From the IMG/VR virus record IMGVR_UViG_3300045988_090624: a stretch of DNA of 63,099 nt. One strand, given 5' to 3'. The stretch comes from a virus. Both the position numbers and the translations under genes were made by a program. This document shows, in pieces, positions 1-63,099 of this stretch; the first letter of the stretch is position 1, and each line of letters starts with the position of its first letter. The notes under the pieces are model-generated. The model worked only from the letters and a program-made list of their open reading frames with translations. It was not told the origin of the DNA and made no database searches.

Positions 1-55
1 GTATCGTGGAGCCTCATCTGCGACAGGGGATTATGGAGCCTCATCTGCGACAGGG
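1..55. repeat. 55-nt terminal overlap, identical to nt 63045-63099 (circular-contig signature)
   Basis: Base-by-base comparison of the two window ends shows they are identical. The overlap lies inside a 27-nt tandem array. Confidence 0.9.
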
Positions 56-409
56 GATTATGGAGCCTCATCTGCGACAGGGAATTGTGGAGCCTCATCT
101 GCGACAGGGAATTGTGGAGCCTCATCTGCGACAGGGTATCGTGGAGCCTCATCTGTTAGTGATCCTACTGGTGTTGCGGTTGCATGGGGACATGAGGCGA
201 AAGCTAAAGGTTGCTTAGGTGCTCACTTGATCCTCTCTGATTGGAGATACATTGGAGAAAAGTGGTTTGATGGAGACTATAAAACTCCTTATGATGTAGA
301 GAGTTGGGAGCTGGCTGGGGCTAAGATGGTACAGGTTGACGGTGAAAAGATTAAGGCTGATACATACTATAGATGTGTTGATGGAGAAGTAGTAGAAGCT
401 GATGAGTAA
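2..409 (+). CDS. 3' part of the junction-spanning repeat protein (continues from 62662..63099)
   Basis: Frame 2 is open from nt 2 to TAA 407-409. It reads GASSATG[D/N/Y][Y/C/R] nonapeptide repeats, then ...GASSVSDPTGVAVAWGHEAKAKGC...DWRYIGEKWF...EADE. Repeat and frame match the open-ended ORF at the 3' end of the window. Confidence 0.75.
   Translation, partial: YRGASSATGDYGASSATGDYGASSATGNCGASSATGNCGASSATGYRGASSVSDPTGVAVAWGHEAKAKGCLGAHLILSDWRYIGEKWFDGDYKTPYDVESWELAGAKMVQVDGEKIKADTYYRCVDGEVVEADE
8..142 (+). repeat. 27-nt tandem repeat ggagcctcatctgcgacaggg-nat-nnt, 5 units in this part
   Basis: Units at 8-34, 35-61, 62-88, 89-115 and 116-142 differ only in the last two codons. The array continues from 63007-63099. 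Confidence 0.9.
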
Positions 410-416
410 ATAACTG

Positions 417-459
417 GAGAGCTAAGGAGAAAAAAAAGTTTCTTTTTAGCTCTCTTTTT
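417..459 (+). terminator. Rho-independent terminator
   Basis: Stem GAGAGCTAA (417-425) pairs with TTAGCTCTC (446-454), followed by a T-run. Confidence 0.6.
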
Positions 460-491
460 GTCTAAAAAATCTTATATCTCTGGTTATCACT
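459..491 (+). promoter_or_regulatory. Conserved element A, copy 1 (TGTCTAAA-N15-GGTTATCACT), putative phage-specific promoter
   Basis: One of 12 + strand copies with fixed 23/24-nt register. It sits between a terminator and the RBS of 509..826. Confidence 0.55.
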
Positions 492-508
492 ATAAGGAGG
501 TGTAAGGC

Positions 509-826
509 ATGGAAGAGACTAAAAACGTGTGGATCTCAGATCAAGCGGCTGAGGTTTTAGAATATCTTAAGACTACTCACTATGAGGAAAGCATAGCGGT
601 AAAGAGTGGGGCAATATGTGAGTTATTTAATTTAAAGAAAGAGAGTCTGAGGGCTGTTGTAAATTGCCTGAGGAGTGACGGATACCCGGTTTGTAGTTCT
701 TGCCGTGGATATTGGTACTCAGAGAAGCCGGAGGATATTGATAAGACTTTAAAACATCTGGAGGGGAGGATCTCCGGGATGCAAAGGGCTATCACAGGAT
801 TAAAAAGGATCAGATCAGGAGAATAA
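509..826 (+). CDS. Hypothetical protein, possibly winged-helix DNA-binding
   Basis: AGGAGG RBS upstream. The function is guessed from size and charge pattern only. Confidence 0.6.
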   Translation: MEETKNVWISDQAAEVLEYLKTTHYEESIAVKSGAICELFNLKKESLRAVVNCLRSDGYPVCSSCRGYWYSEKPEDIDKTLKHLEGRISGMQRAITGLKRIRSGE

Positions 827-881
827 ACAGGAGAGACAGGAGCTTATAACTTTCTGTCTCTTTATTTTTGAGGAGGATAAC

Positions 882-1055
882 GTGTTTAAAGAGGGAGAAT
901 TGATAAAGTATATGATGCCTCTTGATGCTGATTACAGTTATGGAGTAATCACTGAGCTCAAGAAAGGGAGAGCTGAGGTAGTATTAAAATCTTATCCTCA
1001 AGGGCTGGTTGTTGAGGTTCCTTACAGAGTGATGGAACATATAAGAAAGAGGTGA
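882..1055 (+). CDS. Hypothetical small protein (57 aa, GTG start)
   Basis: AGGAGG at 871-876 and GTG at 882. The stop overlaps the next gene start. Too short for the ORF track. Confidence 0.45.
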   Translation: MFKEGELIKYMMPLDADYSYGVITELKKGRAEVVLKSYPQGLVVEVPYRVMEHIRKR

Positions 1056-1603
1056 TTAAGTTGGGAGCCGTGAGGGTAAAGACCACAAATGATAGATTGC
1101 TGGAGATTGATTACAGTGATACAGAGGCAGTAAAGAAAATAATATCAAGCTGGGGAATGGTGGAGAAACTGGCTGAGGGAGGAGATACAGTAGCCTCAGC
1201 TATATTAGTAGATCTACAGACAGCAATAGGGGTAAGTATTACAGAGTTCGGAGAAAATAAAAAGGTTGGCTTTGATGTAAGCCGGATCAACAGAGGAGTA
1301 TTAACAGAGGCTCAGTTTATTTCTCTGATCTATGTGTTAGGGCTGGGGTACAGACAGGATGAGATAGCTTATGTACTGGGCTGTACAAAACAGACGGTAA
1401 ATGTGCATATACAGAGAGCTCTTAAGAGGATCTGTAGATTTCTGGAAAAGGAGGACAATAAGGGTGAGAAGAATAAGAAAAAGAGAAGAAGATCCAGCCG
1501 ACAAGTGGCTAAGAGAGCACGATCCGTATTACACAAGCATGAGCCGGGGAAAGGCAAAGATGATAAAACATCCTTACCTCACTCCAGATCAGGAAGTAAG
1601 TAG
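1052..1603 (+). CDS. Sigma-70 region-4-like HTH protein, putative ArpU/RinA-type late transcription activator
   Basis: LTEAQFISLIYVLGLGYRQDEIAYVLGCTKQTVNVHIQRALKRI resembles sigma region 4.2. It lies upstream of the packaging genes, as in Firmicute phages. The basic low-complexity tail and the exact end are uncertain because an alternative-frame ORF (1401..1676) overlaps it. Confidence 0.55.
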   Translation: MIKLGAVRVKTTNDRLLEIDYSDTEAVKKIISSWGMVEKLAEGGDTVASAILVDLQTAIGVSITEFGENKKVGFDVSRINRGVLTEAQFISLIYVLGLGYRQDEIAYVLGCTKQTVNVHIQRALKRICRFLEKEDNKGEKNKKKRRRSSRQVAKRARSVLHKHEPGKGKDDKTSLPHSRSGSK

Positions 1604-1676
1604 GCAAAGAAAGGAGATCCCTATTACTTGTGTATCTAATGTAGATCTGGATTATTTGAACGTAACGAAACACTAA

Positions 1677-1714
1677 AGGCTGACTTTGTAGGAAGTATTT
1701 ACACTATATTTATG
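1677..1714 (+). promoter_or_regulatory. Conserved element B, copy 1 (AGGCTGAYTTTRTAGGAAGTA...ACAC.ATAT.TAT), putative late promoter
   Basis: 19 of the first 21 nt are identical to 12047..12067, and further matches follow downstream. It lies about 90 nt upstream of the ParB-like gene. Confidence 0.5.
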
Positions 1715-1770
1715 AAAGCTGTTTGAAGTAGTAGGAAGTAAAAAAGGAAGATTTAGGAGGTAGATTTACA

Positions 1771-2373
1771 ATGGATATGAAAGAAAGAGAAATACAGTAT
1801 TGTAACCCGGAGGAGCTGATCCCGTATGAGAAAAATCCCCGTGATAATCGTGCGGCTCTTGATGCTATAGAGCTGAGTATTGAGGAATATGGGTTTACTA
1901 ATCCTATTCTGGTAAATGAGGAGAAAGTGATTCTTGCCGGACATACCAGAAGAGAGGCGGCTATCTTAGCTGGGTTGGTGAAAGTTCCGTACATAGTAGT
2001 TGACGGACTTACAGAAGCTCAGCAGAAAGCCTATAGACTGGCAGACAATAAGTTATCAGAGTTGTCTATCTGGGATGAGGATTTACTCAAGGAAGAGCTG
2101 GAGGATCTGTTAGATGAGGACTATGATATTTCTCTTACTGGTTTCTCTGATGTAGATTTGACAGACATTTTAAAAGATGAGGAGGATCTGGAGGACATAG
2201 AGCCGGAGGAACCAAAAGAAAAGAAAACTACTCTCCCTATGCTGAGGTTTGGATCCAACAGTGTAAGGATTACACAGGATGAGTTAATCATGCTGAGTAA
2301 CAGATACAATGAGTATGTAGAGGCTGAGCCGGGAGAGGGATTTGTAACATGGCTGTTAAAGAGAGGTATCTGA
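1771..2373 (+). CDS. ParB N-terminal domain (ParB-like nuclease) protein
   Basis: NPRDN...ILAGHTRREAA...AYRLADNKL motifs are typical of ParB/Srx-fold phage proteins. The RBS is AGGAGG. Confidence 0.75.
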   Translation: MDMKEREIQYCNPEELIPYEKNPRDNRAALDAIELSIEEYGFTNPILVNEEKVILAGHTRREAAILAGLVKVPYIVVDGLTEAQQKAYRLADNKLSELSIWDEDLLKEELEDLLDEDYDISLTGFSDVDLTDILKDEEDLEDIEPEEPKEKKTTLPMLRFGSNSVRITQDELIMLSNRYNEYVEAEPGEGFVTWLLKRGI

Positions 2374-2374
2374 G

Positions 2375-2581
2375 ATGTATCATATAGATCATGATTGGAT
2401 AAGTAAAAGAGTAAACGGTCATGGAGCTTGTTATAGTTATAATTCTTCTAATGGTTTAGCTTTTATCTCATGGATTTATGGTGTGGGGAGATTAAGAGTA
2501 TTCTGGTATAATATCCAGTTATTTTTCCGGTACATGAAAAGACAGTGTGCCGAGAAAGAAGAGAATAAAGGGGAAAAATAA
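2375..2581 (+). CDS. Hypothetical protein (doubtful)
   Basis: The ORF starts 2 nt after the ParB stop. Its W/Y-rich composition is odd and no RBS is seen. Confidence 0.25.
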   Translation: MYHIDHDWISKRVNGHGACYSYNSSNGLAFISWIYGVGRLRVFWYNIQLFFRYMKRQCAEKEENKGEK

Positions 2582-2586
2582 GAATA

Positions 2587-2700
2587 ATGAGGTACAGATC
2601 CGGGGAAAGGAAAAGTACCTCATTTTATATTGCATAGCCTTATGAAATCCATAGAAATGAGGATGAAGAAATCCGGGGAAAAAGAGCATTGCCGGGGAAA
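2587..2700 (+). repeat. Hairpin plus three CCGGGGAAA direct repeats in a non-coding purine-rich tract
   Basis: ATGAGGTAC (2587-2595) pairs with GTACCTCAT (2614-2622). CCGGGGAAA occurs at 2600-2608, 2673-2681 and 2692-2700. Confidence 0.6.
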
Positions 2701-2931
2701 GAGAAAATACTGATAAATACAGGGATAAAAGCAGAAACAGTAATACCAAAAATAAAAGAAATAATGAGTAACATAGTAGTAAAGACATAAGAGGTAATAA
2801 AAGAATGTCACATTTTTAGAGCCTTTGAGCTAAATAGTATGAAATTTACATACATTTAAAGCAATTTTAAAGAGAACCCTCCCCAAAACAAAAGGGAGGA
2901 GTGAGTGAGGAGAAAGGAGGTTTAAAAGCTG

Positions 2932-3459
2932 ATGGTAGAGGAAAAAGGGCAGAATCAGGAGGCTGAGGCTCCAGTAGTGCCTAAGAAGAGCCAAAAAGAG
3001 ACAGAAGCTCAGAAAACAGCGTTTGAGCTTTACTATAACATGGGAGAAAAGAGATCCTTAGAGGCTGTAGCTAACAGTTGTGGTAAAAGTACCCGTACTA
3101 TAGGGGAATGGAGCCGTAAATTTCAGTGGAAAGACCGTATTTTACAGAAAGAAATTGAAGAAACAGCGGAAAAAGGCTCTACAGCTAATGCAGTATTGGA
3201 CGTAAAAGCAGAGTACAGAAAGGTTATCAGAGCCCTTGTAGCGGCGTTTGTAAAGGATTTTAAGGCTGGTAAGGTCAAGATTAAGAATATACAGGACTTT
3301 GAGAGAGTGGTTAAGCTGGATCTGTTACTCTTAGGAGATCCTACAGACAGGGTAGCTCAGGAGAATAAAGAGCAAGTAGAACTCACTGAGGAGGATAGAA
3401 AGGCTATTTTTGCTGTAGCTGACAGTATCAAAGAGGAGATGAAAGCCCTCAGGAGCTAA
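2932..3459 (+). CDS. terS: Putative terminase small subunit (HTH)
   Basis: The N-terminal segment ELYYNMGEKRSLEAVANSCGKSTRTIGEWSRKFQWKDR resembles HTH-type small terminases. It lies upstream of terL, although 3.2 kb of other genes intervene. Confidence 0.5.
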   Translation: MVEEKGQNQEAEAPVVPKKSQKETEAQKTAFELYYNMGEKRSLEAVANSCGKSTRTIGEWSRKFQWKDRILQKEIEETAEKGSTANAVLDVKAEYRKVIRALVAAFVKDFKAGKVKIKNIQDFERVVKLDLLLLGDPTDRVAQENKEQVELTEEDRKAIFAVADSIKEEMKALRS

Positions 3460-3546
3460 TTTATTGTGCAAGTTTACTTTTGAAAGGAAAAAATCCCTAT
3501 GGTTTTATAAATACCGATTGTGAAATATACACAAAAAGTTAATGCC

Positions 3547-3579
3547 TGTCTAAAAATGGCATTTAAGGCGGTTATTACT
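3547..3579 (+). promoter_or_regulatory. Conserved element A, copy 2
   Basis: TGTCTAAA at 3547 and GGTTATTACT at 3570. The 18-mer GGTTATTACTGAGTGTAA is shared with copy 12. Confidence 0.55.
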
Positions 3580-3627
3580 GAGTGTAAGTAAGCTGAGAGG
3601 CAAGGATCACACAGGAGGTAAAGGATC

Positions 3628-3948
3628 ATGGGAAAGATTACAAAGGGCTTTAAGTATATTGGAGCCGGGATAGTGGATTTATTGGCTGGAGGAGTAAAGC
3701 TGTTTGCAAGAGCTATAGGAGCTGTTATCAAGAGTCATAGAAAGAGAAAGCTCAAAAAGGCTACAGCTTATGTAGAGAAATATGGTTATGAGCTCCAGAT
3801 CAATAGCCGGGTAAGATTTAATAATACCCCTTACTATGTAATGTCCTATGAATACTTTGAGGACGTAGAAAGAAAAAGGGAGGTATCTATTAAGCTGATC
3901 GGCGTACCACAGCATAAAGAAATGATGAGGAGGATTAAAAGCAAATGA
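3628..3948 (+). CDS. Hypothetical protein with a hydrophobic N-terminus
   Basis: RBS AGGAGG. The stop overlaps the next start. Confidence 0.6.
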   Translation: MGKITKGFKYIGAGIVDLLAGGVKLFARAIGAVIKSHRKRKLKKATAYVEKYGYELQINSRVRFNNTPYYVMSYEYFEDVERKREVSIKLIGVPQHKEMMRRIKSK

Positions 3949-4364
3949 CAGGAAATGAGTATCAGGCTTTAGCAATGAGAACAAATGACGGTAAATCAAC
4001 AGACAGAGTGATCTCTGGAGTGCTGACTTGTGATCTGAAATGGTTACATAATCAGAATGTTGTCAGAGAGGACACTGAGGGGCTGGATCTGGGAGGAGTC
4101 CTCAATGGATGCTTAGGATTAGCCGGAGAGTCCGGGGAAGTGTTGGACATGGTTAAGAAATGTGTATTCCATGAGAAGAAAATGGACAAGTATCACTTAA
4201 AGAAAGAGCTGGGGGATGTAATGTGGTATGTAGCTATGTTATGTGAGAGCTTTGGCTTTAGCCTTGATGAGATCTTACAGATGAATGTAGATAAGCTCAA
4301 GGCAAGATACCCGGAGGGATTTGATCCAGACAAGGCGAACAACAGAAAGCCGGGGGATGTGTAA
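3945..4364 (+). CDS. mazG: MazG-like nucleotide pyrophosphohydrolase
   Basis: LAGESGEV...KKELGDVMWY is an EExxE...D-type MazG signature. The ~139-aa size also fits. Confidence 0.75.
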   Translation: MTGNEYQALAMRTNDGKSTDRVISGVLTCDLKWLHNQNVVREDTEGLDLGGVLNGCLGLAGESGEVLDMVKKCVFHEKKMDKYHLKKELGDVMWYVAMLCESFGFSLDEILQMNVDKLKARYPEGFDPDKANNRKPGDV

Positions 4365-4616
4365 ATGTATTGTGAAAAAGAAAAAGAGTGTCCTATTTAT
4401 CAGATCCACAGAGAGTTAAATGGACATTATCATAGGCTCATAAATGAGTTGTTAGGAAAAGGTTATTATAACATGGGGATGGATGCTTATAGTTGTAATG
4501 CGGAGTCTTGTGAGGATATGTTACATGAGATCAGGAGAATGAGAAAGTTGATAAGTACAGGGCGGTGGATAGTTTTGGTATCAATTATTTATACTCTTTG
4601 GTCATTTGTCAGATAG
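4365..4616 (+). CDS. Hypothetical protein with a C-terminal transmembrane segment
   Basis: Starts immediately after the mazG stop. The tail WIVLVSIIYTLWSF is hydrophobic. Confidence 0.5.
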   Translation: MYCEKEKECPIYQIHRELNGHYHRLINELLGKGYYNMGMDAYSCNAESCEDMLHEIRRMRKLISTGRWIVLVSIIYTLWSFVR

Positions 4617-4628
4617 GAGGAGAAGATC

Positions 4629-4862
4629 ATGGGATTAGCTGATGCTTTTGGAGCTGAGGACAGAGTACAGGTTAAGTTTTCTACTTTTTATGAGTTGGTA
4701 AAGGGATGTACTCAGAGGGATCAGATGCTTAACGCTATTAACTGTAATGTACCACACAGATACATTAGAGAGATGGCTACAGGCAAGAGTGAGGAGCCGG
4801 AGAAAAGAGAGTTGATGATAGGAGCTCCTAAAGAAGAGAAACAGGGAGGCAAAAAGAGATGA
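4629..4862 (+). CDS. Hypothetical protein
   Basis: RBS GGAGGAG. Its end overlaps the next gene. Confidence 0.5.
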   Translation: MGLADAFGAEDRVQVKFSTFYELVKGCTQRDQMLNAINCNVPHRYIREMATGKSEEPEKRELMIGAPKEEKQGGKKR

Positions 4863-5347
4863 GTAAAGACATGGTAAAAAGACCAGATCACTATTGTTTC
4901 AGTAAGTTTGAGCCTAAGGATGTGATTCGGGAGTGGGGGCTTAACTTTAATCTGGGATCAGCGGTTAAGTACATAGCAAGAGCCGGAAGAAAAGATGATA
5001 TTGTACAGGATCTCAAGAAAGCAAGAGAGTTTCTTAGCTTTGAGATTGAAGCTCTGGAGGCTGATAGAGGACTCACTGAGGAGGAGCAGAAAGAGCTTGA
5101 GGAGATCACTAAGAAAAATGCTGAGATTAGTAGGGCTTTGAGATTCTACAGAGGATTTAGAGGATTGGTTTCTAAGCTGGGTAATGATTATTGTATGAAG
5201 CGTTTAGGCGTTGATGATATGCTGGACGGTTATACAGTAGATTTTCATTTGATCGTACCGAGAGGCGTAAGCATTGACAAGGCAGTAGATCAGTTAATTG
5301 AGCAATGGGAGGGACAGTTAAATGAAAATTGTAAATGCCGGGTTTGA
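4859..5347 (+). CDS. DUF3310-like protein
   Basis: KRPDHY...EPKDVIREWGLNFNLGSAVKYIARAGRK resembles the DUF3310 signature. Confidence 0.6.
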   Translation: MSKDMVKRPDHYCFSKFEPKDVIREWGLNFNLGSAVKYIARAGRKDDIVQDLKKAREFLSFEIEALEADRGLTEEEQKELEEITKKNAEISRALRFYRGFRGLVSKLGNDYCMKRLGVDDMLDGYTVDFHLIVPRGVSIDKAVDQLIEQWEGQLNENCKCRV

Positions 5348-5960
5348 GATCATGGATCCTCTGAATGGAGAGGAGATCTTAAGGAAGATCGAAAGAGTAG
5401 CAAGAGTGTGTTATAAGTCAGAGGACAAGATTACAGCCGGATCCGCTGAGAAGATGGTAAGAGGACTGATAAAGAGAGGACATGAGGCAATGCTGGAGCA
5501 CTTCTCTTTCTCAGTTAAGTTTACAGTAGACAGAGGAGTATCTCATGAGCTTGTAAGGCACAGAATAGCCTCATTTGCTCAGGAGAGTACAAGATACTGT
5601 AATTACGGGCATGAGGGAGAGATTTCAGTGATTGAGCCGTTCTATTTCAAGGATTGCCGGGATAAAGAACCTTGGAAGTATAACGCTTGGGTTGAGGCTT
5701 GCTGTAAGGCTGAGGATAGATATTTATGTCTGTTAGAATGGGGAGCAAGTCCTCAGGAGGCAAGAGCGGTATTACCTAACAGTCTTAAGACAGAGATTGT
5801 AGTAACAGCAAACCTCAGGGAGTGGAGGAACATCTTTAAGCTGAGAGCTGTAGGGGTGACAGGAAAGCCACATCCTCAGATGTTAGAGGTTATGGTTCCA
5901 TTACTGGAGGAAGTAAAGAGACAGATCCCGGTAGTATTTGATGATCTTGTAACAGAATAA
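5322..5960 (+). CDS. thyX: FAD-dependent thymidylate synthase ThyX
   Basis: The ThyX motif RHRxxSxxxxSxR is present (VRHRIASFAQESTRY). The 212-aa length fits. Confidence 0.85.
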   Translation: MKIVNAGFEIMDPLNGEEILRKIERVARVCYKSEDKITAGSAEKMVRGLIKRGHEAMLEHFSFSVKFTVDRGVSHELVRHRIASFAQESTRYCNYGHEGEISVIEPFYFKDCRDKEPWKYNAWVEACCKAEDRYLCLLEWGASPQEARAVLPNSLKTEIVVTANLREWRNIFKLRAVGVTGKPHPQMLEVMVPLLEEVKRQIPVVFDDLVTE

Positions 5961-6013
5961 AAGAAAGATGAGGGGGAGGGCGGCGGCTCTCCTCTTTTTG
6001 TGAGGTAAAAGCT

Positions 6014-6172
6014 ATGGTAAGTATTGGATTTTGTGTATTTATTGGTATCATCTCATTTATTGTAGGATCCTTTAGCGGTATCTGTATGATCTGTATGTGT
6101 GTAGTAGGAGGTAGCGGTGATGAGAGTGGGGCAGATAGTAACATTGAAGAAGAACACAAGCCGGAGGCTTAG
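6014..6172 (+). CDS. Small membrane protein (52 aa)
   Basis: MVSIGFCVFIGIISFIVGSFSGICMICMCVVGG... has a hydrophobic core. Too short for the ORF track. Confidence 0.35.
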   Translation: MVSIGFCVFIGIISFIVGSFSGICMICMCVVGGSGDESGADSNIEEEHKPEA

Positions 6173-6296
6173 AGTCTTAGCTATATCAGACTGGGATATA
6201 GTAACTGTAATGGATCTGGCAGATAAGACAGAAAAGGAGTTTGAGATAGGTCAGCTCCAGAGGGTGAGGAGAATAAAACAGCATGAGGGGCAATGA
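6120..6296 (+). CDS. Hypothetical small protein (58 aa)
   Basis: AGGAGG at 6105-6110, 9 nt before the ATG. It overlaps 6014..6172 in another frame, so one of the two may be spurious. Confidence 0.35.
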   Translation: MRVGQIVTLKKNTSRRLRVLAISDWDIVTVMDLADKTEKEFEIGQLQRVRRIKQHEGQ

Positions 6297-6447
6297 GGAG
6301 TATAAGGAAGTAGGTAAACGGTGCAGAGGGGCTTTATATCTCAAGAGACATAGGGTGATAAAGAAGCCGGGAAGAGGGTACAGATGTAAATATTGTGATC
6401 GTATCCTCTCAGATCTGAGGTATGAAGCAGAAAGGAAGAAAAGATGA
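6283..6447 (+). CDS. Hypothetical small Cys-containing protein (54 aa)
   Basis: ATGA overlap with the next ORF. A Cys near the N-terminus and a CxxC motif (CKYC) hint at a zinc ribbon. Confidence 0.35.
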   Translation: MRGNEEYKEVGKRCRGALYLKRHRVIKKPGRGYRCKYCDRILSDLRYEAERKKR

Positions 6448-6650
6448 TAAATTATGAAGTAGCTATGAGAATGGTAAATCTGATCCTGTGGGCTCTGGGA
6501 GCTGTCTGGAGCTTGTTTATGATAATGGAGAATAACAAGTATTTCTGTATAAGAAAAGATGAGGAGAAAAACATTTTAGCTTGTAATCTGTTAGCGTGGA
6601 TCGTGTTAATGGTACTGAGTATCATAAGAGTAGTAAAGGTTATACATTAA
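6444..6650 (+). CDS. Small membrane protein (two transmembrane segments)
   Basis: Two hydrophobic stretches: LILWALGAVWSLFMI and LLAWIVLMVLSII. Confidence 0.5.
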   Translation: MINYEVAMRMVNLILWALGAVWSLFMIMENNKYFCIRKDEEKNILACNLLAWIVLMVLSIIRVVKVIH

Positions 6651-6708
6651 GGCAAAGAGGGGCTCAAAAGGCTCCTCTTTTTAGTTCGTAAGAAAGGAGG
6701 ATATAAAG

Positions 6709-8172
6709 GTGAATGTATTAGATAGCGTATGGTTAGAACAGTCAAAAAAAGACAAGATCATAAAAGAGATCATTCTAACAGCGGATTTTGAGACAGCATA
6801 CTATACAGTGTGCAAATACATAACCTGTAGATCCCTCCAGCCTTTACACGCAAGTATCATTCACAATGTATCAGATAATCAAGCCTCTATGGATCTTGCT
6901 CCCCGTGGACATGGTAAATCTACTATTGGTGATGTGGATTTCTGTATCACAAAGGTACTCAGGAACCCGGATATAAGAATCATGATCGGATCAAAGACAC
7001 AGACTCAGGCAAGTGCATTTTTAAAGGAGATCCGTACCCACTTTGAACAAAATGTAAATCTGATCCGTATTTTCGGAGACTGGAAGAAAAGCCGGGATAA
7101 TGTATGGAATGATAAAGAGTTTACAGTAAACCGGAGGACAGTGATTAAGAAAGAGGCTACTGTATCAGCGTTAGGAGCCTCAGGAGCCGTAGTATCTAAG
7201 CATTTCGATATAATTATAGGTGATGACTTAGTAGGCTTTGAAAACGCACGTACAGAGGCTCAAAGAAAGGTTTTAAAGGAATGGTTTTATAGTTCCCTGT
7301 ACCCTACACTTGAGCCGGATGGAGAGATTCACATTCTGGGGACAAGATACAGCCCTATGGATCTGTATGAGGATCTGATTAAGAGTAAGAATTACAAAGT
7401 AAATGTACAGCAAGCTATCACAGTTAAGGACGGTCAGGAGTATTCTCTTTGGGAGTCTAAGTTTAGCCTTGAGAAGCTGAGAAGTATCAGGGAAGAGGCT
7501 GGGCTGATTATCTTTAATATGCAGTACCAGAACAATACAGAGCTTGCAAAGGGTAAGATCTTTAAATACAAGTATTTCAAACACTTTGAGGAGTATGATA
7601 TTGATTATGACCTCAACAGAGTAAGGGTTAAGGTATTAGATTCTCAGGGAGTGCCTTACTGGATCCCGGTAAGGATTTATATGGGTGCTGACTTGGCAAT
7701 ATCAGAGGACGAAACCAGTAACAATGACTACTTTGTATTAACGGTAATAGGCGTGGATAAAAATAAAAATGTCTATGTGCTGGATTACCTAAAGGAGAGA
7801 CTTACTTTTAATGCTCAGCTTAATGCTATTCTGGATTATGGAAAGAATAAGTTTCCTATGGTGGAGAGAATAGGCGTGGAGACTGTACAGTATCAGAAAT
7901 CTCTTGCTCAGGAGATCAGGAGACTCAGCCTGTTACCTGTAATCAATATTCAGACAAGTAAGGATAAGGTAACAAGAGCAATGAGAAGATCAGCATTATT
8001 TGAGAATGGTAAGGTATGGTTTAGGATTGGTATGGATGATCTTGAGGAATGTCTGTTACTATTCCCGGAAGTAGATCATGATGATTTATTTGACGGTTTA
8101 GACTTTGCCTTAACAGTAGCGGATCAGGGTAACTCAGTAAGAGTATTGAACAGAGAAGATTTTAACATTTAA
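6709..8172 (+). CDS. terL: Terminase large subunit
   Basis: Walker A-like APRGHGKST, Walker B-like IIIGDDLV, and a C-terminal nuclease-like GADLAISED...YFVLTVIGV. It lies immediately upstream of the portal gene. Confidence 0.85.
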   Translation: MNVLDSVWLEQSKKDKIIKEIILTADFETAYYTVCKYITCRSLQPLHASIIHNVSDNQASMDLAPRGHGKSTIGDVDFCITKVLRNPDIRIMIGSKTQTQASAFLKEIRTHFEQNVNLIRIFGDWKKSRDNVWNDKEFTVNRRTVIKKEATVSALGASGAVVSKHFDIIIGDDLVGFENARTEAQRKVLKEWFYSSLYPTLEPDGEIHILGTRYSPMDLYEDLIKSKNYKVNVQQAITVKDGQEYSLWESKFSLEKLRSIREEAGLIIFNMQYQNNTELAKGKIFKYKYFKHFEEYDIDYDLNRVRVKVLDSQGVPYWIPVRIYMGADLAISEDETSNNDYFVLTVIGVDKNKNVYVLDYLKERLTFNAQLNAILDYGKNKFPMVERIGVETVQYQKSLAQEIRRLSLLPVINIQTSKDKVTRAMRRSALFENGKVWFRIGMDDLEECLLLFPEVDHDDLFDGLDFALTVADQGNSVRVLNREDFNI

Positions 8173-8200
8173 CAGGAGAGCCGGAGGAGGCTCTTTTTTA

Positions 8201-9757
8201 TTGCGTGAAAAGAGGAGGATGAGAACAGTGATAACAAAAAGACCTATAGACAATGAATTTAACATTGAAAAGAAAGAGAGCCGCTTTAATGTGGCTTTGC
8301 TGGATGATCTTGTAGATTATCATTTTAGAAAGATCAAGCCCCGGTACATGAAGTATCAGAAACTCTATGAGGGTAAGGCTAAGATCTTTAAGAGAGCAAG
8401 AATGAAAGGAAAGAATAAGCCGTGTAATAAGATTGCGAATGATTTTTGCGGTCAGATTATTGATACAACAGTAGGTTATTTCTTAGGAAATCCTATCACT
8501 ATCAACTACACAGAGAAAGAAAACAAGGCGGTAGGCACTCAAACGGCTGAGGCTGATGTAGGAGTAGATCTGAAAGAGCTTAAGACTACAGATACAGCGG
8601 TACAGGATGAGCTTGACGGGATTTTACAGGAGAACTACAGAGATGATCTTTTCATGGAGTGGGGTAAAGAGTGCATGATTAAGAGCGTGTCTCATCTGTT
8701 AGTGTATCAGGATGAACAGAGTAAGACTAAGATCATCCGGCTTAAGGCTGAGGATGTGATTATAGTGTATGCCAACAGCTCCACAAAACAGGCTCTTTAC
8801 AAGATCCGTCTGTATGCGATTGATACAGAGGATACAGACAGAACTACACTTTATGCTGAGGTATGGAGTGATACAAAGATGGAGCTTTTCAAGAGAACAG
8901 ATGATACCTCAAACCCACGGGTACAGGGCTTTGAGTTTGTAAGAGAGGAGCCTCATATCTTTGGTAGGATCCCTATTGTTACTCTGTACAACAATGAGGA
9001 GGAGATGAGTGATCTTGAGAAGATTGAGAGCCTCATAAACGACTATGACAGAGTAATGAGTGATATTTCAGATGAGTTTGAGGCTTTCCGCAATGCTTAC
9101 CTTGTTATCAAGGATATGGTAATGAATGGGGACAGTATGCAGAAGCTCAAAGAGGAGGGCATTGTAGAGATCACTGATTCTGGAGATATGAAGTTTGTAA
9201 CTAAGGAGATCCAGACAGATGCTATCAACAGCCACTTAGACCGACTGGAGAAGAATATTTACAAGTTTGCTCAGGTTCCTGATCTCTCAGATGAGAATTT
9301 CGCTGGAAATCTTTCAGGTATTGCTATCAGATTTAAGCTCTTTGGGCTGGAGACTAAGTGTATCACGAAAGAGAGAAAGATGGATAAGGCTATCAGGCAG
9401 TTGGTAGAGCTCTTAGCCGTACCTATCAAGGTAGTAACCGGGAAAGATGTGGAGATGAGAAACTTAAAGTTAGAGTTTAAGAGAAACATCCCGGCAAATA
9501 TCACAGAGATTGTGGATACAGTAGTAAAACTGGATGGAAAGGTTGACAGTGAGACTCTGTTAGCCCTGTTACCGTTTGTAGATAACCCAAAAGAGGTACT
9601 CGAAAAGGTAAAAGCTCAGAAAAAGGAGAATATGAAAGAGTTTGATCCGTATTCTATCCAAAATGCTGAGGATGATAGCAAAGTACAGTTCCCTAACACT
9701 AATGCTCCTCAGAATAATCCTATTATGAGGAATAATAGTGAAGTAAATGAGGAATAA
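8201..9757 (+). CDS. Portal protein (SPP1 gp6-like)
   Basis: Size and position between terL and the MuF gene. The start is uncertain: TTG 8201, ATG 8219 or GTG 8228. Confidence 0.8.
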   Translation: MREKRRMRTVITKRPIDNEFNIEKKESRFNVALLDDLVDYHFRKIKPRYMKYQKLYEGKAKIFKRARMKGKNKPCNKIANDFCGQIIDTTVGYFLGNPITINYTEKENKAVGTQTAEADVGVDLKELKTTDTAVQDELDGILQENYRDDLFMEWGKECMIKSVSHLLVYQDEQSKTKIIRLKAEDVIIVYANSSTKQALYKIRLYAIDTEDTDRTTLYAEVWSDTKMELFKRTDDTSNPRVQGFEFVREEPHIFGRIPIVTLYNNEEEMSDLEKIESLINDYDRVMSDISDEFEAFRNAYLVIKDMVMNGDSMQKLKEEGIVEITDSGDMKFVTKEIQTDAINSHLDRLEKNIYKFAQVPDLSDENFAGNLSGIAIRFKLFGLETKCITKERKMDKAIRQLVELLAVPIKVVTGKDVEMRNLKLEFKRNIPANITEIVDTVVKLDGKVDSETLLALLPFVDNPKEVLEKVKAQKKENMKEFDPYSIQNAEDDSKVQFPNTNAPQNNPIMRNNSEVNEE

Positions 9758-9768
9758 AGGAGGGGTAA

Positions 9769-11760
9769 GTGGTGAGTGGCTACTATGTGAATGAAGCAGT
9801 AAGGAAAATGTATGGGATCCCACTCTCTCAGCTCACTCCAGAACAGAGGGAGATCCTGAGACAGGACGGGATCAGGAGAGCTAAGCTCATAGATGAGAGA
9901 CAAAAGGACTTTATGAGGAATAACAGGAGGGCTTTTGAGGATGCTGAAAAGTTAAATAAAGTCTTAGCCTCTATTTATGGATCCTGTCAGAAAGAAATTT
10001 TAGGAAATGTAGCTGAGACTATCGCAAAAGTAAAGAAAGCTGGAGGAGAGTGGAGCTATGCGAACCAGTCAGCCCTCACCCGGAGTAGAGGACTCTTTGA
10101 ACAGATCAATAAAGAGCTGATTAAGCTGGGAAAAGAGGAGAATACCGTGTTTAGAACTAATCTACAGAATATCTATACAGATCAGTTTTTAAGGACGGTA
10201 TACACTTTAGGACAGACTCAGACAGTAAAGAGTAACTTTAATATGCTTAATCCCCGTCTGATACAGGATACACTTGATTACCCGTGGTCTGGGGCTATGT
10301 TTTCAGATCGTTTATGGTTAGATAAGGACAGGCTGGGGAGAAACTTAAGGGTAGGGCTTACTCAGTCCATGATCTTAGGAGAGGACATGGACAGGATAGC
10401 GGATAGAGTAGGGGCTAACATCAATACCTCAAAATATAACGCTATGAGAGTAGCCCGGACAGAAACAAAGAGGGTAACATACTCCTCACAGGCGGCGGCT
10501 TTTGAGAATCAGAATGTTGGAGAGGTTCGCTATATGGCGGCTAACAATGGAGGAGACAGCCGGACTTGTGGTTTATGCAAGGAAGATCACGGGAAAGTGT
10601 ATAAGCTGGGAGAGGAGCCCTCTTTACCTCGACACCCTAATTGTAGATGCTGGTATATTCCTGTAGTAAAGGATACCTTTGAGGATAATGAGCTAAATGA
10701 GCTTACCGGATCCGTTAGAGGGGCTGAGAACTATGAGAAATGGAAAGAGAAAGAGGCGGCAAGGATTAAGGCGGCTCAGGAGGCTAAACAGTCAGAAGAG
10801 ATTATAAAAGCTAAGGTTACAGCGGATACTGCTAAGACAGATCTGGAGAAAACAGAGGTCAAGCTCACAGATTACCCTGAGGCGTTTTATAGCAAAAAGA
10901 CAGAGGCTAAAAACACTCAAGCTCTGTTAGATTATGTAAATGCTCAGAATGTGACAGATCCTAATATCTTAAAGCTGTATAAGAGCATGGATAAGTTGTG
11001 TGAGGGGCTATCTGATGATATTGTAATTAAGGTATCTCATGGAGCTCACAGAGTAAAGAGTTCATGGACAAAGACATATGATCTTTGTATTGATGTCGGT
11101 ATTCCTAAAGTAGATCCTAAATTTATAGGTACTTATGATACAAACCTACATGAGGAAATGCACTTTTTAGATATGCTATTAACCGCTAAACAGGATAAAC
11201 ACAGATATCCTAAAGGGATGTTCTCACAGTCTTATAAACCGCTTATAGAGGCTTTTGACAAGGCTACTCCTAAAATAGGAGATAGGGCGAAAACTCTTTT
11301 TTCTGAGCTCACTAAGTATTATGAGACTGAAAAGAAGAAAATGCGTGAAAAGTATGATACAATGATAGTAGAATTAGATAAACAATATTCTGCCGGAAAG
11401 ATTGATGCTAAGAAGTTTAATAGTATGGCTAAGAAACTTTGGAAAGATATTGTTGAGGAAAATGATAAAAAGTTGAGAGGCTTTAAGGGTGGTGGAATAT
11501 CTGGATTACAGGATATCTATGATGCTATAAGCAATGGTGTGTTTAGAGATACGGGAGAGGTACTTTACGGTCATGGATCCTCATATTATCAAGATAGACA
11601 TAGAAATAACCCTAATTGCTCAGAGAGTTTAGCTAACTATGCCGCTTTAAGCATAGGACACCCTGAGCTTATTGAAATCTTAGCTGAGGATCATCCAGAA
11701 GTTGTTAAAGCCCTTAGGCAATGTGTAGAAGAAATGACAAAGGAGGTAGCTGAACTATGA
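9769..11760 (+). CDS. Minor head protein (MuF/SPP1 gp7 domain) fused to a ~330-aa C-terminal HExxH-containing domain
   Basis: MuF-like RTETKR...GDSRTCGLCKEDHGKVY...PRHPNCRCWYIPV is followed by a coiled-coil linker. A domain with NLHEEMHFLD (HExxH) and a GHGSSYY...ESLANY segment comes after that. Confidence 0.8.
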   Translation: MVSGYYVNEAVRKMYGIPLSQLTPEQREILRQDGIRRAKLIDERQKDFMRNNRRAFEDAEKLNKVLASIYGSCQKEILGNVAETIAKVKKAGGEWSYANQSALTRSRGLFEQINKELIKLGKEENTVFRTNLQNIYTDQFLRTVYTLGQTQTVKSNFNMLNPRLIQDTLDYPWSGAMFSDRLWLDKDRLGRNLRVGLTQSMILGEDMDRIADRVGANINTSKYNAMRVARTETKRVTYSSQAAAFENQNVGEVRYMAANNGGDSRTCGLCKEDHGKVYKLGEEPSLPRHPNCRCWYIPVVKDTFEDNELNELTGSVRGAENYEKWKEKEAARIKAAQEAKQSEEIIKAKVTADTAKTDLEKTEVKLTDYPEAFYSKKTEAKNTQALLDYVNAQNVTDPNILKLYKSMDKLCEGLSDDIVIKVSHGAHRVKSSWTKTYDLCIDVGIPKVDPKFIGTYDTNLHEEMHFLDMLLTAKQDKHRYPKGMFSQSYKPLIEAFDKATPKIGDRAKTLFSELTKYYETEKKKMREKYDTMIVELDKQYSAGKIDAKKFNSMAKKLWKDIVEENDKKLRGFKGGGISGLQDIYDAISNGVFRDTGEVLYGHGSSYYQDRHRNNPNCSESLANYAALSIGHPELIEILAEDHPEVVKALRQCVEEMTKEVAEL

Positions 11761-11972
11761 GTAAAGAAGAAAAGCTGATGAAGATTATGAGGCTCTTAAG
11801 TTACGCTATTGGTATTCCTGAAATGGTTTATTTTGATGTAGACAGTGAGGAGTTACTGGATGAAAAGATTGAGGTACTTGAACAGATAAAGGACGGGAAG
11901 AAAATACAGGATATTCCACACTTTTATGAAGTGTTAGAGAAGTTACCGGGAAAAGGTTCTTTATGGGATTGA
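11757..11972 (+). CDS. Small acidic protein overlapping the MuF-fusion stop (candidate cognate partner or immunity protein)
   Basis: ATGA start/stop overlap with 9769..11760. It is 71 aa and acidic. Confidence 0.55.
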   Translation: MSKEEKLMKIMRLLSYAIGIPEMVYFDVDSEELLDEKIEVLEQIKDGKKIQDIPHFYEVLEKLPGKGSLWD

Positions 11973-12046
11973 TTGAGTAGAAGAAATGAGGCTATTGGCT
12001 GTAAAAGGCTGATAACCTCTTTTTTTTTGTCTTTTACTCACTTAGT

Positions 12047-12084
12047 AGGCTGATTTTATAGGAAGTAAACACACATATGTATAG
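12047..12084 (+). promoter_or_regulatory. Conserved element B, copy 2, putative late promoter
   Basis: Matches 1677..1714. It lies after a terminator-like hairpin/T-run and about 105 nt upstream of the scaffold gene. Confidence 0.5.
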
Positions 12085-12152
12085 AGGGTTAAATGTAGAA
12101 AACCTACGGGGGTTTTACATCTTAAAACTTATAAAAAGGAGGATTTAATACA

Positions 12153-12812
12153 ATGGACGAAACAAAAGGAACAGCAACTACTGTAGAGACTTCTACAGAG
12201 GAAAAGACCACTACCAATACTGGCACTGAGACAAAAGACAGTAAGACAGGCTCCGGGGCTGTTAAGACTGAGGAACAGATCAGGGCAGAAGTAGAGGCAG
12301 AGTTAAAGGCTAACTATGAAAAGCTGGCAGATCAGAGAGTTACCGCCGCACAAAAGAAATGGAAACAGGATCAGGAAAAGAAAGCCGCTCTTGAGAAAAT
12401 GTCTGAGGATGAAAAGCGTAAGGCAGAAGATGAAGAGAGAGCCGCTGAAAACGCAAGAAAAGAGCATGAGCTCACAATCAAAGGTTTGCGACTTGATGTA
12501 GTGGATGCTGTGGCAGAGCTTGGACTTGATACAGGATTTAGAAATCTGGTTGCTGTAGAAGATCTGGCTCTTATTTCTGATGAAGAGGAAAGAAAGAAAA
12601 AGCTCACAGAAAGAATTAAGGGCATGAAAGAGCTTTTTGACGCTGAGGTTAAGAAACAGGTTGCAAAAGAAAAGGCTGAGTTTCTGAAAGGACATACTCC
12701 TCCAGCTTCAAAGGAAAAGACTGGAGATAAGTCTTACAGTGATTACAAAAAGACCGGGAATGTCAAGGGCATGATCGGAGAAAAGCTGAGCGGATTGTTC
12801 AGTGAGGAATAA
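12153..12812 (+). CDS. Scaffolding protein
   Basis: Highly charged, coiled-coil-like and E/K-rich. It lies directly upstream of the capsid gene. Confidence 0.7.
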   Translation: MDETKGTATTVETSTEEKTTTNTGTETKDSKTGSGAVKTEEQIRAEVEAELKANYEKLADQRVTAAQKKWKQDQEKKAALEKMSEDEKRKAEDEERAAENARKEHELTIKGLRLDVVDAVAELGLDTGFRNLVAVEDLALISDEEERKKKLTERIKGMKELFDAEVKKQVAKEKAEFLKGHTPPASKEKTGDKSYSDYKKTGNVKGMIGEKLSGLFSEE

Positions 12813-12838
12813 CAAAAATTTAAGGAGGAAAATTTAAA

Positions 12839-13744
12839 ATGGCAGAAATGTTAAAACGTAAGGATTTTCTGGAGAATGAGGTTGTTGATCTTAGAGAAGA
12901 GATTGCACTCACATCTCCTACTGATACTCCTCTTACTACTCTGTTAATGGGTAGAGGGGCTGTAGTTCCGGCTAACGATATTACAGTAAGTTGGAGAGAA
13001 AGAAAACTGAATGAAACAAGAGGTACTCTTAAGCTGGAGGGTGCTGAGGCTGGTGATCCTATCAAGTCCAGCAGATCTACTCTTTCTAACCTCTGTCAGA
13101 TCATTGAGAAAGTAACTCAGGTATCTGGTACAGCTCAGGCTCTTAATCCTAAGGGCATTGGTAAGAGCTTTGAGGCTGAGATCAATGATCGTCTGATTGA
13201 GACAAAGAGAGATCTGGAGTGGTACTTCCTGAATGGTACTAAAGCGGCTGGTAGTGAAACTGTACCTCGTCAGATGAACGGACTTGTAAACCTCGTTAAT
13301 GCAGATAACGTAGTTGATGCAACAGAGGGACTTACAGAGGTTCTTATGCTGGATGCTATGCAGAAAATGTGGGATCACGGCTCTCAGGGTGAGTATTTCA
13401 CATTTGTAAACGCTGGTACAAAGAGAATTATCAACAGCCTGATTAAAGCTGATGGTAATATCCGTATCAATACAGAACAGGGACTCAATCAGGTTCTTGG
13501 TATCACAGTACAGAAAATCGAAAGTGATTTCGGTACTCTCAATCTGGTACTTGATCGTCACATGGACGCTAACACAATGCTGATCCTTGACTTAGATCAG
13601 GTAGAGATTGCTGAGCTGAGAGGTACTTTCTTTGAGATGCTCCCTAAGAATGGTGACTACTTCAAAGGACATATTCTGAATGAAAGTACAATCAAGCTGT
13701 TAAACAGCTATTCCGGTGCTAAGCTCACCAATATCACAAAATAA
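12839..13744 (+). CDS. Major capsid protein
   Basis: A 301-aa ORF after the scaffold gene with a strong RBS. The position is typical. Confidence 0.75.
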   Translation: MAEMLKRKDFLENEVVDLREEIALTSPTDTPLTTLLMGRGAVVPANDITVSWRERKLNETRGTLKLEGAEAGDPIKSSRSTLSNLCQIIEKVTQVSGTAQALNPKGIGKSFEAEINDRLIETKRDLEWYFLNGTKAAGSETVPRQMNGLVNLVNADNVVDATEGLTEVLMLDAMQKMWDHGSQGEYFTFVNAGTKRIINSLIKADGNIRINTEQGLNQVLGITVQKIESDFGTLNLVLDRHMDANTMLILDLDQVEIAELRGTFFEMLPKNGDYFKGHILNESTIKLLNSYSGAKLTNITK

Positions 13745-13786
13745 GAGCCTGTTTAAAGGCTTAGAAATTCAAGGAGGTAAAAGTTA

Positions 13787-13999
13787 ATGGCTGGTACAAC
13801 TAAGGCGGCTGAGAAAGCCACACAGGAGCCCACAGAGGCAAAAGCTGAGGCTAAGGTATATAACCTGAGATCCTCTAACAAGTATCTGACAGTCTCCTCT
13901 CTGGGTGTTCAGTTTATGGCTGGTAAGTATACAACTACTGATCCGGCTGTAGCAAGAGCTCTCTTAGAGATTGATGATGTAGAGCTTATTGAGGACTAA
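13787..13999 (+). CDS. Hypothetical head-associated protein
   Basis: Strong RBS and position after the capsid gene. Confidence 0.5.
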   Translation: MAGTTKAAEKATQEPTEAKAEAKVYNLRSSNKYLTVSSLGVQFMAGKYTTTDPAVARALLEIDDVELIED

Positions 14000-14013
14000 G
14001 GGGGTGTGATCCT

Positions 14014-14349
14014 ATGGACAGCTTAGAAAGAGTGAGAATCATTCTGGGAATATCCTCAGATAATGAGGAAAAGCTCAAGCTCCTTTCTGTCTACATGGAG
14101 AAAGCCCGTGAAGATATTGAGGCTGTTTGTAGAGATAACTTTCTTGATCCTGATACCGGGGAGGATATTTTCCCTAAACAGCTCAATAGTGTGCTGGAGG
14201 ATCTTGTGTTAGCCCGGTACAGAAAGAGACAGGCTGAGGGTTACAGCTCACAGAATTTAGGAGATGAGAGTACCTCATTTCAGGAGTATTTCCCGGATAG
14301 TATTAAACAGCGTTTGTATCCTTTTACAAGGCTGATTCCCCGGAGGTGA
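14014..14349 (+). CDS. Head-tail connector (gp6-like)
   Basis: An N-terminal LERVRIILGISSD...EEKL pattern is typical of gp6-like connectors. The position fits. Confidence 0.6.
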   Translation: MDSLERVRIILGISSDNEEKLKLLSVYMEKAREDIEAVCRDNFLDPDTGEDIFPKQLNSVLEDLVLARYRKRQAEGYSSQNLGDESTSFQEYFPDSIKQRLYPFTRLIPRR

Positions 14350-14355
14350 TGAGAA

Positions 14356-14706
14356 ATGTTTTATTATGACAAACAGTGTATAGTAAAGCGTTATAGCTCC
14401 ACTCTGGGGCAGTATAACAGACCTGTTAATACTCTGACTGATGTAGGGAGTTATAAATGTGCTTTGATGATGACAAAGGATAGTAATAGCACCACACAGT
14501 TAGAGCCTCAGAAAGCCAATTATACAGGATTTTCTCTGTATATGGATCCTGAGAGTGATATCCGTCTGGGAGATATCGTGTGTGTTTATGATCTGGATGA
14601 GTACGAACAGATCATTTTATCCTCAGAATATAAGGCGGTGGCTGATAAGCCTTATAAGAAGAGAACACACTTAGAAATACCACTCAACGCTACAGAGGAG
14701 GTATAA
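14356..14706 (+). CDS. Head closure / head-tail joining protein
   Basis: Position and size only. Confidence 0.45.
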   Translation: MFYYDKQCIVKRYSSTLGQYNRPVNTLTDVGSYKCALMMTKDSNSTTQLEPQKANYTGFSLYMDPESDIRLGDIVCVYDLDEYEQIILSSEYKAVADKPYKKRTHLEIPLNATEEV

Positions 14707-14707
14707 C

Positions 14708-15178
14708 ATGGGGGCAGTATTTGAGGTTCCGGGGTGGAAAGAGTTTACAGAAAGATGTCAGGGTGTAGTTGATAAGTTTGAGGAAAAGAAATTAGTCCTC
14801 ATGAACAAAATGGCTAACATCTGTTTATCAGAGATCTCTCCTCTGATCCCGGTAGATACCTCAAGACTTGTAAGTAGCTTTCAAGTAGGGGTGGTTACTC
14901 CGAATGAGGCTGAGATTGGTACTAATGTAGAATATGCTCTATATGTAAATGACGGTCATGTACAGCATAGGAGGTTTTTACCTATCTCTTATCTATCAGC
15001 CGGAGGGCGTGGTAAGTATATCCAGCCCGGAAATACAAAGGGTATCATGCTGAAAGAAAAGTATATACCCGGTAAACACTTCCTTGAGAATGGTATGAGA
15101 CAGGCAGAGCCCCGGCTTAAGACCATAGGGGAGAGCTTTATGCAACAGATAGGAAGAGAGATTGAGGGAGGTGGATGA
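14708..15178 (+). CDS. HK97 gp10-like neck/tail component
   Basis: The EYALYVNDGH motif is typical of the HK97 gp10 family. Confidence 0.6.
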   Translation: MGAVFEVPGWKEFTERCQGVVDKFEEKKLVLMNKMANICLSEISPLIPVDTSRLVSSFQVGVVTPNEAEIGTNVEYALYVNDGHVQHRRFLPISYLSAGGRGKYIQPGNTKGIMLKEKYIPGKHFLENGMRQAEPRLKTIGESFMQQIGREIEGGG

Positions 15179-15653
15179 TTTGAGGCTCTTAAACAGTATT
15201 TGTAGCTTGTTAGCTGATAAATACAGAGGAGTCCCGGTATACATTGAGGATGTACCTGAGGGCTTTCAACGTCCCTCTTTTTTAGTAACTCTTGCTACAG
15301 AGGGGACAAATTTATTAAACAAAAATGTATATAGGGATACTCCTATATACCAGATAGTCTACTTTGGGAGGCTAAACGCCTCAGAGCAAGTTTACTCTGA
15401 GAGGTTATACAAAGTAAGGGAAGAGCTTAAGGCTCTTTTTTTATTGCCCGGAGCTATCCCGGTGATCTCAGAGAAAGGATCACGGGAAAAACAGCGTTAC
15501 GCTAAATTAACCTCATACTCCTCAGAGATCCGGCTGTCAGAGAAAAGCCTTTATACAAAGATAGGGCTTGATTTCACAGAGGATACAAAACAGGAGAAAG
15601 AGTATGAACTGATTCAAGAGATTGATCTGGAAATGAATACAAGAAAGAATTAA
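15162..15653 (+). CDS. Tail completion/terminator-like protein
   Basis: Position upstream of the sheath gene. The start is uncertain (TTG 15162 or TTG 15180). Confidence 0.45.
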   Translation: MREVDDLRLLNSICSLLADKYRGVPVYIEDVPEGFQRPSFLVTLATEGTNLLNKNVYRDTPIYQIVYFGRLNASEQVYSERLYKVREELKALFLLPGAIPVISEKGSREKQRYAKLTSYSSEIRLSEKSLYTKIGLDFTEDTKQEKEYELIQEIDLEMNTRKN

Positions 15654-15668
15654 GGAGGATAAAAGATA

Positions 15669-16742
15669 ATGGGATTACCTGATATTGTAATTGAATTTAC
15701 AAAGAAAGCAATAGCTACTATCTCTGTAGGTACAAGCGGCTTAGTAGGTATCATTGTTAAGGATGCAAAGAGTAACGGCTCTCATGTTCTTAAGAGTGTT
15801 GACTCTATTCCGGCTGATCTGTCAACAGACAATAAAGCCTACATTGAGAGAGCTTTTCTGGGAGCTCCGAAAGCGGTTCACGTTTTTGTACTTCCAGCGG
15901 CGGCTGAGGATTACACAGCGGCTTATAAGTATTTTGCAAACAAGAGGATCAACTATATCTGTGGTGATCCGGCTATTACACCTGAGCTTGCTACAAACCT
16001 GTCTACATGGGTTAAGGGCAAACGTAAAGCCGGAAAGATCCACCCTGTAGCGGTAGTACCTAACGTGGTAGCTAATGATAAAGGTGTAGTTAATTTCTGT
16101 CTGGTAGGTGGTGAAAAACTGAATGTAGGAGATACACAGTATACTCCGGCTCAGTATTGCTCCAGAATTGCCGGACTGTTAGCCGGACTGGATCTGAATG
16201 TATCCGCTACATACAAACCTCTGGATGAGGTTACAGCTATCCCGGAGGTTGAGGATGATGAGACAGTGGATGCGGCTATTGATGCCGGACAGCTTGTACT
16301 GTATGACTCTGGTACAGGTATCGTAATCGGTAGAGGAGTAAACTCCCTTACCACAGTGACTCAGGAAGATACTGAGGATCTGAAAAAGATTAAGATTCTG
16401 GCTATTCAGGATCTTATCACAACAGATATTACAGACACTATCAATAAGAGCTATGTAGGTAACTACTCTAACTCCTATGATAACAAGTGCCTGTTAATTA
16501 CCGCTATTAAAGGTTATCTGACTCAGCTTGAGAATAAAGGATATATCGAAAAAAATAAATCCGTTATGGAGATCAACGTTGAGAAGCAGAGAGCTTATCT
16601 GGAGTCCACTGGAGTTGATACTACAGAGATGGACGATCAGGCGGTTAAGGAGGCTAATACAGGCTCCAGAGTGTTCCTGAAAGGTTCTGTATCTATCCTT
16701 GATGCTATTGAGGATGTAGATATTGTAATCAACAAGGAGTAA
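15669..16742 (+). CDS. Contractile tail sheath protein (XkdK-like)
   Basis: A 357-aa ORF directly before a 143-aa tube-like ORF, matching the PBSX-type order. Confidence 0.7.
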   Translation: MGLPDIVIEFTKKAIATISVGTSGLVGIIVKDAKSNGSHVLKSVDSIPADLSTDNKAYIERAFLGAPKAVHVFVLPAAAEDYTAAYKYFANKRINYICGDPAITPELATNLSTWVKGKRKAGKIHPVAVVPNVVANDKGVVNFCLVGGEKLNVGDTQYTPAQYCSRIAGLLAGLDLNVSATYKPLDEVTAIPEVEDDETVDAAIDAGQLVLYDSGTGIVIGRGVNSLTTVTQEDTEDLKKIKILAIQDLITTDITDTINKSYVGNYSNSYDNKCLLITAIKGYLTQLENKGYIEKNKSVMEINVEKQRAYLESTGVDTTEMDDQAVKEANTGSRVFLKGSVSILDAIEDVDIVINKE

Positions 16743-16761
16743 AGAGAGGAGGTAAAAACCA

Positions 16762-17193
16762 ATGGTTGAAACTAAACGAATTTGTAACGGTACTTTTGGT
16801 GAGGTTTGGCTTGATGGATCCTATGTAGGAGAGTGCTATAAGGCACAGGGTAAAGTTGAGTTTAATAAAGAGGAAATCAAACAGTGTGGTACATGGTGGA
16901 CTGATAACAAGGTTGTCGGCTGTACTGGTAAAGGTTCCCTTACCCTTTACAAAGTCAATACCAGAATGGGTATCAAGATTGCTCAGATGATTAAGGATAA
17001 AAAAGATATCCGCTTTACTGTTATCAGTAAGCTGGCTGATCCTGATTCCTTTGGTGCTGAGCGTGTATCTCTTACAGGAGTATCCTTTGATGATCTTACC
17101 CTGTTTGACTGGGAAGCTCAGAAGCCGGGAGAAACGGAGTGTCCGTTTACCTTTACCGGATATGAGTATCTGGATCAGATCAAGCCTCAGTAA
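16762..17193 (+). CDS. Tail tube protein (XkdM-like)
   Basis: Size and position between the sheath and chaperone genes. Confidence 0.7.
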   Translation: MVETKRICNGTFGEVWLDGSYVGECYKAQGKVEFNKEEIKQCGTWWTDNKVVGCTGKGSLTLYKVNTRMGIKIAQMIKDKKDIRFTVISKLADPDSFGAERVSLTGVSFDDLTLFDWEAQKPGETECPFTFTGYEYLDQIKPQ

Positions 17194-17279
17194 TTGAGGA
17201 AAATAATAAGAGTGTATCAGAGAGGCATAGTTAAAAACGTGCCTCTCTTAATTTTTGGATTATAGGAGGACTATTTATC

Positions 17280-17786
17280 ATGGCAGTTAAGAAAAATACA
17301 GAAGTTGAAAACGTAGAAGTAACTGAGACAGTTGAAAAAGAGGCGGTAAATGTGCTGGATCTTCTTTTAGGATCCGACTTAGGCACTATCAAACAGCCTC
17401 ACAAGGATATGGAAATTACCCGTTTATCTGAGGCTCTGGGAGCTCCTTTTGTGGTACGTTGTGAAGCTCTTAGCCCGGATACATATGAGGAAGTACAGGA
17501 GAACGCTATCAAGATCAATGGTAAAGACGTAGATCTTGACATGAACAAGCTCCAGATGCTCACAGTAATTGAGGGTGTTAAGGCTACAGCGGTAGATGAG
17601 AATGGTAACAGGGTAGCGGCTGGCTTACTCCTGAAAAACAAAGAGCTGTTAAGCAGATTTAAGGCTCCGACTCCTAAAGAGTTGTGTAGAAAGCTCTTTC
17701 TCTCTGGTGAGGTAGCAAATATGTATAACGCTATCACAAAGCTGAGCGGATTCTCAGAGACAGCGGTTAAAGAGTTAAAAAACTAA
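17280..17786 (+). CDS. Tail assembly chaperone (XkdN-like, G form)
   Basis: Position before the tape measure gene. It ends in the slippery site A AAA AAC TAA. Confidence 0.7.
   Translation: MAVKKNTEVENVEVTETVEKEAVNVLDLLLGSDLGTIKQPHKDMEITRLSEALGAPFVVRCEALSPDTYEEVQENAIKINGKDVDLDMNKLQMLTVIEGVKATAVDENGNRVAAGLLLKNKELLSRFKAPTPKELCRKLFLSGEVANMYNAITKLSGFSETAVKELKN
17777..17783 (+). promoter_or_regulatory. -1 programmed ribosomal frameshift heptamer A_AAA_AAC
   Basis: An X_XXY_YYZ heptamer in the zero frame lies one codon before the stop. The -1 frame is open from 17771 to TAG 17984-17986. Confidence 0.7.
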
Positions 17787-17986
17787 TATGGACAGACGGT
17801 TTAGCTAACCTCATGTTTTATTACTGGAAACATAAGGGTATTAGACCGTCTGTTTTTTACTCCATGCCAAAAGGTGAATTGACTGTTATTCAGGCTTTCT
17901 ATGAGAAAGAGATTGAGGAAAGGGACAAGGTTCTTAAGGAAATGGCTAAGAACAACGTGGTATGTCCTTATCAGTTTTTCGTGTAG
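17783..17986 (+). CDS. Frameshift extension of the tail assembly chaperone (GT form)
   Basis: The -1 frame reads ...KKLIWTDGLANLMFYYWKHKGIRPSVFYSMPKGELTVIQAFYEKEIEERDK... It has no start codon or RBS of its own near its 5' end. Confidence 0.6.
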   Translation, partial: LIWTDGLANLMFYYWKHKGIRPSVFYSMPKGELTVIQAFYEKEIEERDKVLKEMAKNNVVCPYQFFV

Positions 17987-18000
17987 GAGGTGAGTAAACA

Positions 18001-21000
18001 GTGATAGAGTTTGGTGCAAGGCTTACCTTGCAAGATCAAATGTCTGCTACTCTTGTGAGAAACATTCAAGCTCAGAGGCAGTTTCAGGAGGCTATAGACT
18101 CTACCAGATCCTCTCTGGAGCAAATGACCGGAGGAAATTATAGTACAGATGTTGACGTTGATACCTCAGCGGCTCAGCAACAGGTAGATCAGATACAAGA
18201 GGTACTGGATCAGGTAAATGGCACTGATACTACAGCTACAGTGGAGGCTGATACCTCAGAGGCTCAAAGAGAGACTGAACAGCTCAGAGAGAATTTGGAT
18301 GGATTAAGAGGGACAGTAGATGCTCAGGTTAATGTCAATGACTCAGGAGCTACTCAGCGTGTGTCAGCGTTGAGGGAGAGATTGGCAAGCCTGAGGAGTA
18401 TGGTAACAGCTCCAGTAGTTAGGTTACGGGATGAAGCAAGTAGGCGGCTACAAAGCATAAGATCAACGCTTTCCAGTGTTGGTAGCAGAGTAGCCGCCCC
18501 TTTTGTCAGGTTAAGGGATCAGGCTACCAACAGACTGAACCAGATCAGGCAGAGGCTAAATAGTATCAGATCTCAGGTAGCGGCTCCGATTGTGAGGTTG
18601 AGAGACTCAGCCTCAGCCACTCTGACAAGAGTGAGGAATACTTTGAGGACTGTAGGTAGGACTATTGCAAGTCCTGTAATCCGGGTGAGAGACACAGCCT
18701 CCCGGATAGTCTCCAGTGTAACAAGTAGAATCAGGGCAGTAGGACACATGGTAGCAAGTCCCTTTATCAGAATTAGAGATACAGCCTCAGGTATTATCAA
18801 TAATGTAAGGAGCAGACTTTCAGCCTTAGGAAGTGCTGTAGCGGCTCCACTGGTAAAAGTAAGGGATATGGCAAGTGCTGTACTGAGTAAGATTGGAGGA
18901 ATGCTCAAGACTTTAGCTAAAGGGGCTACTATAGCGGTATCCGCTGTTATGACTGGTTCCCTGTTAGAGGGTTCAAAACTTGAGCAGAGTATAGGTGGTG
19001 TTGAAACACTGTTTAAGGACAGTGCAGACATTGTAAAGAAAAATGCAGATGCCGCCTTTCAGACAGCCGGATTATCAGCAAATAACTACATGGAAACAGT
19101 AACAGCTTTCTCAGCCTCATTGTTGCAGAGTTTGGGTGGAGATACTCAAAAGGCGGCTCAGGTGGCTGACATGGCTGTAGTTGATATGTCAGATAATGCT
19201 AATAAGATGGGAACCAGTATGGAAGATATCCAGAACGCTTATCAGGGTTTTGCAAAACAGAATTATACCATGCTGGATAACTTAAAGTTAGGATATGGCG
19301 GTACTAAGACGGAAATGGAAAGACTCCTTTCTGATGCTGAGAAGCTCACGGGGCAGAAGTACGATATTAGTAACCTGTCAGACGTTTATAATGCGGTTCA
19401 TGCAATTCAGGAAAATCTTGATATTGCTGGTACAACAGCAAAAGAGGCGGCTACTACTTTCAGTGGATCATTTAACTCCATGAAAGCGGCGGCTCAAAAT
19501 CTCTTAGGTAATTTAGCCGTTGGAGGAGATGTAAAAACCGCAATGTCTCAGTTAGTTGGAAGTGCTGTTACATTTGCGTTTGATAATGCTATTCCTATGA
19601 TTGGTAACATTTTCTCAGCGTTACCTACAGCCATTGCTACAGCTATTGAGACAGGAGCTCCTAAGGTTAAGGCGGCTGGAGCCTCTATAGTAAAGAGCTT
19701 ATCAAGTGGCTTAATGGATCTCTTACCGGATTCCATGAAAAAGGTAACTACATCTGTGAGTAATGTAGCCTCATCAGTTAAACAGGCTGGCTCAGGGGTA
19801 GGAGAGGTAGCCTCACAGGTATCTAAGTATGTAGGTTATACGGTGCAGAGTGGAGACACCCTCTCAGCCATTGCTAAGCAGTATAAAACCACATATCAAG
19901 ATCTTGCGGCATACAATAACATCCCGGATCCTAACAAGATCTTTACAGGTCAGAGTATACAGGTTCCAAACATGGAGGCAAGCCAACAGCCCTCACAAAC
20001 TGAGGCGGCAAGCCCACAGCCTGAGACAACAACAACTACATCCCTAAACATGGATAACCCTATTATTAGCTCATTTGCTAATTTAGCGGCGGCAAGTTTG
20101 GGAATGGTTCAAACAGCTTTTAGCTCACTGAAAACGGCTGTATCAGCGGCGGCTGGTACTGTAGTGAGCGTTTTACCGGGAATTACCAATGCAGTAACAG
20201 CGGTAGTAACCGGGATCACTCCACTGATCCAGACAGCTACAGATATCTTTGTAGCGGCTCAGCCTATTGTGGTAAGTGTAATAAACAGTCTGAGTGGTGC
20301 TGTTCAGAGGTTAGCTCCTCCAGTATCCACAGCGGTTAATAAGGTCGGTAAGGCTATTGAAAAATTAGTGCAGACTGTATCTAATCACATGGGAGTTTTT
20401 GAAACGGCGGTGAGTGCGATAGTTCCGGTGATCTCTACATCAATCTCAGTTTTGGGGACGGTGTTTGAGGCGGCTGGAAATGTGATCTCTCCGGCTCTGG
20501 ATGCTATTTTGAGTGTAGTGGAGAGTGTAATGGGAGCTATTGCTCCTGTAGTATCAGATGCTTGGAGTATGATCTCCTCAGCGTTTGAGAGTGCTGGATC
20601 TTTCCTGTTATCAGCCTCAGAAGCTATAGGCTCAGCTATTGGATGGTTAAAGGATTACTTTGTTCAGATTTTCGATCAGATGGCTCCTTACATTCAATCA
20701 GCATGGGAGGGAATAAAACCAGCGTTTGAGAGTGCCGGAAATTTGATTAGTCAGGTAGTCGGTATAATCGTACCAGTTCTACAGGTATTGTGGAGTGGGG
20801 TACAGTCGGTATTTAGTTTCTTAGCTCCATACTTACCTACAGTGTGGAGTATTATCAGTACAGCCTTTAGCGTGGCTGGTACAGTGATCTCAACAGTAAT
20901 TGATTTTATCAGTGGTGTGCTGTCAGTGTTACAGAGTGTTTTCTCCTCTGTATTCAGTTTTATAGCACCTATTGTATCAACAGTCTGGAATGTGATCCAA

Positions 21001-22773
21001 ACAGCTTTTAGCGTGGCTGGTAGCATTATTGGCGGCGTGGTAGGTGTGATATCTGGAGTGATTTCTACACTGTCAGGAATATTTTCTGGTAGCTTCTCAG
21101 CAATAGCTCCGGTAGTGTCTACAGTATGGAGTGTGATCCAAACAGCTTTTAGCGTTGCAAGTGGAATCATTTCAGGAGTTGTATCTACGATCAGTGGAAT
21201 TATCTCAGGCATTGCCGGAATCTTTTCCGGTGGGCTTGGTGGAGCACAAGGAATAGTTGAGGGTGCATGGAATGTAATAACAGCGGCATTTGATACGGCT
21301 GGAGGTTTAATCTCTGGTGCGGTAGGTGTTGTGAGCGGTGTTGTAAGTGGTATAGCTGGAATCTTCTCAGGCGGCTTAGACGGACTGGGAGGAATTGCAG
21401 AGGGAGCATGGACAGCGGTTACAGGTGCTTTTGAAACGGCTCAAACTTCCCTATCTGGTATAGTGGATGGTATTGGAGGGGTAGTTGAGGGAATCAGTGA
21501 AAAGGTGTCAAGTGCTTTGTCCTCAGTTGGTGAGTTTGTAAGCGGTGCATGGGATTCGATTTGTAATTTCTTCTCTGGTGGATCAGAGGAGGTTGCAAGC
21601 TCAGCTCCTCAGGCTGAGGCAAGTGTACAGGAATATCAAACAGCATTTGACCAGCTTAACCTCATAGCTCCAGAAGTACAGGCGGCATGGGAAAGCATTA
21701 ACACAGCTTACTCAACAGGTGCGGCTAATGTATCAACCTCAAACACTACAGTAACAACAGGCTTAACTACTCTTAGTACAGCTTTCACAACAGCTTTTAC
21801 AGCAATTCAGACAGCGGTAACAACAGGGTGGGAAAGTATCAATACAGCCTTTACCGGAATGACAACAGGGTTTACTACTTTACAGACCAGCTTAACAGTT
21901 GGATGGGTAGAAATCTCCAGAACCTTTACCACAGCTTTTACAGCTATGGGAATGGCGGTAACTTCCGGCTGGACGGGAATCTCAGCAACATTTAATCAGA
22001 TGTCAGCCGGATTAACTTCCTTACAGTCTTCTATCTTAGTGAGCTGGACAGGAATAAGTGCAAGTTTTACAGCGGCTCAGGCGGCTTTGAGTTCTTCTAT
22101 GAGTTCTATGCAGTCAGCTCTCACACAGCTTAACTCCTCATTCAGTTCCAATATGAGTAGTATTCTCTCAGTTACTATTTCCGGTTGGAGTTCAGTGTTG
22201 AGTGCTTTTGCAAGTGCTTACAGTGGTATCTCTTCCTACGGTGGTGCTATTAGAGGAGCGTTATCCTCACTGGCTGGCTCATTCTCCTCAGCAATGGGAA
22301 GTATAGCTGGATCAGCAAACTCAGCGGCGGCGGCTGTAAACAGTGCGGCGGCAAGTATAGCGGCGGCTGTAAGTCGTGCGGCAAGTGCGGCGGCAAGTAT
22401 GCCTAAGGGTGTTGGTGGAGCAAGTAGAGCAATGGGTGTAGACCGTGTACCTTATGACAACTATCCTATCATGGCTCATGAGGGTGAGAAACTCCTGACT
22501 AAGAATGAAGCTAACCAGTATGAACGATCCACAAGGGGAGTGAGAATGGTTAGTAGAGCAATGGGTACAGGAGAGATCCGTGAGGACGGTACTCCTATCA
22601 TGGCTCATGAGGGTGAGAAACTCCTTACCAAACAGGAAACAAAGCAGACAAAAGAGAACAGACCTCTTGAGATCCGTTTTGAGAATGTAACATTCACAGA
22701 GACAGCGGATGTTGATGTGATTATGGAGGAAATGGTAAGAAAACTCCGCAAGGTTCAGGAAACAATGGTTTAA
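18001..22773 (+). CDS. Tape measure protein (1590 aa) with an internal LysM domain and several repeat families
   Basis: Length and position fit. The sequence is Ala/Ser/Gly-rich and repetitive. A LysM-like segment YTVQSGDTLSAIAKQYKTTYQDLAAYNNI...GQSIQVP lies at nt 19837-19967. Confidence 0.85.
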   Translation: MIEFGARLTLQDQMSATLVRNIQAQRQFQEAIDSTRSSLEQMTGGNYSTDVDVDTSAAQQQVDQIQEVLDQVNGTDTTATVEADTSEAQRETEQLRENLDGLRGTVDAQVNVNDSGATQRVSALRERLASLRSMVTAPVVRLRDEASRRLQSIRSTLSSVGSRVAAPFVRLRDQATNRLNQIRQRLNSIRSQVAAPIVRLRDSASATLTRVRNTLRTVGRTIASPVIRVRDTASRIVSSVTSRIRAVGHMVASPFIRIRDTASGIINNVRSRLSALGSAVAAPLVKVRDMASAVLSKIGGMLKTLAKGATIAVSAVMTGSLLEGSKLEQSIGGVETLFKDSADIVKKNADAAFQTAGLSANNYMETVTAFSASLLQSLGGDTQKAAQVADMAVVDMSDNANKMGTSMEDIQNAYQGFAKQNYTMLDNLKLGYGGTKTEMERLLSDAEKLTGQKYDISNLSDVYNAVHAIQENLDIAGTTAKEAATTFSGSFNSMKAAAQNLLGNLAVGGDVKTAMSQLVGSAVTFAFDNAIPMIGNIFSALPTAIATAIETGAPKVKAAGASIVKSLSSGLMDLLPDSMKKVTTSVSNVASSVKQAGSGVGEVASQVSKYVGYTVQSGDTLSAIAKQYKTTYQDLAAYNNIPDPNKIFTGQSIQVPNMEASQQPSQTEAASPQPETTTTTSLNMDNPIISSFANLAAASLGMVQTAFSSLKTAVSAAAGTVVSVLPGITNAVTAVVTGITPLIQTATDIFVAAQPIVVSVINSLSGAVQRLAPPVSTAVNKVGKAIEKLVQTVSNHMGVFETAVSAIVPVISTSISVLGTVFEAAGNVISPALDAILSVVESVMGAIAPVVSDAWSMISSAFESAGSFLLSASEAIGSAIGWLKDYFVQIFDQMAPYIQSAWEGIKPAFESAGNLISQVVGIIVPVLQVLWSGVQSVFSFLAPYLPTVWSIISTAFSVAGTVISTVIDFISGVLSVLQSVFSSVFSFIAPIVSTVWNVIQTAFSVAGSIIGGVVGVISGVISTLSGIFSGSFSAIAPVVSTVWSVIQTAFSVASGIISGVVSTISGIISGIAGIFSGGLGGAQGIVEGAWNVITAAFDTAGGLISGAVGVVSGVVSGIAGIFSGGLDGLGGIAEGAWTAVTGAFETAQTSLSGIVDGIGGVVEGISEKVSSALSSVGEFVSGAWDSICNFFSGGSEEVASSAPQAEASVQEYQTAFDQLNLIAPEVQAAWESINTAYSTGAANVSTSNTTVTTGLTTLSTAFTTAFTAIQTAVTTGWESINTAFTGMTTGFTTLQTSLTVGWVEISRTFTTAFTAMGMAVTSGWTGISATFNQMSAGLTSLQSSILVSWTGISASFTAAQAALSSSMSSMQSALTQLNSSFSSNMSSILSVTISGWSSVLSAFASAYSGISSYGGAIRGALSSLAGSFSSAMGSIAGSANSAAAAVNSAAASIAAAVSRAASAAASMPKGVGGASRAMGVDRVPYDNYPIMAHEGEKLLTKNEANQYERSTRGVRMVSRAMGTGEIREDGTPIMAHEGEKLLTKQETKQTKENRPLEIRFENVTFTETADVDVIMEEMVRKLRKVQETMV
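18409..18930 (+). repeat. Six tandem 87-nt (29-aa) repeats [AS]P[VFIL][VI][RK][LVI]RD... inside the tape measure gene
   Basis: Repeat starts at 18409 and 18844 are separated by exactly 5 x 87 nt. The protein repeats are APVVRLRD, APFVRLRD, APIVRLRD, SPVIRVRD, SPFIRIRD and APLVKVRD. Confidence 0.8.
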
Positions 22774-22789
22774 GTAAAGGAGGAGGATT

Positions 22790-23434
22790 ATGGAGTTTTG
22801 GTTAAAAAAGTCAAACTCTGACAAAATTATGTTACCTGTAAATCCTGAGTCTTTCGCCTTTACAGAAAAGCATAATAATACCTCAGTAAATGTTAATAGC
22901 ATTGGTGAGGTAAACCTTTTAGGAAAGAGGAATTTAAAGACGGGAACTATCTCCTCCCACTTTCCTAAAAGAGATAGGAACTATGCTAACAATTCTGGTA
23001 GACAGGCTCCTTACACTTACATCAATAAGTTGCTTTCATGGAAAAGCTCAGGAAAGCCTGTACAGTTGATTATTACCGGGACAAAGATAAACTTTCAGGT
23101 CACTATTGAAACTCTGAAATACGGGGAACAGGACGGGACAGGAGATGTTTATTATGATCTTACCCTGAAAGAATACAGGGCGGTAGAAATCAAAAAGACG
23201 AAACTCAAAAAGACAAAGAAAAAGAAAACTACCAAAAAGAAAAGCAAGCCGAAAAGACCAGCGGCAAAGAAAAAGACAAAGACCTACACTGTTAAGAGTG
23301 GTGATTGTCTTTGGAATATTGCTAAAAGGTTTTATGGTAACGGGGCTCAGTACACAAAGATTTACAATGCTAACCGGGGTAAAATCAAAAATCCAAACTT
23401 GATCTATCCCGGTCAGAAATTGACGATTCCATAA
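22790..23434 (+). CDS. LysM-domain tail protein (XkdP-like)
   Basis: C-terminal [31 protein letters not shown]...GQKLTIP is a LysM motif. Confidence 0.7.
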
Positions 23435-23445
23435 GGAGGGCATAT

Positions 23446-24405
23446 ATGAAGATTCTACACAAGCTGGAGAATGATATAACAGATTATGTGATCTCTATTG
23501 AATGGAGCGGATCTAAGTCACAAGTAACCCGTAAACTGGAGATCACGGTAGTAAATGCTCCTTATGATCCTAACATCAAACATCTTAATTTGAAACTTGC
23601 AGAAACCCTCTACTTATACTCAGATGATTTAAAGACTGAGTATTTTAGAGGGTTTATTGTTGAGAGAGAAAGAAGCAGTAAGACCGGGAATATCACTTAT
23701 ACAGCTTATGATCTTTGCTACTACACAAAGAAGAGTAAAGCCACTTACAACTTTAAAGGTAAGACGGCTGAGAAGATCACAAGAGTTGTCTGTGAGGATT
23801 TAAAGATCCCGGTAGGATCCTTAGCAAAGACGGGGCATAGTCAAAAGCTCATAGTCAAAGATAAAACAATCTATGACATTATTATGAGTGCTTATACTCA
23901 GGCTCATCAGGTAAACAAAAAGCTCTATATGGTTAGGGCAAGTAAGGGAAAACTGAATGTAGTTGAGTATGGGGCTACAGTCTGTACCTATGAACTGGAT
24001 GAGAATACAAACATTACAGAGTCAGCTTTCAAGGAAACTCTTGAGAATATGGTTAATAAGGTTCGTATCTATGACGGGGACGGTAAGCAGATTGGTGTAG
24101 TGCAAAATACCAAAAATCAGAAATATGGTATTTTTCAGGAAACCTACACAAAGGAGAAAGATAAAAACGCCACTACAACAGCAAAATCAAAGTTACATGG
24201 TATTGATAAGACCGCTACTATTAAAGCCCTCGGTAAAAATATGATGGCGGCTATCACAGGTAACGGGGTAGCAGTTGTGGACAAGGCTACAGGATTAAAG
24301 GGATTATTCTGGATTACAGGAGATACCCATGTATGGGAAAAAGGTGTGCATACTATGACACTTACCCTTGAATTTAAAAAAGCAATGGATACAAAGGAGG
24401 TGTGA
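23446..24405 (+). CDS. Baseplate hub / XkdQ-like tail protein
   Basis: Position and size in PBSX-like order. Confidence 0.55.
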   Translation: MKILHKLENDITDYVISIEWSGSKSQVTRKLEITVVNAPYDPNIKHLNLKLAETLYLYSDDLKTEYFRGFIVERERSSKTGNITYTAYDLCYYTKKSKATYNFKGKTAEKITRVVCEDLKIPVGSLAKTGHSQKLIVKDKTIYDIIMSAYTQAHQVNKKLYMVRASKGKLNVVEYGATVCTYELDENTNITESAFKETLENMVNKVRIYDGDGKQIGVVQNTKNQKYGIFQETYTKEKDKNATTTAKSKLHGIDKTATIKALGKNMMAAITGNGVAVVDKATGLKGLFWITGDTHVWEKGVHTMTLTLEFKKAMDTKEV

Positions 24406-24408
24406 TAC

Positions 24409-24768
24409 ATGGCTAAAGCAGATCAGGTTTGTGCTAATCTCATGGACATTATGAGACAGGAGGGCTCAAAGGATAACCCGGAAACTTTATTTATAGGCAC
24501 TATGAGAAGTGCTACATCAGTGGAAATTGATGGGCTTGTGCTGGATGGTGATGATGTTTATATAGCGGCTCACTTAATGGCTGGGTATCAATTTCCTCTG
24601 AAAGTTCCTTATGTATCAGATGTAACTTTCGGACATTATGACGGAAGTTTTAAAACCACTAATCCGGCTGTAAGAAAGACCGGGCTTAAAAAGGGAGATC
24701 TGGTGGCTGTCATGAAATGCAATGATAATACTACTTATGTGATCCTTGAAAAGGTGGTGAAACCATGA
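24409..24768 (+). CDS. Baseplate protein (XkdR-like)
   Basis: Position and size. Confidence 0.5.
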   Translation: MAKADQVCANLMDIMRQEGSKDNPETLFIGTMRSATSVEIDGLVLDGDDVYIAAHLMAGYQFPLKVPYVSDVTFGHYDGSFKTTNPAVRKTGLKKGDLVAVMKCNDNTTYVILEKVVKP

Positions 24769-25190
24769 GTGATACAGGAGGCTTATTTCCTTTTGATGAT
24801 GCTGAGGAGTTCGCTGAGGATATTGTAGACGAAGAGGAAGAGTATACAATAAAAGATTTTGAAATTGACTGGGATACTATGAGAATGACCGGGAATATCG
24901 TTGAGGGGCTGGATGCTATTGTAATGTGGGTACATCTTGCACTAAGAACTAAACGTTATGAATGGCTGATCTTCTCATGGGATTACGGTGAGGAGTATAC
25001 AGATCTTTTAGGCTACTCATATACTCAGGAGTACCTTGAGAGTGAGGTAGAGAGGATGATAACTGAGTGTGTGACTCAGCACCCTTACATCACAGGAATA
25101 CAGGATTTAACAGTAACAGTGGAGAAAGAAAAGCTCCACATTACATTCACATTACTTACAGATTTAGGGGAGGTGGAAATAGATGTATGA
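24765..25190 (+). CDS. Baseplate wedge protein (XkdS-like)
   Basis: Position and size. Its start overlaps the previous gene. Confidence 0.5.
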   Translation: MSDTGGLFPFDDAEEFAEDIVDEEEEYTIKDFEIDWDTMRMTGNIVEGLDAIVMWVHLALRTKRYEWLIFSWDYGEEYTDLLGYSYTQEYLESEVERMITECVTQHPYITGIQDLTVTVEKEKLHITFTLLTDLGEVEIDV

Positions 25191-26283
25191 GGATCAGACC
25201 TATGAGGCTATCTTAGATAGACTCTTAGAAAATACAAGGGATGATATTGATAAGACAGAGGGATCTGTTTTATATACCGCTATTGCTCCGGCTGGCTTAG
25301 AGTTCGCTATCCACTATACAGAGCTGGATGGACTCATAAGAGAGGGCTATGCTGATACCTGTGATAGGGATAACCTGATACTCAGGTGTAAAGAGCGTGG
25401 TATCACTCCTTATCCGGCTACAGCGGCGGTTTTAAAGGGAGAGTTTAATGTTGACATTGGAGTAGGTCAGCGTTTCTCTCTGGATGAGCTCAACTATATT
25501 TCTAAGAAATATATAGGGCGTGGAAATCCTACAGAGGAGGGCGGCTCTGGTACATACCTGTATCAGATGGAGTGTGAGACTGTAGGTACAGATGGTAATA
25601 AACATTTTGGTGATCTTACCGCCATTGAGTTTATTACTAATCTGGAAATTGCAAGACTGACAGAGGTACTTATCCCGGCAGAGGATGAGGAAGATACTGA
25701 GGTATTAAGAGCCCGGTATTTCTCCAGTTTTGAGACAGCTCCTTTCGGAGGTAACAAGAAAGACTACAAAGAGAAAGCAAACAAGCTAAATGGCGTAGGA
25801 GATACAAAGGTTATCCCGGCATGGGACGGGGGAGGAACTGTTAAGCTGATTATTATTAACAGTGATTTTGATAAAGCCTCAGATACCTTAGTAAGTGAGG
25901 TACAAGAGGCTATGGATCCATTATCTGACAGAGGTAACGGATCTGGTATAGCTCCTATAGGTCACACTGTTACGGTAGTGACTGTTAAGGAGGTTCCTAT
26001 TACTGTATCCGTTAATATCGTTTATAAAGAGGGTTACTCATGGAGTAGGCTGGGTGAGGATATCAAAGCCGCTATTGAGGCGTACCTTTTGGAAATGAGG
26101 AAAGACTGGGCTAACCAGTCTTTTTTAAGTGTTCGTATTACTCAGGTTGAGGCAAGACTCTTAAAAATTGAGGGGATTGTTGATATCTCAGATACAAAGA
26201 TAAACGGGGTAGCGGATAATTTCACTCTTGCCTCTGATGAGATCCCCGTACCGTCAGAAACGGGGGTGGTAGTAGATGCGTGA
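25183..26283 (+). CDS. Baseplate J-like protein (XkdT-like)
   Basis: N-terminal YEAILDRLL...DKTEGSVLYTAIAPA is typical of the baseplate J family. Confidence 0.7.
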   Translation: MYEDQTYEAILDRLLENTRDDIDKTEGSVLYTAIAPAGLEFAIHYTELDGLIREGYADTCDRDNLILRCKERGITPYPATAAVLKGEFNVDIGVGQRFSLDELNYISKKYIGRGNPTEEGGSGTYLYQMECETVGTDGNKHFGDLTAIEFITNLEIARLTEVLIPAEDEEDTEVLRARYFSSFETAPFGGNKKDYKEKANKLNGVGDTKVIPAWDGGGTVKLIIINSDFDKASDTLVSEVQEAMDPLSDRGNGSGIAPIGHTVTVVTVKEVPITVSVNIVYKEGYSWSRLGEDIKAAIEAYLLEMRKDWANQSFLSVRITQVEARLLKIEGIVDISDTKINGVADNFTLASDEIPVPSETGVVVDA

Positions 26284-27058
26284 TAGTGTAAACATTATCA
26301 AGTATTGGATCAAAGAGCTCAGAAAGATCCGTGAATTTCAGGAGCTTGCAAAAACTGAGGATCTGGAATTTTTAAGACTTTATGGGGAAACTGATAGAGC
26401 CTTAAAGAATCTGTTTATTGAGACAGCGGATGAGTACGGAGTTAAGAGGCTGGAAAAGATAGCCGGGATTTACCCGGAGGCTGAGGATACTCTGGAGCAA
26501 AGGAAAGCCCGTCTTTATGTGTACTGGAATGACAAAGAGCCATACACAGAGGGAGAGCTTAGACAGCGTTTAGAGAGTCTGTGTGGAGCTGGTAACTATG
26601 AGATAATTTCTGATTACAAAAATTACCTAATCCATATTATCACGAATGTAGGAGGCTATGGTATCTTTGATGAAATTACACGGATGCTTGACTACTTTCT
26701 CCCGGCTAACTTGGTACTTGATCTCAAGAACGTTCTCAGGGGGGAGGGATCCGCCGGGATCTACTATGGAGTTGGTGGTGTAACGGCTATGAGCTATACC
26801 GTAACCAACGACATAAAAGAAGAGTACCCTCTTGAGCAAGGGCTGTATATTGCTCATCCATTTCTTACCGCCTCAGAGGGTGTTATCACAAATGATATCT
26901 CTGAGTCTTATAGTTCTGAGCTTACTCTCTATCCGGGAGTTGGATCAGCACAGGCGGTAAATAAGACAGTAACAAATGATATTAACTCAGTAAATGAGTT
27001 GCATGAGGAGAAAACTGTAGGAATTGCAGTAAGTACCTCACAAGTAATTACAGTATAA
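26276..27058 (+). CDS. Baseplate/tail-fibre-associated protein (XkdU-like)
   Basis: Position between the baseplate J gene and the fibre gene. Confidence 0.5.
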   Translation: MRDSVNIIKYWIKELRKIREFQELAKTEDLEFLRLYGETDRALKNLFIETADEYGVKRLEKIAGIYPEAEDTLEQRKARLYVYWNDKEPYTEGELRQRLESLCGAGNYEIISDYKNYLIHIITNVGGYGIFDEITRMLDYFLPANLVLDLKNVLRGEGSAGIYYGVGGVTAMSYTVTNDIKEEYPLEQGLYIAHPFLTASEGVITNDISESYSSELTLYPGVGSAQAVNKTVTNDINSVNELHEEKTVGIAVSTSQVITV

Positions 27059-27073
27059 AGGAGGACTTTAAAA

Positions 27074-28975
27074 ATGGCACAGTATAAATCAGCGGTCATT
27101 ACTAAAAAGGGTGTAGCCCTGATGGGTAAGATTATGTCAGGAAAAACAAAACTTAATTTTAGTAAAATCTGTACATCTGATACTACTTACAAACAGGAAC
27201 AGTTAGCCGGACTTACATCCCTGACAGGGATTAAACAGGAGGCTCTGATTGCAGATATTACAAAGAAAAATGATGCTACTGTACAGGTAAGCACTCAGTT
27301 TTCTAATACGGCTCTTAAGACGGGCTATTATGTTAGAACTGTAGGACTTTATGCAGTAGATCCGGCTGAGGGAGATATCCTCTACAGTGTATGTATTGTA
27401 GATGAGTCAGTATCCACCCCGGACTATATGCCGCCTTATAATGGGGTTGGTGTATCATCCCTGATTATGAACATGGTAACTACTGTAGGAAATGCGGCAA
27501 ACGTAACAGTTACCGTAGATCCAGCGGCGGCGGCTACTGTATCTCAGGTTATTGATTTACAGAATCAGATTGATGATCTGAAAGGCTATACAGGTTACAT
27601 GGATGAGGATATTTATGGAGTTGAGGTAGACTTTGTAAATAAGAAATGTACCCGTTTAGCTGGAGCTGTAGGACATTCAGAGGGAGAGTTTTTCGATAGC
27701 CTTACCCCGTGGGGAGGTAGAAAGAGAGTTATCCTTTCTGATGATGGCTATGAGCTGGGATCTTATGGGGATCCTCAGTACACAGAAACCGGAAAGCTGG
27801 TACAGGCGGTAAATGTAGAAATCACTCCGGCTAATGGAGAATCTACTCCGGCGGTAACTAAAAACTTCCCTGTAGGTACTCTGGTACAGGTTATGGTAAA
27901 ACAGCCTAAGTTTTGGGTTAAGGTTGTACCTCTCTCAATGAGTAAAGCCTCTTATGGTAGAGGTTATCAGTTTGATAAAGCCCGTTACTATGTATCTCCT
28001 GTAGCTAAGCCGGGATTTATCGTTATTGATGAATTTAAGGCGGCTAATGGACAGGAACAGGATTTCATTTACCTCTCAGCTTTTGAGGGATCTCTGTATG
28101 ATACCTCTGAGGGTGCATATATTCTGGATGATGCTCAGGTAGCAGACTTTACAGCCTCTACAGGAGATAAGCTCTGTAGTATTGCCGGAGCTAAACCAGC
28201 CTCAGGTAAAACTCAGAGCCTTACAAGAAAGAACACAAGAGCTCTTGCAGATAACAGAAATACAGGAGTTGAGGCAGACAACACAGCCGGAGGAAAGGGA
28301 TGGAGATTGCATAATATCTTTGCTCTCTCAGTAACTCAGATCCTCTTAATGGTTGAGTATGCTCACCTTGATGCTCAGGCTAAGGTTGGTAGAGGTAACT
28401 GTGATAATACAGATGATGGAGCCTCTAACATGGCTATCAATACAGGCGGTACAAGTGCTCTTGGTAACAAGTCTGGTATTGATCCGACAGGCACAAATGG
28501 AAAATGTTGTGTTTCTTACAGAGGAGAAGAAAACCTCTGGGGAAATATTTGGACATGGTTGGATGGAATTAACATTGAGTGTAAAAATATTCAGAACGCT
28601 TATGTTAATCCTGATAACCTGACTATGGCTGATGATACAAAAGAGAACTACCAGAACACAGGCTTTACAATGGCAAAAGCTGGCGGTTATGTAAGTAAGT
28701 TTGGATATGATGAGGCTCACCCTTATCTTTTCCTCCCGTCAGAAACTAAAGGCTCCAGTAACTTTGTGGGTGCTTACCATTGGTGTAATGCGGCTTATGA
28801 TGGCTTTCTGGTTGCTCGGCTTGGCGGTAGGTGGAGTGATGGCGGTAGTTGCTCGCCTTTCTATCTGCATGTGGTTAATGCCTCGGGTTCTCGTGATCGT
28901 TATATCAGCGGTCGGTTGCTGTATGTACCTCAGGCAGATAAGCCTAAATACCTTTATAAGGTTATGGCGGCTTAA
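27074..28975 (+). CDS. Tail fibre / receptor-binding protein and DGR target
   Basis: The N-terminus resembles a tail-collar fibre (MAQYKSAVITKKG...YVRTVGLYAVDP). The C-terminus ...GGRWSDGGSCSPFYLHVVNASGSRDRYISGRLLYVP contains the variable repeat. Confidence 0.85.
   Translation: MAQYKSAVITKKGVALMGKIMSGKTKLNFSKICTSDTTYKQEQLAGLTSLTGIKQEALIADITKKNDATVQVSTQFSNTALKTGYYVRTVGLYAVDPAEGDILYSVCIVDESVSTPDYMPPYNGVGVSSLIMNMVTTVGNAANVTVTVDPAAAATVSQVIDLQNQIDDLKGYTGYMDEDIYGVEVDFVNKKCTRLAGAVGHSEGEFFDSLTPWGGRKRVILSDDGYELGSYGDPQYTETGKLVQAVNVEITPANGESTPAVTKNFPVGTLVQVMVKQPKFWVKVVPLSMSKASYGRGYQFDKARYYVSPVAKPGFIVIDEFKAANGQEQDFIYLSAFEGSLYDTSEGAYILDDAQVADFTASTGDKLCSIAGAKPASGKTQSLTRKNTRALADNRNTGVEADNTAGGKGWRLHNIFALSVTQILLMVEYAHLDAQAKVGRGNCDNTDDGASNMAINTGGTSALGNKSGIDPTGTNGKCCVSYRGEENLWGNIWTWLDGINIECKNIQNAYVNPDNLTMADDTKENYQNTGFTMAKAGGYVSKFGYDEAHPYLFLPSETKGSSNFVGAYHWCNAAYDGFLVARLGGRWSDGGSCSPFYLHVVNASGSRDRYISGRLLYVPQADKPKYLYKVMAA
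28801..28929 (+). repeat. DGR variable repeat (VR)
   Basis: A 129-nt gapless alignment to 29058-29186 shows 24 mismatches, all at adenines of the other copy. Confidence 0.92.
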
Positions 28976-29011
28976 GGCTGAGGAAAAATAAAATTGAATA
29001 TTGATTGAACA

Positions 29012-29038
29012 ATAGGGAGCCTTTCAGCTCCCTATTTT
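29012..29038 (+). terminator. Rho-independent terminator after the tail-fibre gene
   Basis: ATAGGGAGC (29012-29020) pairs with GCTCCCTAT (29027-29035), followed by TTTT. Confidence 0.6.
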
Positions 29039-29057
29039 CATAGGTCACTAATAGAGT

Positions 29058-29186
29058 TGGCTTTATAGTTACTCAACTTGGCGGTAAATGGAATAATGGC
29101 AGTAATTGCTCACCTTTCTATCTGAATGTGAATAATACCTCAGGTAATCGTAATCGTAATATCAGCGGTCAGTTGCAATATGTACC
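29058..29186 (+). repeat. DGR template repeat (TR)
   Basis: This non-coding copy of the VR is A-rich. It has nine AAT codons when read in the VR frame and 38 adenines, 24 of them substituted in the VR. Confidence 0.92.
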
Positions 29187-29405
29187 CTTGTGAAAAGCAA
29201 GAAAAATTTGAAAATACTGGGATTTAGTGACCTTGCCTCTTGGCAGAACATAAAACAGACGGGAGCCTCCCGGACTGGGTAAAAAGTATGTAAAGGGGTA
29301 CTGATAAGGGGATTGAATAATCCTTGAAATACCGTTTAGGGATACCAATAAAGGTCGGTTCCCCTTTGGTACATACAAAAAATTTAACAGGGTTGGTAAA
29401 AATAA
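29187..29405 (+). ncRNA. Putative DGR spacer RNA region between the TR and the RT gene
   Basis: A 219-nt non-coding tract on the + strand with short local stems, e.g. CGGGA-gcc-TCCCG. The role is inferred by analogy with characterised DGRs. Confidence 0.4.
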
Positions 29406-30602
29406 ATGACAGGTACAAAAGATCTCTTTAATTCTATCTGTAGCATGGATAACTTATACAGAGCTTATCAAAATGCTAAATCAGGAAAAGGCTGGTACAA
29501 AGAAGTAAAGCAGATTGAGAAAAGACCGTTTTACTACTTAGCCGGACTACAGTATATGCTCAAGAATCATTTATTTAAAACCTCAGAGTATGAGATCTTT
29601 ATTTTAAATGAGGGCAAGAAAAAGAGAGATGTGTACAAGTTACCATTTTTCCCTGACAGGATAGCTCAGTGGGCTATCTTACAAGTTATAGAGCCGTTTT
29701 TAGTGGCTAATATGACAGCAGATACATATAGTGCAATTCCCGGAAAGGGAATACAGCCTATAGTAAACGATCTTAGAGGATACTATAAAACGAAACGTGT
29801 AGACGGTAAAAAGAAATCCGTGTGGGTTCCGTCAATACTCCTCAGTGATGAGGAGAATACAAGGTACTGTTATAAAATTGATCTCCACCACTATTACCAG
29901 TCCATAAATCACGAAGTCCTCAAACAGAAATTCAGAAAAGTATTTAAAGATCCTGAGCTCCTATGGTTACTGGATGAGATAGTAGACAGTATAAATACAG
30001 CTACAGAGGAGGATCTTATTGAGTTGTCTCTGTCTGGAGAGATAGAGGTTGATCCTAACACAGGGATCCCTATAGGGAACTATATGAGCCAATACAGCGG
30101 CAATTTTTACCTTAGTTCTTTCGATCACTGGGTTAAAGAAGAATTACACGTTAAGCACTATTACAGATATATGGATGATGTAGTTATATTTGCCTCATCA
30201 AAAGAGGAGTTACATGAAATTCATAGAAAAGTAACGGCTTACACAAGAGATTATTTACACCTAAATATTAAAGGCAATTATCAGATATTCCCTACAAAAG
30301 TGAGAGGTGTTGATTTTGTAGGCTACAGGTTCTTTGGAGAGTATACATTACTCAGGAAGAGTACCGCTATCAATTTTAAGCGGAAAATGAGAGCTTGTAG
30401 AAAGAAAATGGAAAATAACATACCACCTACTTACAGTGAGTGGTGTTCATTCAACAGCTATAAAGGGTGGCTTGGAAACTGTGATAGCTACAGGCTATTT
30501 AAAAAGTACATGGAGCCCCTTATAGAATATATGCAAAACTATTATGAAAGGGAGGTAAAAGATCATGGAGAAGTTTACAAATGTTATGTCCAGTGCGGAT
30601 AA
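29406..30602 (+). CDS. DGR reverse transcriptase
   Basis: YMDD catalytic motif (YYRYMDDVVIF) and the DGR-type IGNYMSQ motif ([ILV]GxxxSQ). The N-terminus ...NLYRAYQNAKSGKGW is typical. It lies adjacent to the TR. Confidence 0.9.
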   Translation: MTGTKDLFNSICSMDNLYRAYQNAKSGKGWYKEVKQIEKRPFYYLAGLQYMLKNHLFKTSEYEIFILNEGKKKRDVYKLPFFPDRIAQWAILQVIEPFLVANMTADTYSAIPGKGIQPIVNDLRGYYKTKRVDGKKKSVWVPSILLSDEENTRYCYKIDLHHYYQSINHEVLKQKFRKVFKDPELLWLLDEIVDSINTATEEDLIELSLSGEIEVDPNTGIPIGNYMSQYSGNFYLSSFDHWVKEELHVKHYYRYMDDVVIFASSKEELHEIHRKVTAYTRDYLHLNIKGNYQIFPTKVRGVDFVGYRFFGEYTLLRKSTAINFKRKMRACRKKMENNIPPTYSEWCSFNSYKGWLGNCDSYRLFKKYMEPLIEYMQNYYEREVKDHGEVYKCYVQCG

Positions 30603-30840
30603 AGTTGAGGCTCTGGAGATTACTGAGGAGACTGTAATTGTCAGATCTGGTATTACCCATGTTGAGGATCCCGGTACAGAAGATCAGCCGGGATTTACCG
30701 GGTGGAAGATTGAGACAGAGGAAGTCTATGAGAAAGATGAGTATATCAAGCTCATGGCTGAGAAAAATGATTCTCTGGATCAACAGGCTACAGATCTCCA
30801 GCTTGCTCTTGCTGAGGTCTATGAGCAGATTATTTCTTAA
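30565..30840 (+). CDS. Hypothetical acidic protein
   Basis: Overlaps the RT 3' end by 38 nt. Position is between the fibre/DGR and lysis genes. Confidence 0.5.
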   Translation: MEKFTNVMSSADKVEALEITEETVIVRSGITHVEDPGTEDQPGFTGWKIETEEVYEKDEYIKLMAEKNDSLDQQATDLQLALAEVYEQIIS

Positions 30841-30855
30841 GAGGAGGTGTGAGAG

Positions 30856-30963
30856 ATGGCTAAGATTTATGCTGATCTGATCCGTAAGGGGTTAAAGACT
30901 CTGGAGGATGTTCCTGTGAAACTCAGGAAACAGGTAGAAAAGATTTTAGGCGGTGAGGCTTGA
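30856..30963 (+). CDS. Small protein (35 aa), paralogue of 31014..31139
   Basis: MAKIYADLIRKGLKTLEDVPVKLRKQVEKIL with GAGGAGG RBS. Too short for the ORF track. Confidence 0.5.
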   Translation: MAKIYADLIRKGLKTLEDVPVKLRKQVEKILGGEA

Positions 30964-31013
30964 TGTTGTTCAGTCTCATCCTTAAAACAATCTTAAGAAA
31001 GGAGGTAACGGTC

Positions 31014-31139
31014 ATGGCTGTGATTTATGCTACTCTGATTATCAAGGGTAAGAAAACATTTGCTGAGGTTCCGGCAGTCCTTAAGGACAAAGTAAAAGAG
31101 ATCCTGATTGATCTTGAATTACCGGAACTGGCTGAGTAA
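31014..31139 (+). CDS. Small protein (41 aa), paralogue of 30856..30963
   Basis: MAVIYATLIIKGKKTFAEVPAVLKDKVKEILIDL with AGGAGG RBS. Confidence 0.5.
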   Translation: MAVIYATLIIKGKKTFAEVPAVLKDKVKEILIDLELPELAE

Positions 31140-31158
31140 GGAGAGAATCCTTAGGACT

Positions 31159-31190
31159 GAGGGTAACAGTTTTGTTACCCTCCTTTTTAT
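31159..31190 (+). terminator. Rho-independent terminator
   Basis: GAGGGTAACA pairs with TGTTACCCTC (10 bp), followed by a T-rich run. Confidence 0.7.
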
Positions 31191-31216
31191 TCTGACAGAA
31201 AGGAGGATCTCAGTGA

Positions 31217-31522
31217 GTGGAGGATAGAGATATTGACTTTGAGCACAGACTTACAGAAGTTGAGCAAAGAGCAAAAAGCAATACCATAAGAATTGATGAG
31301 CACGATCGGGAGATTAAAGAGAATAACAATCTCATAGGTGCTATCAAAGAGCTTGCCACAGAAGTTAAGTACATGAGAGAGGATCTTAATGATACGATTG
31401 AAAGACTTAACAAACTGGAGGGAAAAGACGGTGATAAGTGGGAGAAATTCAAGTGGTTACTTGTAGCCGGGTTAGTAACTATTGTGTTGGGTTCTTTAGC
31501 CGTACAGGTGGGGCTAAAGTAG
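31217..31522 (+). CDS. xhlA: XhlA-like membrane protein of the lysis module
   Basis: An N-terminal coiled coil (RLTEVEQRAKSN...) and a C-terminal transmembrane segment WLLVAGLVTIVLGSLAV. GTG start after AGGAGG. Confidence 0.6.
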   Translation: MEDRDIDFEHRLTEVEQRAKSNTIRIDEHDREIKENNNLIGAIKELATEVKYMREDLNDTIERLNKLEGKDGDKWEKFKWLLVAGLVTIVLGSLAVQVGLK

Positions 31523-31612
31523 GAGGTGATCCTTATTATCTATCTGAGGATAACTTACAGTGATACTCCTCAGATTATTACTCACTGTAAATAAGATTTT
31601 TGGAGGTATTTT

Positions 31613-31876
31613 ATGAACCTGAAAGTAAGAGTTAAAAATCCTGTTTTCTGGGTACAGATTGTACTTAGTATCCTGACTCCGGTTCTTGCGTATGCCGGAT
31701 TAACAGCTCAGGATCTTACTACATGGGGAAAGTTAGGGGAGCTCATTGTGAGAGCTGTATCTAATCCTTATGTACTCTCTTTGGTAGCTGTATCAGTTTG
31801 GAATACATTAAACGATCCGACTACAAAGGGCTTAGGAGACAGTGAAAGAGCAAAGAGTTATACAGATCCACAGTAA
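31613..31876 (+). CDS. Holin
   Basis: 87 aa with two hydrophobic segments (FWVQIVLSILTPVLAYAGL, VLSLVAVSVWNTL) and a charged C-terminus. It lies just upstream of the endolysin gene. Confidence 0.75.
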   Translation: MNLKVRVKNPVFWVQIVLSILTPVLAYAGLTAQDLTTWGKLGELIVRAVSNPYVLSLVAVSVWNTLNDPTTKGLGDSERAKSYTDPQ

Positions 31877-31888
31877 TTATTATGAGGG

Positions 31889-31918
31889 GAGCACTTCACA
31901 GGTGCTCTCTTTATTTTT
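31889..31918 (+). terminator. Hairpin plus T-run between the holin and endolysin genes
   Basis: GAGCAC pairs with GTGCTC, followed by TCTTTATTTTT. Confidence 0.45.
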
Positions 31919-31939
31919 GCCTGAAAGGAGTGAGGGCAG

Positions 31940-33481
31940 ATGTTAAGTAAAACAAATTTAGAGATTTTGGTAAAAATCATTTATGCGGTTGAGACAGGAG
32001 GACAGGTTTACGGAAATTGTAGATATGATGATTTCACAGAAGCCTATACAAACTCCTCAAATGAGACAGCTATTACCATTGGAGCCGGACAGTGGTTTGC
32101 TGGGGAGGCTAAGACACTCCTCCAGAAAATTAAAGAGAAAGATCCTGATACTTTCAAAAAGTTGGACTCTAAGGGTGAGATTGCGGCAGATCTTAAGAGT
32201 GCAGATTGGAGTAAGTACCAGTTAAAGAAAAGCTCAGCAAAGGCTAAGACTATTGTTAAGATCATCTCCTCAGCCGCCGGGAAAGAGGTACAGGACAGCC
32301 TTGTTAGAGAACAGATGGAAAAATATGTTGCTGAGGCTGAGAAGCTGGGAGTAACAGATCAGGCGGCTCTTATGATGTGTGCTAACTTTAGACATCAGGG
32401 AGGCTTAAGTGCAGTTAAGAGGGTACTGAGTAAGACTGAAAAGCCTTATACACTGGATCACATTTATTCCGCTTGCTGTACTGATACAGGTAATCAGGTA
32501 GGGGCTTATAAGTCCCGTCAGAAATTTGTATATACCACCTTAAAAAGTAAGGTGAATAGCAATGTAAAGGAGGAAACCAAAATGGGAGTAACAGCACAAC
32601 AGATTATTGATATCATGGATAGCTGGGTAGGGCTTAGCAGATCAAAAGGCACTCACAAGCCTATCATTGATCTGTACAACAATCACAAGCCTTTAGCCCG
32701 TAGCTATGCAGTAGGCTACAATGATAGCTATTGTGATACTACAGTGTCAGCGGCTTTTATTAAGGCTGGAGCCGTGGATCTTATCGGCGGTACTGAGTGT
32801 GGAGTTGAAGAGCACGTTAAACTCTTTAAGAAAGCCGGGATCTGGATTGAAGATGGAACCATTACCCCGGAGAAAGGTGATATCGTAGTATTTAACTGGG
32901 ATGATGCTACTCAGCCGAATGATGGGTACTCAGATCATATCGGTGTTGTAAGATCTGTAGGATCTAAGAATTTTGAAACTACAGAGGGTAACATGAGCGG
33001 CGGTGTTGTAGGTCACAGAACTGTAGCTATCGGATGGGGCTATATTCGTGGATTTGCAAGACCTAAATATGCAAAGGCTAACAACTCTACACCTAAGCCG
33101 GAAAAACCAGATACAGGGGCAAATAAGAAGCCTACAGAGGCTACTACAACAGCTAAAACTTATACTGTAAAATCTGGAGACAATCTTACAAAGATTGCTA
33201 ACAAGTTTGGAACTACAGTACAGGTATTAGTTGACCTGAATAACATTAAGAATAAAAATCTCATTTATGTGGGACAGGTTCTTAAGTTACCGGGTACAAA
33301 AGGCTTTTGTGTAGGCTGTAGAGTGAGGGTGAATAAATCCGCTACTCACTATGCTACAGGTCAGAAGATTGCAAGTTTTGTAAAAGGATCAGAATACAAG
33401 GTTATTCAGGTAGGATCCGGTAAATGTTTACTTGGTGGTATTATGAGCTGGGTAAACAATTCAGATTTGACACTCTTATAA
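31940..33481 (+). CDS. Multidomain endolysin (N-terminal domain of unclear type, CHAP/NlpC-P60-like, LysM, SH3-like)
   Basis: The CHAP-like segment is [11 protein letters not shown]...GDIVVFNW...DHIGVV. The LysM segment is [29 protein letters not shown]...GQVLKLP. The C-terminal tail is SH3-like. Confidence 0.8.
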
Positions 33482-33502
33482 TCCAAAAGGGTTATTTTGA
33501 GA

Positions 33503-33540
33503 GGGCTATCAGTGTAAGGGCTGATAGCCCTATTTTTTTT
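33503..33540 (+). terminator. Rho-independent terminator
   Basis: GGGCTATCAG pairs with CTGATAGCCC (10 bp), followed by a T-run. Confidence 0.8.
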
Positions 33541-33573
33541 TGTCTAAATTTCAGGAGATTTCTGGTTATTACT
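33541..33573 (+). promoter_or_regulatory. Conserved element A, copy 3
   Basis: TGTCTAAA at 33541 and GGTTATTACT at 33564. Confidence 0.55.
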
Positions 33574-33591
33574 CAAATAATAAGTAATGGG

Positions 33592-33619
33592 TTTACATAG
33601 TATCAAAAAGATGTATAAT
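33592..33619 (+). promoter_or_regulatory. Sigma-A-type promoter upstream of the integrase gene
   Basis: TTTACA-N16-TATAAT. The 17-mer CAAAAAGATGTATAATA is shared with the promoter at 56219..56246. Confidence 0.6.
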
Positions 33620-33676
33620 AAGTATGAGATATTATGACAAACCTGTACAAATTCTAATCAACAGGAGGAAAACAGG

Positions 33677-35305
33677 ATGGTACAGGAGAAATTAAGAGCG
33701 GTATTTTATGCAAGGGTATCTACAGAGGAAGAGAGACAACTTAACGCTCTGGAGAAACAGGTAGCTGAGTGTAAAGATGCTGTTTTACAGAAAGGGTGGA
33801 AACTGGTAGATCAGTATGTAGATGAGGGCAAAAGTGGTACTCAGATAAAGAGGAGAGATGAGTACAGAAGATTATTTGAAGATCTGGAAAATGATAAATT
33901 TGATATTGTAGTTATCAAGTCACAGGACAGGCTCCAGAGAAATACTTTAGACTGGTACATCTGGATAGACCGCCTTACTACTCACGGGAAAAGGTTGTAT
34001 ATGTACCTTGAGGATACTTTCTACTCCCCGGATAACGCTCTTATCTCCGGGATCAAGGCTATCTTAGCTGAGGAGTACAGTAGAGAGCTCAGTAAGAAGA
34101 TCAACAACAGCTACAAAAGAAGAATAGAGGCGGCTAAGAACGGGGAGAAAATCTCTATAGTAAATAATTCAAGATCCTTAGGGTATGATAAAGTTAATGG
34201 TGAGCTGGTAATCAATGAGAAAGAAGCTGAGGTTGTAAGGATGATCTTTAATATGTACGCCTCAGGGGAGGGCTTGAGAGCTATCTCTAATACTCTTTAT
34301 GACATGGGATACAGGAATAGATCAGGAAATGAGATTGATCCTACTACTATCTCCAGAATGTTATCAAGTGAGAAGTATAAAGGGGTGTACGTCATTAACC
34401 AGAGACATTATGATTTTGATACAAAAAAGACTGTACTAAATCCTAAAAGTGAGTGGGTACATATTCCCGGAGCTGTCCCGGCTATTGTGGAGCCTGAGCT
34501 CTGGGATAGAGTACAGGAGATCAAAGGATCTAAAGTACAGAGTATTAAAAATGAGAAACGTGGTAGGAATTGTGGTAAGAGTATCTTTAGCGGTAAAATC
34601 TACTGTGCTAAGTGTGGGGCTAAATATTGGAGATCTTTAGAAAATGGCTACGTTAAATTTAAGTGCTCAAGCTATTCTAAGTACGGTAAGATTCCGGGTA
34701 AAGGGTGTGATAATAAATCATTCTCAGAAAATGCTCTTTACAGTATCCTACAATCCCTCTCTGAGCAGATTGTAGAGGTTAATACAGCGGAGGTAAGGAA
34801 ATCTCTATTGAGCTGGTTAGAAAGCCTCAGAGAACGCCTCAGAGCCTCACAGGGGGATGATACAATCAAAGAAGAAATCAGAAAACAGACAGCAAGAAAA
34901 GAAAAGCTCACAGATGCTTATATGGATGGTATCATAAGTAAAGAAGATTACTCAAAGAGATATAAGGAGCTGGAGAAAACTCTTGAGGATCTGAAAGATA
35001 AACTCCTCACACTGGAAGTAAATGAGGATTTACAAAGTATTGAGGAAGTGATACAAAATATAGATAAGGAGATGGAGGAATATTTACAGACTCAATCTTT
35101 CAATGAGAGCCGGGTGGAGTTCCTTAACCAGCACCTTACAAAAGTCACAGTAAATAAAGATTCTTTTCTATTAGAGTTTGATCTGATAGGAGGGGCTATA
35201 CTCACAGGGAAAGACTTTTATCTGTTTGTTGACAATCCGAGATGGTATAGCATACAAACAGATAAAAGAAATAGCGTAGATGTGAGGATTAAAATAGCCG
35301 CATAA
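33677..35305 (+). CDS. Large serine recombinase (integrase)
   Basis: The N-terminal resolvase motif AVFYARVSTEEE carries the catalytic Ser. A recombinase domain, a Cys cluster (CAKCGAKY...FKCSSY...GCDN) and a C-terminal coiled coil follow. Confidence 0.85.
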   Translation: MVQEKLRAVFYARVSTEEERQLNALEKQVAECKDAVLQKGWKLVDQYVDEGKSGTQIKRRDEYRRLFEDLENDKFDIVVIKSQDRLQRNTLDWYIWIDRLTTHGKRLYMYLEDTFYSPDNALISGIKAILAEEYSRELSKKINNSYKRRIEAAKNGEKISIVNNSRSLGYDKVNGELVINEKEAEVVRMIFNMYASGEGLRAISNTLYDMGYRNRSGNEIDPTTISRMLSSEKYKGVYVINQRHYDFDTKKTVLNPKSEWVHIPGAVPAIVEPELWDRVQEIKGSKVQSIKNEKRGRNCGKSIFSGKIYCAKCGAKYWRSLENGYVKFKCSSYSKYGKIPGKGCDNKSFSENALYSILQSLSEQIVEVNTAEVRKSLLSWLESLRERLRASQGDDTIKEEIRKQTARKEKLTDAYMDGIISKEDYSKRYKELEKTLEDLKDKLLTLEVNEDLQSIEEVIQNIDKEMEEYLQTQSFNESRVEFLNQHLTKVTVNKDSFLLEFDLIGGAILTGKDFYLFVDNPRWYSIQTDKRNSVDVRIKIAA

Positions 35306-35323
35306 AACAATTTATACAGGTTT

Positions 35324-35357
35324 TGTCTAAAATCTCAATGCCTCTTTGGTTATTACT
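35324..35357 (+). promoter_or_regulatory. Conserved element A, copy 4
   Basis: TGTCTAAA at 35324 and GGTTATTACT at 35348 (24-nt register). Confidence 0.5.
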
Positions 35358-35392
35358 AAATATTCAAAGTAATAGCTAAGGAGGTTTTTTTT

Positions 35393-37072
35393 ATGATTAA
35401 ACTTGAAAAACTGGAAAAAGGTGAATTTTTTGAGGATGCTTTTCTTGTATCCTACAGGTACAACAAAGATTATTTAAACAAGATGAGATCACTCAAATAC
35501 AAAAGGTATGTGCCGGATAAAAAGGCGTGGGAGATCCCCTCAAGTGAGCTTAAGCACTTAGTAGATCTCTTTGGGGTTGATGATATCAATGTAAATGCTA
35601 AATATCTGGAGGGCTTAGTTGAGAAAGAAGAGAGTAAGGCTGAGGAGGCTCCTGAGGATATCAAGGAACGCTTAAAAGATATTAAGCCTATTGTTGACTA
35701 TCCATTTAAAACAAAGCCTTTCCCTCATCAGATAGAGGCTTTTAACAGGGGATATGAGTGTAAGAATCTTTTACTTGCAGACGATCAGGGACTTGGAAAG
35801 ACAAAAGAGAGTATTGATATTGCAGTAGCCCGGAAAGGTGAGATAGGTAAATGTCTGATAGTCTGTGGAGTAAACTCAGTAAAATATAACTGGAAAAAGG
35901 AGGTATCAGTACATTCAAATGAGAGCTGTGTTGTGATTGATGGAAAGACAGTAGATAAAAGGATCCAACAGATAGATCAGTGGCTCTATGGTAGTCCTTA
36001 CTTTGGAATTATAAATATAGAGAGCCTGAGAAATGAGAAGATCATGGACAAAATTTATGTGGATTGTAAGGATGATATTATAGGTGCTGTGATTGTGGAT
36101 GAGATCCATAAAGCTAAAAACGGTATGTGCTCTCAGGGTAGATCTGTGAGACAGCTCAACAGCAAGATCAGGATAGGACTCTCTGGTACTCCAATGAATA
36201 AAGCAGAAGATCTCTGGAATATCCTCACATGGCTCAGAGTGGAAAAGAGAAATTACTATCAATTCAAAAATAGATACTGTATCATGGGAGGCTTTAATGG
36301 TTATAAGGTAGTTGCTCACAGAAATCTGGATGAGCTAAATAAAGAGCTTAATACTGTTATGCTGAGGAGAAAGAAAGAGGAAGTGTTAGACCTCCCTCCG
36401 AAAATTTACACTACTGAGTACATTGAGCTTACCAGAAAACAGAGGATTCTCTATAAAGAAATCCGTCAGGGTATCGTGGATAATCTGGAGAATATCCTTG
36501 AGATCCCTAACCCTCTGAGCTGTACAGTAAGACTCCGACAGCTTACCGGGGGAGTCTTTGGGGATGATAACCCTAAGTTAGAGAGAGTAAAGGATATGCT
36601 GGAGGAAATCACAGAAAGCGGTCATAAGGCTTTAATCTTCTCTCAGTGGGAGCAAGTTACCTCTGTGTATAAAGAAGCCTTAAAAGCCTATAATCCGGCT
36701 TATATAGTGGGAGCTGTAGATCCTGAGAACAGACAGAAAGAGGTTGATAGGTTCCAGAATGATCCTACTTGTAAAGTGGCTATAGGAACTATAGGAGCTA
36801 TGGGAACAGGTCTTACAATGACAGCGGCAAGCTATGTTTTCTTTGTAGATAAACGCTACTGGGATGCTGAGAATAAACAGGCTGAGGACAGGGCTCACAG
36901 AATTGGAACTACAAATACAGTAAACGTGGTATCTCTGGTAGCCACTAATACAGTAGATGAGGGCATTGAGGAGATGCTGAGGGATAACAAGGCTCTCTTT
37001 GACAGAGTAGTTGAGGGTAAAGGATCCCGTGTAGATATGGGAGAAATCCTCAGAAAGATATTGCAGTATTAA
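35393..37072 (+). CDS. SNF2-family helicase
   Basis: Motif I LLADDQGLGKT, motif II VIVDEIHKAKN and the C-terminal helicase motif AEDRAHRIGT. Confidence 0.85.
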   Translation: MIKLEKLEKGEFFEDAFLVSYRYNKDYLNKMRSLKYKRYVPDKKAWEIPSSELKHLVDLFGVDDINVNAKYLEGLVEKEESKAEEAPEDIKERLKDIKPIVDYPFKTKPFPHQIEAFNRGYECKNLLLADDQGLGKTKESIDIAVARKGEIGKCLIVCGVNSVKYNWKKEVSVHSNESCVVIDGKTVDKRIQQIDQWLYGSPYFGIINIESLRNEKIMDKIYVDCKDDIIGAVIVDEIHKAKNGMCSQGRSVRQLNSKIRIGLSGTPMNKAEDLWNILTWLRVEKRNYYQFKNRYCIMGGFNGYKVVAHRNLDELNKELNTVMLRRKKEEVLDLPPKIYTTEYIELTRKQRILYKEIRQGIVDNLENILEIPNPLSCTVRLRQLTGGVFGDDNPKLERVKDMLEEITESGHKALIFSQWEQVTSVYKEALKAYNPAYIVGAVDPENRQKEVDRFQNDPTCKVAIGTIGAMGTGLTMTAASYVFFVDKRYWDAENKQAEDRAHRIGTTNTVNVVSLVATNTVDEGIEEMLRDNKALFDRVVEGKGSRVDMGEILRKILQY

Positions 37073-37157
37073 GGCTTTAATGCTAAGATATTATATAGGT
37101 TTATGCTAATGAGGGATAAATGAGGAATAAAAACAGATCATTGAGGAGGACTGAGGA

Positions 37158-37418
37158 ATGAAAGTTATCAATGGAATAATCCACTATACAGCTACAGAAG
37201 TATCTCAGCTCTGTGGAGTATCTACTCAGACTATAAAGCTCTGGAATAAAGCAAGTGAGCAAAGGGAAGAAGCCGGGGAGGGTAGACTGATCCCGGCTCC
37301 TCACACTGAGCCAAACGGCTATAAGTATTGGAGTGCTGAGGATACTCAGAAGATTATAGAGTATGCTGGACAATCTCATAAAGAGAGATATGGTAACATG
37401 AAGAAAGAGGGCAAATAA
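37158..37418 (+). CDS. MerR/excisionase-type HTH protein
   Basis: YTATEVSQLCGVSTQTIKLWNK matches a MerR-like HTH pattern. Confidence 0.5.
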   Translation: MKVINGIIHYTATEVSQLCGVSTQTIKLWNKASEQREEAGEGRLIPAPHTEPNGYKYWSAEDTQKIIEYAGQSHKERYGNMKKEGK

Positions 37419-37442
37419 GCCCTCTTTTTTTTTCTTGTAGAG

Positions 37443-37504
37443 TAGGACAAAAATGGGATACCCTAAGACAATTTTGTCCTACCCCTATCTCATTTCTGTC
37501 CTAC
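37443..37504. repeat. GTAGGACAAAAAT / ATTTTGTCCTAC inverted repeat plus a third TGTCCTAC copy
   Basis: Arms at 37443-37453 and 37471-37482, and a direct copy at 37494-37504. They lie in a 237-nt AT-rich non-coding region. Confidence 0.7.
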
Positions 37505-37583
37505 CAAAGATTAATCTATTAAAATATAAAAATAAATCAAAGATTTATTTTAGAGAGGAGTTCAAAAACTTTTCTTTTTTTTT

Positions 37584-37617
37584 TGTCTAAAAATCTTATC
37601 AGCTTTCAGTTATTACT
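37584..37617 (+). promoter_or_regulatory. Conserved element A, copy 5
   Basis: TGTCTAAA at 37584 and AGTTATTACT at 37608. Confidence 0.5.
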
Positions 37618-37655
37618 CAGTGCAAGGCAAATAAAAGAAAGGAGCTAAAAGCTAT

Positions 37656-37994
37656 ATGATTCAATTAAATTTTTTAAATGCTGTAGTAGAGGATAACGGT
37701 AACGGGCTTAGAGTAAATGGTAAAGACCTCAATAGCATTATCTCAGCGGCTTTAGGAACTATTAAAAAGATCCCCGGTAGATATGAGTATTTGGGGGATG
37801 AGAATAAGGGTAAACCTTTTGAGTCTCAGCTCTGTAATGTTTCAGTGACTATTGATGATATATCAACAGAGATCACAGAGACTATTACTTTTTCTGAGAA
37901 TGGAAATGTACAGGAGGTTACTCTGGCAGAGTTTGAGAAAGGGTTAGAGGATGAGCACTCTCAGGAAGTTAAACAGGCAGATCCAGAAGAATAA
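37656..37994 (+). CDS. Hypothetical protein
   Basis: RBS AAAGGAG. First gene after an element A copy. Confidence 0.6.
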   Translation: MIQLNFLNAVVEDNGNGLRVNGKDLNSIISAALGTIKKIPGRYEYLGDENKGKPFESQLCNVSVTIDDISTEITETITFSENGNVQEVTLAEFEKGLEDEHSQEVKQADPEE

Positions 37995-38095
37995 AAAGGA
38001 GTTGCCAATGAAAAAGGTTGTTGCCCGGAAAATGGGGTTGACTACAAAAGAGTTAAATAAAAAGTATTTCAAAAAGAATAAGGAGGAAAAGTAAT

Positions 38096-38420
38096 ATGTT
38101 TAGTGGTATGGGAATGTTTGGAGCTTTTGGTTTTGATCCAGAGGAAGAGACAAAAAAAAAATGAAGAGATGAAGCGTGAGGCAGAGCTCAGAAAGAAGTA
38201 TGAGGAGAATCTGGATAAGCCTATCACAATTACTCAGCGTCAGCTTATGGAGGCTCAGGCTCATGTAATGGCTAACGGTAAATTTATGAGAATAGCTAAG
38301 GAGCGTGATCCTCAGATGGGAGCTATGTTAGTCTTAACGGTAGCTCCTATCATGGCTGATCTTGTATCTGAATTATTCAAAGATAGTCTTTCAGATATTG
38401 TTAAAGAGGAGGAAAAATAA
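38096..38420 (+). CDS. Hypothetical protein interrupted by a frameshift in an A10 tract (38152-38161)
   Basis: AGGAGG at 38081-38086 and ATG at 38096 give MFSGMGMFGAFGFDPEEETKKK, which stops at TGA 38162. The long ORF (...NEEMKREAELRKKYEE...) continues in the +1 frame and has no start or RBS of its own. Removing one A joins the two. Confidence 0.6.
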
Positions 38421-38422
38421 TC

Positions 38423-38641
38423 ATGGCAGAGAATAACAATAAACCACAGGTAAGAGTAGCCTCTATTGAGGTAGAGTTAGGAATGAGTGTACAGAATAAG
38501 GCTGGAATCTGGTGTAAGCCTACAGCAAGAATGGTACTTACAGTAGATGGAGGAACATCTCCGGCTCAGAGAGCGGCTATCATCAAACAGGGATTTGATG
38601 AGGTATGTGAGAATATTGAGAAGCTGTTAGAGGAGATGTAG
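38423..38641 (+). CDS. Hypothetical protein
   Basis: Tightly packed and co-directional. Confidence 0.5.
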   Translation: MAENNNKPQVRVASIEVELGMSVQNKAGIWCKPTARMVLTVDGGTSPAQRAAIIKQGFDEVCENIEKLLEEM

Positions 38642-38642
38642 G

Positions 38643-38846
38643 ATGAAAGAGGTAAATTGTACAGCACTTTCCTCAGAGGTAGTAGAAGCCATTTATAATA
38701 AATCTGATTTATCTCTTGCGGCTAAGGGACTGTTTATTTTGTTATCTTGTGGATTTGAGGATATTGATTTTTCGGATCCTGAATATGTGACAGCTTTTAA
38801 GGAGTTACATGATAAGCGTTATCTGAATTTCTCTTTAGGTTGTTAA
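38643..38846 (+). CDS. Hypothetical protein
   Basis: Tightly packed and co-directional. Confidence 0.45.
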   Translation: MKEVNCTALSSEVVEAIYNKSDLSLAAKGLFILLSCGFEDIDFSDPEYVTAFKELHDKRYLNFSLGC

Positions 38847-38898
38847 TTAGTTTCTGGGAGGGGTAGCACCCTCCCATTATTTACCGGAGGTGAGGTAG

Positions 38899-39639
38899 AT
38901 GAAAATTTCAATAGAGGGGTTCGATCAATCAAGAGCTGTAGAGTTGGGGCTATGCGTGGCTGATATGGTTTTACTCAGATGGTTTGTGGATTTCTCTAAT
39001 ACTGGAGCAATGGAGAAACGAATAATAGACGGAAAGGAGTATTTCTGGATTAGTTACGAATATGTTTTACAGGAGTTGCCTATTTTAAAAATCAGTAAGA
39101 AAACTTTATACAGATGCTTTAAGGATCTGGTAGATAAGGGGATTTTGACTCATGCTTTTGTTAAGGATGGGGGGAGCTATTCTTTTTATGGGTTTGGAAA
39201 AGGATTCTTTTCCCTTGTCAGTAGCAGTAGTTTTTCTGGGGCTGTGTTACATACATCTCAAAAGCCTCCAGCAGAAAAGAAACCTGTAAAAAATTCTCTT
39301 ACCAAAAAAGAGGTTGAAAGCAGAATAGCAGAGAGCTTTACTGATGAGTCTCTGAGATCTTCTTTTAATGATTTTTTGGCAATGAGGGTAAACATTAAAA
39401 AGCCTATATCAACCTCAGGAGCTCTTACCAGAATGATTAACCGGGTGAAAAAGCTCTCTGATGGGGATGAGTCTTTAGCTGATAAGATATTAGATCAGAG
39501 TATAAGGAATAACTGGCAAGACATTTATCCTCTGAAAGAGGGGTATGTAGGTACAAGTAAGGACTCAAAGATCACAAGTAAGCAGTATGATCCGGCTGAG
39601 CTTGCAAGAGATGAGAGTGGAAATTTGAAAGTATTTTAA
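38899..39639 (+). CDS. Putative replication initiator / replisome organiser (winged helix, DnaD-like)
   Basis: A wHTH-like segment (LKISKKTLYRCFKDLVDKGILTH). It lies directly upstream of the DnaC-like and DnaB-like genes. Confidence 0.45.
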   Translation: MKISIEGFDQSRAVELGLCVADMVLLRWFVDFSNTGAMEKRIIDGKEYFWISYEYVLQELPILKISKKTLYRCFKDLVDKGILTHAFVKDGGSYSFYGFGKGFFSLVSSSSFSGAVLHTSQKPPAEKKPVKNSLTKKEVESRIAESFTDESLRSSFNDFLAMRVNIKKPISTSGALTRMINRVKKLSDGDESLADKILDQSIRNNWQDIYPLKEGYVGTSKDSKITSKQYDPAELARDESGNLKVF

Positions 39640-39677
39640 TTTTGGGGGGAGTATAAAAGCTCTCCTCATTTTTTTTT

Positions 39678-39710
39678 TGTCTAAAAATCAGAGATTAGCT
39701 GGTTATTACT
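39678..39710 (+). promoter_or_regulatory. Conserved element A, copy 6
   Basis: TGTCTAAA at 39678 and GGTTATTACT at 39701. Confidence 0.55.
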
Positions 39711-39734
39711 CAGAAAGAAAGGAGTTGTAAAGCT

Positions 39735-40400
39735 ATGAAATGTTATGCAGAAACATATTGCAAGAAAAGAAAAAATGAGTGCAATGAGTTTTGTGACGGA
39801 TACAGACTCTTGAGAGCTTTATATAAAATGAGTCGGATCCCGGAGCGGTACTGTTATAATATCCCACTTGTACCAGAGGGGAAAGATCTGGGAGCTTTTG
39901 AGGCTCTCAATGATTTTATGAAAAGTGTTGAGGAGAGAGTTGAGAAAGGTGAGGGGCTGTATATCTGGAGTGAGTCTACAGGGAATGGGAAAACCTCATG
40001 GGCTTGTAAGATCCTGAGTTATTATTTTCGGAAAGTGGCATTTAAGAGCGGCTTAGAAAATGAGGGGCTGTATATCTATCTCCCTACTTTTCTGGATGAT
40101 CTTAGACAGAGCTATGATGATCCTGATACAGATTTCTCAGAGCTGTTAGCAATGCTTAAAAATTGTAAGCTCCTGATTATTGATGACATAGGAGCTGAGA
40201 AGTCTACAGAGTGGGTAAATGAGAGATTGCTCAGTATCATCAATACCCGGATGATGAAAGGACTCAGTACCATTTATACCTCTAATTGTTCTCTTGATGA
40301 TATAGGGAAAAGAATGGGGGAGCGAATCAGGAGCCGGATAAGAGGATCCGTTACAGAGATACATTTAACCGGACAGGATAAGAGGGGAGGGGTTAAGTAA
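39735..40400 (+). CDS. DnaC/IstB-like AAA+ helicase loader
   Basis: Walker A STGNGKTS and Walker B LLIIDDIGAE. Confidence 0.75.
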   Translation: MKCYAETYCKKRKNECNEFCDGYRLLRALYKMSRIPERYCYNIPLVPEGKDLGAFEALNDFMKSVEERVEKGEGLYIWSESTGNGKTSWACKILSYYFRKVAFKSGLENEGLYIYLPTFLDDLRQSYDDPDTDFSELLAMLKNCKLLIIDDIGAEKSTEWVNERLLSIINTRMMKGLSTIYTSNCSLDDIGKRMGERIRSRIRGSVTEIHLTGQDKRGGVK

Positions 40401-41707
40401 TGGCTGGTAATGGATTAGTAGAAGAGAGCTATATTTGTAAACTCTTAGAGGGGGGATCTCTTGATACTTTGAAAGAGTCCGGGCTCCGGGATGAAATGTT
40501 TTTAACCTGTAAGGATCAGATCCAGTTTATCCAGAAGCATGAGGCAGAGTATAAACAGCTCCCGGATAAAATGATTTTTTTACAGAAATTCAAAGACTTT
40601 CAAATGTTGGAAGTAACAGAGAGCATGGACTATTTAGCTGACAGGATAAAGGAGCAATTCCTTTACACTAAGTTAGTCCCTATAGTTCAGGAGGGAGGAA
40701 ACCTGTTAAGAGAGGACTCCCTGAAAGCCTATGATTATCTGAGAGCGGCACTGGAGACTTTACAGAAAGATAACCCGGTAAGTAAAAACAGGGAGGGTGT
40801 AGATATCATCTCCTCAGCGAAAGACAGACTAAGCTCTTACCTGAAAAGGTGTGATATGAAAGGGTTAATGGGTATCCCTACAGGACTCACTCAGTTAGAT
40901 GATATTACAAATGGGTGGTTGTTTGGTGAGGAGCTTGTAATCATCACAGGTAGAACTAATGTGGGTAAATCATGGATAGCTGAGTTTTTCGGTACAGTGG
41001 CGTGGGAGGCTGGCTATAAGATCCTCCAGTATTCAGGAGAAATGAGTGTGGAGATGGTAGGTTTTAGATTTGATACACTCCATAAACATTTTTCTAACAT
41101 GGGACTCCTTAACGGATCCGGGATACTGGGAAAGAAAGAGGGATCAGATGGAGCTAAGCTCTTACAGGATGATTATAAAAATTATATCTCTCAGCTCTCT
41201 ACAAAGTCAGGCTATGTGATTGTTACTCCTGATGATTTTGGAGGAAGAAAGCCAACAGTAGGAGAACTGGAGACTCTGGCTAAAAAGTTGGGCTCAGATA
41301 TGATTATCGTAGATCAGCTTTCCCTTATGATGGATCAGAGGAGAGCGGATACTCCCCGTATTGCTTATAACAATATCTCTGAGGATGCTTTTCTGATGAG
41401 TAAGAAACTGGGTAAGCCTGTAATCATGCTGGCTCAGGCAAACAGAGAGGCGGTTAAGAATAAAAAGAAAGGTCAGTCTCCAGAGTTACATGATCTGGCT
41501 GAGTCTGATGGAGTAGCTCAGAACGCTACCAGAGTAATCTCCCTCTCAGTAATTGATGGAATTTTAAAACTCTCCGTGAAGAAAAACAGGTATGGTATCA
41601 ACAACAAGGATGTAATGGTGATGTGGGATATTAACGCCGGATACATTAAGCCATTACTGGAGAACAAAGAGGGAGAGAAAGGGGAGGCTGAGGATTATGG
41701 ATTCTGA
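40400..41707 (+). CDS. dnaB: DnaB-like replicative helicase
   Basis: Walker A GRTNVGKS, Walker B MIIVDQLSLM, and a 435-aa length with an N-terminal DnaB-like domain. Confidence 0.8.
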   Translation: MAGNGLVEESYICKLLEGGSLDTLKESGLRDEMFLTCKDQIQFIQKHEAEYKQLPDKMIFLQKFKDFQMLEVTESMDYLADRIKEQFLYTKLVPIVQEGGNLLREDSLKAYDYLRAALETLQKDNPVSKNREGVDIISSAKDRLSSYLKRCDMKGLMGIPTGLTQLDDITNGWLFGEELVIITGRTNVGKSWIAEFFGTVAWEAGYKILQYSGEMSVEMVGFRFDTLHKHFSNMGLLNGSGILGKKEGSDGAKLLQDDYKNYISQLSTKSGYVIVTPDDFGGRKPTVGELETLAKKLGSDMIIVDQLSLMMDQRRADTPRIAYNNISEDAFLMSKKLGKPVIMLAQANREAVKNKKKGQSPELHDLAESDGVAQNATRVISLSVIDGILKLSVKKNRYGINNKDVMVMWDINAGYIKPLLENKEGEKGEAEDYGF

Positions 41708-41978
41708 GAAAAGAGAAAATATAAAATGGAGCCTGTTTTTACTTGGTCTGGTAGCGGCGGTATTTTTCAGTATTATCTTGATGTGTATAGGCTTTTATCA
41801 TGTGTTCTTTGAAGAACCTCAGGAACCACAGAGCCTCCCTTATGAGGTGATTGTATATGATCGGAGTAACAAGGCTATTATTGATTATGGGGCAGTATGT
41901 GAGGTAAAAGATGGGGTATTATATCTCTATGACGCTACAGAGCTGGGGAGGAAAGATGTGAGCCACTTGGTAGAGTAA
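41697..41978 (+). CDS. Small membrane protein
   Basis: Transmembrane segment WSLFLLGLVAAVFFSIILMCIGFY. Confidence 0.5.
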   Translation: MDSEKRENIKWSLFLLGLVAAVFFSIILMCIGFYHVFFEEPQEPQSLPYEVIVYDRSNKAIIDYGAVCEVKDGVLYLYDATELGRKDVSHLVE

Positions 41979-42009
41979 AATTAAACTTTTGAAGAATTTT
42001 AAAATTCTT

Positions 42010-42042
42010 TGTCTAAATATTCACCTCTTTTAGGTTATCACT
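42010..42042 (+). promoter_or_regulatory. Conserved element A, copy 7
   Basis: TGTCTAAA at 42010 and GGTTATCACT at 42033. It is preceded by the palindrome AAGAATTTTAAAATTCTT. Confidence 0.55.
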
Positions 42043-42072
42043 CTATGAGAAGCCTAAGGGAGGTGATTTTAG

Positions 42073-42561
42073 TTGAGTGATAGATTATGTAGTAAAGATG
42101 TAGCTGATCTCATGGAGAAAAGACATGATAACTTGATGAGAACTATCAGAACAGATCTAAAGAACCTTGAAACCCCGGAGAAGTATTATAAAGAGGATAC
42201 CTACACAGATGGTAAGGGAAAAGTCCGTGAGTGCTTTCAAGTTTCTTTAGATGGCTGTAAGAGGCTCTCTAATAAGCTCAAGGGAGAGTTGAGAGAGGAG
42301 TTCCTTATTGCTGTAGGCTTAAGGTTGGAAAATGGATCAGAGGGGCAAAACACGAAGCCTGAGAGTGAACCTGAGAAAGAATATACTCTTGAAGAGGCGG
42401 CGGCTGAGTTGGGGATCTCAAGGAGGACTCTGGGAAGAAAGATTGATGCCGGAGAAATCCAGACAGAGAAAAGGGAGTATCAACAGATTCTTATAAAAGA
42501 GAGATCCATAGTAACAGAGTCAGCTCTTGAGGCATACAGAAAAAGTCTGGAGGTAGAATAG
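42073..42561 (+). CDS. Rha-like phage regulatory protein with a C-terminal HTH
   Basis: N-terminal SKDVADLMEKRHDNLMRTIR is Rha-like. The C-terminal YTLEEAAAELGISRRTLGRKI is an HTH. Confidence 0.6.
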   Translation: MSDRLCSKDVADLMEKRHDNLMRTIRTDLKNLETPEKYYKEDTYTDGKGKVRECFQVSLDGCKRLSNKLKGELREEFLIAVGLRLENGSEGQNTKPESEPEKEYTLEEAAAELGISRRTLGRKIDAGEIQTEKREYQQILIKERSIVTESALEAYRKSLEVE

Positions 42562-42780
42562 ATGTTTAAATGGAAATTGAGAGCTTGTAGAGTACAGGCT
42601 GGATTGTATCAGAGAGAAGCGGCTAAAGCTCTTGGGATCTCTGAGGTATCCCTTGTAAATTACGAAAAGGGGAAGAGTAGCCCGGACATGGATTTAGGGC
42701 AGAAAATGAGTGAGCTTTATGGAGTCCCTATGGATATGATGGACTTCACAAAAGTAGGTAACAGAGTAATAAAAGACTAA
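42562..42780 (+). CDS. XRE-family HTH protein (Cro-like)
   Basis: LRACRVQAGLYQREAAKALGISEVSLVNYEKGKSSP. Confidence 0.7.
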   Translation: MFKWKLRACRVQAGLYQREAAKALGISEVSLVNYEKGKSSPDMDLGQKMSELYGVPMDMMDFTKVGNRVIKD

Positions 42781-42795
42781 AGGAGGATCTCAGGA

Positions 42796-43128
42796 ATGAG
42801 TAAGGATCTGGATGTTAATAAGTTGATGGATAATGTAAAGTCTCTTACTGTAGAGAATGAAAATCTACTGAGGAAGAATGAGGAGTATAAGTCTAAGGTC
42901 GAAAAGATGGAGGCTAACCTTAGAGGATATGAGAAAAGCTATGATGAGATCTATAAGGCTAAACGTGAGGTAGAGATTGCTTTAGCGGCTGAAAGAGATA
43001 AGTCTAACGCTTACCAGAGAGAAAATGAGATGCTGATGAGAAAAATTGACAGCAGTCTGACAGTTGAGGAGTTATTACGCCACTTGTCAAAAGGTGGAGG
43101 TAACAGCGTAGTAATTGGGATTAAGTAA
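42796..43128 (+). CDS. Coiled-coil protein
   Basis: Heptad-rich, E/K-rich sequence. Confidence 0.5.
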   Translation: MSKDLDVNKLMDNVKSLTVENENLLRKNEEYKSKVEKMEANLRGYEKSYDEIYKAKREVEIALAAERDKSNAYQRENEMLMRKIDSSLTVEELLRHLSKGGGNSVVIGIK

Positions 43129-43134
43129 AAAGAA

Positions 43135-43152
43135 AGGAGCCTTATGGCTCCT
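43135..43152. terminator. Bidirectional hairpin between convergent genes
   Basis: AGGAGCC pairs with GGCTCCT. The repressor stop codon lies in the loop. Confidence 0.5.
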
Positions 43153-43528
43153 CTCCCTTAAGCTCAAGTATTCTTTGAGCTATCCCTTTGAGTAGGATTA
43201 GATCTTGCTCCTCCAGCTTAACTACTTGTTTAAATAACTCATAAAGTGAGGTATTACTTTCAAGTAGCTTTGCAAGTATCACTGGATCAGATGAGGTAGA
43301 TTGTTTCTTTTGGTAAGGATCGGACATTAGATCTGTAGTATCAATGTGGAAATAGTTAGCTAACATTTCTATTTTGTCCATTCTTGGAAACATCTTTCCG
43401 TTAATCCATTGAGATATTGTGGGGGAGCTGATGTTAAGATCCCTGATTAGATCTTGTTGACGTTTTCCATTGATGCTCATGTAATACTGTAGTGCTTTAG
43501 GAAACGCTGATTTAGGATCTGTACTCAT
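43142..43528 (-). CDS. CI-like XRE-family repressor (the only convincing minus-strand gene)
   Basis: The HTH is QQDLIRDLNISSPTISQWINGKMFP. The preferred start is ATG at 43528 (MSTDPKS...), preceded by GAGGGGG. The track ORF extends to 43639 through a low-complexity leader. Confidence 0.8.
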   Translation of the reverse strand: MSTDPKSAFPKALQYYMSINGKRQQDLIRDLNISSPTISQWINGKMFPRMDKIEMLANYFHIDTTDLMSDPYQKKQSTSSDPVILAKLLESNTSLYELFKQVVKLEEQDLILLKGIAQRILELKGEEP

Positions 43529-43562
43529 ATTTTTCACCCCCTCTCTATCAAGGGATAAGTAT

Positions 43563-43591
43563 ATTATACAGTAGAACAAAGAAAAAGTAAA
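43563..43591 (-). promoter_or_regulatory. Leftward sigma-A-type promoter for the repressor gene
   Basis: On the minus strand: TTTACT-N17-TATAAT. Confidence 0.5.
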
Positions 43592-43740
43592 GTTAAACAA
43601 AGAAAAAGTTTTGCTAAACTTAAATATTTTTATTGACATCTTTGTTTAACTGAGATATTATGTGTGTTGAGGGGCGGTTTACCCCGTACCTCATATTATT
43701 TTACCTAAAATTCTTTGTTAAACAAAGATTGAAACAAAGA
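43575..43740. promoter_or_regulatory. Operator array of AACAAAGA half-sites (six copies, including a perfect palindrome)
   Basis: AACAAAGAAAAAGT occurs at 43575 and 43596, 21 nt apart. An inverted TCTTTGTT lies at 43639-43646 inside the rightward promoter spacer. The palindrome TCTTTGTTaAACAAAGA is at 43712-43728, and a further copy is at 43733-43740. Confidence 0.7.
43633..43661 (+). promoter_or_regulatory. Rightward early sigma-A promoter
   Basis: TTGACA-N17-TATTAT, with an operator half-site in the spacer. Confidence 0.7.
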
Positions 43741-43775
43741 ATTTTAAATAAAAACAAAATAAGGAGGATGCAGAG

Positions 43776-44156
43776 ATGGAATTAACAACACTCTACAAAC
43801 AGTACAGAGCCGCAAAACTGGCGGCAGATCAGGCGGCAAAAGAAGAGGACAAGCTCAAGAAAGCCCTCAAGAAAGCAATGGAAGAAGCCGGAGTTAAAAA
43901 CTACACAGATGAGGACGGTTTTCTCTTTGAGAGAATTGTTCAGAACAGAAAGAGCATGGACGAAAAGGGTGTGCTGGAGAGCCTCAAAGAGAAAGGACTT
44001 ACTCAGTGTATCAAGACAGTTGAGGCAGTAGATGAGCCTCAGGTACTTAAGGCTATTGAAGCCGGGGAGTATTCCGCTGAGGAGCTCCAGAAATACCTCA
44101 CAGTCAAAGAGGTTGTGATGTTGAAACTCACAGATCCGGCAAAAGTCAAGAAATGA
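43776..44156 (+). CDS. Hypothetical protein (first gene of the rightward operon)
   Basis: Strong RBS AAGGAGG. Confidence 0.6.
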   Translation: MELTTLYKQYRAAKLAADQAAKEEDKLKKALKKAMEEAGVKNYTDEDGFLFERIVQNRKSMDEKGVLESLKEKGLTQCIKTVEAVDEPQVLKAIEAGEYSAEELQKYLTVKEVVMLKLTDPAKVKK

Positions 44157-45166
44157 TAACTGTCTGGAATACTCCCATAGCGGCAAGCGTGGAGCAGATC
44201 CTCAGGGATCTCAAGCTCATGCTTTTCGCTGAGGGGTTACTCAGGGATCAGAACAATACCGGATCTGATGTGATGGTTACTTGTCCATTCCACAAGGGAG
44301 GGCATGAAAGAAAGCCCTCCTGTGGTGTGAGCCTCAAGGAAAAGATAACGCCGGATAAAACCTATGAGGCTGGTACAGTCCACTGTTACACCTGTGGGTA
44401 TACCGCTGACCTCCCTACTTTTATCAGTGATCTGTTAGGGATGGGAAACCCTATGGAGGGTTTTAAGTGGCTGGTAGGACATTACAACTACTCAGCAAAT
44501 GACCGGGAAGAGATTCAGTTTAATTTCTTCCGGGGAACTGATGAGGGACAGGTAGCCGCTATGGATGAGGGAGAGGTTGAGGAGTATCACAAGAACCTTT
44601 TGAGAAGTTCAAAAGCTCAGAACTATCTCAGGGGGAGATGTATAAGCCGGGATGTGATGGAGATTTACAACTTAGGTTTTGATCCAGCGGATGAGGTGGT
44701 CTTATTCCCGGTCTACTCCAGAAAGGGAGATGTGCTCTTTTACAAGAGCCGCTCACTGGTGGGAAAGCACTTCTTTAATGCAAAGGACATAGACAAGACC
44801 GCCGCTGTTTACGGACTCTATCAGACCTTAGAGGCAAAGATCCCGGACAGTACAGAGATCTGGTTAGTGGAAAGTGAGATAGATGCTCTGAGCCTTGTTT
44901 CTAAAGGTATTTTAGCGTGGGCTTTCATGGGATCGGATATCTCAGAAAAGCAGATTAAGGAAATGTGTCAGAGCCCTTATAGGAGATTTGTCATAGCTAC
45001 AGACAATGACGAAGCCGGGAGGAAAGTGGCAAGACGGATAAAAGACAAGCTCATACCTTTAGGCTTTCGCTTTTTTAATCTCAAGTGGCTTACAGATCTC
45101 AAGGATGTAAATGAGCTGATTCAGAATTACGGAGATGATTTTGAGGATTATCTCCAAAGGTATTAA
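44153..45166 (+). CDS. dnaG: DNA primase (CHC2 zinc finger plus TOPRIM)
   Basis: The zinc finger is CPFHKGGHERKPSC...CYTCGY. The TOPRIM motifs are LVESEIDALS and ATDNDEAGRK. Confidence 0.8.
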   Translation: MITVWNTPIAASVEQILRDLKLMLFAEGLLRDQNNTGSDVMVTCPFHKGGHERKPSCGVSLKEKITPDKTYEAGTVHCYTCGYTADLPTFISDLLGMGNPMEGFKWLVGHYNYSANDREEIQFNFFRGTDEGQVAAMDEGEVEEYHKNLLRSSKAQNYLRGRCISRDVMEIYNLGFDPADEVVLFPVYSRKGDVLFYKSRSLVGKHFFNAKDIDKTAAVYGLYQTLEAKIPDSTEIWLVESEIDALSLVSKGILAWAFMGSDISEKQIKEMCQSPYRRFVIATDNDEAGRKVARRIKDKLIPLGFRFFNLKWLTDLKDVNELIQNYGDDFEDYLQRY

Positions 45167-45182
45167 ACAGGAGGAAAACAGG

Positions 45183-45794
45183 ATGAGAACAGGATTATAT
45201 AAAGGATTAAGCAATGAGGAACTGGTAGAACTGTACAAGGCTGGAGATACAGAGGCTTTTGATGAGCTGATGAAAAAGACTGAGGCACTGAGAAGCTCTT
45301 TAGCTCAGAGATACTTAAACATTCCGGGTAGTGAGTTTGAGGATCTGATGAGTGAGGGAGCTATAGAGATGCTCTCAGCTATCCAGAATTTTGACAGAAA
45401 AAACTACAGCTCCTCTTTTAGCACGTTTTTGTACTCAGCTATCTCCCGTCATTATAACGATATGTTTACAGCGGCGGTTTGTGAAAAGAGAAATCCGGGC
45501 TGTTTTGTACAGAGCTATGAACAGGTTAATTCTAACTCAGAATATGAGGAAGATGGAGACAGCTTAGGATCATCTGAGTTCTCTGTAGAGTGCGAAGATT
45601 ACAGCATGGTAGAGATTAGAGATCTTATAAGCAGACTCAAGCTCTCAAATACTGAGAGAATCGTGGTTAATCTCCTGATGGCTGGAAACAGCAAGCCGGA
45701 CATTGCCCGGAAACTGGGAGTAAAAACCCCGTCTGTACATAACTACGTTAAGCGTATCGGAACAAAAATAAATTTAGCTGGTGCATATGTCTAA
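45183..45794 (+). CDS. Phage-encoded sigma-70-family sigma factor
   Basis: Region-2-like AFDELMKK...FEDLMSEGAIEMLSAIQNFD and region-4 HTH SKPDIARKLGVKTPSVHNYVKRI. ATG at 45183 follows AGGAGG. Confidence 0.75.
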   Translation: MRTGLYKGLSNEELVELYKAGDTEAFDELMKKTEALRSSLAQRYLNIPGSEFEDLMSEGAIEMLSAIQNFDRKNYSSSFSTFLYSAISRHYNDMFTAAVCEKRNPGCFVQSYEQVNSNSEYEEDGDSLGSSEFSVECEDYSMVEIRDLISRLKLSNTERIVVNLLMAGNSKPDIARKLGVKTPSVHNYVKRIGTKINLAGAYV

Positions 45795-45821
45795 AAAACA
45801 GCCTCCTCTCTGGTTAATACT
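45788..45821 (+). promoter_or_regulatory. Conserved element A, copy 8 (overlaps the sigma gene stop codon)
   Basis: TGTCTAAA at 45788 and GGTTAATACT at 45812. Confidence 0.45.
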
Positions 45822-45857
45822 ATTTGAAACAAGACAACAGGAGAGGAGGTAATACAC

Positions 45858-46022
45858 ATGAGAAAGCGTTTAAATGTTTTACTGGCACTGGTTACGGGAA
45901 AGGCTATTGTGATTGCTCAAAGTCCTGAGGAAAAAGTAGCGGATGTGTTAGTAGGAAAGAATGTTTCTAAGAAGTATGCAGTCAGTAGCCTGTATAGCAC
46001 TTTAAAGGCTATGGCACTGTAA
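45858..46022 (+). CDS. Hypothetical small protein (54 aa)
   Basis: GAGGAGG RBS 8 nt upstream of the ATG. Too short for the ORF track. Confidence 0.45.
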   Translation: MRKRLNVLLALVTGKAIVIAQSPEEKVADVLVGKNVSKKYAVSSLYSTLKAMAL

Positions 46023-46059
46023 ATATAAAACAAAACAAAAACAGGAGGATACAGGAACA

Positions 46060-46704
46060 ATGGGAAAATCATTAGGAGATTTAATTAACAAATATGAAAA
46101 TCAGGGATCTAAGGCTGGTTGGTTTTCACTGAAAGATGATGGGGACTCAGCTACAGTCAGAATGTTACACAAGGGAGCTATCGGTACTGAGCCGGACGGA
46201 TCCCCTAAGTATGATCTGGATGTATATGAGGTACATAAGCTGGATGTTGATGGATCAGGAAGAGACAGAACTGTACTTTGTAAGGGAGAGGGTTGTGAGC
46301 TCTGTAAAGCTGGAATTAAGTCACAGCTCAGAATGTTCTTACAGATGATTAACCTTGATGAGAAAGACAGCACCAAACAGCTCCAGCTCTGGGAGAGAGG
46401 TCTTACTGATATTAAGCAGATCTTAGGGATCATTGAGGAGTACGGAGATCTCAACGCAAGAGACATTAAGATTAAGAGATCCGGGGCTAAGGGTAGTCTG
46501 AAAACTACTTATCAGTATTTCCCAAAAGATAAGAGCGAAAGAGAGTTACCTGAGAGACAGGATCTTGTAGGCTCCCTGATCTTAGACTTATCTCCTGAGG
46601 ATCAGATCAAGGCTATTGAGGGCAGACTTGAAGTAAAGAAGAATAACAACAATGAGGGCGGCGGCTCATCTGATGGAGCTGGAGACAGTACCAGAGTATT
46701 CTAA
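46060..46704 (+). CDS. Hypothetical protein, possibly a single-stranded-DNA-binding protein
   Basis: It lies between the primase/sigma genes and the polymerase gene. It has a Cys pair (CKGEGCELC) and a Gly/Asn-rich flexible tail. The function is a guess. Confidence 0.3.
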   Translation: MGKSLGDLINKYENQGSKAGWFSLKDDGDSATVRMLHKGAIGTEPDGSPKYDLDVYEVHKLDVDGSGRDRTVLCKGEGCELCKAGIKSQLRMFLQMINLDEKDSTKQLQLWERGLTDIKQILGIIEEYGDLNARDIKIKRSGAKGSLKTTYQYFPKDKSERELPERQDLVGSLILDLSPEDQIKAIEGRLEVKKNNNNEGGGSSDGAGDSTRVF

Positions 46705-46855
46705 TTAAAAGTTAATCTCTTGGCAGACAAAACATAAAGGAGCGGAGTGATAGGTATAAGTGTAAAAGTATTTTACCGCCTAAATATATCCTAACATACA
46801 GCTAAATGGGCTCATTGAGAGATAACCTCTATAAAGCTGGGAAATGAGGTGAGAG

Positions 46856-46890
46856 TGAGGGGTAAAAGTAATAGCCCCTCATTTTTTTTT
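46856..46890 (+). terminator. Rho-independent terminator
   Basis: TGAGGGG pairs with CCCCTCA, followed by T9. Confidence 0.7.
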
Positions 46891-46906
46891 ACAGGAGGAA
46901 AACAGG

Positions 46907-49075
46907 ATGAGTAGAAAAGAATTGGAGTTAAACATGGAAAGAGAAGAGGTTAGCATGGATGATATTAGCTCACGCCTTTCTCATAATAAGGTTTGTAATG
47001 TAACAGTAAAGAGAAATAAGAATAAGCTGGAGAACGCTCTTGCAGTTATTCAGGAGCTTGTAAAATCTGGCAGACTCCACGCAGAGGGAGAGGTTGAAAC
47101 TATAAGGACTCCAGAGAGATTAAAGGAGTACATGGATCACTGTAAGCAGTCCGGGGAGTATGTACTGGACGTAGAGACAACAGGGTTAGATATTTACAAT
47201 GATATCCTTGTGGGTATCTGTTTATACACTCCGGGAGAGACAAGTGCTTATGTTCCATTTAATCACACAGATCTCCAGAATGTAAGAGTTGCGGATCAGA
47301 TGAGTGAGGAGCAAGTGAGTGATATAGTGATCCCTTATTTACAGGATCAGGAGCTTAGATGTATTAACCACAATATCAAGTTTGATAATAAGAAACTGGC
47401 GTGGGATTGGAAACAGATCATAGTAAATATTTACTGGGATACCCTGATAGCTGGTTATGTCTTAAATGAAAATGAGCCTCACGGATTGAAGCCACTCTAT
47501 AACAAGTACATCCTCCACGGTAAAGGATCCTCTGAGGATTATGGGGATCTGTTTGAGGGGATCCCATTTAACTATGTTCCTATTGAGGTAGCTACTGTAT
47601 ATGGTGCGAATGATGGATTTAAGACCTATGCTCTGTATAAATTTCAGGCTCAGTACCTTAGAGAAGATCATCCCCGTGAGGACTTTAGAAAAATGTATTA
47701 TGTTTTCCGTGAGGTAGAGATGCCTCTGATCCCACTCTGTACAGACATGGAAATGAGAGGGGTAGAGATTAGAGAGGATTTTGCTAAGGAGCTGTCAGAG
47801 GATTTTAACAAGGAACTGGTAGAGGTAGAGGCTAAGTGTGATGTTTATGTGGAACAGTTTAAACAATACATACTGGATCACAATAACCTGATGAGACTCA
47901 CAAAGGGTACTTGTAAGATTAACTACAGTAGTCCTCAACAGGTGGCGGCTTTATTCTATGACATTTTCAAGCTGAGGAGTGTAAGCCGTAAAGAGCCACG
48001 GGGGACAGGAGATAAGATCATACAGAAATTTCTCAGTACAGCGAAAAAGAAAGATACAAAGAAATCAAGAGAGTTTGCTGAGTTTCTGGAGAATTATCAG
48101 AGATTTAAGGAAATCAAAAAGCTGTTAGGAACCTATGTGGATAAGATCCCTCAGGTGAAAGAGCCTAAGATCAATGCAGTATATACCACCTATAACCAGT
48201 ACGGGGCAAAGACGGGAAGATTTTCAAGCTCTGATACAGTAAGTAAAATCAATCTCCAGAATATCCCGTCAAAGGAGAAGAGGATCAGGAAGATCTTTAA
48301 AGCCCGTGATGGGTATAAGCTGGTGGGTGGAGACTTCTCACAGATTGAGCCCCGTGTACTGGCTTTCCTGTCAGGTGATGAGAGTATGATTAACGCCTAC
48401 AAAGAGGGAAAAGATCTTTATGCTATCATGGGATCTCAGGTGTATCAGTTACCTTATGAGGACTGTAGAGAGTTTTATCCTGATGGAACTGTAAACGCTG
48501 AGGGTAAACACAGACGTACAACTATGAAGAGTGTACTCTTAGGTATCATGTATGAGCGTGGAGCTACAGCCATTGGAGAACAGTTTAATAAGAGTGCTGA
48601 GTGGGCTCAGCAGTTGATTGATAACTTTTACAAGAGCTTTCCTAAGATTAACCAGTACCGCCTTAAGATTGAAAATATGGCTGAGACTTATGGTTATGTA
48701 ACTACTATCACAGGAAGAAAAAGAAGATTGCCGGATATGCAGTTAGAGGATAAAGATGATTACAGATATCAGGAGGCTCACAGACAGAGCCTTAACTCAG
48801 TAATACAGGGATCCTCAGCGGATATCATGAAACTCTCCATGATTGCTATTTACAATGATCCACGGTACAAGGCTCTGGATTGTCACATGATTATTACCGT
48901 ACATGATGAGTTAATCATGGAAGTACCTGAGGATCATATTAAAGAGGGAGCTGAGCTCTTAGTGGGAACAATGAAGAGAGTAGGACATAGCCTGATTGAT
49001 CTCCCTATGAGTGTGGATGCTGAGGTTAATGATTACTGGTATGGTGAGAATTTAGCCGAGAAATATGGGGTATAA
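46907..49075 (+). CDS. polA: Family A DNA polymerase with a 3'-5' exonuclease domain
   Basis: ExoI is VLDVETTGLD, motif A is GGDFSQIEPRVLA, motif B is RRTTMKSVLLGIMYERG and motif C is VHDELIME. Confidence 0.9.
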   Translation: MSRKELELNMEREEVSMDDISSRLSHNKVCNVTVKRNKNKLENALAVIQELVKSGRLHAEGEVETIRTPERLKEYMDHCKQSGEYVLDVETTGLDIYNDILVGICLYTPGETSAYVPFNHTDLQNVRVADQMSEEQVSDIVIPYLQDQELRCINHNIKFDNKKLAWDWKQIIVNIYWDTLIAGYVLNENEPHGLKPLYNKYILHGKGSSEDYGDLFEGIPFNYVPIEVATVYGANDGFKTYALYKFQAQYLREDHPREDFRKMYYVFREVEMPLIPLCTDMEMRGVEIREDFAKELSEDFNKELVEVEAKCDVYVEQFKQYILDHNNLMRLTKGTCKINYSSPQQVAALFYDIFKLRSVSRKEPRGTGDKIIQKFLSTAKKKDTKKSREFAEFLENYQRFKEIKKLLGTYVDKIPQVKEPKINAVYTTYNQYGAKTGRFSSSDTVSKINLQNIPSKEKRIRKIFKARDGYKLVGGDFSQIEPRVLAFLSGDESMINAYKEGKDLYAIMGSQVYQLPYEDCREFYPDGTVNAEGKHRRTTMKSVLLGIMYERGATAIGEQFNKSAEWAQQLIDNFYKSFPKINQYRLKIENMAETYGYVTTITGRKRRLPDMQLEDKDDYRYQEAHRQSLNSVIQGSSADIMKLSMIAIYNDPRYKALDCHMIITVHDELIMEVPEDHIKEGAELLVGTMKRVGHSLIDLPMSVDAEVNDYWYGENLAEKYGV

Positions 49076-49373
49076 GGAGGACATTATGTTTTTATTTAAG
49101 AGTATTGATGAGAAAATTGAGGAAATGGGATTTAAAAAGATCAATGAGGATAAGTATGGAGTTGAGTATGAGAGATATAGTGAAGAGTATAAATATACTC
49201 AGCGTGTTTCTATTTTACATAAAGCCTCTGGCAGACATATTTTACAGTCTTATGATACGGGGTTATTTGATAGTAAGGGGATTGGAAATACTTGTGTAGG
49301 TCTTTCTGGTTATGAGATGAAATTGTTTTATAAGAAAATGAAGCAGATGGGATATGTTACGAAAGGTGTATAA
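49065..49373 (+). CDS. Hypothetical protein
   Basis: Overlaps the polA end. Co-directional. Confidence 0.5.
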   Translation: MGYKEDIMFLFKSIDEKIEEMGFKKINEDKYGVEYERYSEEYKYTQRVSILHKASGRHILQSYDTGLFDSKGIGNTCVGLSGYEMKLFYKKMKQMGYVTKGV

Positions 49374-49375
49374 GT

Positions 49376-49570
49376 ATGAAGCTGAAAAGTAACAGATTTG
49401 CAGTAATCCCGGTCATGTGTTCTCATTGTAAAAGATATGTCTGGATGGAGCCTTATAGATCTGGAGAAACGTGGAACAAGTTTATAGATCGGTTTGTAAA
49501 GATCCGGCTCTGTAATGAGTGTGTTGGGAGATACGGAGTAGGAGGCACTGATGAAAAGAGTAATAATTGA
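49376..49570 (+). CDS. Small zinc-ribbon-like protein
   Basis: CSHC...CNEC pairs. Confidence 0.5.
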   Translation: MKLKSNRFAVIPVMCSHCKRYVWMEPYRSGETWNKFIDRFVKIRLCNECVGRYGVGGTDEKSNN

Positions 49571-49724
49571 TATACCGGATGAGTACGCCGGAGCGGTAAG
49601 TGTAACAGCTATAGGAGTAGGTCAGGTAGGAATGAGATCAGAGGCTCATATAAAAACCACTGTAGTTGTGCTGGAGGGAGAATGTACAGAGATAAAACTG
49701 GAGGCTGAGGAAAGATATGTTTAG
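49551..49724 (+). CDS. Hypothetical small protein (57 aa)
   Basis: GGAGG upstream. It overlaps both neighbours and is too short for the ORF track. Confidence 0.4.
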   Translation: MKRVIIDIPDEYAGAVSVTAIGVGQVGMRSEAHIKTTVVVLEGECTEIKLEAEERYV

Positions 49725-50088
49725 TACAGATAATTTACAGGCTGGAGATAAAGTGGTAGTAGTTATCAGTGATACTTTCTCAGGAATTGGAAAGTATATA
49801 GGTACAGTTATAAAGAAAACTCCCTCAGGGATGGTAGATGTTAGGTGTTGTGGTGATATTTCCAGATATAAAAGAGATGGGGATGAGTATGGTAAGAGAG
49901 ATCCGTATAGTAGGCGGCGAAAGTATCTGATAGAATCTACAGAGGAAGAACAGAAGAAAATAGCTTTACAGAGAAAGAGATCTCAGATGGAGGCATATCT
50001 TAAAGATTATAAATATGCTGATCTCAGTTATGAAGATCTGGAAAATGTTTATAAGATGCTGGAGGCATTAAAGGAAAAGAGCTCATAA
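49717..50088 (+). CDS. Hypothetical protein
   Basis: Co-directional and followed by a terminator. Confidence 0.55.
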   Translation: MFSTDNLQAGDKVVVVISDTFSGIGKYIGTVIKKTPSGMVDVRCCGDISRYKRDGDEYGKRDPYSRRRKYLIESTEEEQKKIALQRKRSQMEAYLKDYKYADLSYEDLENVYKMLEALKEKSS

Positions 50089-50103
50089 GGGCTCTTTTTT
50101 TTT
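50077..50103 (+). terminator. Rho-independent terminator overlapping the stop codon
   Basis: AAGAGC pairs with GCTCTT, followed by a T-run. Confidence 0.55.
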
Positions 50104-50108
50104 CTTTG

Positions 50109-50142
50109 TGTCTAAAAAAGCCGTTTTTTTTTTGTTATTACT
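50109..50142 (+). promoter_or_regulatory. Conserved element A, copy 9 (degenerate: TGTTATTACT)
   Basis: TGTCTAAA at 50109, 24-nt register. Confidence 0.45.
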
Positions 50143-50169
50143 TAAAAATGAAAAACGGAGGAAACAGTT

Positions 50170-51171
50170 ATGAACATAGGGCTAATTGATGTTGATTCAC
50201 ATAATTTTCCTAACTTGCCGCTTATGAAACTATCTCAGTATCATAAAAGTATAGGTGATTCAGTGGAGTTTGTACAATGGGGTGAGGAAGATAAAAGACC
50301 TGTAAGTAAATATTATGATAAGGTTTATATGAGTAAGGTATTTACAGAGAGTAAGGATCCTACTGGTGAGATTAGATGTGGAGAGTTGGTTAGAGGTGGA
50401 TCCGGTTATGATTTGATAAATAGCTTACCTGATGAGGTAGAGCATATTTACCCTGATTACTCTTTATATCCAGATTATAAATTTGCTCTTGGATTTCTTA
50501 CCCGTGGCTGTCCCCGGTGTAATCATACATTTTGTATAACTCCTAAAAAAGATGGGGCAGTATCAAGAAAGGTAGCAGATCTTACAGAGTTTTGGAGAGG
50601 TCAGGAGGAGATAATCTTATTAGATCAAAACTTGTTAGCGTGTAAAGACAGGCTATATTTATTGGATCAGTTAGCAAGATCAAAGAGTTATGTAGAGTTT
50701 AATGGGGGACTTGATATAAGATATTTAACTCCTGAGGTAGCGGTGTTACTTAAAAGGATCAAAATGAAAGATTTACATTTTGCATGGGATGATCCGAAAG
50801 AGGATTTATATGAGAAATTTGTTTATTTCAAGTCAGCTAAAATATTTTCTCCTCATAATACTGGGGTGTATGTTTTAGTAAATTATTGGAGCTCAATAGA
50901 AGAGGATCTTTACAGAGTTGAGAAGTTAAAAGAGCTTGGGTATGCTCCTTTTGTAATGATCTATGATAAACAGTGTTTTGTTGATAGTAAAGGGAGATGG
51001 TTAAGGGGCATAGAGGATAAATTTACCACAGAACAATTAAGACATTTTAAAATCTGTCAGCATTTACAAAGGTGGTGTAATAGCCGGGCAATATCAAAAA
51101 GCTGTAGGTTTGATGAGTATTTACCTTACTTAAGATGGATAGAAAAAGGGAAACCAGTACCGGGGATCTGA
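50170..51171 (+). CDS. Radical-SAM-like / B12-binding-like protein with an atypical Cys motif
   Basis: The N-terminal Rossmann-like segment is IGLIDVD...LMKLSQYHKSIGDSVEF, followed by FLTRGCPRCNHTFC. That spacing is CxxCxxxxC, not the canonical CxxxCxxC. Confidence 0.35.
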   Translation: MNIGLIDVDSHNFPNLPLMKLSQYHKSIGDSVEFVQWGEEDKRPVSKYYDKVYMSKVFTESKDPTGEIRCGELVRGGSGYDLINSLPDEVEHIYPDYSLYPDYKFALGFLTRGCPRCNHTFCITPKKDGAVSRKVADLTEFWRGQEEIILLDQNLLACKDRLYLLDQLARSKSYVEFNGGLDIRYLTPEVAVLLKRIKMKDLHFAWDDPKEDLYEKFVYFKSAKIFSPHNTGVYVLVNYWSSIEEDLYRVEKLKELGYAPFVMIYDKQCFVDSKGRWLRGIEDKFTTEQLRHFKICQHLQRWCNSRAISKSCRFDEYLPYLRWIEKGKPVPGI

Positions 51172-51189
51172 AAGGATCCCTTTTCTTTT
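51162..51189 (+). terminator. Rho-independent terminator
   Basis: GGGATC pairs with GATCCC, followed by a T-rich run. Confidence 0.55.
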
Positions 51190-51222
51190 TGTCTAAATTT
51201 CTTTTCAGATCTGGTTATCACT
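51190..51222 (+). promoter_or_regulatory. Conserved element A, copy 10
   Basis: TGTCTAAA at 51190 and GGTTATCACT at 51213. Confidence 0.55.
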
Positions 51223-51253
51223 CAGTGAATATAAAAAAGGAGGATACAGGATC

Positions 51254-52105
51254 ATGGGATTATCAAGTTTGATTAAGGTAGCTCAGGGAAAGAACGCCGC
51301 TAACGTATCCTTTGAGGATGCTTTTCTTAAAGGGTATGAGGCGGCTGTAGTTAAGTATGAGGAAGAACATAAACAGCCTATCCCGGCTGATTATTTCCGT
51401 CCCTCTTCTATGTATGGATGTGAGAGGATGCTTTATTTCATGAGAATAGGAGAGGAACAGGATAAGGAGGAGCATGATATAAACCTTATGGAGATTTGTC
51501 ACTCCGGGACAGATAGACATTTACGGATCCAGCACCTTGTAGAGTCTATGGAGGGAGTAAAAACTCTGGATCTGGAGGAGATGGTAAAAGAGGCTCAGGC
51601 AAAAGGAGTAAATACAGACTTTGTAGGATGGAATGAAGATCATACAGAGGCAAGATGTAAAAATGATGAGCTGAGTATCTGGTTTCAACCTGATGGAGTC
51701 TTAAATTTCATGGGTAAGGATGTGATCTTAGAGATTAAGACAGAAAGTACCTATCAGCACTCTAAAAGATATGAGCCTAAAATGGATCATAAGTATCAGG
51801 CTACTTGTTACGGGCTGGGGCTGGGAATTGATTACATACTTTTCTTTTATGAGGATCGTAATTTCTGTAGTAAAAAGCCTTACCTCTGGAAGATCACTGA
51901 TGAGATGAAAGATGAGGTAATAAGAAAGATACACCGTGTAAACTCTTATTTGCACCGTAGAGAGGCTCCTCCGGCTGATAAGGATAAATGTACTTATTGC
52001 AGATATAAAGAGGCGTGTAAGCGGCTTGAGAATGCTCAGAGAGAACGAGAGATAGCTGATACATATATTCCTCCTGTAGGAGAGGAGGGTTGGTTTAATG
52101 GCTGA
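51254..52105 (+). CDS. PD-(D/E)XK exonuclease of the Cas4/RecB type with an Fe-S Cys cluster
   Basis: An N-terminal Cys (MYGCERM), a D...ExK core (PDGV...ILEIKTES) and a C-terminal CTYCRYKEAC. Confidence 0.7.
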   Translation: MGLSSLIKVAQGKNAANVSFEDAFLKGYEAAVVKYEEEHKQPIPADYFRPSSMYGCERMLYFMRIGEEQDKEEHDINLMEICHSGTDRHLRIQHLVESMEGVKTLDLEEMVKEAQAKGVNTDFVGWNEDHTEARCKNDELSIWFQPDGVLNFMGKDVILEIKTESTYQHSKRYEPKMDHKYQATCYGLGLGIDYILFFYEDRNFCSKKPYLWKITDEMKDEVIRKIHRVNSYLHRREAPPADKDKCTYCRYKEACKRLENAQREREIADTYIPPVGEEGWFNG

Positions 52106-52583
52106 GAGAAAGAAGAACATGGGAAAGGTCTTTGAGAAAGAGTTTAAGGACAGTGTCCCGGCTGATTGCTTTCTTGAAAGATACAAAGATGATACAAGTG
52201 GTTTTTATGGGGTAAGTAATCCGGCTGACTTCCGGTTATATAAATTTCCTGTATTGATTCTCTTAGAGCTTAAGACTCACAAGGGTAAGAGCCTCCCTCT
52301 GGCAAAGATCAGAGAGAGTCAGTTAAAGGGAATGATAAGGGCTGTAAATTATCTGGGAGTCTATGGAGGGTATATGGTAAACTTCCGGGATCTGGAGGAG
52401 ACATATTTTCTCTCTGTAGGATATGTGGAGAATTTTGTAAAAGCTGGAGAGAGAAAGAGTATCCCTATAGAGTTCTTTAGAGAGCATGGTATCAGGATCC
52501 CGTCAGAGAAGAAAAGAACCCTGTACAGATATGACCTGAGCTCATGGCTTAAAAGATATGAGTTAAGTGTGGAGGTGAGATAG
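52098..52583 (+). CDS. RecU-like Holliday junction resolvase / PD-(D/E)XK nuclease
   Basis: D...ELK core (PADFRLYK...ILLELKTHKG). Size is 161 aa. Confidence 0.45.
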   Translation: MAERKKNMGKVFEKEFKDSVPADCFLERYKDDTSGFYGVSNPADFRLYKFPVLILLELKTHKGKSLPLAKIRESQLKGMIRAVNYLGVYGGYMVNFRDLEETYFLSVGYVENFVKAGERKSIPIEFFREHGIRIPSEKKRTLYRYDLSSWLKRYELSVEVR

Positions 52584-52901
52584 GTGGGAGTGTTAATGGA
52601 TATTAGTCAGGTTGGAAAGCATTGTGAGACAAAGGCAGACAGTACCCTTAATAACATGAAGAAAGCGGATCTGATCCAGTATATAAGAACCTTAGAGCAC
52701 AATTACAATGTTGCTGTAGATTTTAACATCCAGCAAGTGAAAAACTTTCAGAGGATGGAGGACAGGATTGTAAAAGAGCTGGAGGGGTGCGGTATTGTAA
52801 TGTCTACTGAGAGTGTCCCTCACAGATATTTTAAGGCGGTAAGCGTAAAGAGAGCCGTGGACATTGTGAGGAGAGGAGGAGTATCTCATGGGAGTAAATA
52901 A
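52584..52901 (+). CDS. Hypothetical protein
   Basis: Co-directional. The start could be GTG 52584 or ATG 52596. Confidence 0.45.
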   Translation: MGVLMDISQVGKHCETKADSTLNNMKKADLIQYIRTLEHNYNVAVDFNIQQVKNFQRMEDRIVKELEGCGIVMSTESVPHRYFKAVSVKRAVDIVRRGGVSHGSK

Positions 52902-53169
52902 GACGGTAGTTACAAAGTGGTTAGAGGATAGTGGATTTACTAAGTGGGCTGTATGTAGAAATGGTTACAATACAGAGGATCAGTATATAGATGGGGATGG
53001 TATTAACATCTGGATTAACTGGGAGTCTGGTAACTTCCGTTTTGCGTGGGTGATTCCTCATACAGTGTTTAAAATTGTAAGCGGTGATATGTCTCCTGTA
53101 TGGAGATTGGATCATCTGGAGAAGATGTATAACAAATTTTTACGGGAGGTTACAGTTCATGGCAAGTAG
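52888..53169 (+). CDS. Hypothetical protein
   Basis: Overlapping and co-directional. Confidence 0.45.
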   Translation: MGVNKTVVTKWLEDSGFTKWAVCRNGYNTEDQYIDGDGINIWINWESGNFRFAWVIPHTVFKIVSGDMSPVWRLDHLEKMYNKFLREVTVHGK

Positions 53170-53701
53170 TGAGAAGCTCAAAAAGCTGATTGAAGAAGTC
53201 CGGGAGGAGAGCTCTGTAGCTGTACAGTTTAGTGAGAAACTTACAAAAGAATACAGTGAGGATCTTGATAACGCTATTAAGGAGCTGGAGGTTATCATGG
53301 ACAGCATTGGAGAGAGCTCTATAGAGGATATTCCAGATACACAGCTTGAGTATTATTGTGTTAAGATCCCGGCTCTCATGTATAGAGCTGGGGTGAAGCT
53401 GGAAGAGTTTGGACTTATGGCAGATATAAGCTCCAGTCAGAAAAGACAGGAATACAATGAGGCAATGTTAAAGGTATCCGGGACAGTACAGGAAAGAAAG
53501 GCAAGAGTAGAACAGCTCACAGAGGATAAGGCTCTTGTAGAGGTTATTTATAAGAGAACCTATAACAGCCTGAGAGGAAAGCTGGATATGGCTGAGAAGA
53601 TGTATAGCGGCTTAAAGAAAGCCTTATCTAAGAGAATCTCAGAGAGTGATCTGGATAGGTTCAGTAAAGACAGTTATGTGAGGAGAAATGAGGAGGATTA
53701 A
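53159..53701 (+). CDS. Coiled-coil protein
   Basis: ATG at 53159 (MASSEKLKKLIEE...) is preferred over the longer track ORF from 53084. Confidence 0.5.
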   Translation: MASSEKLKKLIEEVREESSVAVQFSEKLTKEYSEDLDNAIKELEVIMDSIGESSIEDIPDTQLEYYCVKIPALMYRAGVKLEEFGLMADISSSQKRQEYNEAMLKVSGTVQERKARVEQLTEDKALVEVIYKRTYNSLRGKLDMAEKMYSGLKKALSKRISESDLDRFSKDSYVRRNEED

Positions 53702-53885
53702 GATGAGTGAAAAGAGATATGAGGTATTAGATGAGTGTAACCATGTGATTGCTACAGAGATGGATCTTAGAACAGCTTTGCTGTTAATGAAAGCCTTTTG
53801 TGAGGAGTATTACATGGAAACAGTTAAGTTGACTTTAAAAGAACTGGATAGATGTGATACGGATAAGGAGGCTAAACGGGAATGA
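53688..53885 (+). CDS. Hypothetical protein
   Basis: Overlapping and co-directional. Confidence 0.45.
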   Translation: MRRIKMSEKRYEVLDECNHVIATEMDLRTALLLMKAFCEEYYMETVKLTLKELDRCDTDKEAKRE

Positions 53886-54208
53886 TAGTAGATATTCTGG
53901 GAACTGAGTATACAGTAACAAGAAATACCTCAGCTATTGAGGGGATGGGTGCTGATGGAATTTGTCAGGCATACAATAGAAAAATTATTTACAGAGATCT
54001 TAAGGATTTTCTGGAGGATATAGACTCAGTATCAGCAAAGAAGTTAAGAAGAGATGAGGTAATAAGACATGAGGTTATTCATGCTTTCTTTGCTGAGTCT
54101 GGCTTATCAAAGTATGGAGATGATGAGGTACTTGTAGACTGGATAGCTAAGCAGATGCCTAAGATCAATGAGGCAGTAAATAAGATCTTAAAATCTGAGG
54201 AGGATTAG
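53882..54208 (+). CDS. Small HExxH protein (putative minimal Zn-metallopeptidase-like)
   Basis: A RHEVIHAFF motif in a 108-aa protein. Confidence 0.4.
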   Translation: MIVDILGTEYTVTRNTSAIEGMGADGICQAYNRKIIYRDLKDFLEDIDSVSAKKLRRDEVIRHEVIHAFFAESGLSKYGDDEVLVDWIAKQMPKINEAVNKILKSEED

Positions 54209-54212
54209 ATAA

Positions 54213-54665
54213 ATGTCAAGTGGTGGAAAATTAAGAAAAATGGTATCAAGATACAAAGAGGCTCAGATGGTTGAGGATATGATCCGTGAGGAAATGGAGC
54301 ACTCAAAGGAGAAAGAGAAATCTGAGGAATATGAGGATATTCCTGTACATGGTTATTATATTTATGAGTGCCGGGAGTGTGGAGCTGTTTATAAAATGTG
54401 GCTTGAAAAGGGCTTAGAGGATACAGTACAGGATAAGAAGTATCCAGAAAAACACAAGCCTGTACCTTTTGGGATCAGATGTAAATGTGGTAGCTTTGAC
54501 TGTTTTCATATTTTATGGGGATTTGAAGCTACTGAGGAGTATGATCTCCTCAAAAAGGGAGAGAGTTACTTTAAGAATGATCCTAAAGAGAAGTGTGGAG
54601 TTCCTGTATTGCAAAAGGCGTATCCTGATAGACACGCCTTTATACGTGAGTATGTAGGAAAGTAG
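54213..54665 (+). CDS. Zinc-ribbon-containing protein
   Basis: CRECGAVY...CKCGSFDC. Confidence 0.5.
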   Translation: MSSGGKLRKMVSRYKEAQMVEDMIREEMEHSKEKEKSEEYEDIPVHGYYIYECRECGAVYKMWLEKGLEDTVQDKKYPEKHKPVPFGIRCKCGSFDCFHILWGFEATEEYDLLKKGESYFKNDPKEKCGVPVLQKAYPDRHAFIREYVGK

Positions 54666-54673
54666 GGAGAGCT

Positions 54674-54928
54674 ATGGATTTTATGGATAAAACTAACGCT
54701 TTCCTTGAGAAGCTGGAAGAGTCCGGGATCAGTATATCTAATCAGGACGGGGAAACGGCTGTAATCTGTGAGGATTGTGTAGCAGTAATAAGTAAATCAG
54801 GAGATAAGGTAGCAGTTGACTTTGTAAATCAGATAGAGCGGCTGGACTACAGAGTAGGATTTACTGAGAAAGATGTGGAGGATTTTATGATCCTTGAGGA
54901 GCTTATGGGAGGTGCTGATAATGTCTGA
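54674..54928 (+). CDS. Hypothetical acidic protein
   Basis: Co-directional. Confidence 0.45.
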   Translation: MDFMDKTNAFLEKLEESGISISNQDGETAVICEDCVAVISKSGDKVAVDFVNQIERLDYRVGFTEKDVEDFMILEELMGGADNV

Positions 54929-55931
54929 GATTGATGATCTGGTAGCAAGTGTAAATAAGAAGTATAAAACAAACATTGTGAGAAAAGCCTCTGAGCTCAA
55001 GAGTGTGGAGTTTATCCCGTATACCTCTCCTAAAATGAACTATCTTACAAGAGGGGGAGTCCCGGTAGGAAGAATGATAGAGCTTGTAGGACTCCCTCAG
55101 AGTGGTAAAACTACTACAGCTCTGGACATTATCTCTAATTTCCAGAAAAAGTATCCTGATAAATACTGTGTGTATCTGGATGCTGAGAATACCATAGATA
55201 AAGAATGGGGGGAGGCTCTGGGAGTAGATTGGAGTAAGGTTATCCTGATCCAGCCGGAGAGTGAATATGGAGAGGAGCTCTTGGATATGCTCTTAGATTA
55301 TATCAAGTCTGGTAAGGTAGGCTTAGCAGTCTTAGACAGTGCTCCTTTTATCGTACCTAAGGCAGTACAGGAGAAAGGGCTGGATGAGAAAAGCTATGGA
55401 GGTAACAGTGCTCTTATGAAAGCCTTTTGTGATAAGGCTGTACCTCTCTGTAAGAAAGCTGAGTGTACTTTCCTGATGATTAACCAGCTCAGGGAGAATA
55501 TTGGAAATATGTACAAGCCGTATAAAATCCCTTGCGGTACAGCAATAGCTCACGCTTGCTCACAGATCTTATGGTTTACAAAGGGATCCTTACTTGATGA
55601 GAAAGGTGATGAGAAAAGTAGTACATATTCGGATCCGGTAGGAAATGTGGTAAATGTCCGGGTGGAAAAGAATAAGGTTACAAAGAATGACAGGAGACTG
55701 GACAGCTACACTCTTAATTATTTCCGTGGAGTAGATGATGGTACAGATACTATTGATCTGGGGATAAAGCTGGGAGTTATTGAACAGTCTAACTCATGGT
55801 TTAAGGTTCCTGTTAGTGATGGATCAGAGAAGAAGCTACAGGGCAGAGCTGGAGTAATCAATTACTTTTACAATGATCTGGATGAGTTTGAGTGGTTAAA
55901 GGGGAAAGTAAATGAGAGAGCAATACAATGA
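54921..55931 (+). CDS. RecA-family recombinase
   Basis: GGVPVGRMIELVGLPQSGKTTTAL is a RecA-type Walker A context, and LAVLDS is Walker B. ATG 54921 is preferred. Confidence 0.75.
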   Translation: MSEIDDLVASVNKKYKTNIVRKASELKSVEFIPYTSPKMNYLTRGGVPVGRMIELVGLPQSGKTTTALDIISNFQKKYPDKYCVYLDAENTIDKEWGEALGVDWSKVILIQPESEYGEELLDMLLDYIKSGKVGLAVLDSAPFIVPKAVQEKGLDEKSYGGNSALMKAFCDKAVPLCKKAECTFLMINQLRENIGNMYKPYKIPCGTAIAHACSQILWFTKGSLLDEKGDEKSSTYSDPVGNVVNVRVEKNKVTKNDRRLDSYTLNYFRGVDDGTDTIDLGIKLGVIEQSNSWFKVPVSDGSEKKLQGRAGVINYFYNDLDEFEWLKGKVNERAIQ

Positions 55932-56148
55932 TTTAACGGCTAAAAAGATAGGATCCAGACTGAGGCAGATAAGAGAGGGAAGAGGACTCACACAAAAAGA
56001 GGTAGCAGATGGGGCTCAGATAACTGAGGTAAGCCTTAGTAGATATGAGAATGGTGAGAGGGTTCCTAAAATAACTGTTTTCTTTAAAATTTGTAATGTG
56101 TTATGGGTGTCTATGGATAGTGTTATTGAGTATTGTATGAAGAATTAG
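55912..56148 (+). CDS. XRE-family HTH protein
   Basis: LRQIREGRGLTQKEVADGAQITEVSLSRYENGERVP. Confidence 0.7.
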   Translation: MREQYNDLTAKKIGSRLRQIREGRGLTQKEVADGAQITEVSLSRYENGERVPKITVFFKICNVLWVSMDSVIEYCMKN

Positions 56149-56173
56149 GAGGAGCTGAGAGGCTCCTCTTTTT
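56149..56173 (+). terminator. Rho-independent terminator
   Basis: GAGGAGC pairs with GCTCCTC, followed by TTTTT. Confidence 0.65.
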
Positions 56174-56218
56174 GTGAGGAGAACAAAAAGAAAGTTTTAA
56201 AAACCTATATAATATCTA

Positions 56219-56246
56219 TTGACATATTAACAAAAAGATGTATAAT
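56219..56246 (+). promoter_or_regulatory. Sigma-A-type promoter
   Basis: TTGACA-N16-TATAAT. It shares CAAAAAGATGTATAATA with the integrase promoter. TATAATATCT is also repeated at 56208. Confidence 0.65.
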
Positions 56247-56292
56247 ATCTCTTGTAAGGAGCAATATATAAAAAAAATCGGAGGTAAGAGAT

Positions 56293-56829
56293 ATGAGATA
56301 TAAAAATAGTGATGATAACAGATACAGAGTACAGTTTATGGTAGCAACAGAGAAACTTATGGATCAGCTTACAGTTAAAGAGTTTATCTCTTATCTGGAA
56401 GAAAATGCAGAGTTTGAAGATTATACAGTAGAGTACATTGACGGAAAATGTGTTAATTGTAGAGCTTATGATCTTAAAGAAGCTGACAGCAATTTACACA
56501 AAGAGTTCTTAGTAACAGAGGACGATAGAGTATTTTACTGGAGATCATTAAATTGTAAGGTTGAGTTAGTAGACCGGGAGGAAAAGATGGAAATTAAAAG
56601 ATTAAAAAATGTTAAGTTTGGTACAAAGGAGCTCCATGTGGTTGTTACAGGTTGGGCTTTCTATGTAAAAGGTAAAGGCTATATAGCTTACAGCTCAAAT
56701 AGAGATAAATATGGTATCTTAGCCCCTTATATTCCTTGTGGAGGGAAAAGAGCTTTACAGGCTATCTTAAATGCCGGAGGATTTACCAGTTTTGAGGGTA
56801 TGGAATATGTAAAGGAGTTGGGAGCCTGA
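56293..56829 (+). CDS. Hypothetical protein
   Basis: RBS GGAGG. First gene after the sigma-A promoter. Confidence 0.6.
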   Translation: MRYKNSDDNRYRVQFMVATEKLMDQLTVKEFISYLEENAEFEDYTVEYIDGKCVNCRAYDLKEADSNLHKEFLVTEDDRVFYWRSLNCKVELVDREEKMEIKRLKNVKFGTKELHVVVTGWAFYVKGKGYIAYSSNRDKYGILAPYIPCGGKRALQAILNAGGFTSFEGMEYVKELGA

Positions 56830-56843
56830 GGGCTCCCGGAAAG

Positions 56844-57170
56844 GTGGATAGTATGTTTAGAGTTTTGTTGGTAGACGAAGTAAATGGAAATCAGTATAAT
56901 AGATTTGAAAGTGAGGATCTTTTTACTTGTGAGGTTATTGCAGATCAGAGAAAGTATGATGCTCCTAAAGGTTGTCATTATGAAATTGTAAGTGAGTTAG
57001 CTGAGGAGCTGGAGGATGAGATTAACAAATTACATATTTTAGCTGAGATGATTCCTGAGGAGGAGTTAAGAGCTGAGGTATCTAAGATGATTTTTAAGAT
57101 CTCAGAGGCTTGCATAGATAGAAAGATTACTGAGAGCGAAAATGATAAGTTGGTAGATATGCTACGATAA
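56844..57170 (+). CDS. Hypothetical acidic protein
   Basis: GTG start. Co-directional. Confidence 0.5.
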   Translation: MDSMFRVLLVDEVNGNQYNRFESEDLFTCEVIADQRKYDAPKGCHYEIVSELAEELEDEINKLHILAEMIPEEELRAEVSKMIFKISEACIDRKITESENDKLVDMLR

Positions 57171-57194
57171 ATAGAGGGAAAGGGAGGATTTGAT

Positions 57195-57404
57195 ATGAGA
57201 ATATCTGAGGCAAGAAAATTAAAGGAGGGGGACATTGTTATAACTCCTCATGGTTTTCCTTTAACGGTGTGTTCTATTAGTGAGTTTAATTCTCCTCTGG
57301 GTAGAAACACTATTGTTTATGTAAAAGGTAAGACTGATAATGGTGGGTTGATGAAATTTAGCCACAAAGAGCTGAAATTGGAGGGGAGTCATGAGAATAG
57401 ATGA
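57195..57404 (+). CDS. Hypothetical protein
   Basis: RBS GGGAGG. Confidence 0.5.
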   Translation: MRISEARKLKEGDIVITPHGFPLTVCSISEFNSPLGRNTIVYVKGKTDNGGLMKFSHKELKLEGSHENR

Positions 57405-57840
57405 AAGAGAGGAACTGTATAAGAAAATCTATAAAAACAGTCCGGCTATAGATCCTGTAGTAAGTCTTATGAATAAAACAGACTGGGTAACAGGAGATCC
57501 TTTTGAGAAACTGGAGGCACTGAGAGAGCTTAATACAGATCTCTCAGACCTCTATCAAGTATCTATACCGGTTATAACAGTCTGGGTAAGGGATGATAAC
57601 TATGTACAGGCTACAGGAGAGATCTATCTTACTGAGCCTGATCTTGAGAGTTTCTTACATCAGTTCAGACACCACTTGCAGAACATAGAGAGAAAGTATG
57701 AGAGGCGTGGGCTGACCGCTGAGGGAGCCGGGAGAGAATACTGGAGAGTACCATATCAGGACTGTATATACAGAATGTATGGAGAGGATGATAGTAGGGC
57801 GTGGGCTCGTTTTGTGATTGATACGGCGGTAAATAAGTAG
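57391..57840 (+). CDS. Hypothetical protein
   Basis: Overlapping start. Co-directional. Confidence 0.5.
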   Translation: MRIDEREELYKKIYKNSPAIDPVVSLMNKTDWVTGDPFEKLEALRELNTDLSDLYQVSIPVITVWVRDDNYVQATGEIYLTEPDLESFLHQFRHHLQNIERKYERRGLTAEGAGREYWRVPYQDCIYRMYGEDDSRAWARFVIDTAVNK

Positions 57841-57846
57841 TATAAT
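57818..57846 (+). promoter_or_regulatory. Sigma-A-type promoter for the secreted-protein gene
   Basis: TTGATA-N17-TATAAT, overlapping the 3' end of the upstream gene. Confidence 0.6.
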
Positions 57847-57883
57847 GAGGAATATATTGAGGGATATACAGGAGGTATAATTT

Positions 57884-58387
57884 ATGAGTAAGAAAATTTT
57901 AGCTGTAGTGTTATCAGTAGCGTTAAGTGTGCCTTTTGGTACTACAGTAATGGCTCAGGAAGATAACTCAAAAAGAATTGCAGAGATTGAGGCTCAGATT
58001 GCAGAATTACAAGCAGAGCTAAAGGAACTGAAAGGAGAAGAGGCTGAGAATGGGGTATTGTATCAGGATGATCTCTTATCTATTACCTATGATGGAATGA
58101 AAGAGAGCAATATGGGATACAAGGTTAATTTTGTGATAGAAAATACCTCAGATCAGAAACTCACAGTACAGGTTAGAGATACGTCCATTAACGGGGTTAT
58201 GATAGATCCTATGTGTTCTATAGAGGTTGCTCCGGGAAAGAAAGCTAAGGACGGTTTTACAGTCTTTGGGGAAGATGCTGAGGAAAATCCTATGGATGAT
58301 GTAGAAAATATAGAGACAAAATTCCACATAATCAAGGGTGATGGATTTTCAGATTACATAGATACAGACAATATTGTAATTAAATAA
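57884..58387 (+). CDS. Secreted protein (signal peptide, coiled coil, beta-rich domain); moron candidate
   Basis: MSKKILAVVLSVALSVPFGTTVMA/QED looks like a Sec signal peptide. AEIEAQIAELQAELKELKGEE is a coiled coil. Confidence 0.65.
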   Translation: MSKKILAVVLSVALSVPFGTTVMAQEDNSKRIAEIEAQIAELQAELKELKGEEAENGVLYQDDLLSITYDGMKESNMGYKVNFVIENTSDQKLTVQVRDTSINGVMIDPMCSIEVAPGKKAKDGFTVFGEDAEENPMDDVENIETKFHIIKGDGFSDYIDTDNIVIK

Positions 58388-58400
58388 TAGTGAGAAATTT

Positions 58401-58432
58401 AGGAAGATCTTTAGAGATCTTCCTTTTTTTTT
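58401..58432 (+). terminator. Rho-independent terminator
   Basis: AGGAAGATCT pairs with AGATCTTCCT (10 bp), followed by T10. Confidence 0.8.
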
Positions 58433-58465
58433 TGTCTAAAAGTTGAGGAGATTCTGGTTACTACT
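58433..58465 (+). promoter_or_regulatory. Conserved element A, copy 11
   Basis: TGTCTAAA at 58433 and GGTTACTACT at 58456. The downstream CTCTATGAGAA is shared with copy 7. Confidence 0.55.
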
Positions 58466-58581
58466 CTATGAGAAAGGAGTTGAGGCAGTAAATGAGAGTC
58501 TGGACTGGGTAAAAAGGAGATCATGATTAAGTTAAAGCGGATCCGTCAAAATATAAATAATAACCTGTAGGAGGGTATGAG

Positions 58582-59133
58582 ATGAGAGCAAGAGTGATTG
58601 TTACAAAGAAATGTAACCGGAAGTGTAAGGGATGCTGTAATGAAAGACTGGGCTTAATTGATAAGGTGAGCTTTGAGGATCTTTTCAAGTATGAGGAGAT
58701 TTGTATTACCGGGGGAGAGCCTATGTTAATGTCTGAGCGTGTAGTGGAAATGATCCACAGATTACGCTTACAGGGATATACAGGTAAGATCTGGCTCTAT
58801 ACAGCAAGTAGCAGAAAGTTAAAAAGCTACTGGGCTTGTAAGATGCTGATTGATGCTGTGGACGGTATTACTTATACAATTCATCATGGAAAAATGGAGA
58901 CAGTAAAGAGGGATCTTACTGATCTGAGACATTTAGATACATACCTGAAAGAGTCTGACAGATCCGGTAAATCAGACAGATTATACATTGATAGCCGGGT
59001 ATTTAATCAGGATTATGTAGACAGTCTGGGATATAGCTGGGATGTGATTAAGTCTCTTAAGTGGAGTATGGATGATTGTCCATTACCTGAGGGAGAGGAG
59101 CTTGTATATTATGATCTGGAGGCTGAGGGATAA
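58582..59133 (+). CDS. Small radical SAM protein
   Basis: Canonical CxxxCxxC (CNRKCKGC) and ITGGEPML. Confidence 0.7.
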   Translation: MRARVIVTKKCNRKCKGCCNERLGLIDKVSFEDLFKYEEICITGGEPMLMSERVVEMIHRLRLQGYTGKIWLYTASSRKLKSYWACKMLIDAVDGITYTIHHGKMETVKRDLTDLRHLDTYLKESDRSGKSDRLYIDSRVFNQDYVDSLGYSWDVIKSLKWSMDDCPLPEGEELVYYDLEAEG

Positions 59134-59423
59134 TGAGTGTAAAGGAGTTAATGGATCTCATTGTAGCCGCCATAGGTGATTTACAGGGATTGTGTAAAAG
59201 TTACATAGGAGTTCCTTATACAGCTTGTACAGTGGAGGAATTTTCTCATAGATGTTTTCTTATTCTTGAGAGATATAATTTACATTTGAGAAAAGTGTTG
59301 GGGATAGAGTTGTATTTAGTTGTCGGGGCTAATTTTGATGATTTTAATACAATTAGTGCATATTTAAACTTGAGGAAATCAGTGGGAGTAGTAGTGGAGG
59401 TGAATAACAATGCGTTACCATAA
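59133..59423 (+). CDS. Hypothetical protein
   Basis: ATGA-type overlap between the two radical SAM genes. Confidence 0.45.
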   Translation: MSVKELMDLIVAAIGDLQGLCKSYIGVPYTACTVEEFSHRCFLILERYNLHLRKVLGIELYLVVGANFDDFNTISAYLNLRKSVGVVVEVNNNALP

Positions 59424-59946
59424 TATTACTAAGGACGATATGTTAAACGGGGACGGATTAAGAGCTGTCCTCTGGTTAGCCGGATGTGAACATCATTGTA
59501 AAGGCTGTCAGAATCCTATTACATGGGATCCTAAAGGCGGTATAGAGTTTGATGAGGCGGCAAAGGCTGAGTTATTTGAGCTGTTAGAGAAAGATTACAT
59601 CTCAGGTATAACATTCTCTGGAGGAGATCCTTTAGCTCCTTACAATGCTCCTGAGGTAGAAGAGCTCATTGAGGAGATAAAAGGGAAGTATCCGGGGAAA
59701 ACAATATGGATTTATACAGGGTATATGTGGGAGGAAATCTTGTGGTTATATCCTGAGATCCTGAGAAAGATTGATGTACTGGTAGATGGTGAGTATGTGG
59801 AATACCTTAGAGATCCCTCTCTGAGATGGGTTGGATCAGCGAACCAGAGAGTTATTGATGTACAGAAAAGTTTAAAGAGAGTGGGGGTTGTTTTACATGG
59901 AATACATGAACAGGGCAGAACGCCGGAGAGCGAAGAGACAAGGTGA
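59410..59946 (+). CDS. nrdG: Anaerobic ribonucleotide reductase activating protein (NrdG-like radical SAM)
   Basis: NGDGLRAVLWLAGCEHHCKGCQNP...FSGGDPL matches the NrdG pattern. Confidence 0.8.
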   Translation: MRYHNITKDDMLNGDGLRAVLWLAGCEHHCKGCQNPITWDPKGGIEFDEAAKAELFELLEKDYISGITFSGGDPLAPYNAPEVEELIEEIKGKYPGKTIWIYTGYMWEEILWLYPEILRKIDVLVDGEYVEYLRDPSLRWVGSANQRVIDVQKSLKRVGVVLHGIHEQGRTPESEETR

Positions 59947-60565
59947 GAAAGTAAGTAAGCCGCCTGTATATAACTATACTCCCGGAACCTTAAGAAATCA
60001 GCTTGATTATGAGGCAAAGGCTGACGTAAGAGAGAAGCTCAAAAAGGTTAGAGAAGAGGCTACAGCGGATGCTATCAATACAGCTATGATGCTTTTACTT
60101 ACTCTCCCCTGTAATGTGCTCATAGATAAATACTGGAAAGATGAGCCGGAAAAGGTACAGGAGTTTCTTGATACAGTTCTGGATCAGTATACACGCTGGC
60201 AGAATGGAGAGCTTGATATAAATAAACTGAGAGCGGATCTGTGGGAGATTGGTGGTATCAGACTGGAGGAAAAGACAGTGGGTTATAAGAATCAGAAAGA
60301 TCTGGATAAGATCAATGAGAAGTTAAGAGCCATAAGAGAGGACTTAGAGATCACACGGATCACAGCCGGAGGTGATAAGGTTATACAGTCTGTAGGGCTT
60401 ACTGTAAAAGAAAAGGGTAATAAGGATCTTATTAAGAAATTGAAAGATCTGGGATTTGAAAAGAAAAGAAGAAAGAAAGTAGTTGAGAGAGGCACTGATA
60501 CAAATTATGCCGGATACTCTTATTTGCTGATTATGGAGAAAGATCTTTTAGGAGGAACTGAGTAA
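59897..60565 (+). CDS. Hypothetical protein
   Basis: Overlaps the nrdG end. ATG 59897 or 59906 are the likely starts. Confidence 0.5.
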   Translation: MEYMNRAERRRAKRQGEKVSKPPVYNYTPGTLRNQLDYEAKADVREKLKKVREEATADAINTAMMLLLTLPCNVLIDKYWKDEPEKVQEFLDTVLDQYTRWQNGELDINKLRADLWEIGGIRLEEKTVGYKNQKDLDKINEKLRAIREDLEITRITAGGDKVIQSVGLTVKEKGNKDLIKKLKDLGFEKKRRKKVVERGTDTNYAGYSYLLIMEKDLLGGTE

Positions 60566-60786
60566 TGAAAAGAGGAGAATACTACAGAGGAAGAAATGGG
60601 AGAAAGTACGGGATCTGGAATACAGCAAAGAAATGTTTTCAGTTCGGTATATCTGAGGACAGCCCTATGTTAGCTGAGGCAAGACTCTTTTATATGATTG
60701 GTGATGATGCCCGTAAGTGGAGATTTACAGTAAAAGCAATACCTGTAGAAGAGGTGGGAAAGTATGAACACAAGAAAGCTGAGTGA
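60565..60786 (+). CDS. Hypothetical protein
   Basis: Stop/start overlap (TAATG) with the previous gene. Confidence 0.5.
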   Translation: MKRGEYYRGRNGRKYGIWNTAKKCFQFGISEDSPMLAEARLFYMIGDDARKWRFTVKAIPVEEVGKYEHKKAE

Positions 60787-61192
60787 TAAACAGGAGAAAA
60801 GGCTTGCAAAGAACATAGGAGGGAGACAGGTGATAGGATCCGGCTCTACTCCTTTCCTGAAAGGGGATGTAATTACCTCAGATCTCTTTATAGAGGCAAA
60901 GACAAAGGCAGTAGAGAGTAAATCTATCTCAGTTAAAAAAGCGTGGTTAGAAAAGGCTCAGGAGCAAGCCTACAGCATGAGAAAGAAAGACTATGCTTTA
61001 GCTATCTCTTTTGGAGATGGGAAAGACTATTATGTGATTGAGGATAGTCTTATGGAGGATCTATATAAGAGTAGAGCGGCTCTGGAGGCTGTAATTGAGT
61101 CTCTGGGAGGCTTAGAGGATCCGTTAGTGGATTTACCAGATTTGAAAGCAAAAGGTGTAAGAGCGTTGATAAGGAGGAAACTGAGGCAATGA
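60764..61192 (+). CDS. Putative PD-(D/E)XK endonuclease (resolvase-like)
   Basis: GSGSTPFLKGDVITSDLFIEAKTK has a D...ExK pattern. Confidence 0.4.
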   Translation: MNTRKLSDKQEKRLAKNIGGRQVIGSGSTPFLKGDVITSDLFIEAKTKAVESKSISVKKAWLEKAQEQAYSMRKKDYALAISFGDGKDYYVIEDSLMEDLYKSRAALEAVIESLGGLEDPLVDLPDLKAKGVRALIRRKLRQ

Positions 61193-61350
61193 GTAAAGAG
61201 TGGTGGGGAGATGATGATAAGTGTGGAGAGTGCATTTATAACAAGTATGACAATAGAGAAAAATGTTATATTTGCTCCAATAAAGAAAGTGAAAACTACG
61301 GGCTTATGACAGCCTATGATGATTGTTGTGAGGAGTATGAGAGGAGATAA
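61189..61350 (+). CDS. Small Cys-rich protein (53 aa)
   Basis: ATGA overlap. CGEC...CYIC...CC. Too short for the ORF track. Confidence 0.4.
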   Translation: MSKEWWGDDDKCGECIYNKYDNREKCYICSNKESENYGLMTAYDDCCEEYERR

Positions 61351-61351
61351 T

Positions 61352-61519
61352 ATGGCTGAGGAAATGGTAACAATGGTAGATAACAGGAACCTGAGAGCTA
61401 TTATACATAATATTACAGGAGGAGTCTTTCTTACAAAGGCTGAGTATATTGAGATCTGTAAAATCATTGATGGAGCTTGTGAGAGAAGTATCCGGGAAGA
61501 GATGGGAGGAGTTGTATGA
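61352..61519 (+). CDS. Hypothetical small protein (55 aa)
   Basis: ATG at 61352 after GAGGAG is preferred over the longer track ORF. Confidence 0.4.
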   Translation: MAEEMVTMVDNRNLRAIIHNITGGVFLTKAEYIEICKIIDGACERSIREEMGGVV

Positions 61520-62064
61520 GTAAAAATAGAACATGGTTAAGTCATGGTATGTTATATGAGTTCAAGGGCTGGCTGGTAATGAATGGCTGGAAATTAGAGA
61601 AGCCCGTAGGAGAGTATGAAGTCCTGAGAGCAAGGCACTCTCAGAGAAAAAGACCTCTGTTAGTTTATGACAGAACCTCAGGAGGGTGTGGTTATAGCAT
61701 TGATATGAGGGATAAAGATGTAATTCAGGATTATCATGAGTACAGAGAAAAACAGGGAAAACCCTCTATCCATGCAGTACCTCAGTTAATGGAGACTTAT
61801 GAGAGAGACAGGTTAGAGGAGCCTGTGGTGGTCTTTGAGTGTGTTGAGGCGTATTCAGTACCTATGGTGGATGGTAATGATTTTGTAATAGAAAATGAGT
61901 ATATTCACATAAAGACAGGATCTTTGTGGGAGCTTGATCTTAGAGATATTTTACATGAGATCCTTAGTATTTCAGATGTTAGATTAACGGATCAGGATGG
62001 TAAGTGGATACAGATTACATGGGAAAGTTTACAGGAGTATTTTGTAGGTGTAAAGATTAAATAG
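61516..62064 (+). CDS. Hypothetical protein
   Basis: Overlapping start. Co-directional. Confidence 0.55.
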   Translation: MSKNRTWLSHGMLYEFKGWLVMNGWKLEKPVGEYEVLRARHSQRKRPLLVYDRTSGGCGYSIDMRDKDVIQDYHEYREKQGKPSIHAVPQLMETYERDRLEEPVVVFECVEAYSVPMVDGNDFVIENEYIHIKTGSLWELDLRDILHEILSISDVRLTDQDGKWIQITWESLQEYFVGVKIK

Positions 62065-62077
62065 GAGGATTATAAAC

Positions 62078-62536
62078 ATGGCATTTTTACATAAAATAAG
62101 TGGTTATCTGGTAGATATAAATGAGGAGTATTTTGAGGAGGATATTGTAACAGAGCTTGAGGAGCGGCTGGATTTGAGCTCTCAACATTTACACGTTGAG
62201 ACAGCAGAGGTAGAGGGCTGGGATGATGAGAACCCACTCAACTATAGAAATTGTGATCTTGCAGAGTGTGAGAAGTATTTTAAAGCAAATGTACATAAGG
62301 TAGACAATAATAGAAAAGTAAAGCCGGGGCAAATATGGAAACACTTTAAGACCGGGAAAAAAGTAAGGATATTAGCTGTATCTCAGGATACAGAGAGCGT
62401 AGGTAGTTACAGTGTAGTTTATGTGTGTACAGATGGCAAGGTCTGGCATAGACCTTTATGGATGTTCTTATCTGAGGTGGATCACAATAAATACCCTGAT
62501 GCGAAACAATTATACAGATTTGAATTAGTTGAGTAA
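62078..62536 (+). CDS. Protein with a C-terminal DUF1653-like domain
   Basis: KPGQIWKHFKTGKKVRILAVSQDTES...VVYVCTDGKVWHRPLWMFLSEV resembles DUF1653. Confidence 0.55.
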   Translation: MAFLHKISGYLVDINEEYFEEDIVTELEERLDLSSQHLHVETAEVEGWDDENPLNYRNCDLAECEKYFKANVHKVDNNRKVKPGQIWKHFKTGKKVRILAVSQDTESVGSYSVVYVCTDGKVWHRPLWMFLSEVDHNKYPDAKQLYRFELVE

Positions 62537-62586
62537 TCCGTGAGGAAGTGTAAGAGAGAAATCTTTTACACTTTTTCTTTTTGTTA

Positions 62587-62619
62587 TGTCTAAATTTTGA
62601 GGAGTAAATGGTTATTACT
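62587..62619 (+). promoter_or_regulatory. Conserved element A, copy 12
   Basis: TGTCTAAA at 62587 and GGTTATTACT at 62610. Confidence 0.55.
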
Positions 62620-62661
62620 GAGTGTAAAGAAAATAAATCATCCAGAGAGGAGATAAGGAGA

Positions 62662-63099
62662 ATGAAAGCATTTAAAGGATTTAACAAAGACTTAACTTGT
62701 AGAGGTTTTCAGTATGAGGAGGGTAAGGAGTTCCATACAGAGAAAGCTGAGTGTTGTGAGGAGGGGTTCCATGCGTGTGAGTATCCTCTGGATTGTTTTG
62801 GTTATTACAGTCCGGCTCAGAGCGTTTTTCATGAGGTAGAGTTATCTGGAGACATGGATAGAAGAAGTGATGATACAAAGGTATGTGCTACTGATATTAA
62901 GATTGGTGCAAGAATTTCTATTGCTGGGTTGGTAAAAGCGGCTATTGAGTTCACTATGAGCAAGGTAAACAAAGAGGCAAAATCAGACGAAAGACACGGC
63001 TTTGCATCTGCGACAGGGAATTATGGAGCCTCATCTGCGACAGGGTATCGTGGAGCCTCATCTGCGACAGGGGATTATGGAGCCTCATCTGCGACAGGG
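62662..63099 (+). CDS. 5' part of the junction-spanning repeat protein (N-terminal Cys/His-rich globular domain, then GASSATGxx repeats)
   Basis: RBS GGAGATAAGGAG and ATG at 62662. It reads MKAFKGFNKDLTCRGFQYEEGKEFHTEKAECCEEGFHACEYPLDCFGYY... There is no stop before the window end, and the frame and repeat continue at nt 56 onward. Confidence 0.75.
   Translation, partial: MKAFKGFNKDLTCRGFQYEEGKEFHTEKAECCEEGFHACEYPLDCFGYYSPAQSVFHEVELSGDMDRRSDDTKVCATDIKIGARISIAGLVKAAIEFTMSKVNKEAKSDERHGFASATGNYGASSATGYRGASSATGDYGASSATG
63007..63099 (+). repeat. 27-nt tandem repeat (5' side of the array)
   Basis: Same unit as 8..142. Complete units lie at 63025-63051 and 63052-63078, with partial units at both ends. 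Confidence 0.9.

Follow-up and report, generated by a model that had tools for sequence, protein, structure and literature searches.

The 63,099-nucleotide stretch of DNA analysed here (the window) is the genome of a complete, uncultured, temperate phage whose host group is the Lachnospiraceae, gut bacteria. Both an integrase and a repressor gene are encoded in this 63-kb temperate genome, of which 7.2% is intergenic. Distributed along the + strand are twelve copies of a two-box motif, TGTCTAAA-N15/16-(G/A/T)GTTA(T/A/C)(T/C)ACT, each upstream of one or more genes.

459..491, + strand: copy 1; spacer 15; terminator 416-455 immediately upstream; unit 509-3459, holding a sigma-4-like gene (1052-1603) as well as a terS-like gene
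3547..3579, + strand: copy 2; spacer 15; upstream terminator absent; unit with MazG, nucleotide kinase and thymidylate synthase, then large terminase (TerL) and portal genes
33541..33573, + strand: copy 3; spacer 15; preceded by terminator 33502-33531; upstream of serine integrase
33592-33619: sigma-A-type promoter TTTACA-16-TATAAT, between copy 3 and the serine integrase gene
35324..35357, + strand: copy 4; spacer 16; upstream of SNF2 helicase; same site kept in relatives L008 and L142
37584..37617, + strand: copy 5; spacer 16, box 2 AGTTATTACT; after weak terminator 37553-37583; unit of small genes and an O-like replication initiator
39678..39710, + strand: copy 6; spacer 15; preceded by terminator 39643-39668; unit of DnaC-like loader and DnaB helicase
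42010..42042, + strand: copy 7; spacer 15; upstream of Rha/anti-repressor-like gene
45788..45821, + strand: copy 8; spacer 16, box 2 GGTTAATACT; unit of a small gene, SSB gene and PolA gene
50109..50142, + strand: copy 9; spacer 16, box 2 TGTTATTACT; preceded by terminator 50070-50103; upstream of radical-SAM gene
51190..51222, + strand: copy 10; spacer 15; preceded by terminator 51162-51181; unit from Cas4-like exonuclease through RecA
58433..58465, + strand: copy 11; spacer 15, box 2 GGTTACTACT; preceded by terminator 58401-58424; leader 116 nt; radical-SAM/NrdG-like unit
62587..62619, + strand: copy 12; spacer 15; after terminator 62542-62577; unit with a repeat-containing gene from 62662, wrapping round to the window start

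Placement and anatomy of the two-box motif

The twelve copies had been recognized in a first-pass annotation, made from the sequence alone, and all were recovered here at exactly the positions given there and with their second boxes; the full motif occurs 12 times in the window versus 0.00 in 100 shuffles. Box 1 alone, TGTCTAAA, is found 13 times against 3.8 expected by shuffling, with 12 of these on the + strand and the thirteenth, at 32387 on the - strand, lacking a second box. Box 2, NGTTANNACT, follows 15 or 16 nt past box 1 in 12/12 + strand copies, and a search of the window tolerating three mismatches returned no further + strand copy. All twelve lie between genes (probability by chance ~2e-14), the only overlap being the 7 nt that copy 8 shares with the phage sigma gene, whose TAA stop falls within box 1, as had been observed earlier. 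Every copy is oriented with its downstream gene and lies upstream of the ribosome-binding site of that gene; a Shine-Dalgarno sequence (SD) precedes each start codon, which is 17-116 nt from the end of box 2. Ten of the twelve are in the replication half and none occurs between 3.6 and 33.5 kb, in agreement with the earlier statement that the structural block is devoid of the motif.

The annotation had also placed most copies behind terminators, and in 8/12 a hairpin (-13.8 to -22.4 kcal/mol) with a T-run is indeed located just 5' of the motif. Transcription must therefore restart at these eight copies. It should be emphasized, however, that PolA and TerL are each immediately preceded by a strong terminator that no motif follows, and thus the motif does not account for all transcription restart.

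Among 99 distinct instances, collected with two mismatches allowed anywhere, G2, T3, T4, A8 and C9 of box 2 are invariant and A5 and T10 deviate in at most two; at the same tolerance G2, C4, T5, A6 and A7 of box 1 are invariant. The centre of the spacer carries ~0 bits of information and the spacer takes no length but 15 or 16; the motif thus has the two boxes and the fixed-length, sequence-free spacer of a sigma-70-family promoter. The conserved ACT in box 2, and a CAGTG downstream, also accompany the motif. When TTGTCT and TATYAC are taken as hexamers the spacer is 21-22 nt, as the annotation reported, but its view that this is too long did not hold: the register TCTAAA/GTTAYY gives 16-17 nt, ordinary for a sigma-70-family promoter, and the longer figure is thus an artefact of the register chosen. 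In the shortest leaders (copy 1 of the window and copies 4 and 6 of the relative L142) the SDs start 3-5 nt past box 2, which would place the start site at the 3' edge of box 2 and is consistent with GTTAYY lying at about -12 to -7; promoters of this type start transcription some 5-9 nt past the -10 element.

Identity with the sigma-A promoter (TTGACA-N16-18-TATAAT, the -10 having A at position 2 and T at position 6) was rejected, as a sigma-70 scan listed 0/12 of the sites as sigma-A promoters; in the 16-17 nt register the motif matches the sigma-A hexamers at 3/6 and 3/6 positions and the -11 A is absent. Canonical sigma-A promoters were listed elsewhere by the scan, at 33592, 43633, 56219 and 57818, and 10/12 of the motif-bearing gaps contained no other promoter candidate.

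It could be argued that the copies are not promoters but DNA sites for a phage regulator such as a repressor or roadblock, or RNA sites for antiterminator loading or processing, and the terminators before PolA and TerL hint at some antitermination. We regard this as very improbable. The motif is strictly strand-specific and without dyad symmetry, RNAalifold over the 12 copies gave no consensus structure (0 pairs) and Rfam returned 0 hits; an RNA-level element (nut/put-type, processing or riboswitch) was rejected on the latter two results. In addition, since terminators lie upstream, eight copies would seldom be transcribed unless they were start sites themselves, and the scarcity of other promoter candidates in the same gaps also counts against this explanation. 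The alternatives that the annotation had held open (a regulator site, an antiterminator or RNA processing) are thus disfavoured.

The phage sigma factor and its operon

Upstream of copy 8 is the following gene cluster.

43142..43639, - strand: repressor candidate, HTH (XRE/RstR/DicA-like), pointing away from the early promoter
43592, 43640 (reverse complement) and 43717: 11-mer GTTAAACAAAG
43633..43661, + strand: early promoter TTGACA-17-TATTAT, sigma-A-type and near-consensus, heading the sigma operon
43776-44156: gene of the sigma operon
44153-45166: primase, sigma operon
45183..45794, + strand: phage sigma factor, sigma operon; 203 aa; sigma-2 and sigma-4 domains with a disordered linker between

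The 45183-45794 product, which the annotation had named as a sigma factor, is a two-domain protein of the sigma-70 family, most like SigH and ECF sigmas. It matches Pfam Sigma70_r2 and GerE/r4 and scores 50.3 bits against TIGR02937 (cut-off 42.9); the best named HMM models are SigH, at 53 bits versus SigH equivalog cut-offs of 208-415. Sequence matches in the PDB are to sigma F, sigma H and sigma E, and the AlphaFold model (pLDDT 75) has B. subtilis SigH and SigD and E. coli sigma E as its top Foldseek matches. Searches of deposited phages with tblastn revealed no close relative, the best match (31% identity) coming from a faecal contig that carries no annotation; sigmas of Bacillus phages aligned over region 2 only. 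A chimeric homologue that shares region 4 sits in another mobile element with at most one motif-like site.

The layout, with a sigma-A promoter ahead of the operon and beside the repressor gene, is conserved: in 8/9 relatives TTGACA-17-TATxAT lies ~1.5 kb 5' of the sigma gene. The motif is never found before the sigma operon, across relatives, and no + strand terminator is listed between the promoter at 43633-43661 and the sigma gene. Thus, with a motif-free operon served by such a promoter, the sigma factor would not depend on itself for expression. The 11-mer GTTAAACAAAG may be the operator of the repressor candidate.

Conservation of the motif and its candidate readers

In related phages, where the annotation had proposed that conservation be checked, the boxes persist before the same genes (SNF2 helicase, loader, Rha, the post-sigma gene and Cas4-like) in relatives whose sigma factors are 87%, 73%, 66%, 64%, 58%, 57% and 51% identical to that of the window. 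Spacer sequence and flanks diverge among these phages and spacer length flips between 15 and 16 at orthologous sites, as at copy 6, whose orthologues in L016 and L142 have a spacer of 16 and unrelated sequence. Position 1 of box 2 (G versus C) is lineage-dependent and does not cleanly track sigma divergence, L147 being mixed. Extra similarity in the flanks of copy pairs 2 and 12, 7 and 11, and 5 and 10, part of the original description, is present and would fit an intergenic element, repeated or mobile, of which the copies are relics. Such an origin, or one in chance or composition, is nevertheless scarcely credible: the copies have the two boxes alone in common, their spacers are unrelated, shuffles yield none and the copies are orthologous before the same genes across deep divergence.

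In a scan of IMG/VR, multi-copy hits were restricted to this Lachnospiraceae phage family, and single hits were roughly as many as estimated by chance. Multi-hit contigs that could be checked for the two sigma-like genes all carry one or both, the rest being short fragments. The second of these genes, in the copy 1 unit, is associated with a motif class of its own.

1052..1603, + strand: second sigma-like protein; 183 aa; a sigma-4-type HTH is the sole recognisable part
1678..1718, + strand: copy A of the second motif class, GGCTGAYTTTRTAGGAAGTA...ACAC.TAT; 3' of the sigma-4-like gene; candidate late promoter
12048..12088, + strand: copy B of the second motif class; preceded by a terminator; heads the capsid-to-tail block

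The 1052-1603 protein, which the annotation had missed, matches Pfam Sigma70_r4_2 and a PHROG annotated 'sigma factor'; its weak fold matches (E >= 0.08) are to sigma-4 domains only, and a sigma-2 domain is not recognisable. Together with the two-copy motif, this candidate late activator suggests a further late tier.

The strand bias, intergenic location, two-box anatomy and conservation of the twelve elements support the earlier proposal of a phage-specific promoter class tied to a phage sigma factor, and we consider it likely that they are middle-class promoters read by host core polymerase with the 45183-45794 sigma. We infer from the evidence above both a start of transcription at the motif and its reading by this sigma, not by some other factor. 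Co-occurrence cannot separate the two candidate readers because the 1052-1603 protein, which has a sigma region 4 HTH, shares the phage family of the motif. The promoters could thus be read by that protein, which would work on the host holoenzyme as activator or sigma appropriator, or by host SigD, SigH or an ECF sigma, and the CTAAA-N15/16 geometry does resemble SigD/sigma-28 promoters. A reader of either kind appears unlikely, however. The 1052-1603 gene is inside the copy 1 unit, where a sigma-A promoter that could serve it was not detected; with its unit headed by the motif, the protein would need itself for expression. It also lacks a recognisable sigma-2 domain and has a plausible target of its own in the two-copy motif (1678 and 12048). 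Were a host sigma the reader, unrelated phages that infect these hosts should show the regulon too, yet multi-copy hits stay within one family, and box 2 does not match GCCGATAA or GAAT -10 elements.

If the 45183-45794 sigma is the reader, host RNA polymerase with sigma-A would, after induction, start at the repressor-controlled promoter 43633-43661 and produce a three-gene transcript with the sigma gene last. The SigH/ECF-like product would then displace sigma-A on the host core polymerase, its sigma-4 domain binding box 1 (TGYCTAAA, as the -35 element) and its sigma-2 domain binding box 2 (core GTTAYY, as the -10 element) 16-17 bp away, and transcription would begin ~0-5 nt past the conserved ACT. 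A dozen units would thereby be turned on, for replication, recombination, nucleotide metabolism and the integrase, along with the unit of the sigma-4-only protein; intrinsic terminators would insulate most units from the upstream neighbour.

Relation to known systems

The strategy of a phage sigma factor with its own promoters is already known, and this phage is most likely a fresh example of it, not a new kind of system. In Bacillus phage SPO1 a sigma cascade deploys gp28 for middle genes and gp33/34 for late genes (PMC9429907). The likeness is one of architecture, the tblastn search having shown no homology to gp28: here, as in SPO1, a sigma gene in an early, sigma-A-transcribed operon would turn host core polymerase to phage-specific two-box promoters along the genome, and a further factor is encoded among the middle genes. 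SPO1, however, is a large, strictly lytic myovirus, whereas the present phage is temperate and of 63 kb, and the SPO1 middle promoter consensus, AGGAGA/TTTNTTT, is unlike the present motif.

Clostridial group-5 sigma factors use GTTATA/GTTAAT as their -10 element (PMC4031146), which nearly equals the core of box 2, GTTAYY/GTTAAT. These TcdR-related proteins (BotR, TetR, UviA and TcdR) are small two-domain sigmas of Clostridia, often on mobile elements. In contrast with the present motif, which has TGYCTAAA at -35 and fronts a dozen phage units, their -35 is TTTACA and their targets are one or two operons for toxins or bacteriocins. Membership of group 5 was rejected on the -35 difference and on the absence of the SRQ of region 4.2, where the phage sigma reads KTPSVHNYVKR. 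By HMM, sequence and fold alike, the phage sigma is matched best by SigH (Spo0H) and the ECF sigmas, which share its sigma-2 and sigma-4 domains and flexible linker; their promoters likewise have strict spacer length. The consensus is AGGAWWW/GAAT for SigH and AAC/CGT-type for ECF sigmas; the motif is unlike the latter, and assignment to the SigH equivalog and regulon was rejected, the score being 53 bits against at least 208 and the motif having no GAAT -10.

RinA is a late-gene activator of temperate Gram-positive phages (PMC3152322). The RinA/ArpU/LtrC proteins, small, sigma-4-like and encoded near terS, resemble the 1052-1603 protein with its two-copy motif. Their systems, however, have one late promoter upstream of terS, whereas the twelve-copy motif has ten copies in the replication half. 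No NCBIfam match to RinA or ArpU models was obtained in the phage, and a RinA/ArpU late-operon site was rejected on both grounds.

More tentatively, and with the scheme as a whole rather less likely than not, this phage family may run a three-tier, SPO1-like cascade built on two factors of its own, in which sigma-A gives the phage sigma, the sigma serves the ~12 middle promoters (TGYCTAAA-N15/16-NGTTAYYACT), and these in turn give the sigma-4-only protein for the GGCTGAYTTTRTAGGAAGTA...ACAC.TAT promoters (1678 and 12048) of the packaging and virion genes. If true, the sigma factor and its promoters would offer an orthogonal system of compact size for gut Clostridia that resist genetic manipulation.

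Genome context and placement of the twelve-copy element

The window is the genome of an uncultured temperate Lachnospiraceae phage. Nearly all of its genes lie on the + strand, and a gene beginning at 62662, whose product contains G-x-x-GASSATG-type repeats, continues across the junction between the two ends, which share a repeat array:

6-155 and 63005-63099, 27-nt tandem-repeat array, the same at both window ends

The shared array and the gene spanning the junction indicate that the genome is complete and circular, and that the assembly was opened within the repeat. The gene complement includes a large serine integrase, an SNF2 helicase, a DnaC-like loader, DnaB, primase, PolA, RecA, SSB, a Cas4-like nuclease and radical-SAM proteins, together with the packaging and nucleotide genes (terminase, portal, MazG, a nucleotide kinase and thymidylate synthase). 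A DNA search of deposited phages returned no close relative (coverage only 3%); relatives turned up in a Blautia MAG and among numerous viral contigs of the human gut. The genome also carries a diversity-generating retroelement (DGR) at 27074-30602 (VR 28801-28929, TR 29058-29186, RT 29406-30602). Its 129-nt template repeat, which is followed by the reverse transcriptase (Pfam RVT_1), matches the 3' end of the upstream 633-aa gene, which may encode a tail fibre, at 81% identity. Every one of the 24 TR/VR mismatches affects a template adenine, which is replaced by G in 17 cases, by T in 4 and by C in 3.

The first-pass annotation had described twelve + strand copies of a two-box element between 459 and 62619, and this observation is confirmed. 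The first box, TGTCTAAA, is present 13 times, compared with an expectation of 3.8; all twelve + strand positions were recovered at exactly the coordinates reported, and at each of them the second box, NGTTANNACT, follows after 15 or 16 nt. The composite TGTCTAAA-N15/16-NGTTANNACT did not arise in any of 100 dinucleotide-preserving shuffles, and the class is sharply bounded, since tolerating three mismatches brought no further + strand copy in the window. The similarities noted between the downstream flanks of certain copies are likewise real. All twelve copies reside in the intergenic 7.2% of the genome (simple gene map), a placement with a chance probability of ~2e-14, copy 8 being a partial exception that, as had been recognized, covers the final 7 nt of the sigma gene including its TAA stop. 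The motif occupies 12 of the 30 intergenic gaps of at least 50 nt, box 2 stands 17-116 nt upstream of the start codon, and the region from 3.6 to 33.5 kb is devoid of the element. Most copies follow a terminator, as had been stated: eight of them have a hairpin (-13.8 to -22.4 kcal/mol) and T-run directly 5'. The leader of copy 11 (58466-58581), which precedes a radical-SAM gene, is unusually long at 116 nt, and two SD-preceded mini-ORFs (MRVWTG* and MIKLKRIRQNINNNL*) lie within it, a layout that may point to leader-peptide regulation.

It could be argued that the motif is an RNA element; RNAalifold, however, predicted 0 pairs over the twelve copies and Rfam gave 0 matches in the whole window, which disfavours this explanation. 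The tRNA search was also negative. An operator for a dimeric regulator is at odds with the lack of dyad symmetry and the strict strand specificity of the motif, while a mobile repeat fits poorly with copies that share the two boxes and nothing else.

Putative promoter geometry and conservation among relatives

The register originally proposed, TTGTCT and TATYAC separated by 21-22 nt, is not forced, as TCTAAA and GTTAYY are 16-17 nt apart, the standard spacing in the sigma-70 family. Where leaders are shortest, the SD starts 3-5 nt past box 2 (the leader of copy 1 reads ...CACTataAGGAGG, and copies 4 and 6 of the relative L142 are similar), and thus the predicted start site must lie at or just past the conserved ACT, which would put GTTAYY at about -12 to -7. 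None of the twelve sites (0/12) matches the sigma-A consensus. The host housekeeping consensus itself looks canonical, since canonical sigma-A promoters are present at 33592 (integrase), 56219 and 57818. The second of these (56219-56246) is a perfect TTGACA-16-TATAAT (12/12) preceding the function-unassigned gene 56293-56829, and the third (57818-57846) matches at 11 of 12 positions and precedes the function-unassigned gene 57884-58387; both genes, within an otherwise motif-driven region, may be morons expressed in the lysogen.

The -10 elements of the clostridial group-5 sigmas (BotR/TcdR group) are GTTATA and GTTAAT (PMC4031146), and recognition of a GTTA-type -10 by a sigma-2 domain therefore has a precedent in the Clostridia. 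The group-5 factors differ from the present system in their -35 (TTTACA) and their region 4.2 SRQ signature, both of which are absent here, placing the phage sigma outside that group. SigH, group-5, sigma-28 and a RinA-type system were each rejected by membership tests.

Loci around sigma homologues were taken from IMG/VR, GTDB genomes and public assemblies. Relatives that keep the gene order encode sigmas with 87% (L008), 73% (L009), 66% (L016), 64% (L145), 58% (L144), 57% (L147), 56% (L146), 54% (L012/L013) and 51% (L142) identity to the phage sigma. At the sites within the fetched DNA these relatives keep the motif before the SNF2 helicase, the MIQLNFLNA gene, the loader, Rha, the small post-sigma gene and the Cas4-like gene. 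The first-pass annotation had named absence of the motif from gene-sharing relatives as evidence against its promoter interpretation; the motif is present in them, and the interpretation is not refuted. The spacers at orthologous sites are unrelated (cagagattagc, ccggggatagt, gaggaggtgatgg and caggtgtgatttt at copy 6 in four relatives), and their length switches between 15 and 16.

The fetched DNA yielded 99 distinct motif instances when 1 and 2 mismatches were tolerated in the two boxes. Box 1 varies at position 3 (T/C) and rarely at positions 1 and 8; box 2 varies at positions 1, 6 and 7, and in isolated cases at positions 5 and 10; the middle of the spacer has an information content of ~0 bits. 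The consensus across the family is TGYCTAAA-N15/16-NGT(T/A)A(T/A)(T/C)ACT. At box 2 position 1 the closer lineages have G, L142 has C at 5/5 sites and L147 is mixed; clean covariation with the sigma lineage was rejected because of the mixture in L147, and the pattern is a lineage bias.

Scanning 2.9 million viral contigs for the exact pattern returned 115 stretches. All multi-hit contigs that could be checked for both sigma-like genes carry one or both, the rest being short fragments, and single-hit contigs are at the chance level as roughly estimated. The motif was in none of the loci of the distant sigma homologues (L015, L139 and L018-L024), indicating that its range ends at ~50% sigma identity. 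A chimeric homologue (L140 2275-2886, L141, L143, L017 10001-10588 and L011), with a region 4 nearly the same as that of the phage sigma and a different region 2, resides in a different mobile element adjoining LMWPc and NikA-like genes; L017 and L011 contain a single motif-like site, TGTCTAAA-N16-AGTTATTATA, ~1.4 kb 3' of it.

The phage sigma, the switch region and a proposed cascade

The protein proposed to read the motif, encoded at 45183-45794, is a real two-domain sigma bordering groups 3 and 4. Its 203 aa contain Pfam Sigma70_r2 and a GerE/region-4 HTH, and it scores 50.3 bits against TIGR02937, the sigma-70 family model, passing the curated cut-off of 42.9; its top named matches are SigH models, far under the SigH cut-offs, and among solved structures sigma F, sigma H and sigma E/W are closest in sequence. 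In the AlphaFold model (pLDDT 75) a disordered linker of 37 residues connects two helical domains; the best Foldseek matches of the model are B. subtilis SigH, SigD, E. coli sigma E and AlgU, with sigma factors only among the matches listed. Against deposited phages, tblastn found nothing closer than a 31% match in L139, an unannotated faecal contig.

Upstream of this gene lies a probable control region:

43142-43639, minus strand, HTH repressor candidate
43540-43775, lysis-lysogeny switch region with early promoter, minus-strand promoter, 11-mers and hairpin
43591-43563, minus strand, TTTACT-17-TATAAT promoter in the switch region
43633-43661, + strand, near-consensus early sigma-A promoter TTGACA-17-TATTAT, in the gap between repressor gene and sigma operon

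The sigma operon consists of 43776-44156, primase and sigma, and no + strand terminator is listed between the 43633-43661 promoter and the sigma gene. A TTGACA-17-TATxAT promoter is found ~1.5 kb 5' of the sigma gene in 8/9 family members, and in no member of the family does the interval from the Rha unit to the stop codon of the sigma gene contain the twelve-copy motif. A sigma-A promoter ahead of a motif-free operon implies that the phage sigma is a predicted product of transcription by the host sigma-A holoenzyme, independent of the motif. Three copies of the 11-mer GTTAAACAAAG lie around the early promoter and are probably operators: one at 43592, a reverse-complement copy at 43640 that falls within the promoter spacer, and one at 43717 that belongs to a palindrome. 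A GC hairpin is located in the early leader.

A second sigma-like protein, encoded at 1052-1603 (+ strand), consists of 183 aa in which only the sigma-70 region 4 HTH is recognisable, followed by a basic, disordered tail; fold searches gave weak sigma-4 matches only. The gene stands 5' of a terS-like gene. It could be argued that this sigma-4-only protein reads the twelve-copy motif, as it has the HTH and is conserved in the motif-bearing family; co-occurrence cannot separate the two candidates, since both are present in the same family. Its gene, however, is inside motif-driven unit 1 and lacks a sigma-A promoter of its own, and a more natural target would be a second motif, GGCTGAYTTTRTAGGAAGTA...ACAC.TAT..TAT, of which there are two intergenic copies against 0.02 expected, both conserved in relatives:

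1678-1718, copy of the second motif, just 3' of the 1052-1603 gene
12048-12088, copy of the second motif, following a terminator, at the start of the capsid-to-tail block

The second motif is a candidate late promoter class. A host alternative sigma may also read the twelve-copy motif, but the restriction of the motif to this phage family argues against it. We therefore retain the phage sigma as the favoured reader: a middle promoter class read by this protein is, in our judgement, likely, and the narrower claim that the twelve elements are promoters at all deserves somewhat greater confidence.

In the proposed scheme the early sigma-A promoter, under repressor control, would drive synthesis of the phage sigma, which would activate the twelve middle promoters and hence the integrase, replication, recombination and nucleotide metabolism units, the first packaging-side unit and the sigma-4-only protein. 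The terminators 5' of eight of the twelve middle promoters would insulate each from the preceding unit. The sigma-4-only protein would then act at 1678 and 12048 to open a late tier, which would account for the motif-free 3.6-33.5 kb. Strong hairpin and T-run terminators also lie directly 5' of the PolA (46857-46890) and TerL (6656-6682) RBSs, and as no promoter motif intervenes, both genes must rely on read-through or antitermination for their expression.

Relation to known systems and significance

A phage sigma with its own promoter class is textbook in lytic phages such as SPO1 and T4; the kind of system is thus known and no new principle is involved. The proposed cascade resembles in architecture that of SPO1 gp28 and gp33/34 (PMC9429907), but here the phage is temperate and 63 kb, the sigma is unrelated and the consensus is new. 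The literature search found nothing on phage sigma/promoter classes in temperate phages of the dominant gut Firmicutes and no paper on this phage group or motif, the motif string returning unrelated primers only. This analysis makes a promoter class, its probable reader and a sigma-A switch legible from sequence and conserved across an uncultured phage family. It provides an annotation rule for transcription units in related metagenomic gut phages and, with a defined consensus and 99 distinct natural variants, a candidate orthogonal sigma/promoter pair for Lachnospiraceae engineering, as well as a map, open to testing, of how the lytic programme of a Blautia/Ruminococcus prophage would run.

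Follow-up and report, generated by a model that had tools for sequence, protein, structure and literature searches.

Organization of the Locus

The phage genome IMGVR_UViG_3300045988_090624, analyzed here over its whole 63,099 nt (hereafter the window; ∼63 kb), comes from the human gut and belongs to a temperate phage with a myovirus-like contractile tail and a serine recombinase gene, its closest genome matches being Blautia MAGs. Directly after genes with Pfam matches to Baseplate_J and Mu gp48-like proteins lies a cassette with the layout of a diversity-generating retroelement (DGR), in which a tail fiber gene carrying a variable repeat (VR) near its 3′ end is followed by a noncoding template repeat (TR) and by the gene for a reverse transcriptase (RT) (table 1). 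Between the VR and the fiber stop lie 15 codons, and the TR is located within the 430-nt intergenic region between the two genes, 82 nt after the fiber stop codon and 219 nt before the RT open reading frame (ORF). The repeat coordinates, the gene order and both of these gaps had been given in an initial annotation of the sequence and are borne out by realignment and ORF calling. The same compact target-TR-RT layout is present in 59 of 80 related loci. No second VR was found within the 63-kb window, and the region has no nucleotide similarity to GenBank phages.

Table 1. Features of the Cassette, with Positions Counted from the First Nucleotide of the Window
Feature	Position	Strand	Basis
Tail fiber, DGR target gene, 633 aa	27074..28975	+	ORF; Pfam and PHROG matches
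VR (variable repeat)	28801..28929	+	24 adenine-only mismatches to TR
VR positions varying between genomes	28808 to 28907	+	Genome comparison
IMH-like 3′ end of VR, CGGCGGTCGGTTGCTGTATGTACC in most genomes	28906..28929	+	Invariant across VRs
Imperfect DNA hairpin directly 3′ of VR, tentative candidate for target recognition	28928..28983	+	DNA fold
Terminator-like hairpin and U-rich tail	29011..29041	+	Inverted repeat; fold z
5′ arm, AGGTCACTAA, of long-range RNA duplex bracketing TR	29042..29051	+	Complementarity; covariation
TR (template repeat), noncoding, 38 adenines	29058..29186	+	Alignment to VR
IMH*, 3′ end of TR	∼29163-29186	+	
TR-to-RT spacer, structured 3′ part of DGR RNA	29187..29405	+	Conservation; RNA fold
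3′ arm, TTAGTGACCT, of TR-bracketing duplex	29224..29233	+	Covariation; RNA fold
Conserved hairpin UGCC-UCUU-GGCA (29234-29245), then A-rich tract GAACAUAAAAC	29234..29256	+	Covariation
DGR reverse transcriptase, 398 aa	29406..30602	+	Pfam RVT_1; PDB and PHROG matches

Adenine-Specific Differences between the Repeats

VR and TR align without gaps over 129 nt at an offset of 257, and the homology ends on both sides, with a mismatch at 28800/29057 and nothing alike beyond 28929/29186. All 24 mismatches fall on adenines of the TR (17 A>G, 4 A>T and 3 A>C; hypergeometric P = 1.3e-16 given its 38 adenines) and none on any other template base, in agreement with the initial annotation, whose count of nine AAT codons plus ATA, ACT, CAA and AAA codons in the TR, read in the fiber frame, we also obtain.

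Three of these mismatches (28914, 28920 and 28921) are the same in all 41 VRs compared. They correspond to VR positions 114, 120 and 121, which are G, T and G in every VR, as against A, A and A (or A, A and T) in the TRs, and a TR with T at position 121 is accompanied by G in the VR all the same. Since a marker at TR position 109 passes into the VR, one at 121 never does, and positions 114, 120 and 121 are fixed, we place the 3′ boundary of information transfer between positions 109 and 114. The three mismatches lie 3′ of this boundary and so are fixed differences between IMH and IMH* rather than sampled diversity. The directional role of this IMH is putative.

Two hairpins follow the VR. The one immediately 3′ of it (28928-28983) has a DNA folding energy of −11.4 kcal/mol (z = −3.5; none of 200 shuffled sequences was as stable), and its outer stem CCTCAG/CTGAGG is kept in two relatives (L011 and L127), degraded in another (L007) and absent from more distant ones; it could conceivably be a target-recognition element. 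The other (29011-29041; fold z = −6.3) comprises a perfect 10-bp stem, a 6-nt loop and a U-rich tail, persists in L007 and L011, where the stem sequences differ, and separates the fiber gene from the DGR RNA like a terminator. It stands just upstream of the TR RNA, for which no promoter was found.

Variation among Related Phage Genomes

We compared the cassette across 42 near-identical phage genomes from other metagenomes, with RTs at least 93-99% identical; this comparison of assemblies between samples stands in for read mapping. The 42 genomes contain 41 distinct VRs, in which variable positions coincide with 31 of 38 TR adenines as against 5 of 91 other positions (Fisher P = 5e-18). Among 46 loci whose RTs are near-identical, 35 carry the same TR, and nucleotide diversity is 0.136 in the VR, 0.0075 in the TR, 0.007 in the RT and 0.0077 in the spacer (29187-29405). 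Polymorphic VR codons number 18 nonsynonymous and 1 synonymous, with no stop codons, and those of the RT 2 nonsynonymous and 33 synonymous among 31 genomes, the RT being under purifying selection. Two point mutations of the TR, C82T in L104 and C109T in L113, are each mirrored in the VR of the same genome, and transfer in these population data runs one way, from TR to VR. Because the TR is near-invariant, the VRs are hypervariable, TR mutations are mirrored and the RT changes mostly synonymously, we conclude from these between-sample assembly differences that the DGR is active in nature.

In the window, the TR has the intact consensus sequence and the RT ORF is likewise intact; one relative, L103, has a corrupted TR that has lost 12 adenines. 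Upstream of the VR, the scaffold at 28341-28727 occurs as two alleles ∼88% identical in genomes otherwise ∼99% identical. This segment, which varies at all four bases unlike the VR, has been shaped by recombination.

Reverse Transcriptase

The RT (Pfam RVT_1; PHROG 1423, E = 9e-114) contains YMDD, equivalents of R74 and I181 of the Bordetella phage DGR RT (bRT), and the stretch IPIGNYMSQ, an instance of the [I/V/L]GxxxSQ motif that defines DGR RTs in place of QGxxxSP (PMC7826257). Its best PDB match is bRT itself (8ub7; E = 1.3e-26), and retron and group II RTs match at E = 6e-8 (a retron, next best) or worse. The earlier description of a 398-aa protein with YMDD and a DGR-type IGNYMSQ holds, with bRT as the best solved relative. 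Compared with bRT, it is extended at the C-terminus and by ∼36 residues, some of them basic, at positions 124-172. Its length of ∼398 aa exceeds the ∼315-320 aa of related RTs, and among relatives the additional length is restricted to those with an identity of 55% or more. Among GenBank phages, Psychrobacillus phage Perkons has the nearest RT, at 45% identity.

Assignment as a retron, group II or DRT enzyme was rejected on NCBIfam scores of 70 bits against a cut-off of 300 for group II, 62 against 200 for Drt3a, 54 against 390 for Drt2 and 37 against 235 for retron. An Rfam search of the window gave neither intron nor retron RNA.

Structured RNA around the Template Repeat

The segment 29042-29051 is perfectly complementary to 29224-29233 over 10 bp, and this duplex, which brackets the TR, appears in both the minimum free energy and centroid folds of 29037-29262. 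Of 42 distinct relatives, 39 have a covarying equivalent; in alignment A6, 93.5% of cells are paired and 13 of 17 pairs have changed on both sides, counts that are somewhat inflated by our locating the 5′ arms through a complementarity search, and the covariation score is 0.538 compared with 0.171 in shuffled alignments (0/500). Of 59 related DGR loci, 51 have the hairpin UGCC-UCUU-GGCA and its A-tract 3′ of the TR; 3 of its 4 core pairs show compensatory changes, and none of the cells is broken. Beyond them, the TR-RT spacer, which corresponds to the Sp region of BPP-1, retains invariant blocks down to relatives with 55% RT identity and has a predicted RNA folding energy of −60.1 kcal/mol (z = −3.2).

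This arrangement of bracketing duplex, stem-loop and adenosines at 29042-29256 is like that of BPP-1, where sequences flanking the TR on both sides pair and are followed by a stem-loop and adenosines, forming the cPRT-stop element, a feature described for Avd-containing DGRs (bioRxiv 10.1101/2023.10.23.563531). By analogy, the duplex and hairpin of the window may act like the cPRT-stop and RT-positioning RNA of BPP-1, and cDNA synthesis may be cis-primed, from a spacer nucleotide paired beside the TR 3′ end. RNAalifold proposed a candidate priming duplex between the TR 3′ end and the spacer, GUACCCUU (29182-29189) with AAGGGGUAC (29293-29301); its energy is no better than that of shuffled sequences (z = −0.12), and it has no consistent equivalent in relatives.

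Tail Fiber

Residues 1-153 of the fiber match a tail-collar fiber N-terminal domain (Pfam PF12571, E = 1.3e-5), and the protein as a whole matches PHROG 5302, “tail protein” (E = 9e-138). For residues ∼380-633, AlphaFold2 predicts a CLec-like domain (pLDDT 78, pTM 0.80), the fold that had been anticipated for the C-terminus. Foldseek retrieves TaqVP, the DGR variable protein of Thermus aquaticus (5vf4), as the best PDB match to 380-633 (E = 7e-6, probability 1.0), with a moderate TMq of 0.48, and phage tail-collar fiber proteins with TMq up to 0.83; the BFVD matches include proteins annotated as TvpA-like and sulfatase-modifying-factor-like. Mtd gave no significant structural match to this region (E = 1.6, Foldseek). 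On these models, the variable domain has a C-type-lectin-like fold. A weak and nonsignificant profile alignment to TaqVP (E = 1.4) lines up WGNIW-W-DG and the C-terminal GG-W...G-R variable segment; sequence identity is ∼15%, and TaqVP is a cellular protein whereas ours is a phage fiber. The VR of the window ends in ...ISGRLLYVP, and those of relatives end in ...GSRLCF/Y or ...GFRT. The window ending resembles the C-terminal SRLC/A-type motif, encoded by the IMH, of the CLec3-class VR consensus. We infer that the fiber tip binds a receptor and that the phage can switch receptor specificity.

Absence of Avd and Relationship to Known DGRs

No avd or HRDC gene is present in the whole 63-kb genome. 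An Avd HMM, built from the Avds of distant loci and recovering those at E below 1e-50, matched neither loci L001-L146 nor any part of the window (best E = 7.8), and 55 small ORFs have no strong Pfam match. An Avd or HRDC protein accompanies about 74% of DGRs and is essential in BPP-1, yet not universal. Wu et al. reported that 29% of DGRs have no accessory gene at all (PMC5758913), and Avd-less target-TR-RT elements constitute a known class (PMC5758913, PMC7290462). The description of the DGR as complete applies, with neither avd nor HRDC present, only in the sense of that class. Having no Avd or HRDC homolog, the element cannot work exactly as BPP-1 does. It does have the adenine-only TR/VR pair, a DGR-type RT, a VR at the 3′ end of a gene and a noncoding TR adjacent to the RT. 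The element is a well-supported example of the accessory-protein-free class, not a new kind of system.

In layout, it matches the “lineage 3/architecture A” DGRs, which include those of crAss-like phages. Like Avd-less members of lineage 3/architecture A1 (PMC5758913), including the crAss-like phage LMMB, whose RT has been placed in lineage 3 (PMC7290462), it has the order target(VR-IMH)-TR(IMH*)-RT without accessory genes, and shares a tail-collar fiber target, a C-terminal CLec-type VR and a final G-x-R-L motif. The RT of the window shares 36-38% identity with those of crAss-like phages, indirect evidence for a putative place in lineage 3, and the DGRs of these phages have the TR-bracketing duplex and the UGCC-UCUU-GGCA hairpin in common with it. 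Unlike the lineage 3/A1 examples, the present phage is temperate and myovirus-like with a ∼63-kb genome, a serine recombinase, Blautia-MAG matches and a longer RT. Temperate phages of gut Clostridia with DGRs, several of them without detectable Avd, are also known from Faecalibacterium (Lagaffe, Epona, Taranis, etc.; PMC5883640).

BPP-1 (mtd-avd-TR-brt) resembles the window in its adenine-specific transfer from TR to VR into a C-terminal CLec-type fiber tip, in the IMH/IMH*-like 3′ ends of its repeats, where the limit of transfer falls within GC-rich sequence, and in an RT with IGxxxSQ, YMDD, R74 and I181. The window differs in lacking Avd, in having AAT instead of AAC codons and in its strongly G-biased substitution outcome, and in place of the short GC-rich hairpin that follows the IMH in BPP-1 it has at best a long imperfect one, confined to close relatives.

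Substitution Outcome at Template Adenines

The initial annotation regarded the A>G excess of this VR as just one sampled state, which the population data contradict: TR-adenine positions most often carry G (607 G, 484 A, 152 T and 110 C), and the frequency of G depends strongly on context. Template adenines preceding G or C are represented almost exclusively by G in VRs, even at synonymous sites. At 4-fold-degenerate third positions, 63 of 71 such adenines have become G (RTs 35-100% identical), and the two synonymous Ser sites (28855 and 28885; TCA>TCG) carry G in every VR (39 of 39). It is possible, though less likely than not, that sequence context partly programs what adenine mutagenesis yields in this clade of Avd-less RTs, adenines before G or C being cryptic G-encoding positions rather than diversifying ones. 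The cause would be either an RT that nearly always places dC opposite such adenines or repair that disfavors G:T mismatches in the cDNA:VR heteroduplex, ratcheting these sites to G. If true, G programming together with the bracketing duplex, hairpin and A-tract would give an account of the workings of an Avd-independent DGR and of its contrast with BPP-1.

Proposed Mechanism and Alternative Explanations

We predict that an RNA from ∼29042 to 29405 is made in which the TR is looped out by the 10-bp duplex and followed by the conserved hairpin, the A-tract and a further structured spacer. The RT would copy the TR into cDNA, misincorporating only opposite adenines, and the cDNA would replace the VR from 28801 to ∼28910 at the 3′ end of the fiber gene, with the invariant IMH-like end setting the direction and 3′ boundary of replacement. 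Up to 18 codons would thereby be varied on the C-type-lectin-like domain of the fiber tip, most likely altering the host surface structure bound by the phage. We put the probability at roughly 0.9 that the locus is a functional DGR consisting only of target with VR, TR and RT, operating in this way and with this role at the fiber tip.

An unlikely but still credible alternative is an active DGR whose diversified domain is not the primary binder of the host receptor and might engage gut mucin glycans, capsule variants or decoys, so tuning adhesion or niche rather than host range. In other gut phages, Hoc-like decoration proteins are among the DGR targets (PMC5883640), and the two alleles at 28341-28727 suggest that specificity may also be set outside the VR. 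The location of the fiber gene, which immediately follows those for baseplate J and a gp48-like protein, its tail-collar N-terminal domain and the match of its C-terminal fold to many phage tail-collar fiber proteins argue against this alternative.

That the cassette is a relic in this genome, with its VR/TR pattern written in the past and homing since lost, is very improbable. A single genome cannot show activity, and the corrupted TR of L103 demonstrates that decay occurs; against this, the TR and RT ORF of the window are intact, RT polymorphism is overwhelmingly synonymous (33 to 2), and the VR differs in nearly every genome sampled, although these are ∼99% identical elsewhere. We give hardly any credence to VR variation arising by ordinary mutation, recombination and diversifying selection alongside an uninvolved RT of retron, group II or defense type. 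It could draw on the weak NCBIfam matches to the group II, Drt3a, Drt2 and retron models and on the recombination evident in the neighboring 28341-28727 segment. These matches fall far under their cut-offs (e.g., 70 vs. 300 bits), and that segment varies at all four bases whereas VR variation is confined to TR-adenine positions, and point mutations of the TR are copied into the VRs of the genomes that carry them.

Architecture of the Retroelement

The window carries a diversity-generating retroelement (DGR) acting on the C-terminus of a tail fiber; the finding is real, and the interpretation given in the initial annotation is right. On realignment, the variable repeat (VR, 28801-28929) and the template repeat (TR, 29058-29186) match without gaps over 129 nt at an offset of 257, and their similarity ends abruptly on both sides. 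All 24 mismatches fall on adenines of the TR, which has 38 of them (17 A>G, 4 A>T, and 3 A>C), reproducing the earlier counts; the probability of 24 random mismatches all falling on adenines is 1.3e-16. The non-coding copy and the reverse transcriptase (RT) gene lie at the spacings already described, and the RT contains both of the motifs reported for it (see table). A search of both strands of the whole window returned no further VR-like copy.

Coordinates of the DGR features in the window
Feature	Position	Length or sequence	Remarks
Target ORF with VR	27074-28975	633 aa	VR ends 15 codons before stop
Imperfect long DNA hairpin	28928-28983		Starts at VR end; z -3.5
Terminator-like hairpin	29011-29036		Just upstream of the 5' arm; stems differ among relatives, hairpin kept
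Bracket duplex, 5' arm	29042-29051	AGGTCACTAA	6 nt upstream of TR
TR	29058-29186	129 nt	Intergenic; starts 82 nt past target stop, ends 219 nt before RT ORF
Bracket duplex, 3' arm	29224-29233	TTAGTGACCT	Directly 5' of hairpin
Hairpin	29234-29245	UGCC-UCUU-GGCA	Followed by A-rich tract
RT ORF	29406-30602	398 aa	YMDD and IPIGNYMSQ

The RT matches Pfam RVT_1 and PHROG 1423. Its proposed DGR type holds against group II and retron enzymes: among solved structures it is nearest to the 328-aa reverse transcriptase of 8ub7-8ube (E = 1.3e-26), whereas solved retron, group II, and DRT enzymes match at 6e-8 or worse, and NCBIfam scores for group II, Drt, and retron enzymes are far under the family cut-offs. 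The 8ub7-8ube enzyme is bRT, the DGR RT of Bordetella phage BPP-1, and its numbering agrees with published bRT residues. Alignment to bRT shows conservation of the equivalents of R74 and I181, the latter being the first residue of the [I/V/L]GxxxSQ motif; both residues have been reported as promoting adenine mutagenesis (PMC7826257). The nearest GenBank phage RT, that of Psychrobacillus phage Perkons, is 45% identical, and those of crAss-like phages share 36-38% identity with it. Relative to bRT, the enzyme has ~36 extra residues, partly basic, between fingers motifs (RT residues 124-172), and its C-terminus is longer by ~26 residues (within residues 340-398). This extra length is common only to relatives at least 55% identical; more distant RTs lacking the accessory protein Avd are about 315-320 aa, and the added length is therefore uncoupled from Avd absence.

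The target gene comes after Baseplate_J and Mu gp48-like genes. Residues 1-153 of its product form a tail-collar fiber N-terminal domain (Pfam PF12571), and the protein matches PHROG 5302 "tail protein" over its full length. Pfam gave no match to the C-terminal domain, and sequence and profile searches of the fiber against the PDB returned nothing significant (arylsulfatase, E = 0.86; TaqVP, E = 1.4), so that the fold was resolved by structure prediction alone. An AlphaFold2 model of residues 380-633 (pLDDT 78, pTM 0.80), for which 76 homologs of 25-93% identity were the input, has as its only significant PDB matches three chains of TaqVP, the DGR variable protein of Thermus aquaticus (E = 7e-6 to 2.5e-5, probability 1.0, TMq ~0.48). 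BPP-1 Mtd comes next, below significance. In a viral structure library, the model matches numerous phage proteins of the "tail collar fiber" type at TMq values of up to 0.83, fiber proteins of crAss-like phages and, by annotation, one TvpA-like and one sulfatase-modifying-factor-like entry. Because of the TaqVP and viral-library fiber matches, the predicted structure supports a CLec-type domain at the fiber C-terminus, the fold for which the initial annotation had suggested looking.

Upstream of the VR, part of the fiber gene (28341-28727) occurs as two alleles ~88% identical in genomes that are otherwise ~99% identical, with a nucleotide diversity of 0.05-0.08. Since the substitutions affect all four bases, this segment points to recombinational allelic exchange of the CLec scaffold, independent of the DGR.

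Variation among Related Genomes

Activity in nature was assessed on related genomes from other samples, in place of read mapping. Of 46 loci whose RTs are near-identical, 35 share the same TR, and most of the others depart from it at one or two bases. In the same set together with later-added sequences, 42 genomes carry 41 distinct VRs. Variation affects 31 of the 38 TR-adenine positions versus 5 of the 91 others (Fisher P = 5e-18), and the five variable non-adenine positions are singletons or doubletons only. Across a 31-genome alignment, the VR has a nucleotide diversity of 0.136, against TR, spacer, and RT values of 0.0075, 0.0077, and 0.007, respectively. Two related loci carry a TR substitution that is also present in their own VR: C82T in L104, with T at VR position 82, and C109T in L113, with T at VR position 109. 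Polymorphic codons of the RT are predominantly synonymous (33 synonymous, 2 non-synonymous) and those of the VR predominantly non-synonymous (1 synonymous, 18 non-synonymous); none of the VRs contains a stop codon. An invariant TR, a hypervariable VR, marker transfer, and selection on the RT together are, as read from these genome comparisons, a population-level signature of what would be ongoing mutagenic retrohoming. With 33 mutable adenines, the theoretical repertoire is ~7e19 DNA sequences, or ~8e16 protein sequences over 18 codons. The possibility that recurrent 12.7-kb contigs represent assembly breaks at the VR was rejected, as these contigs span the DGR intact.

The exception among the 46 loci is L103 (ERZ28654762 scaffold_1537), whose TR, at the equivalent of 29058-29186, is corrupted, with 12 adenines replaced (10 by G, 2 by T). 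This TR has the VR-specific G at position 114, yet positions 120-121 are TR-like, and the locus's own VR keeps A at four of the 12 replaced sites. It looks like a case of VR-like sequence copied into the TR, with the template decaying in one lineage.

Boundary and Spectrum of Transfer

VR positions 114, 120, and 121 (28914, 28920, and 28921) are G, T, and G in every VR, where the TR has A, A, and A; position 121 stays G even in genomes with a T at this position of the TR. The TR marker at position 109 does pass into the VR. Because this marker moves and positions 114, 120, and 121 never do, the 3' limit of transfer can be placed between positions 109 and 114, within the GC-rich run CGGCGGTCGG. 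The final 16-24 nt of the VR appear to behave as the IMH, and their TR counterpart would be the IMH*. The confinement of the 24 mismatches to TR adenines stands, but three of them, being G, T, and G in every VR, are fixed directional markers and not sampled diversity. The DNA hairpin at the VR end (see table) is shared by the closest relatives alone; it was rejected as a general target-recognition element and is for this reason a possible element only. A small hairpin inside the VR (28841-28857), made by two fixed A>G changes, is not significant (z = -1.4).

The A>G bias had been attributed to one sampled state, a view contradicted by the related genomes, in which the excess is systematic: bases at TR-adenine positions across VRs are G in 607 cases, A in 484, T in 152, and C in 110. 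TR adenines with a 3' G or C are only A or G in VRs, mostly G (28808-28907), and those with a 5' C almost never remain A. Protein-level selection cannot explain this excess. The Ser TCA codons at positions 55 and 85 (28855 and 28885) are TCG in 39 of 39 VRs, a synonymous change, and in 63 of 71 cases TR adenines at four-fold-degenerate third positions have G as their VR counterpart (loci L001-L080 of the related DGRs, with RTs 35-100% identical). One candidate cause is that RTs of this clade follow a far stronger context rule. The 3' neighbor shapes the error spectrum of bRT, dC is its commonest misincorporation, and its overall rate is ~30% (PMC12875486); at such a rate, the bRT context data do not predict near-100% conversion. 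A G:T-biased repair step on the heteroduplex is the other candidate.

Absence of Avd and Structure of the DGR RNA

The gaps between VR and TR (128 nt) and between TR and RT (219 nt) leave no room for a gene in either. HMMs built from clear Avds adjoining distant RT relatives (26-32% identity; self-recovery E <1e-50) found no Avd anywhere in the 63 kb of the window (best E = 7.8) nor in any locus with at least 33% RT identity. A Pfam and NCBIfam screen of 55 small ORFs for Avd and HRDC, both DGR accessory proteins, covered the best 25 families only and was uninformative. The product of a 91-aa ORF (30565-30840), which overlaps the RT stop by 38 nt and is kept beside the RT in all close relatives, is acidic, belongs to PHROG 18126 (function unknown), and is not Avd-like.

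The compact VR-TR-RT order is found in 59 of 80 related viral loci. Accessory-free architectures comprise 29% of the DGRs in Wu et al., in which lineage 3 "notably lacks avd" (PMC5758913), and membership of the window DGR in this lineage is probable. The same layout is also known in a crAss-like phage, where the target is a tail-collar fiber protein (PMC7290462). The window DGR is an Avd-less target-TR-RT DGR with a CLec-type tail-fiber target, a known type common in gut phages. DGRs acting on gut-phage tail fibers, Avd-less ones included, are already well documented and the kind of system is ordinary; its value lies in unusually clean evidence of natural activity and in RNA and mutation-spectrum features that may help to explain Avd-independent retrohoming. 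Four related IMG/VR loci (L017, L020, L021, and L022; RTs about 37-40% identical) have one TR and two VRs in adjacent small ORFs (stop-to-stop frames of about 123-168 aa) and are multi-target DGRs, in contrast to the single large fiber of the window.

The TR-to-RT spacer is conserved and structured (fold z = -3.2), with blocks that are invariant down to 55% RT identity. Its hairpin and A-rich tract follow the TR on the 3' side in 51 of 59 related loci, and the hairpin core pairs show compensatory changes in three of four, with no broken pairs. TTAGTGACCT is the perfect complement of AGGTCACTAA, and pairing of these two arms would close the TR into a loop. This bracket duplex recurs with arms of different sequence in 39 of 42 distinct relatives, and 93.5% of cells are paired in an anchored alignment with both-side changes in 13 of 17 pairs, counts that are biased upward because the 5' arms were found by complementarity search. 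Examples of the arm pairs in relatives are AGGGCTCTAA/TTAGAGCCCT, GGTAATCAG/CTGATTACC, and GGTCAGATAA/TTATCTGACC, and crAss-like phages have AGGGCACTATTTA/TAAATAGTGTCCT. The conserved start (A)UAGG and consistent position of the 5' arms support them as genuine. Covariation is scored at 0.538, versus 0.171 for shuffles (0/500) and 0.12 or less for slid registers, and both helices emerge independently when the window RNA is folded by MFE or centroid prediction. A priming duplex between the TR 3' end and the spacer, proposed by RNAalifold, was no better than shuffles.

The cryo-EM structure of the BPP-1 RNP contains a "cPRT Stop" composed of a duplex of sequences flanking the TR, a stem-loop, and adenosines, an element surveyed in Avd-containing DGRs only (bioRxiv 10.1101/2023.10.23.563531). 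These are the same parts as the duplex, hairpin, and A-tract of the window, whose clade, by comparative analysis, appears to keep the BPP-1-type RNA architecture without Avd. The bracket duplex, the hairpin with its A-tract, the 3' boundary, and the context-dependent A-to-G outcome are concrete, testable features relevant to the positioning and stopping of reverse transcription in the absence of Avd, and to designing compact two-component tools for DGR mutagenesis. No sigma-70-like promoter for the TR RNA was found between the fiber stop and the TR, and Rfam at gathering thresholds gave no match in the whole window.

Phage and Host

The window represents a complete genome assembled as a circle; its ends overlap exactly over 55 nt, its G+C content is ~40%, and nearly all genes lie on one strand. 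It encodes contractile-tail proteins (sheath initiator, tube, and baseplate J), holin, endolysin, and replication and nucleotide-metabolism functions; genes elsewhere in the window (e.g., 37101-37379, minus strand) match NrdG, ThyX, MazG, a DnaB-family helicase, a primase (Toprim), an SNF2-type helicase, and sigma factors. Hundreds of contigs from human-gut metagenomes encode the RT protein in identical or nearly identical form; some of these contigs are 355 kb and 956 kb long, and the phage therefore also occurs as a prophage. A large serine recombinase (33677-35305) adjoins the lysis module, and together with the presence of the same phage inside the 355-kb and 956-kb contigs this indicates a temperate phage.

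Megablast against GenBank phages gave no match to the DGR region and only a 3% match to the structural module (Streptococcus phage SM1). The exact TR pattern is absent from species-representative genomes, in which the closest RT matches are to Blautia MAGs (86% and 79%) and a Butyrivibrio MAG (78%), MAG-level relatives and not this exact phage; these matches suggest that the host is probably a member of the Lachnospiraceae. Searching with the recombinase led to contigs of phage length only. Because the phage is very common and nearly every sampled genome has a different fiber tip, variation in host range or adhesion driven by a DGR in Lachnospiraceae phages can be studied here in a clean, natural setting.

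A 27-nt tandem repeat, GTGGAGCCTCATCTGCGACAGGGAATT, is present in 5.6 and 3.5 copies at 6-155 and 63005-63099, respectively; candidate roles are an origin, a packaging site, or regulator binding. These arrays at both ends, and the 55-nt overlap that lies within them, point to a circular assembly whose junction holds roughly 9 iterated units.
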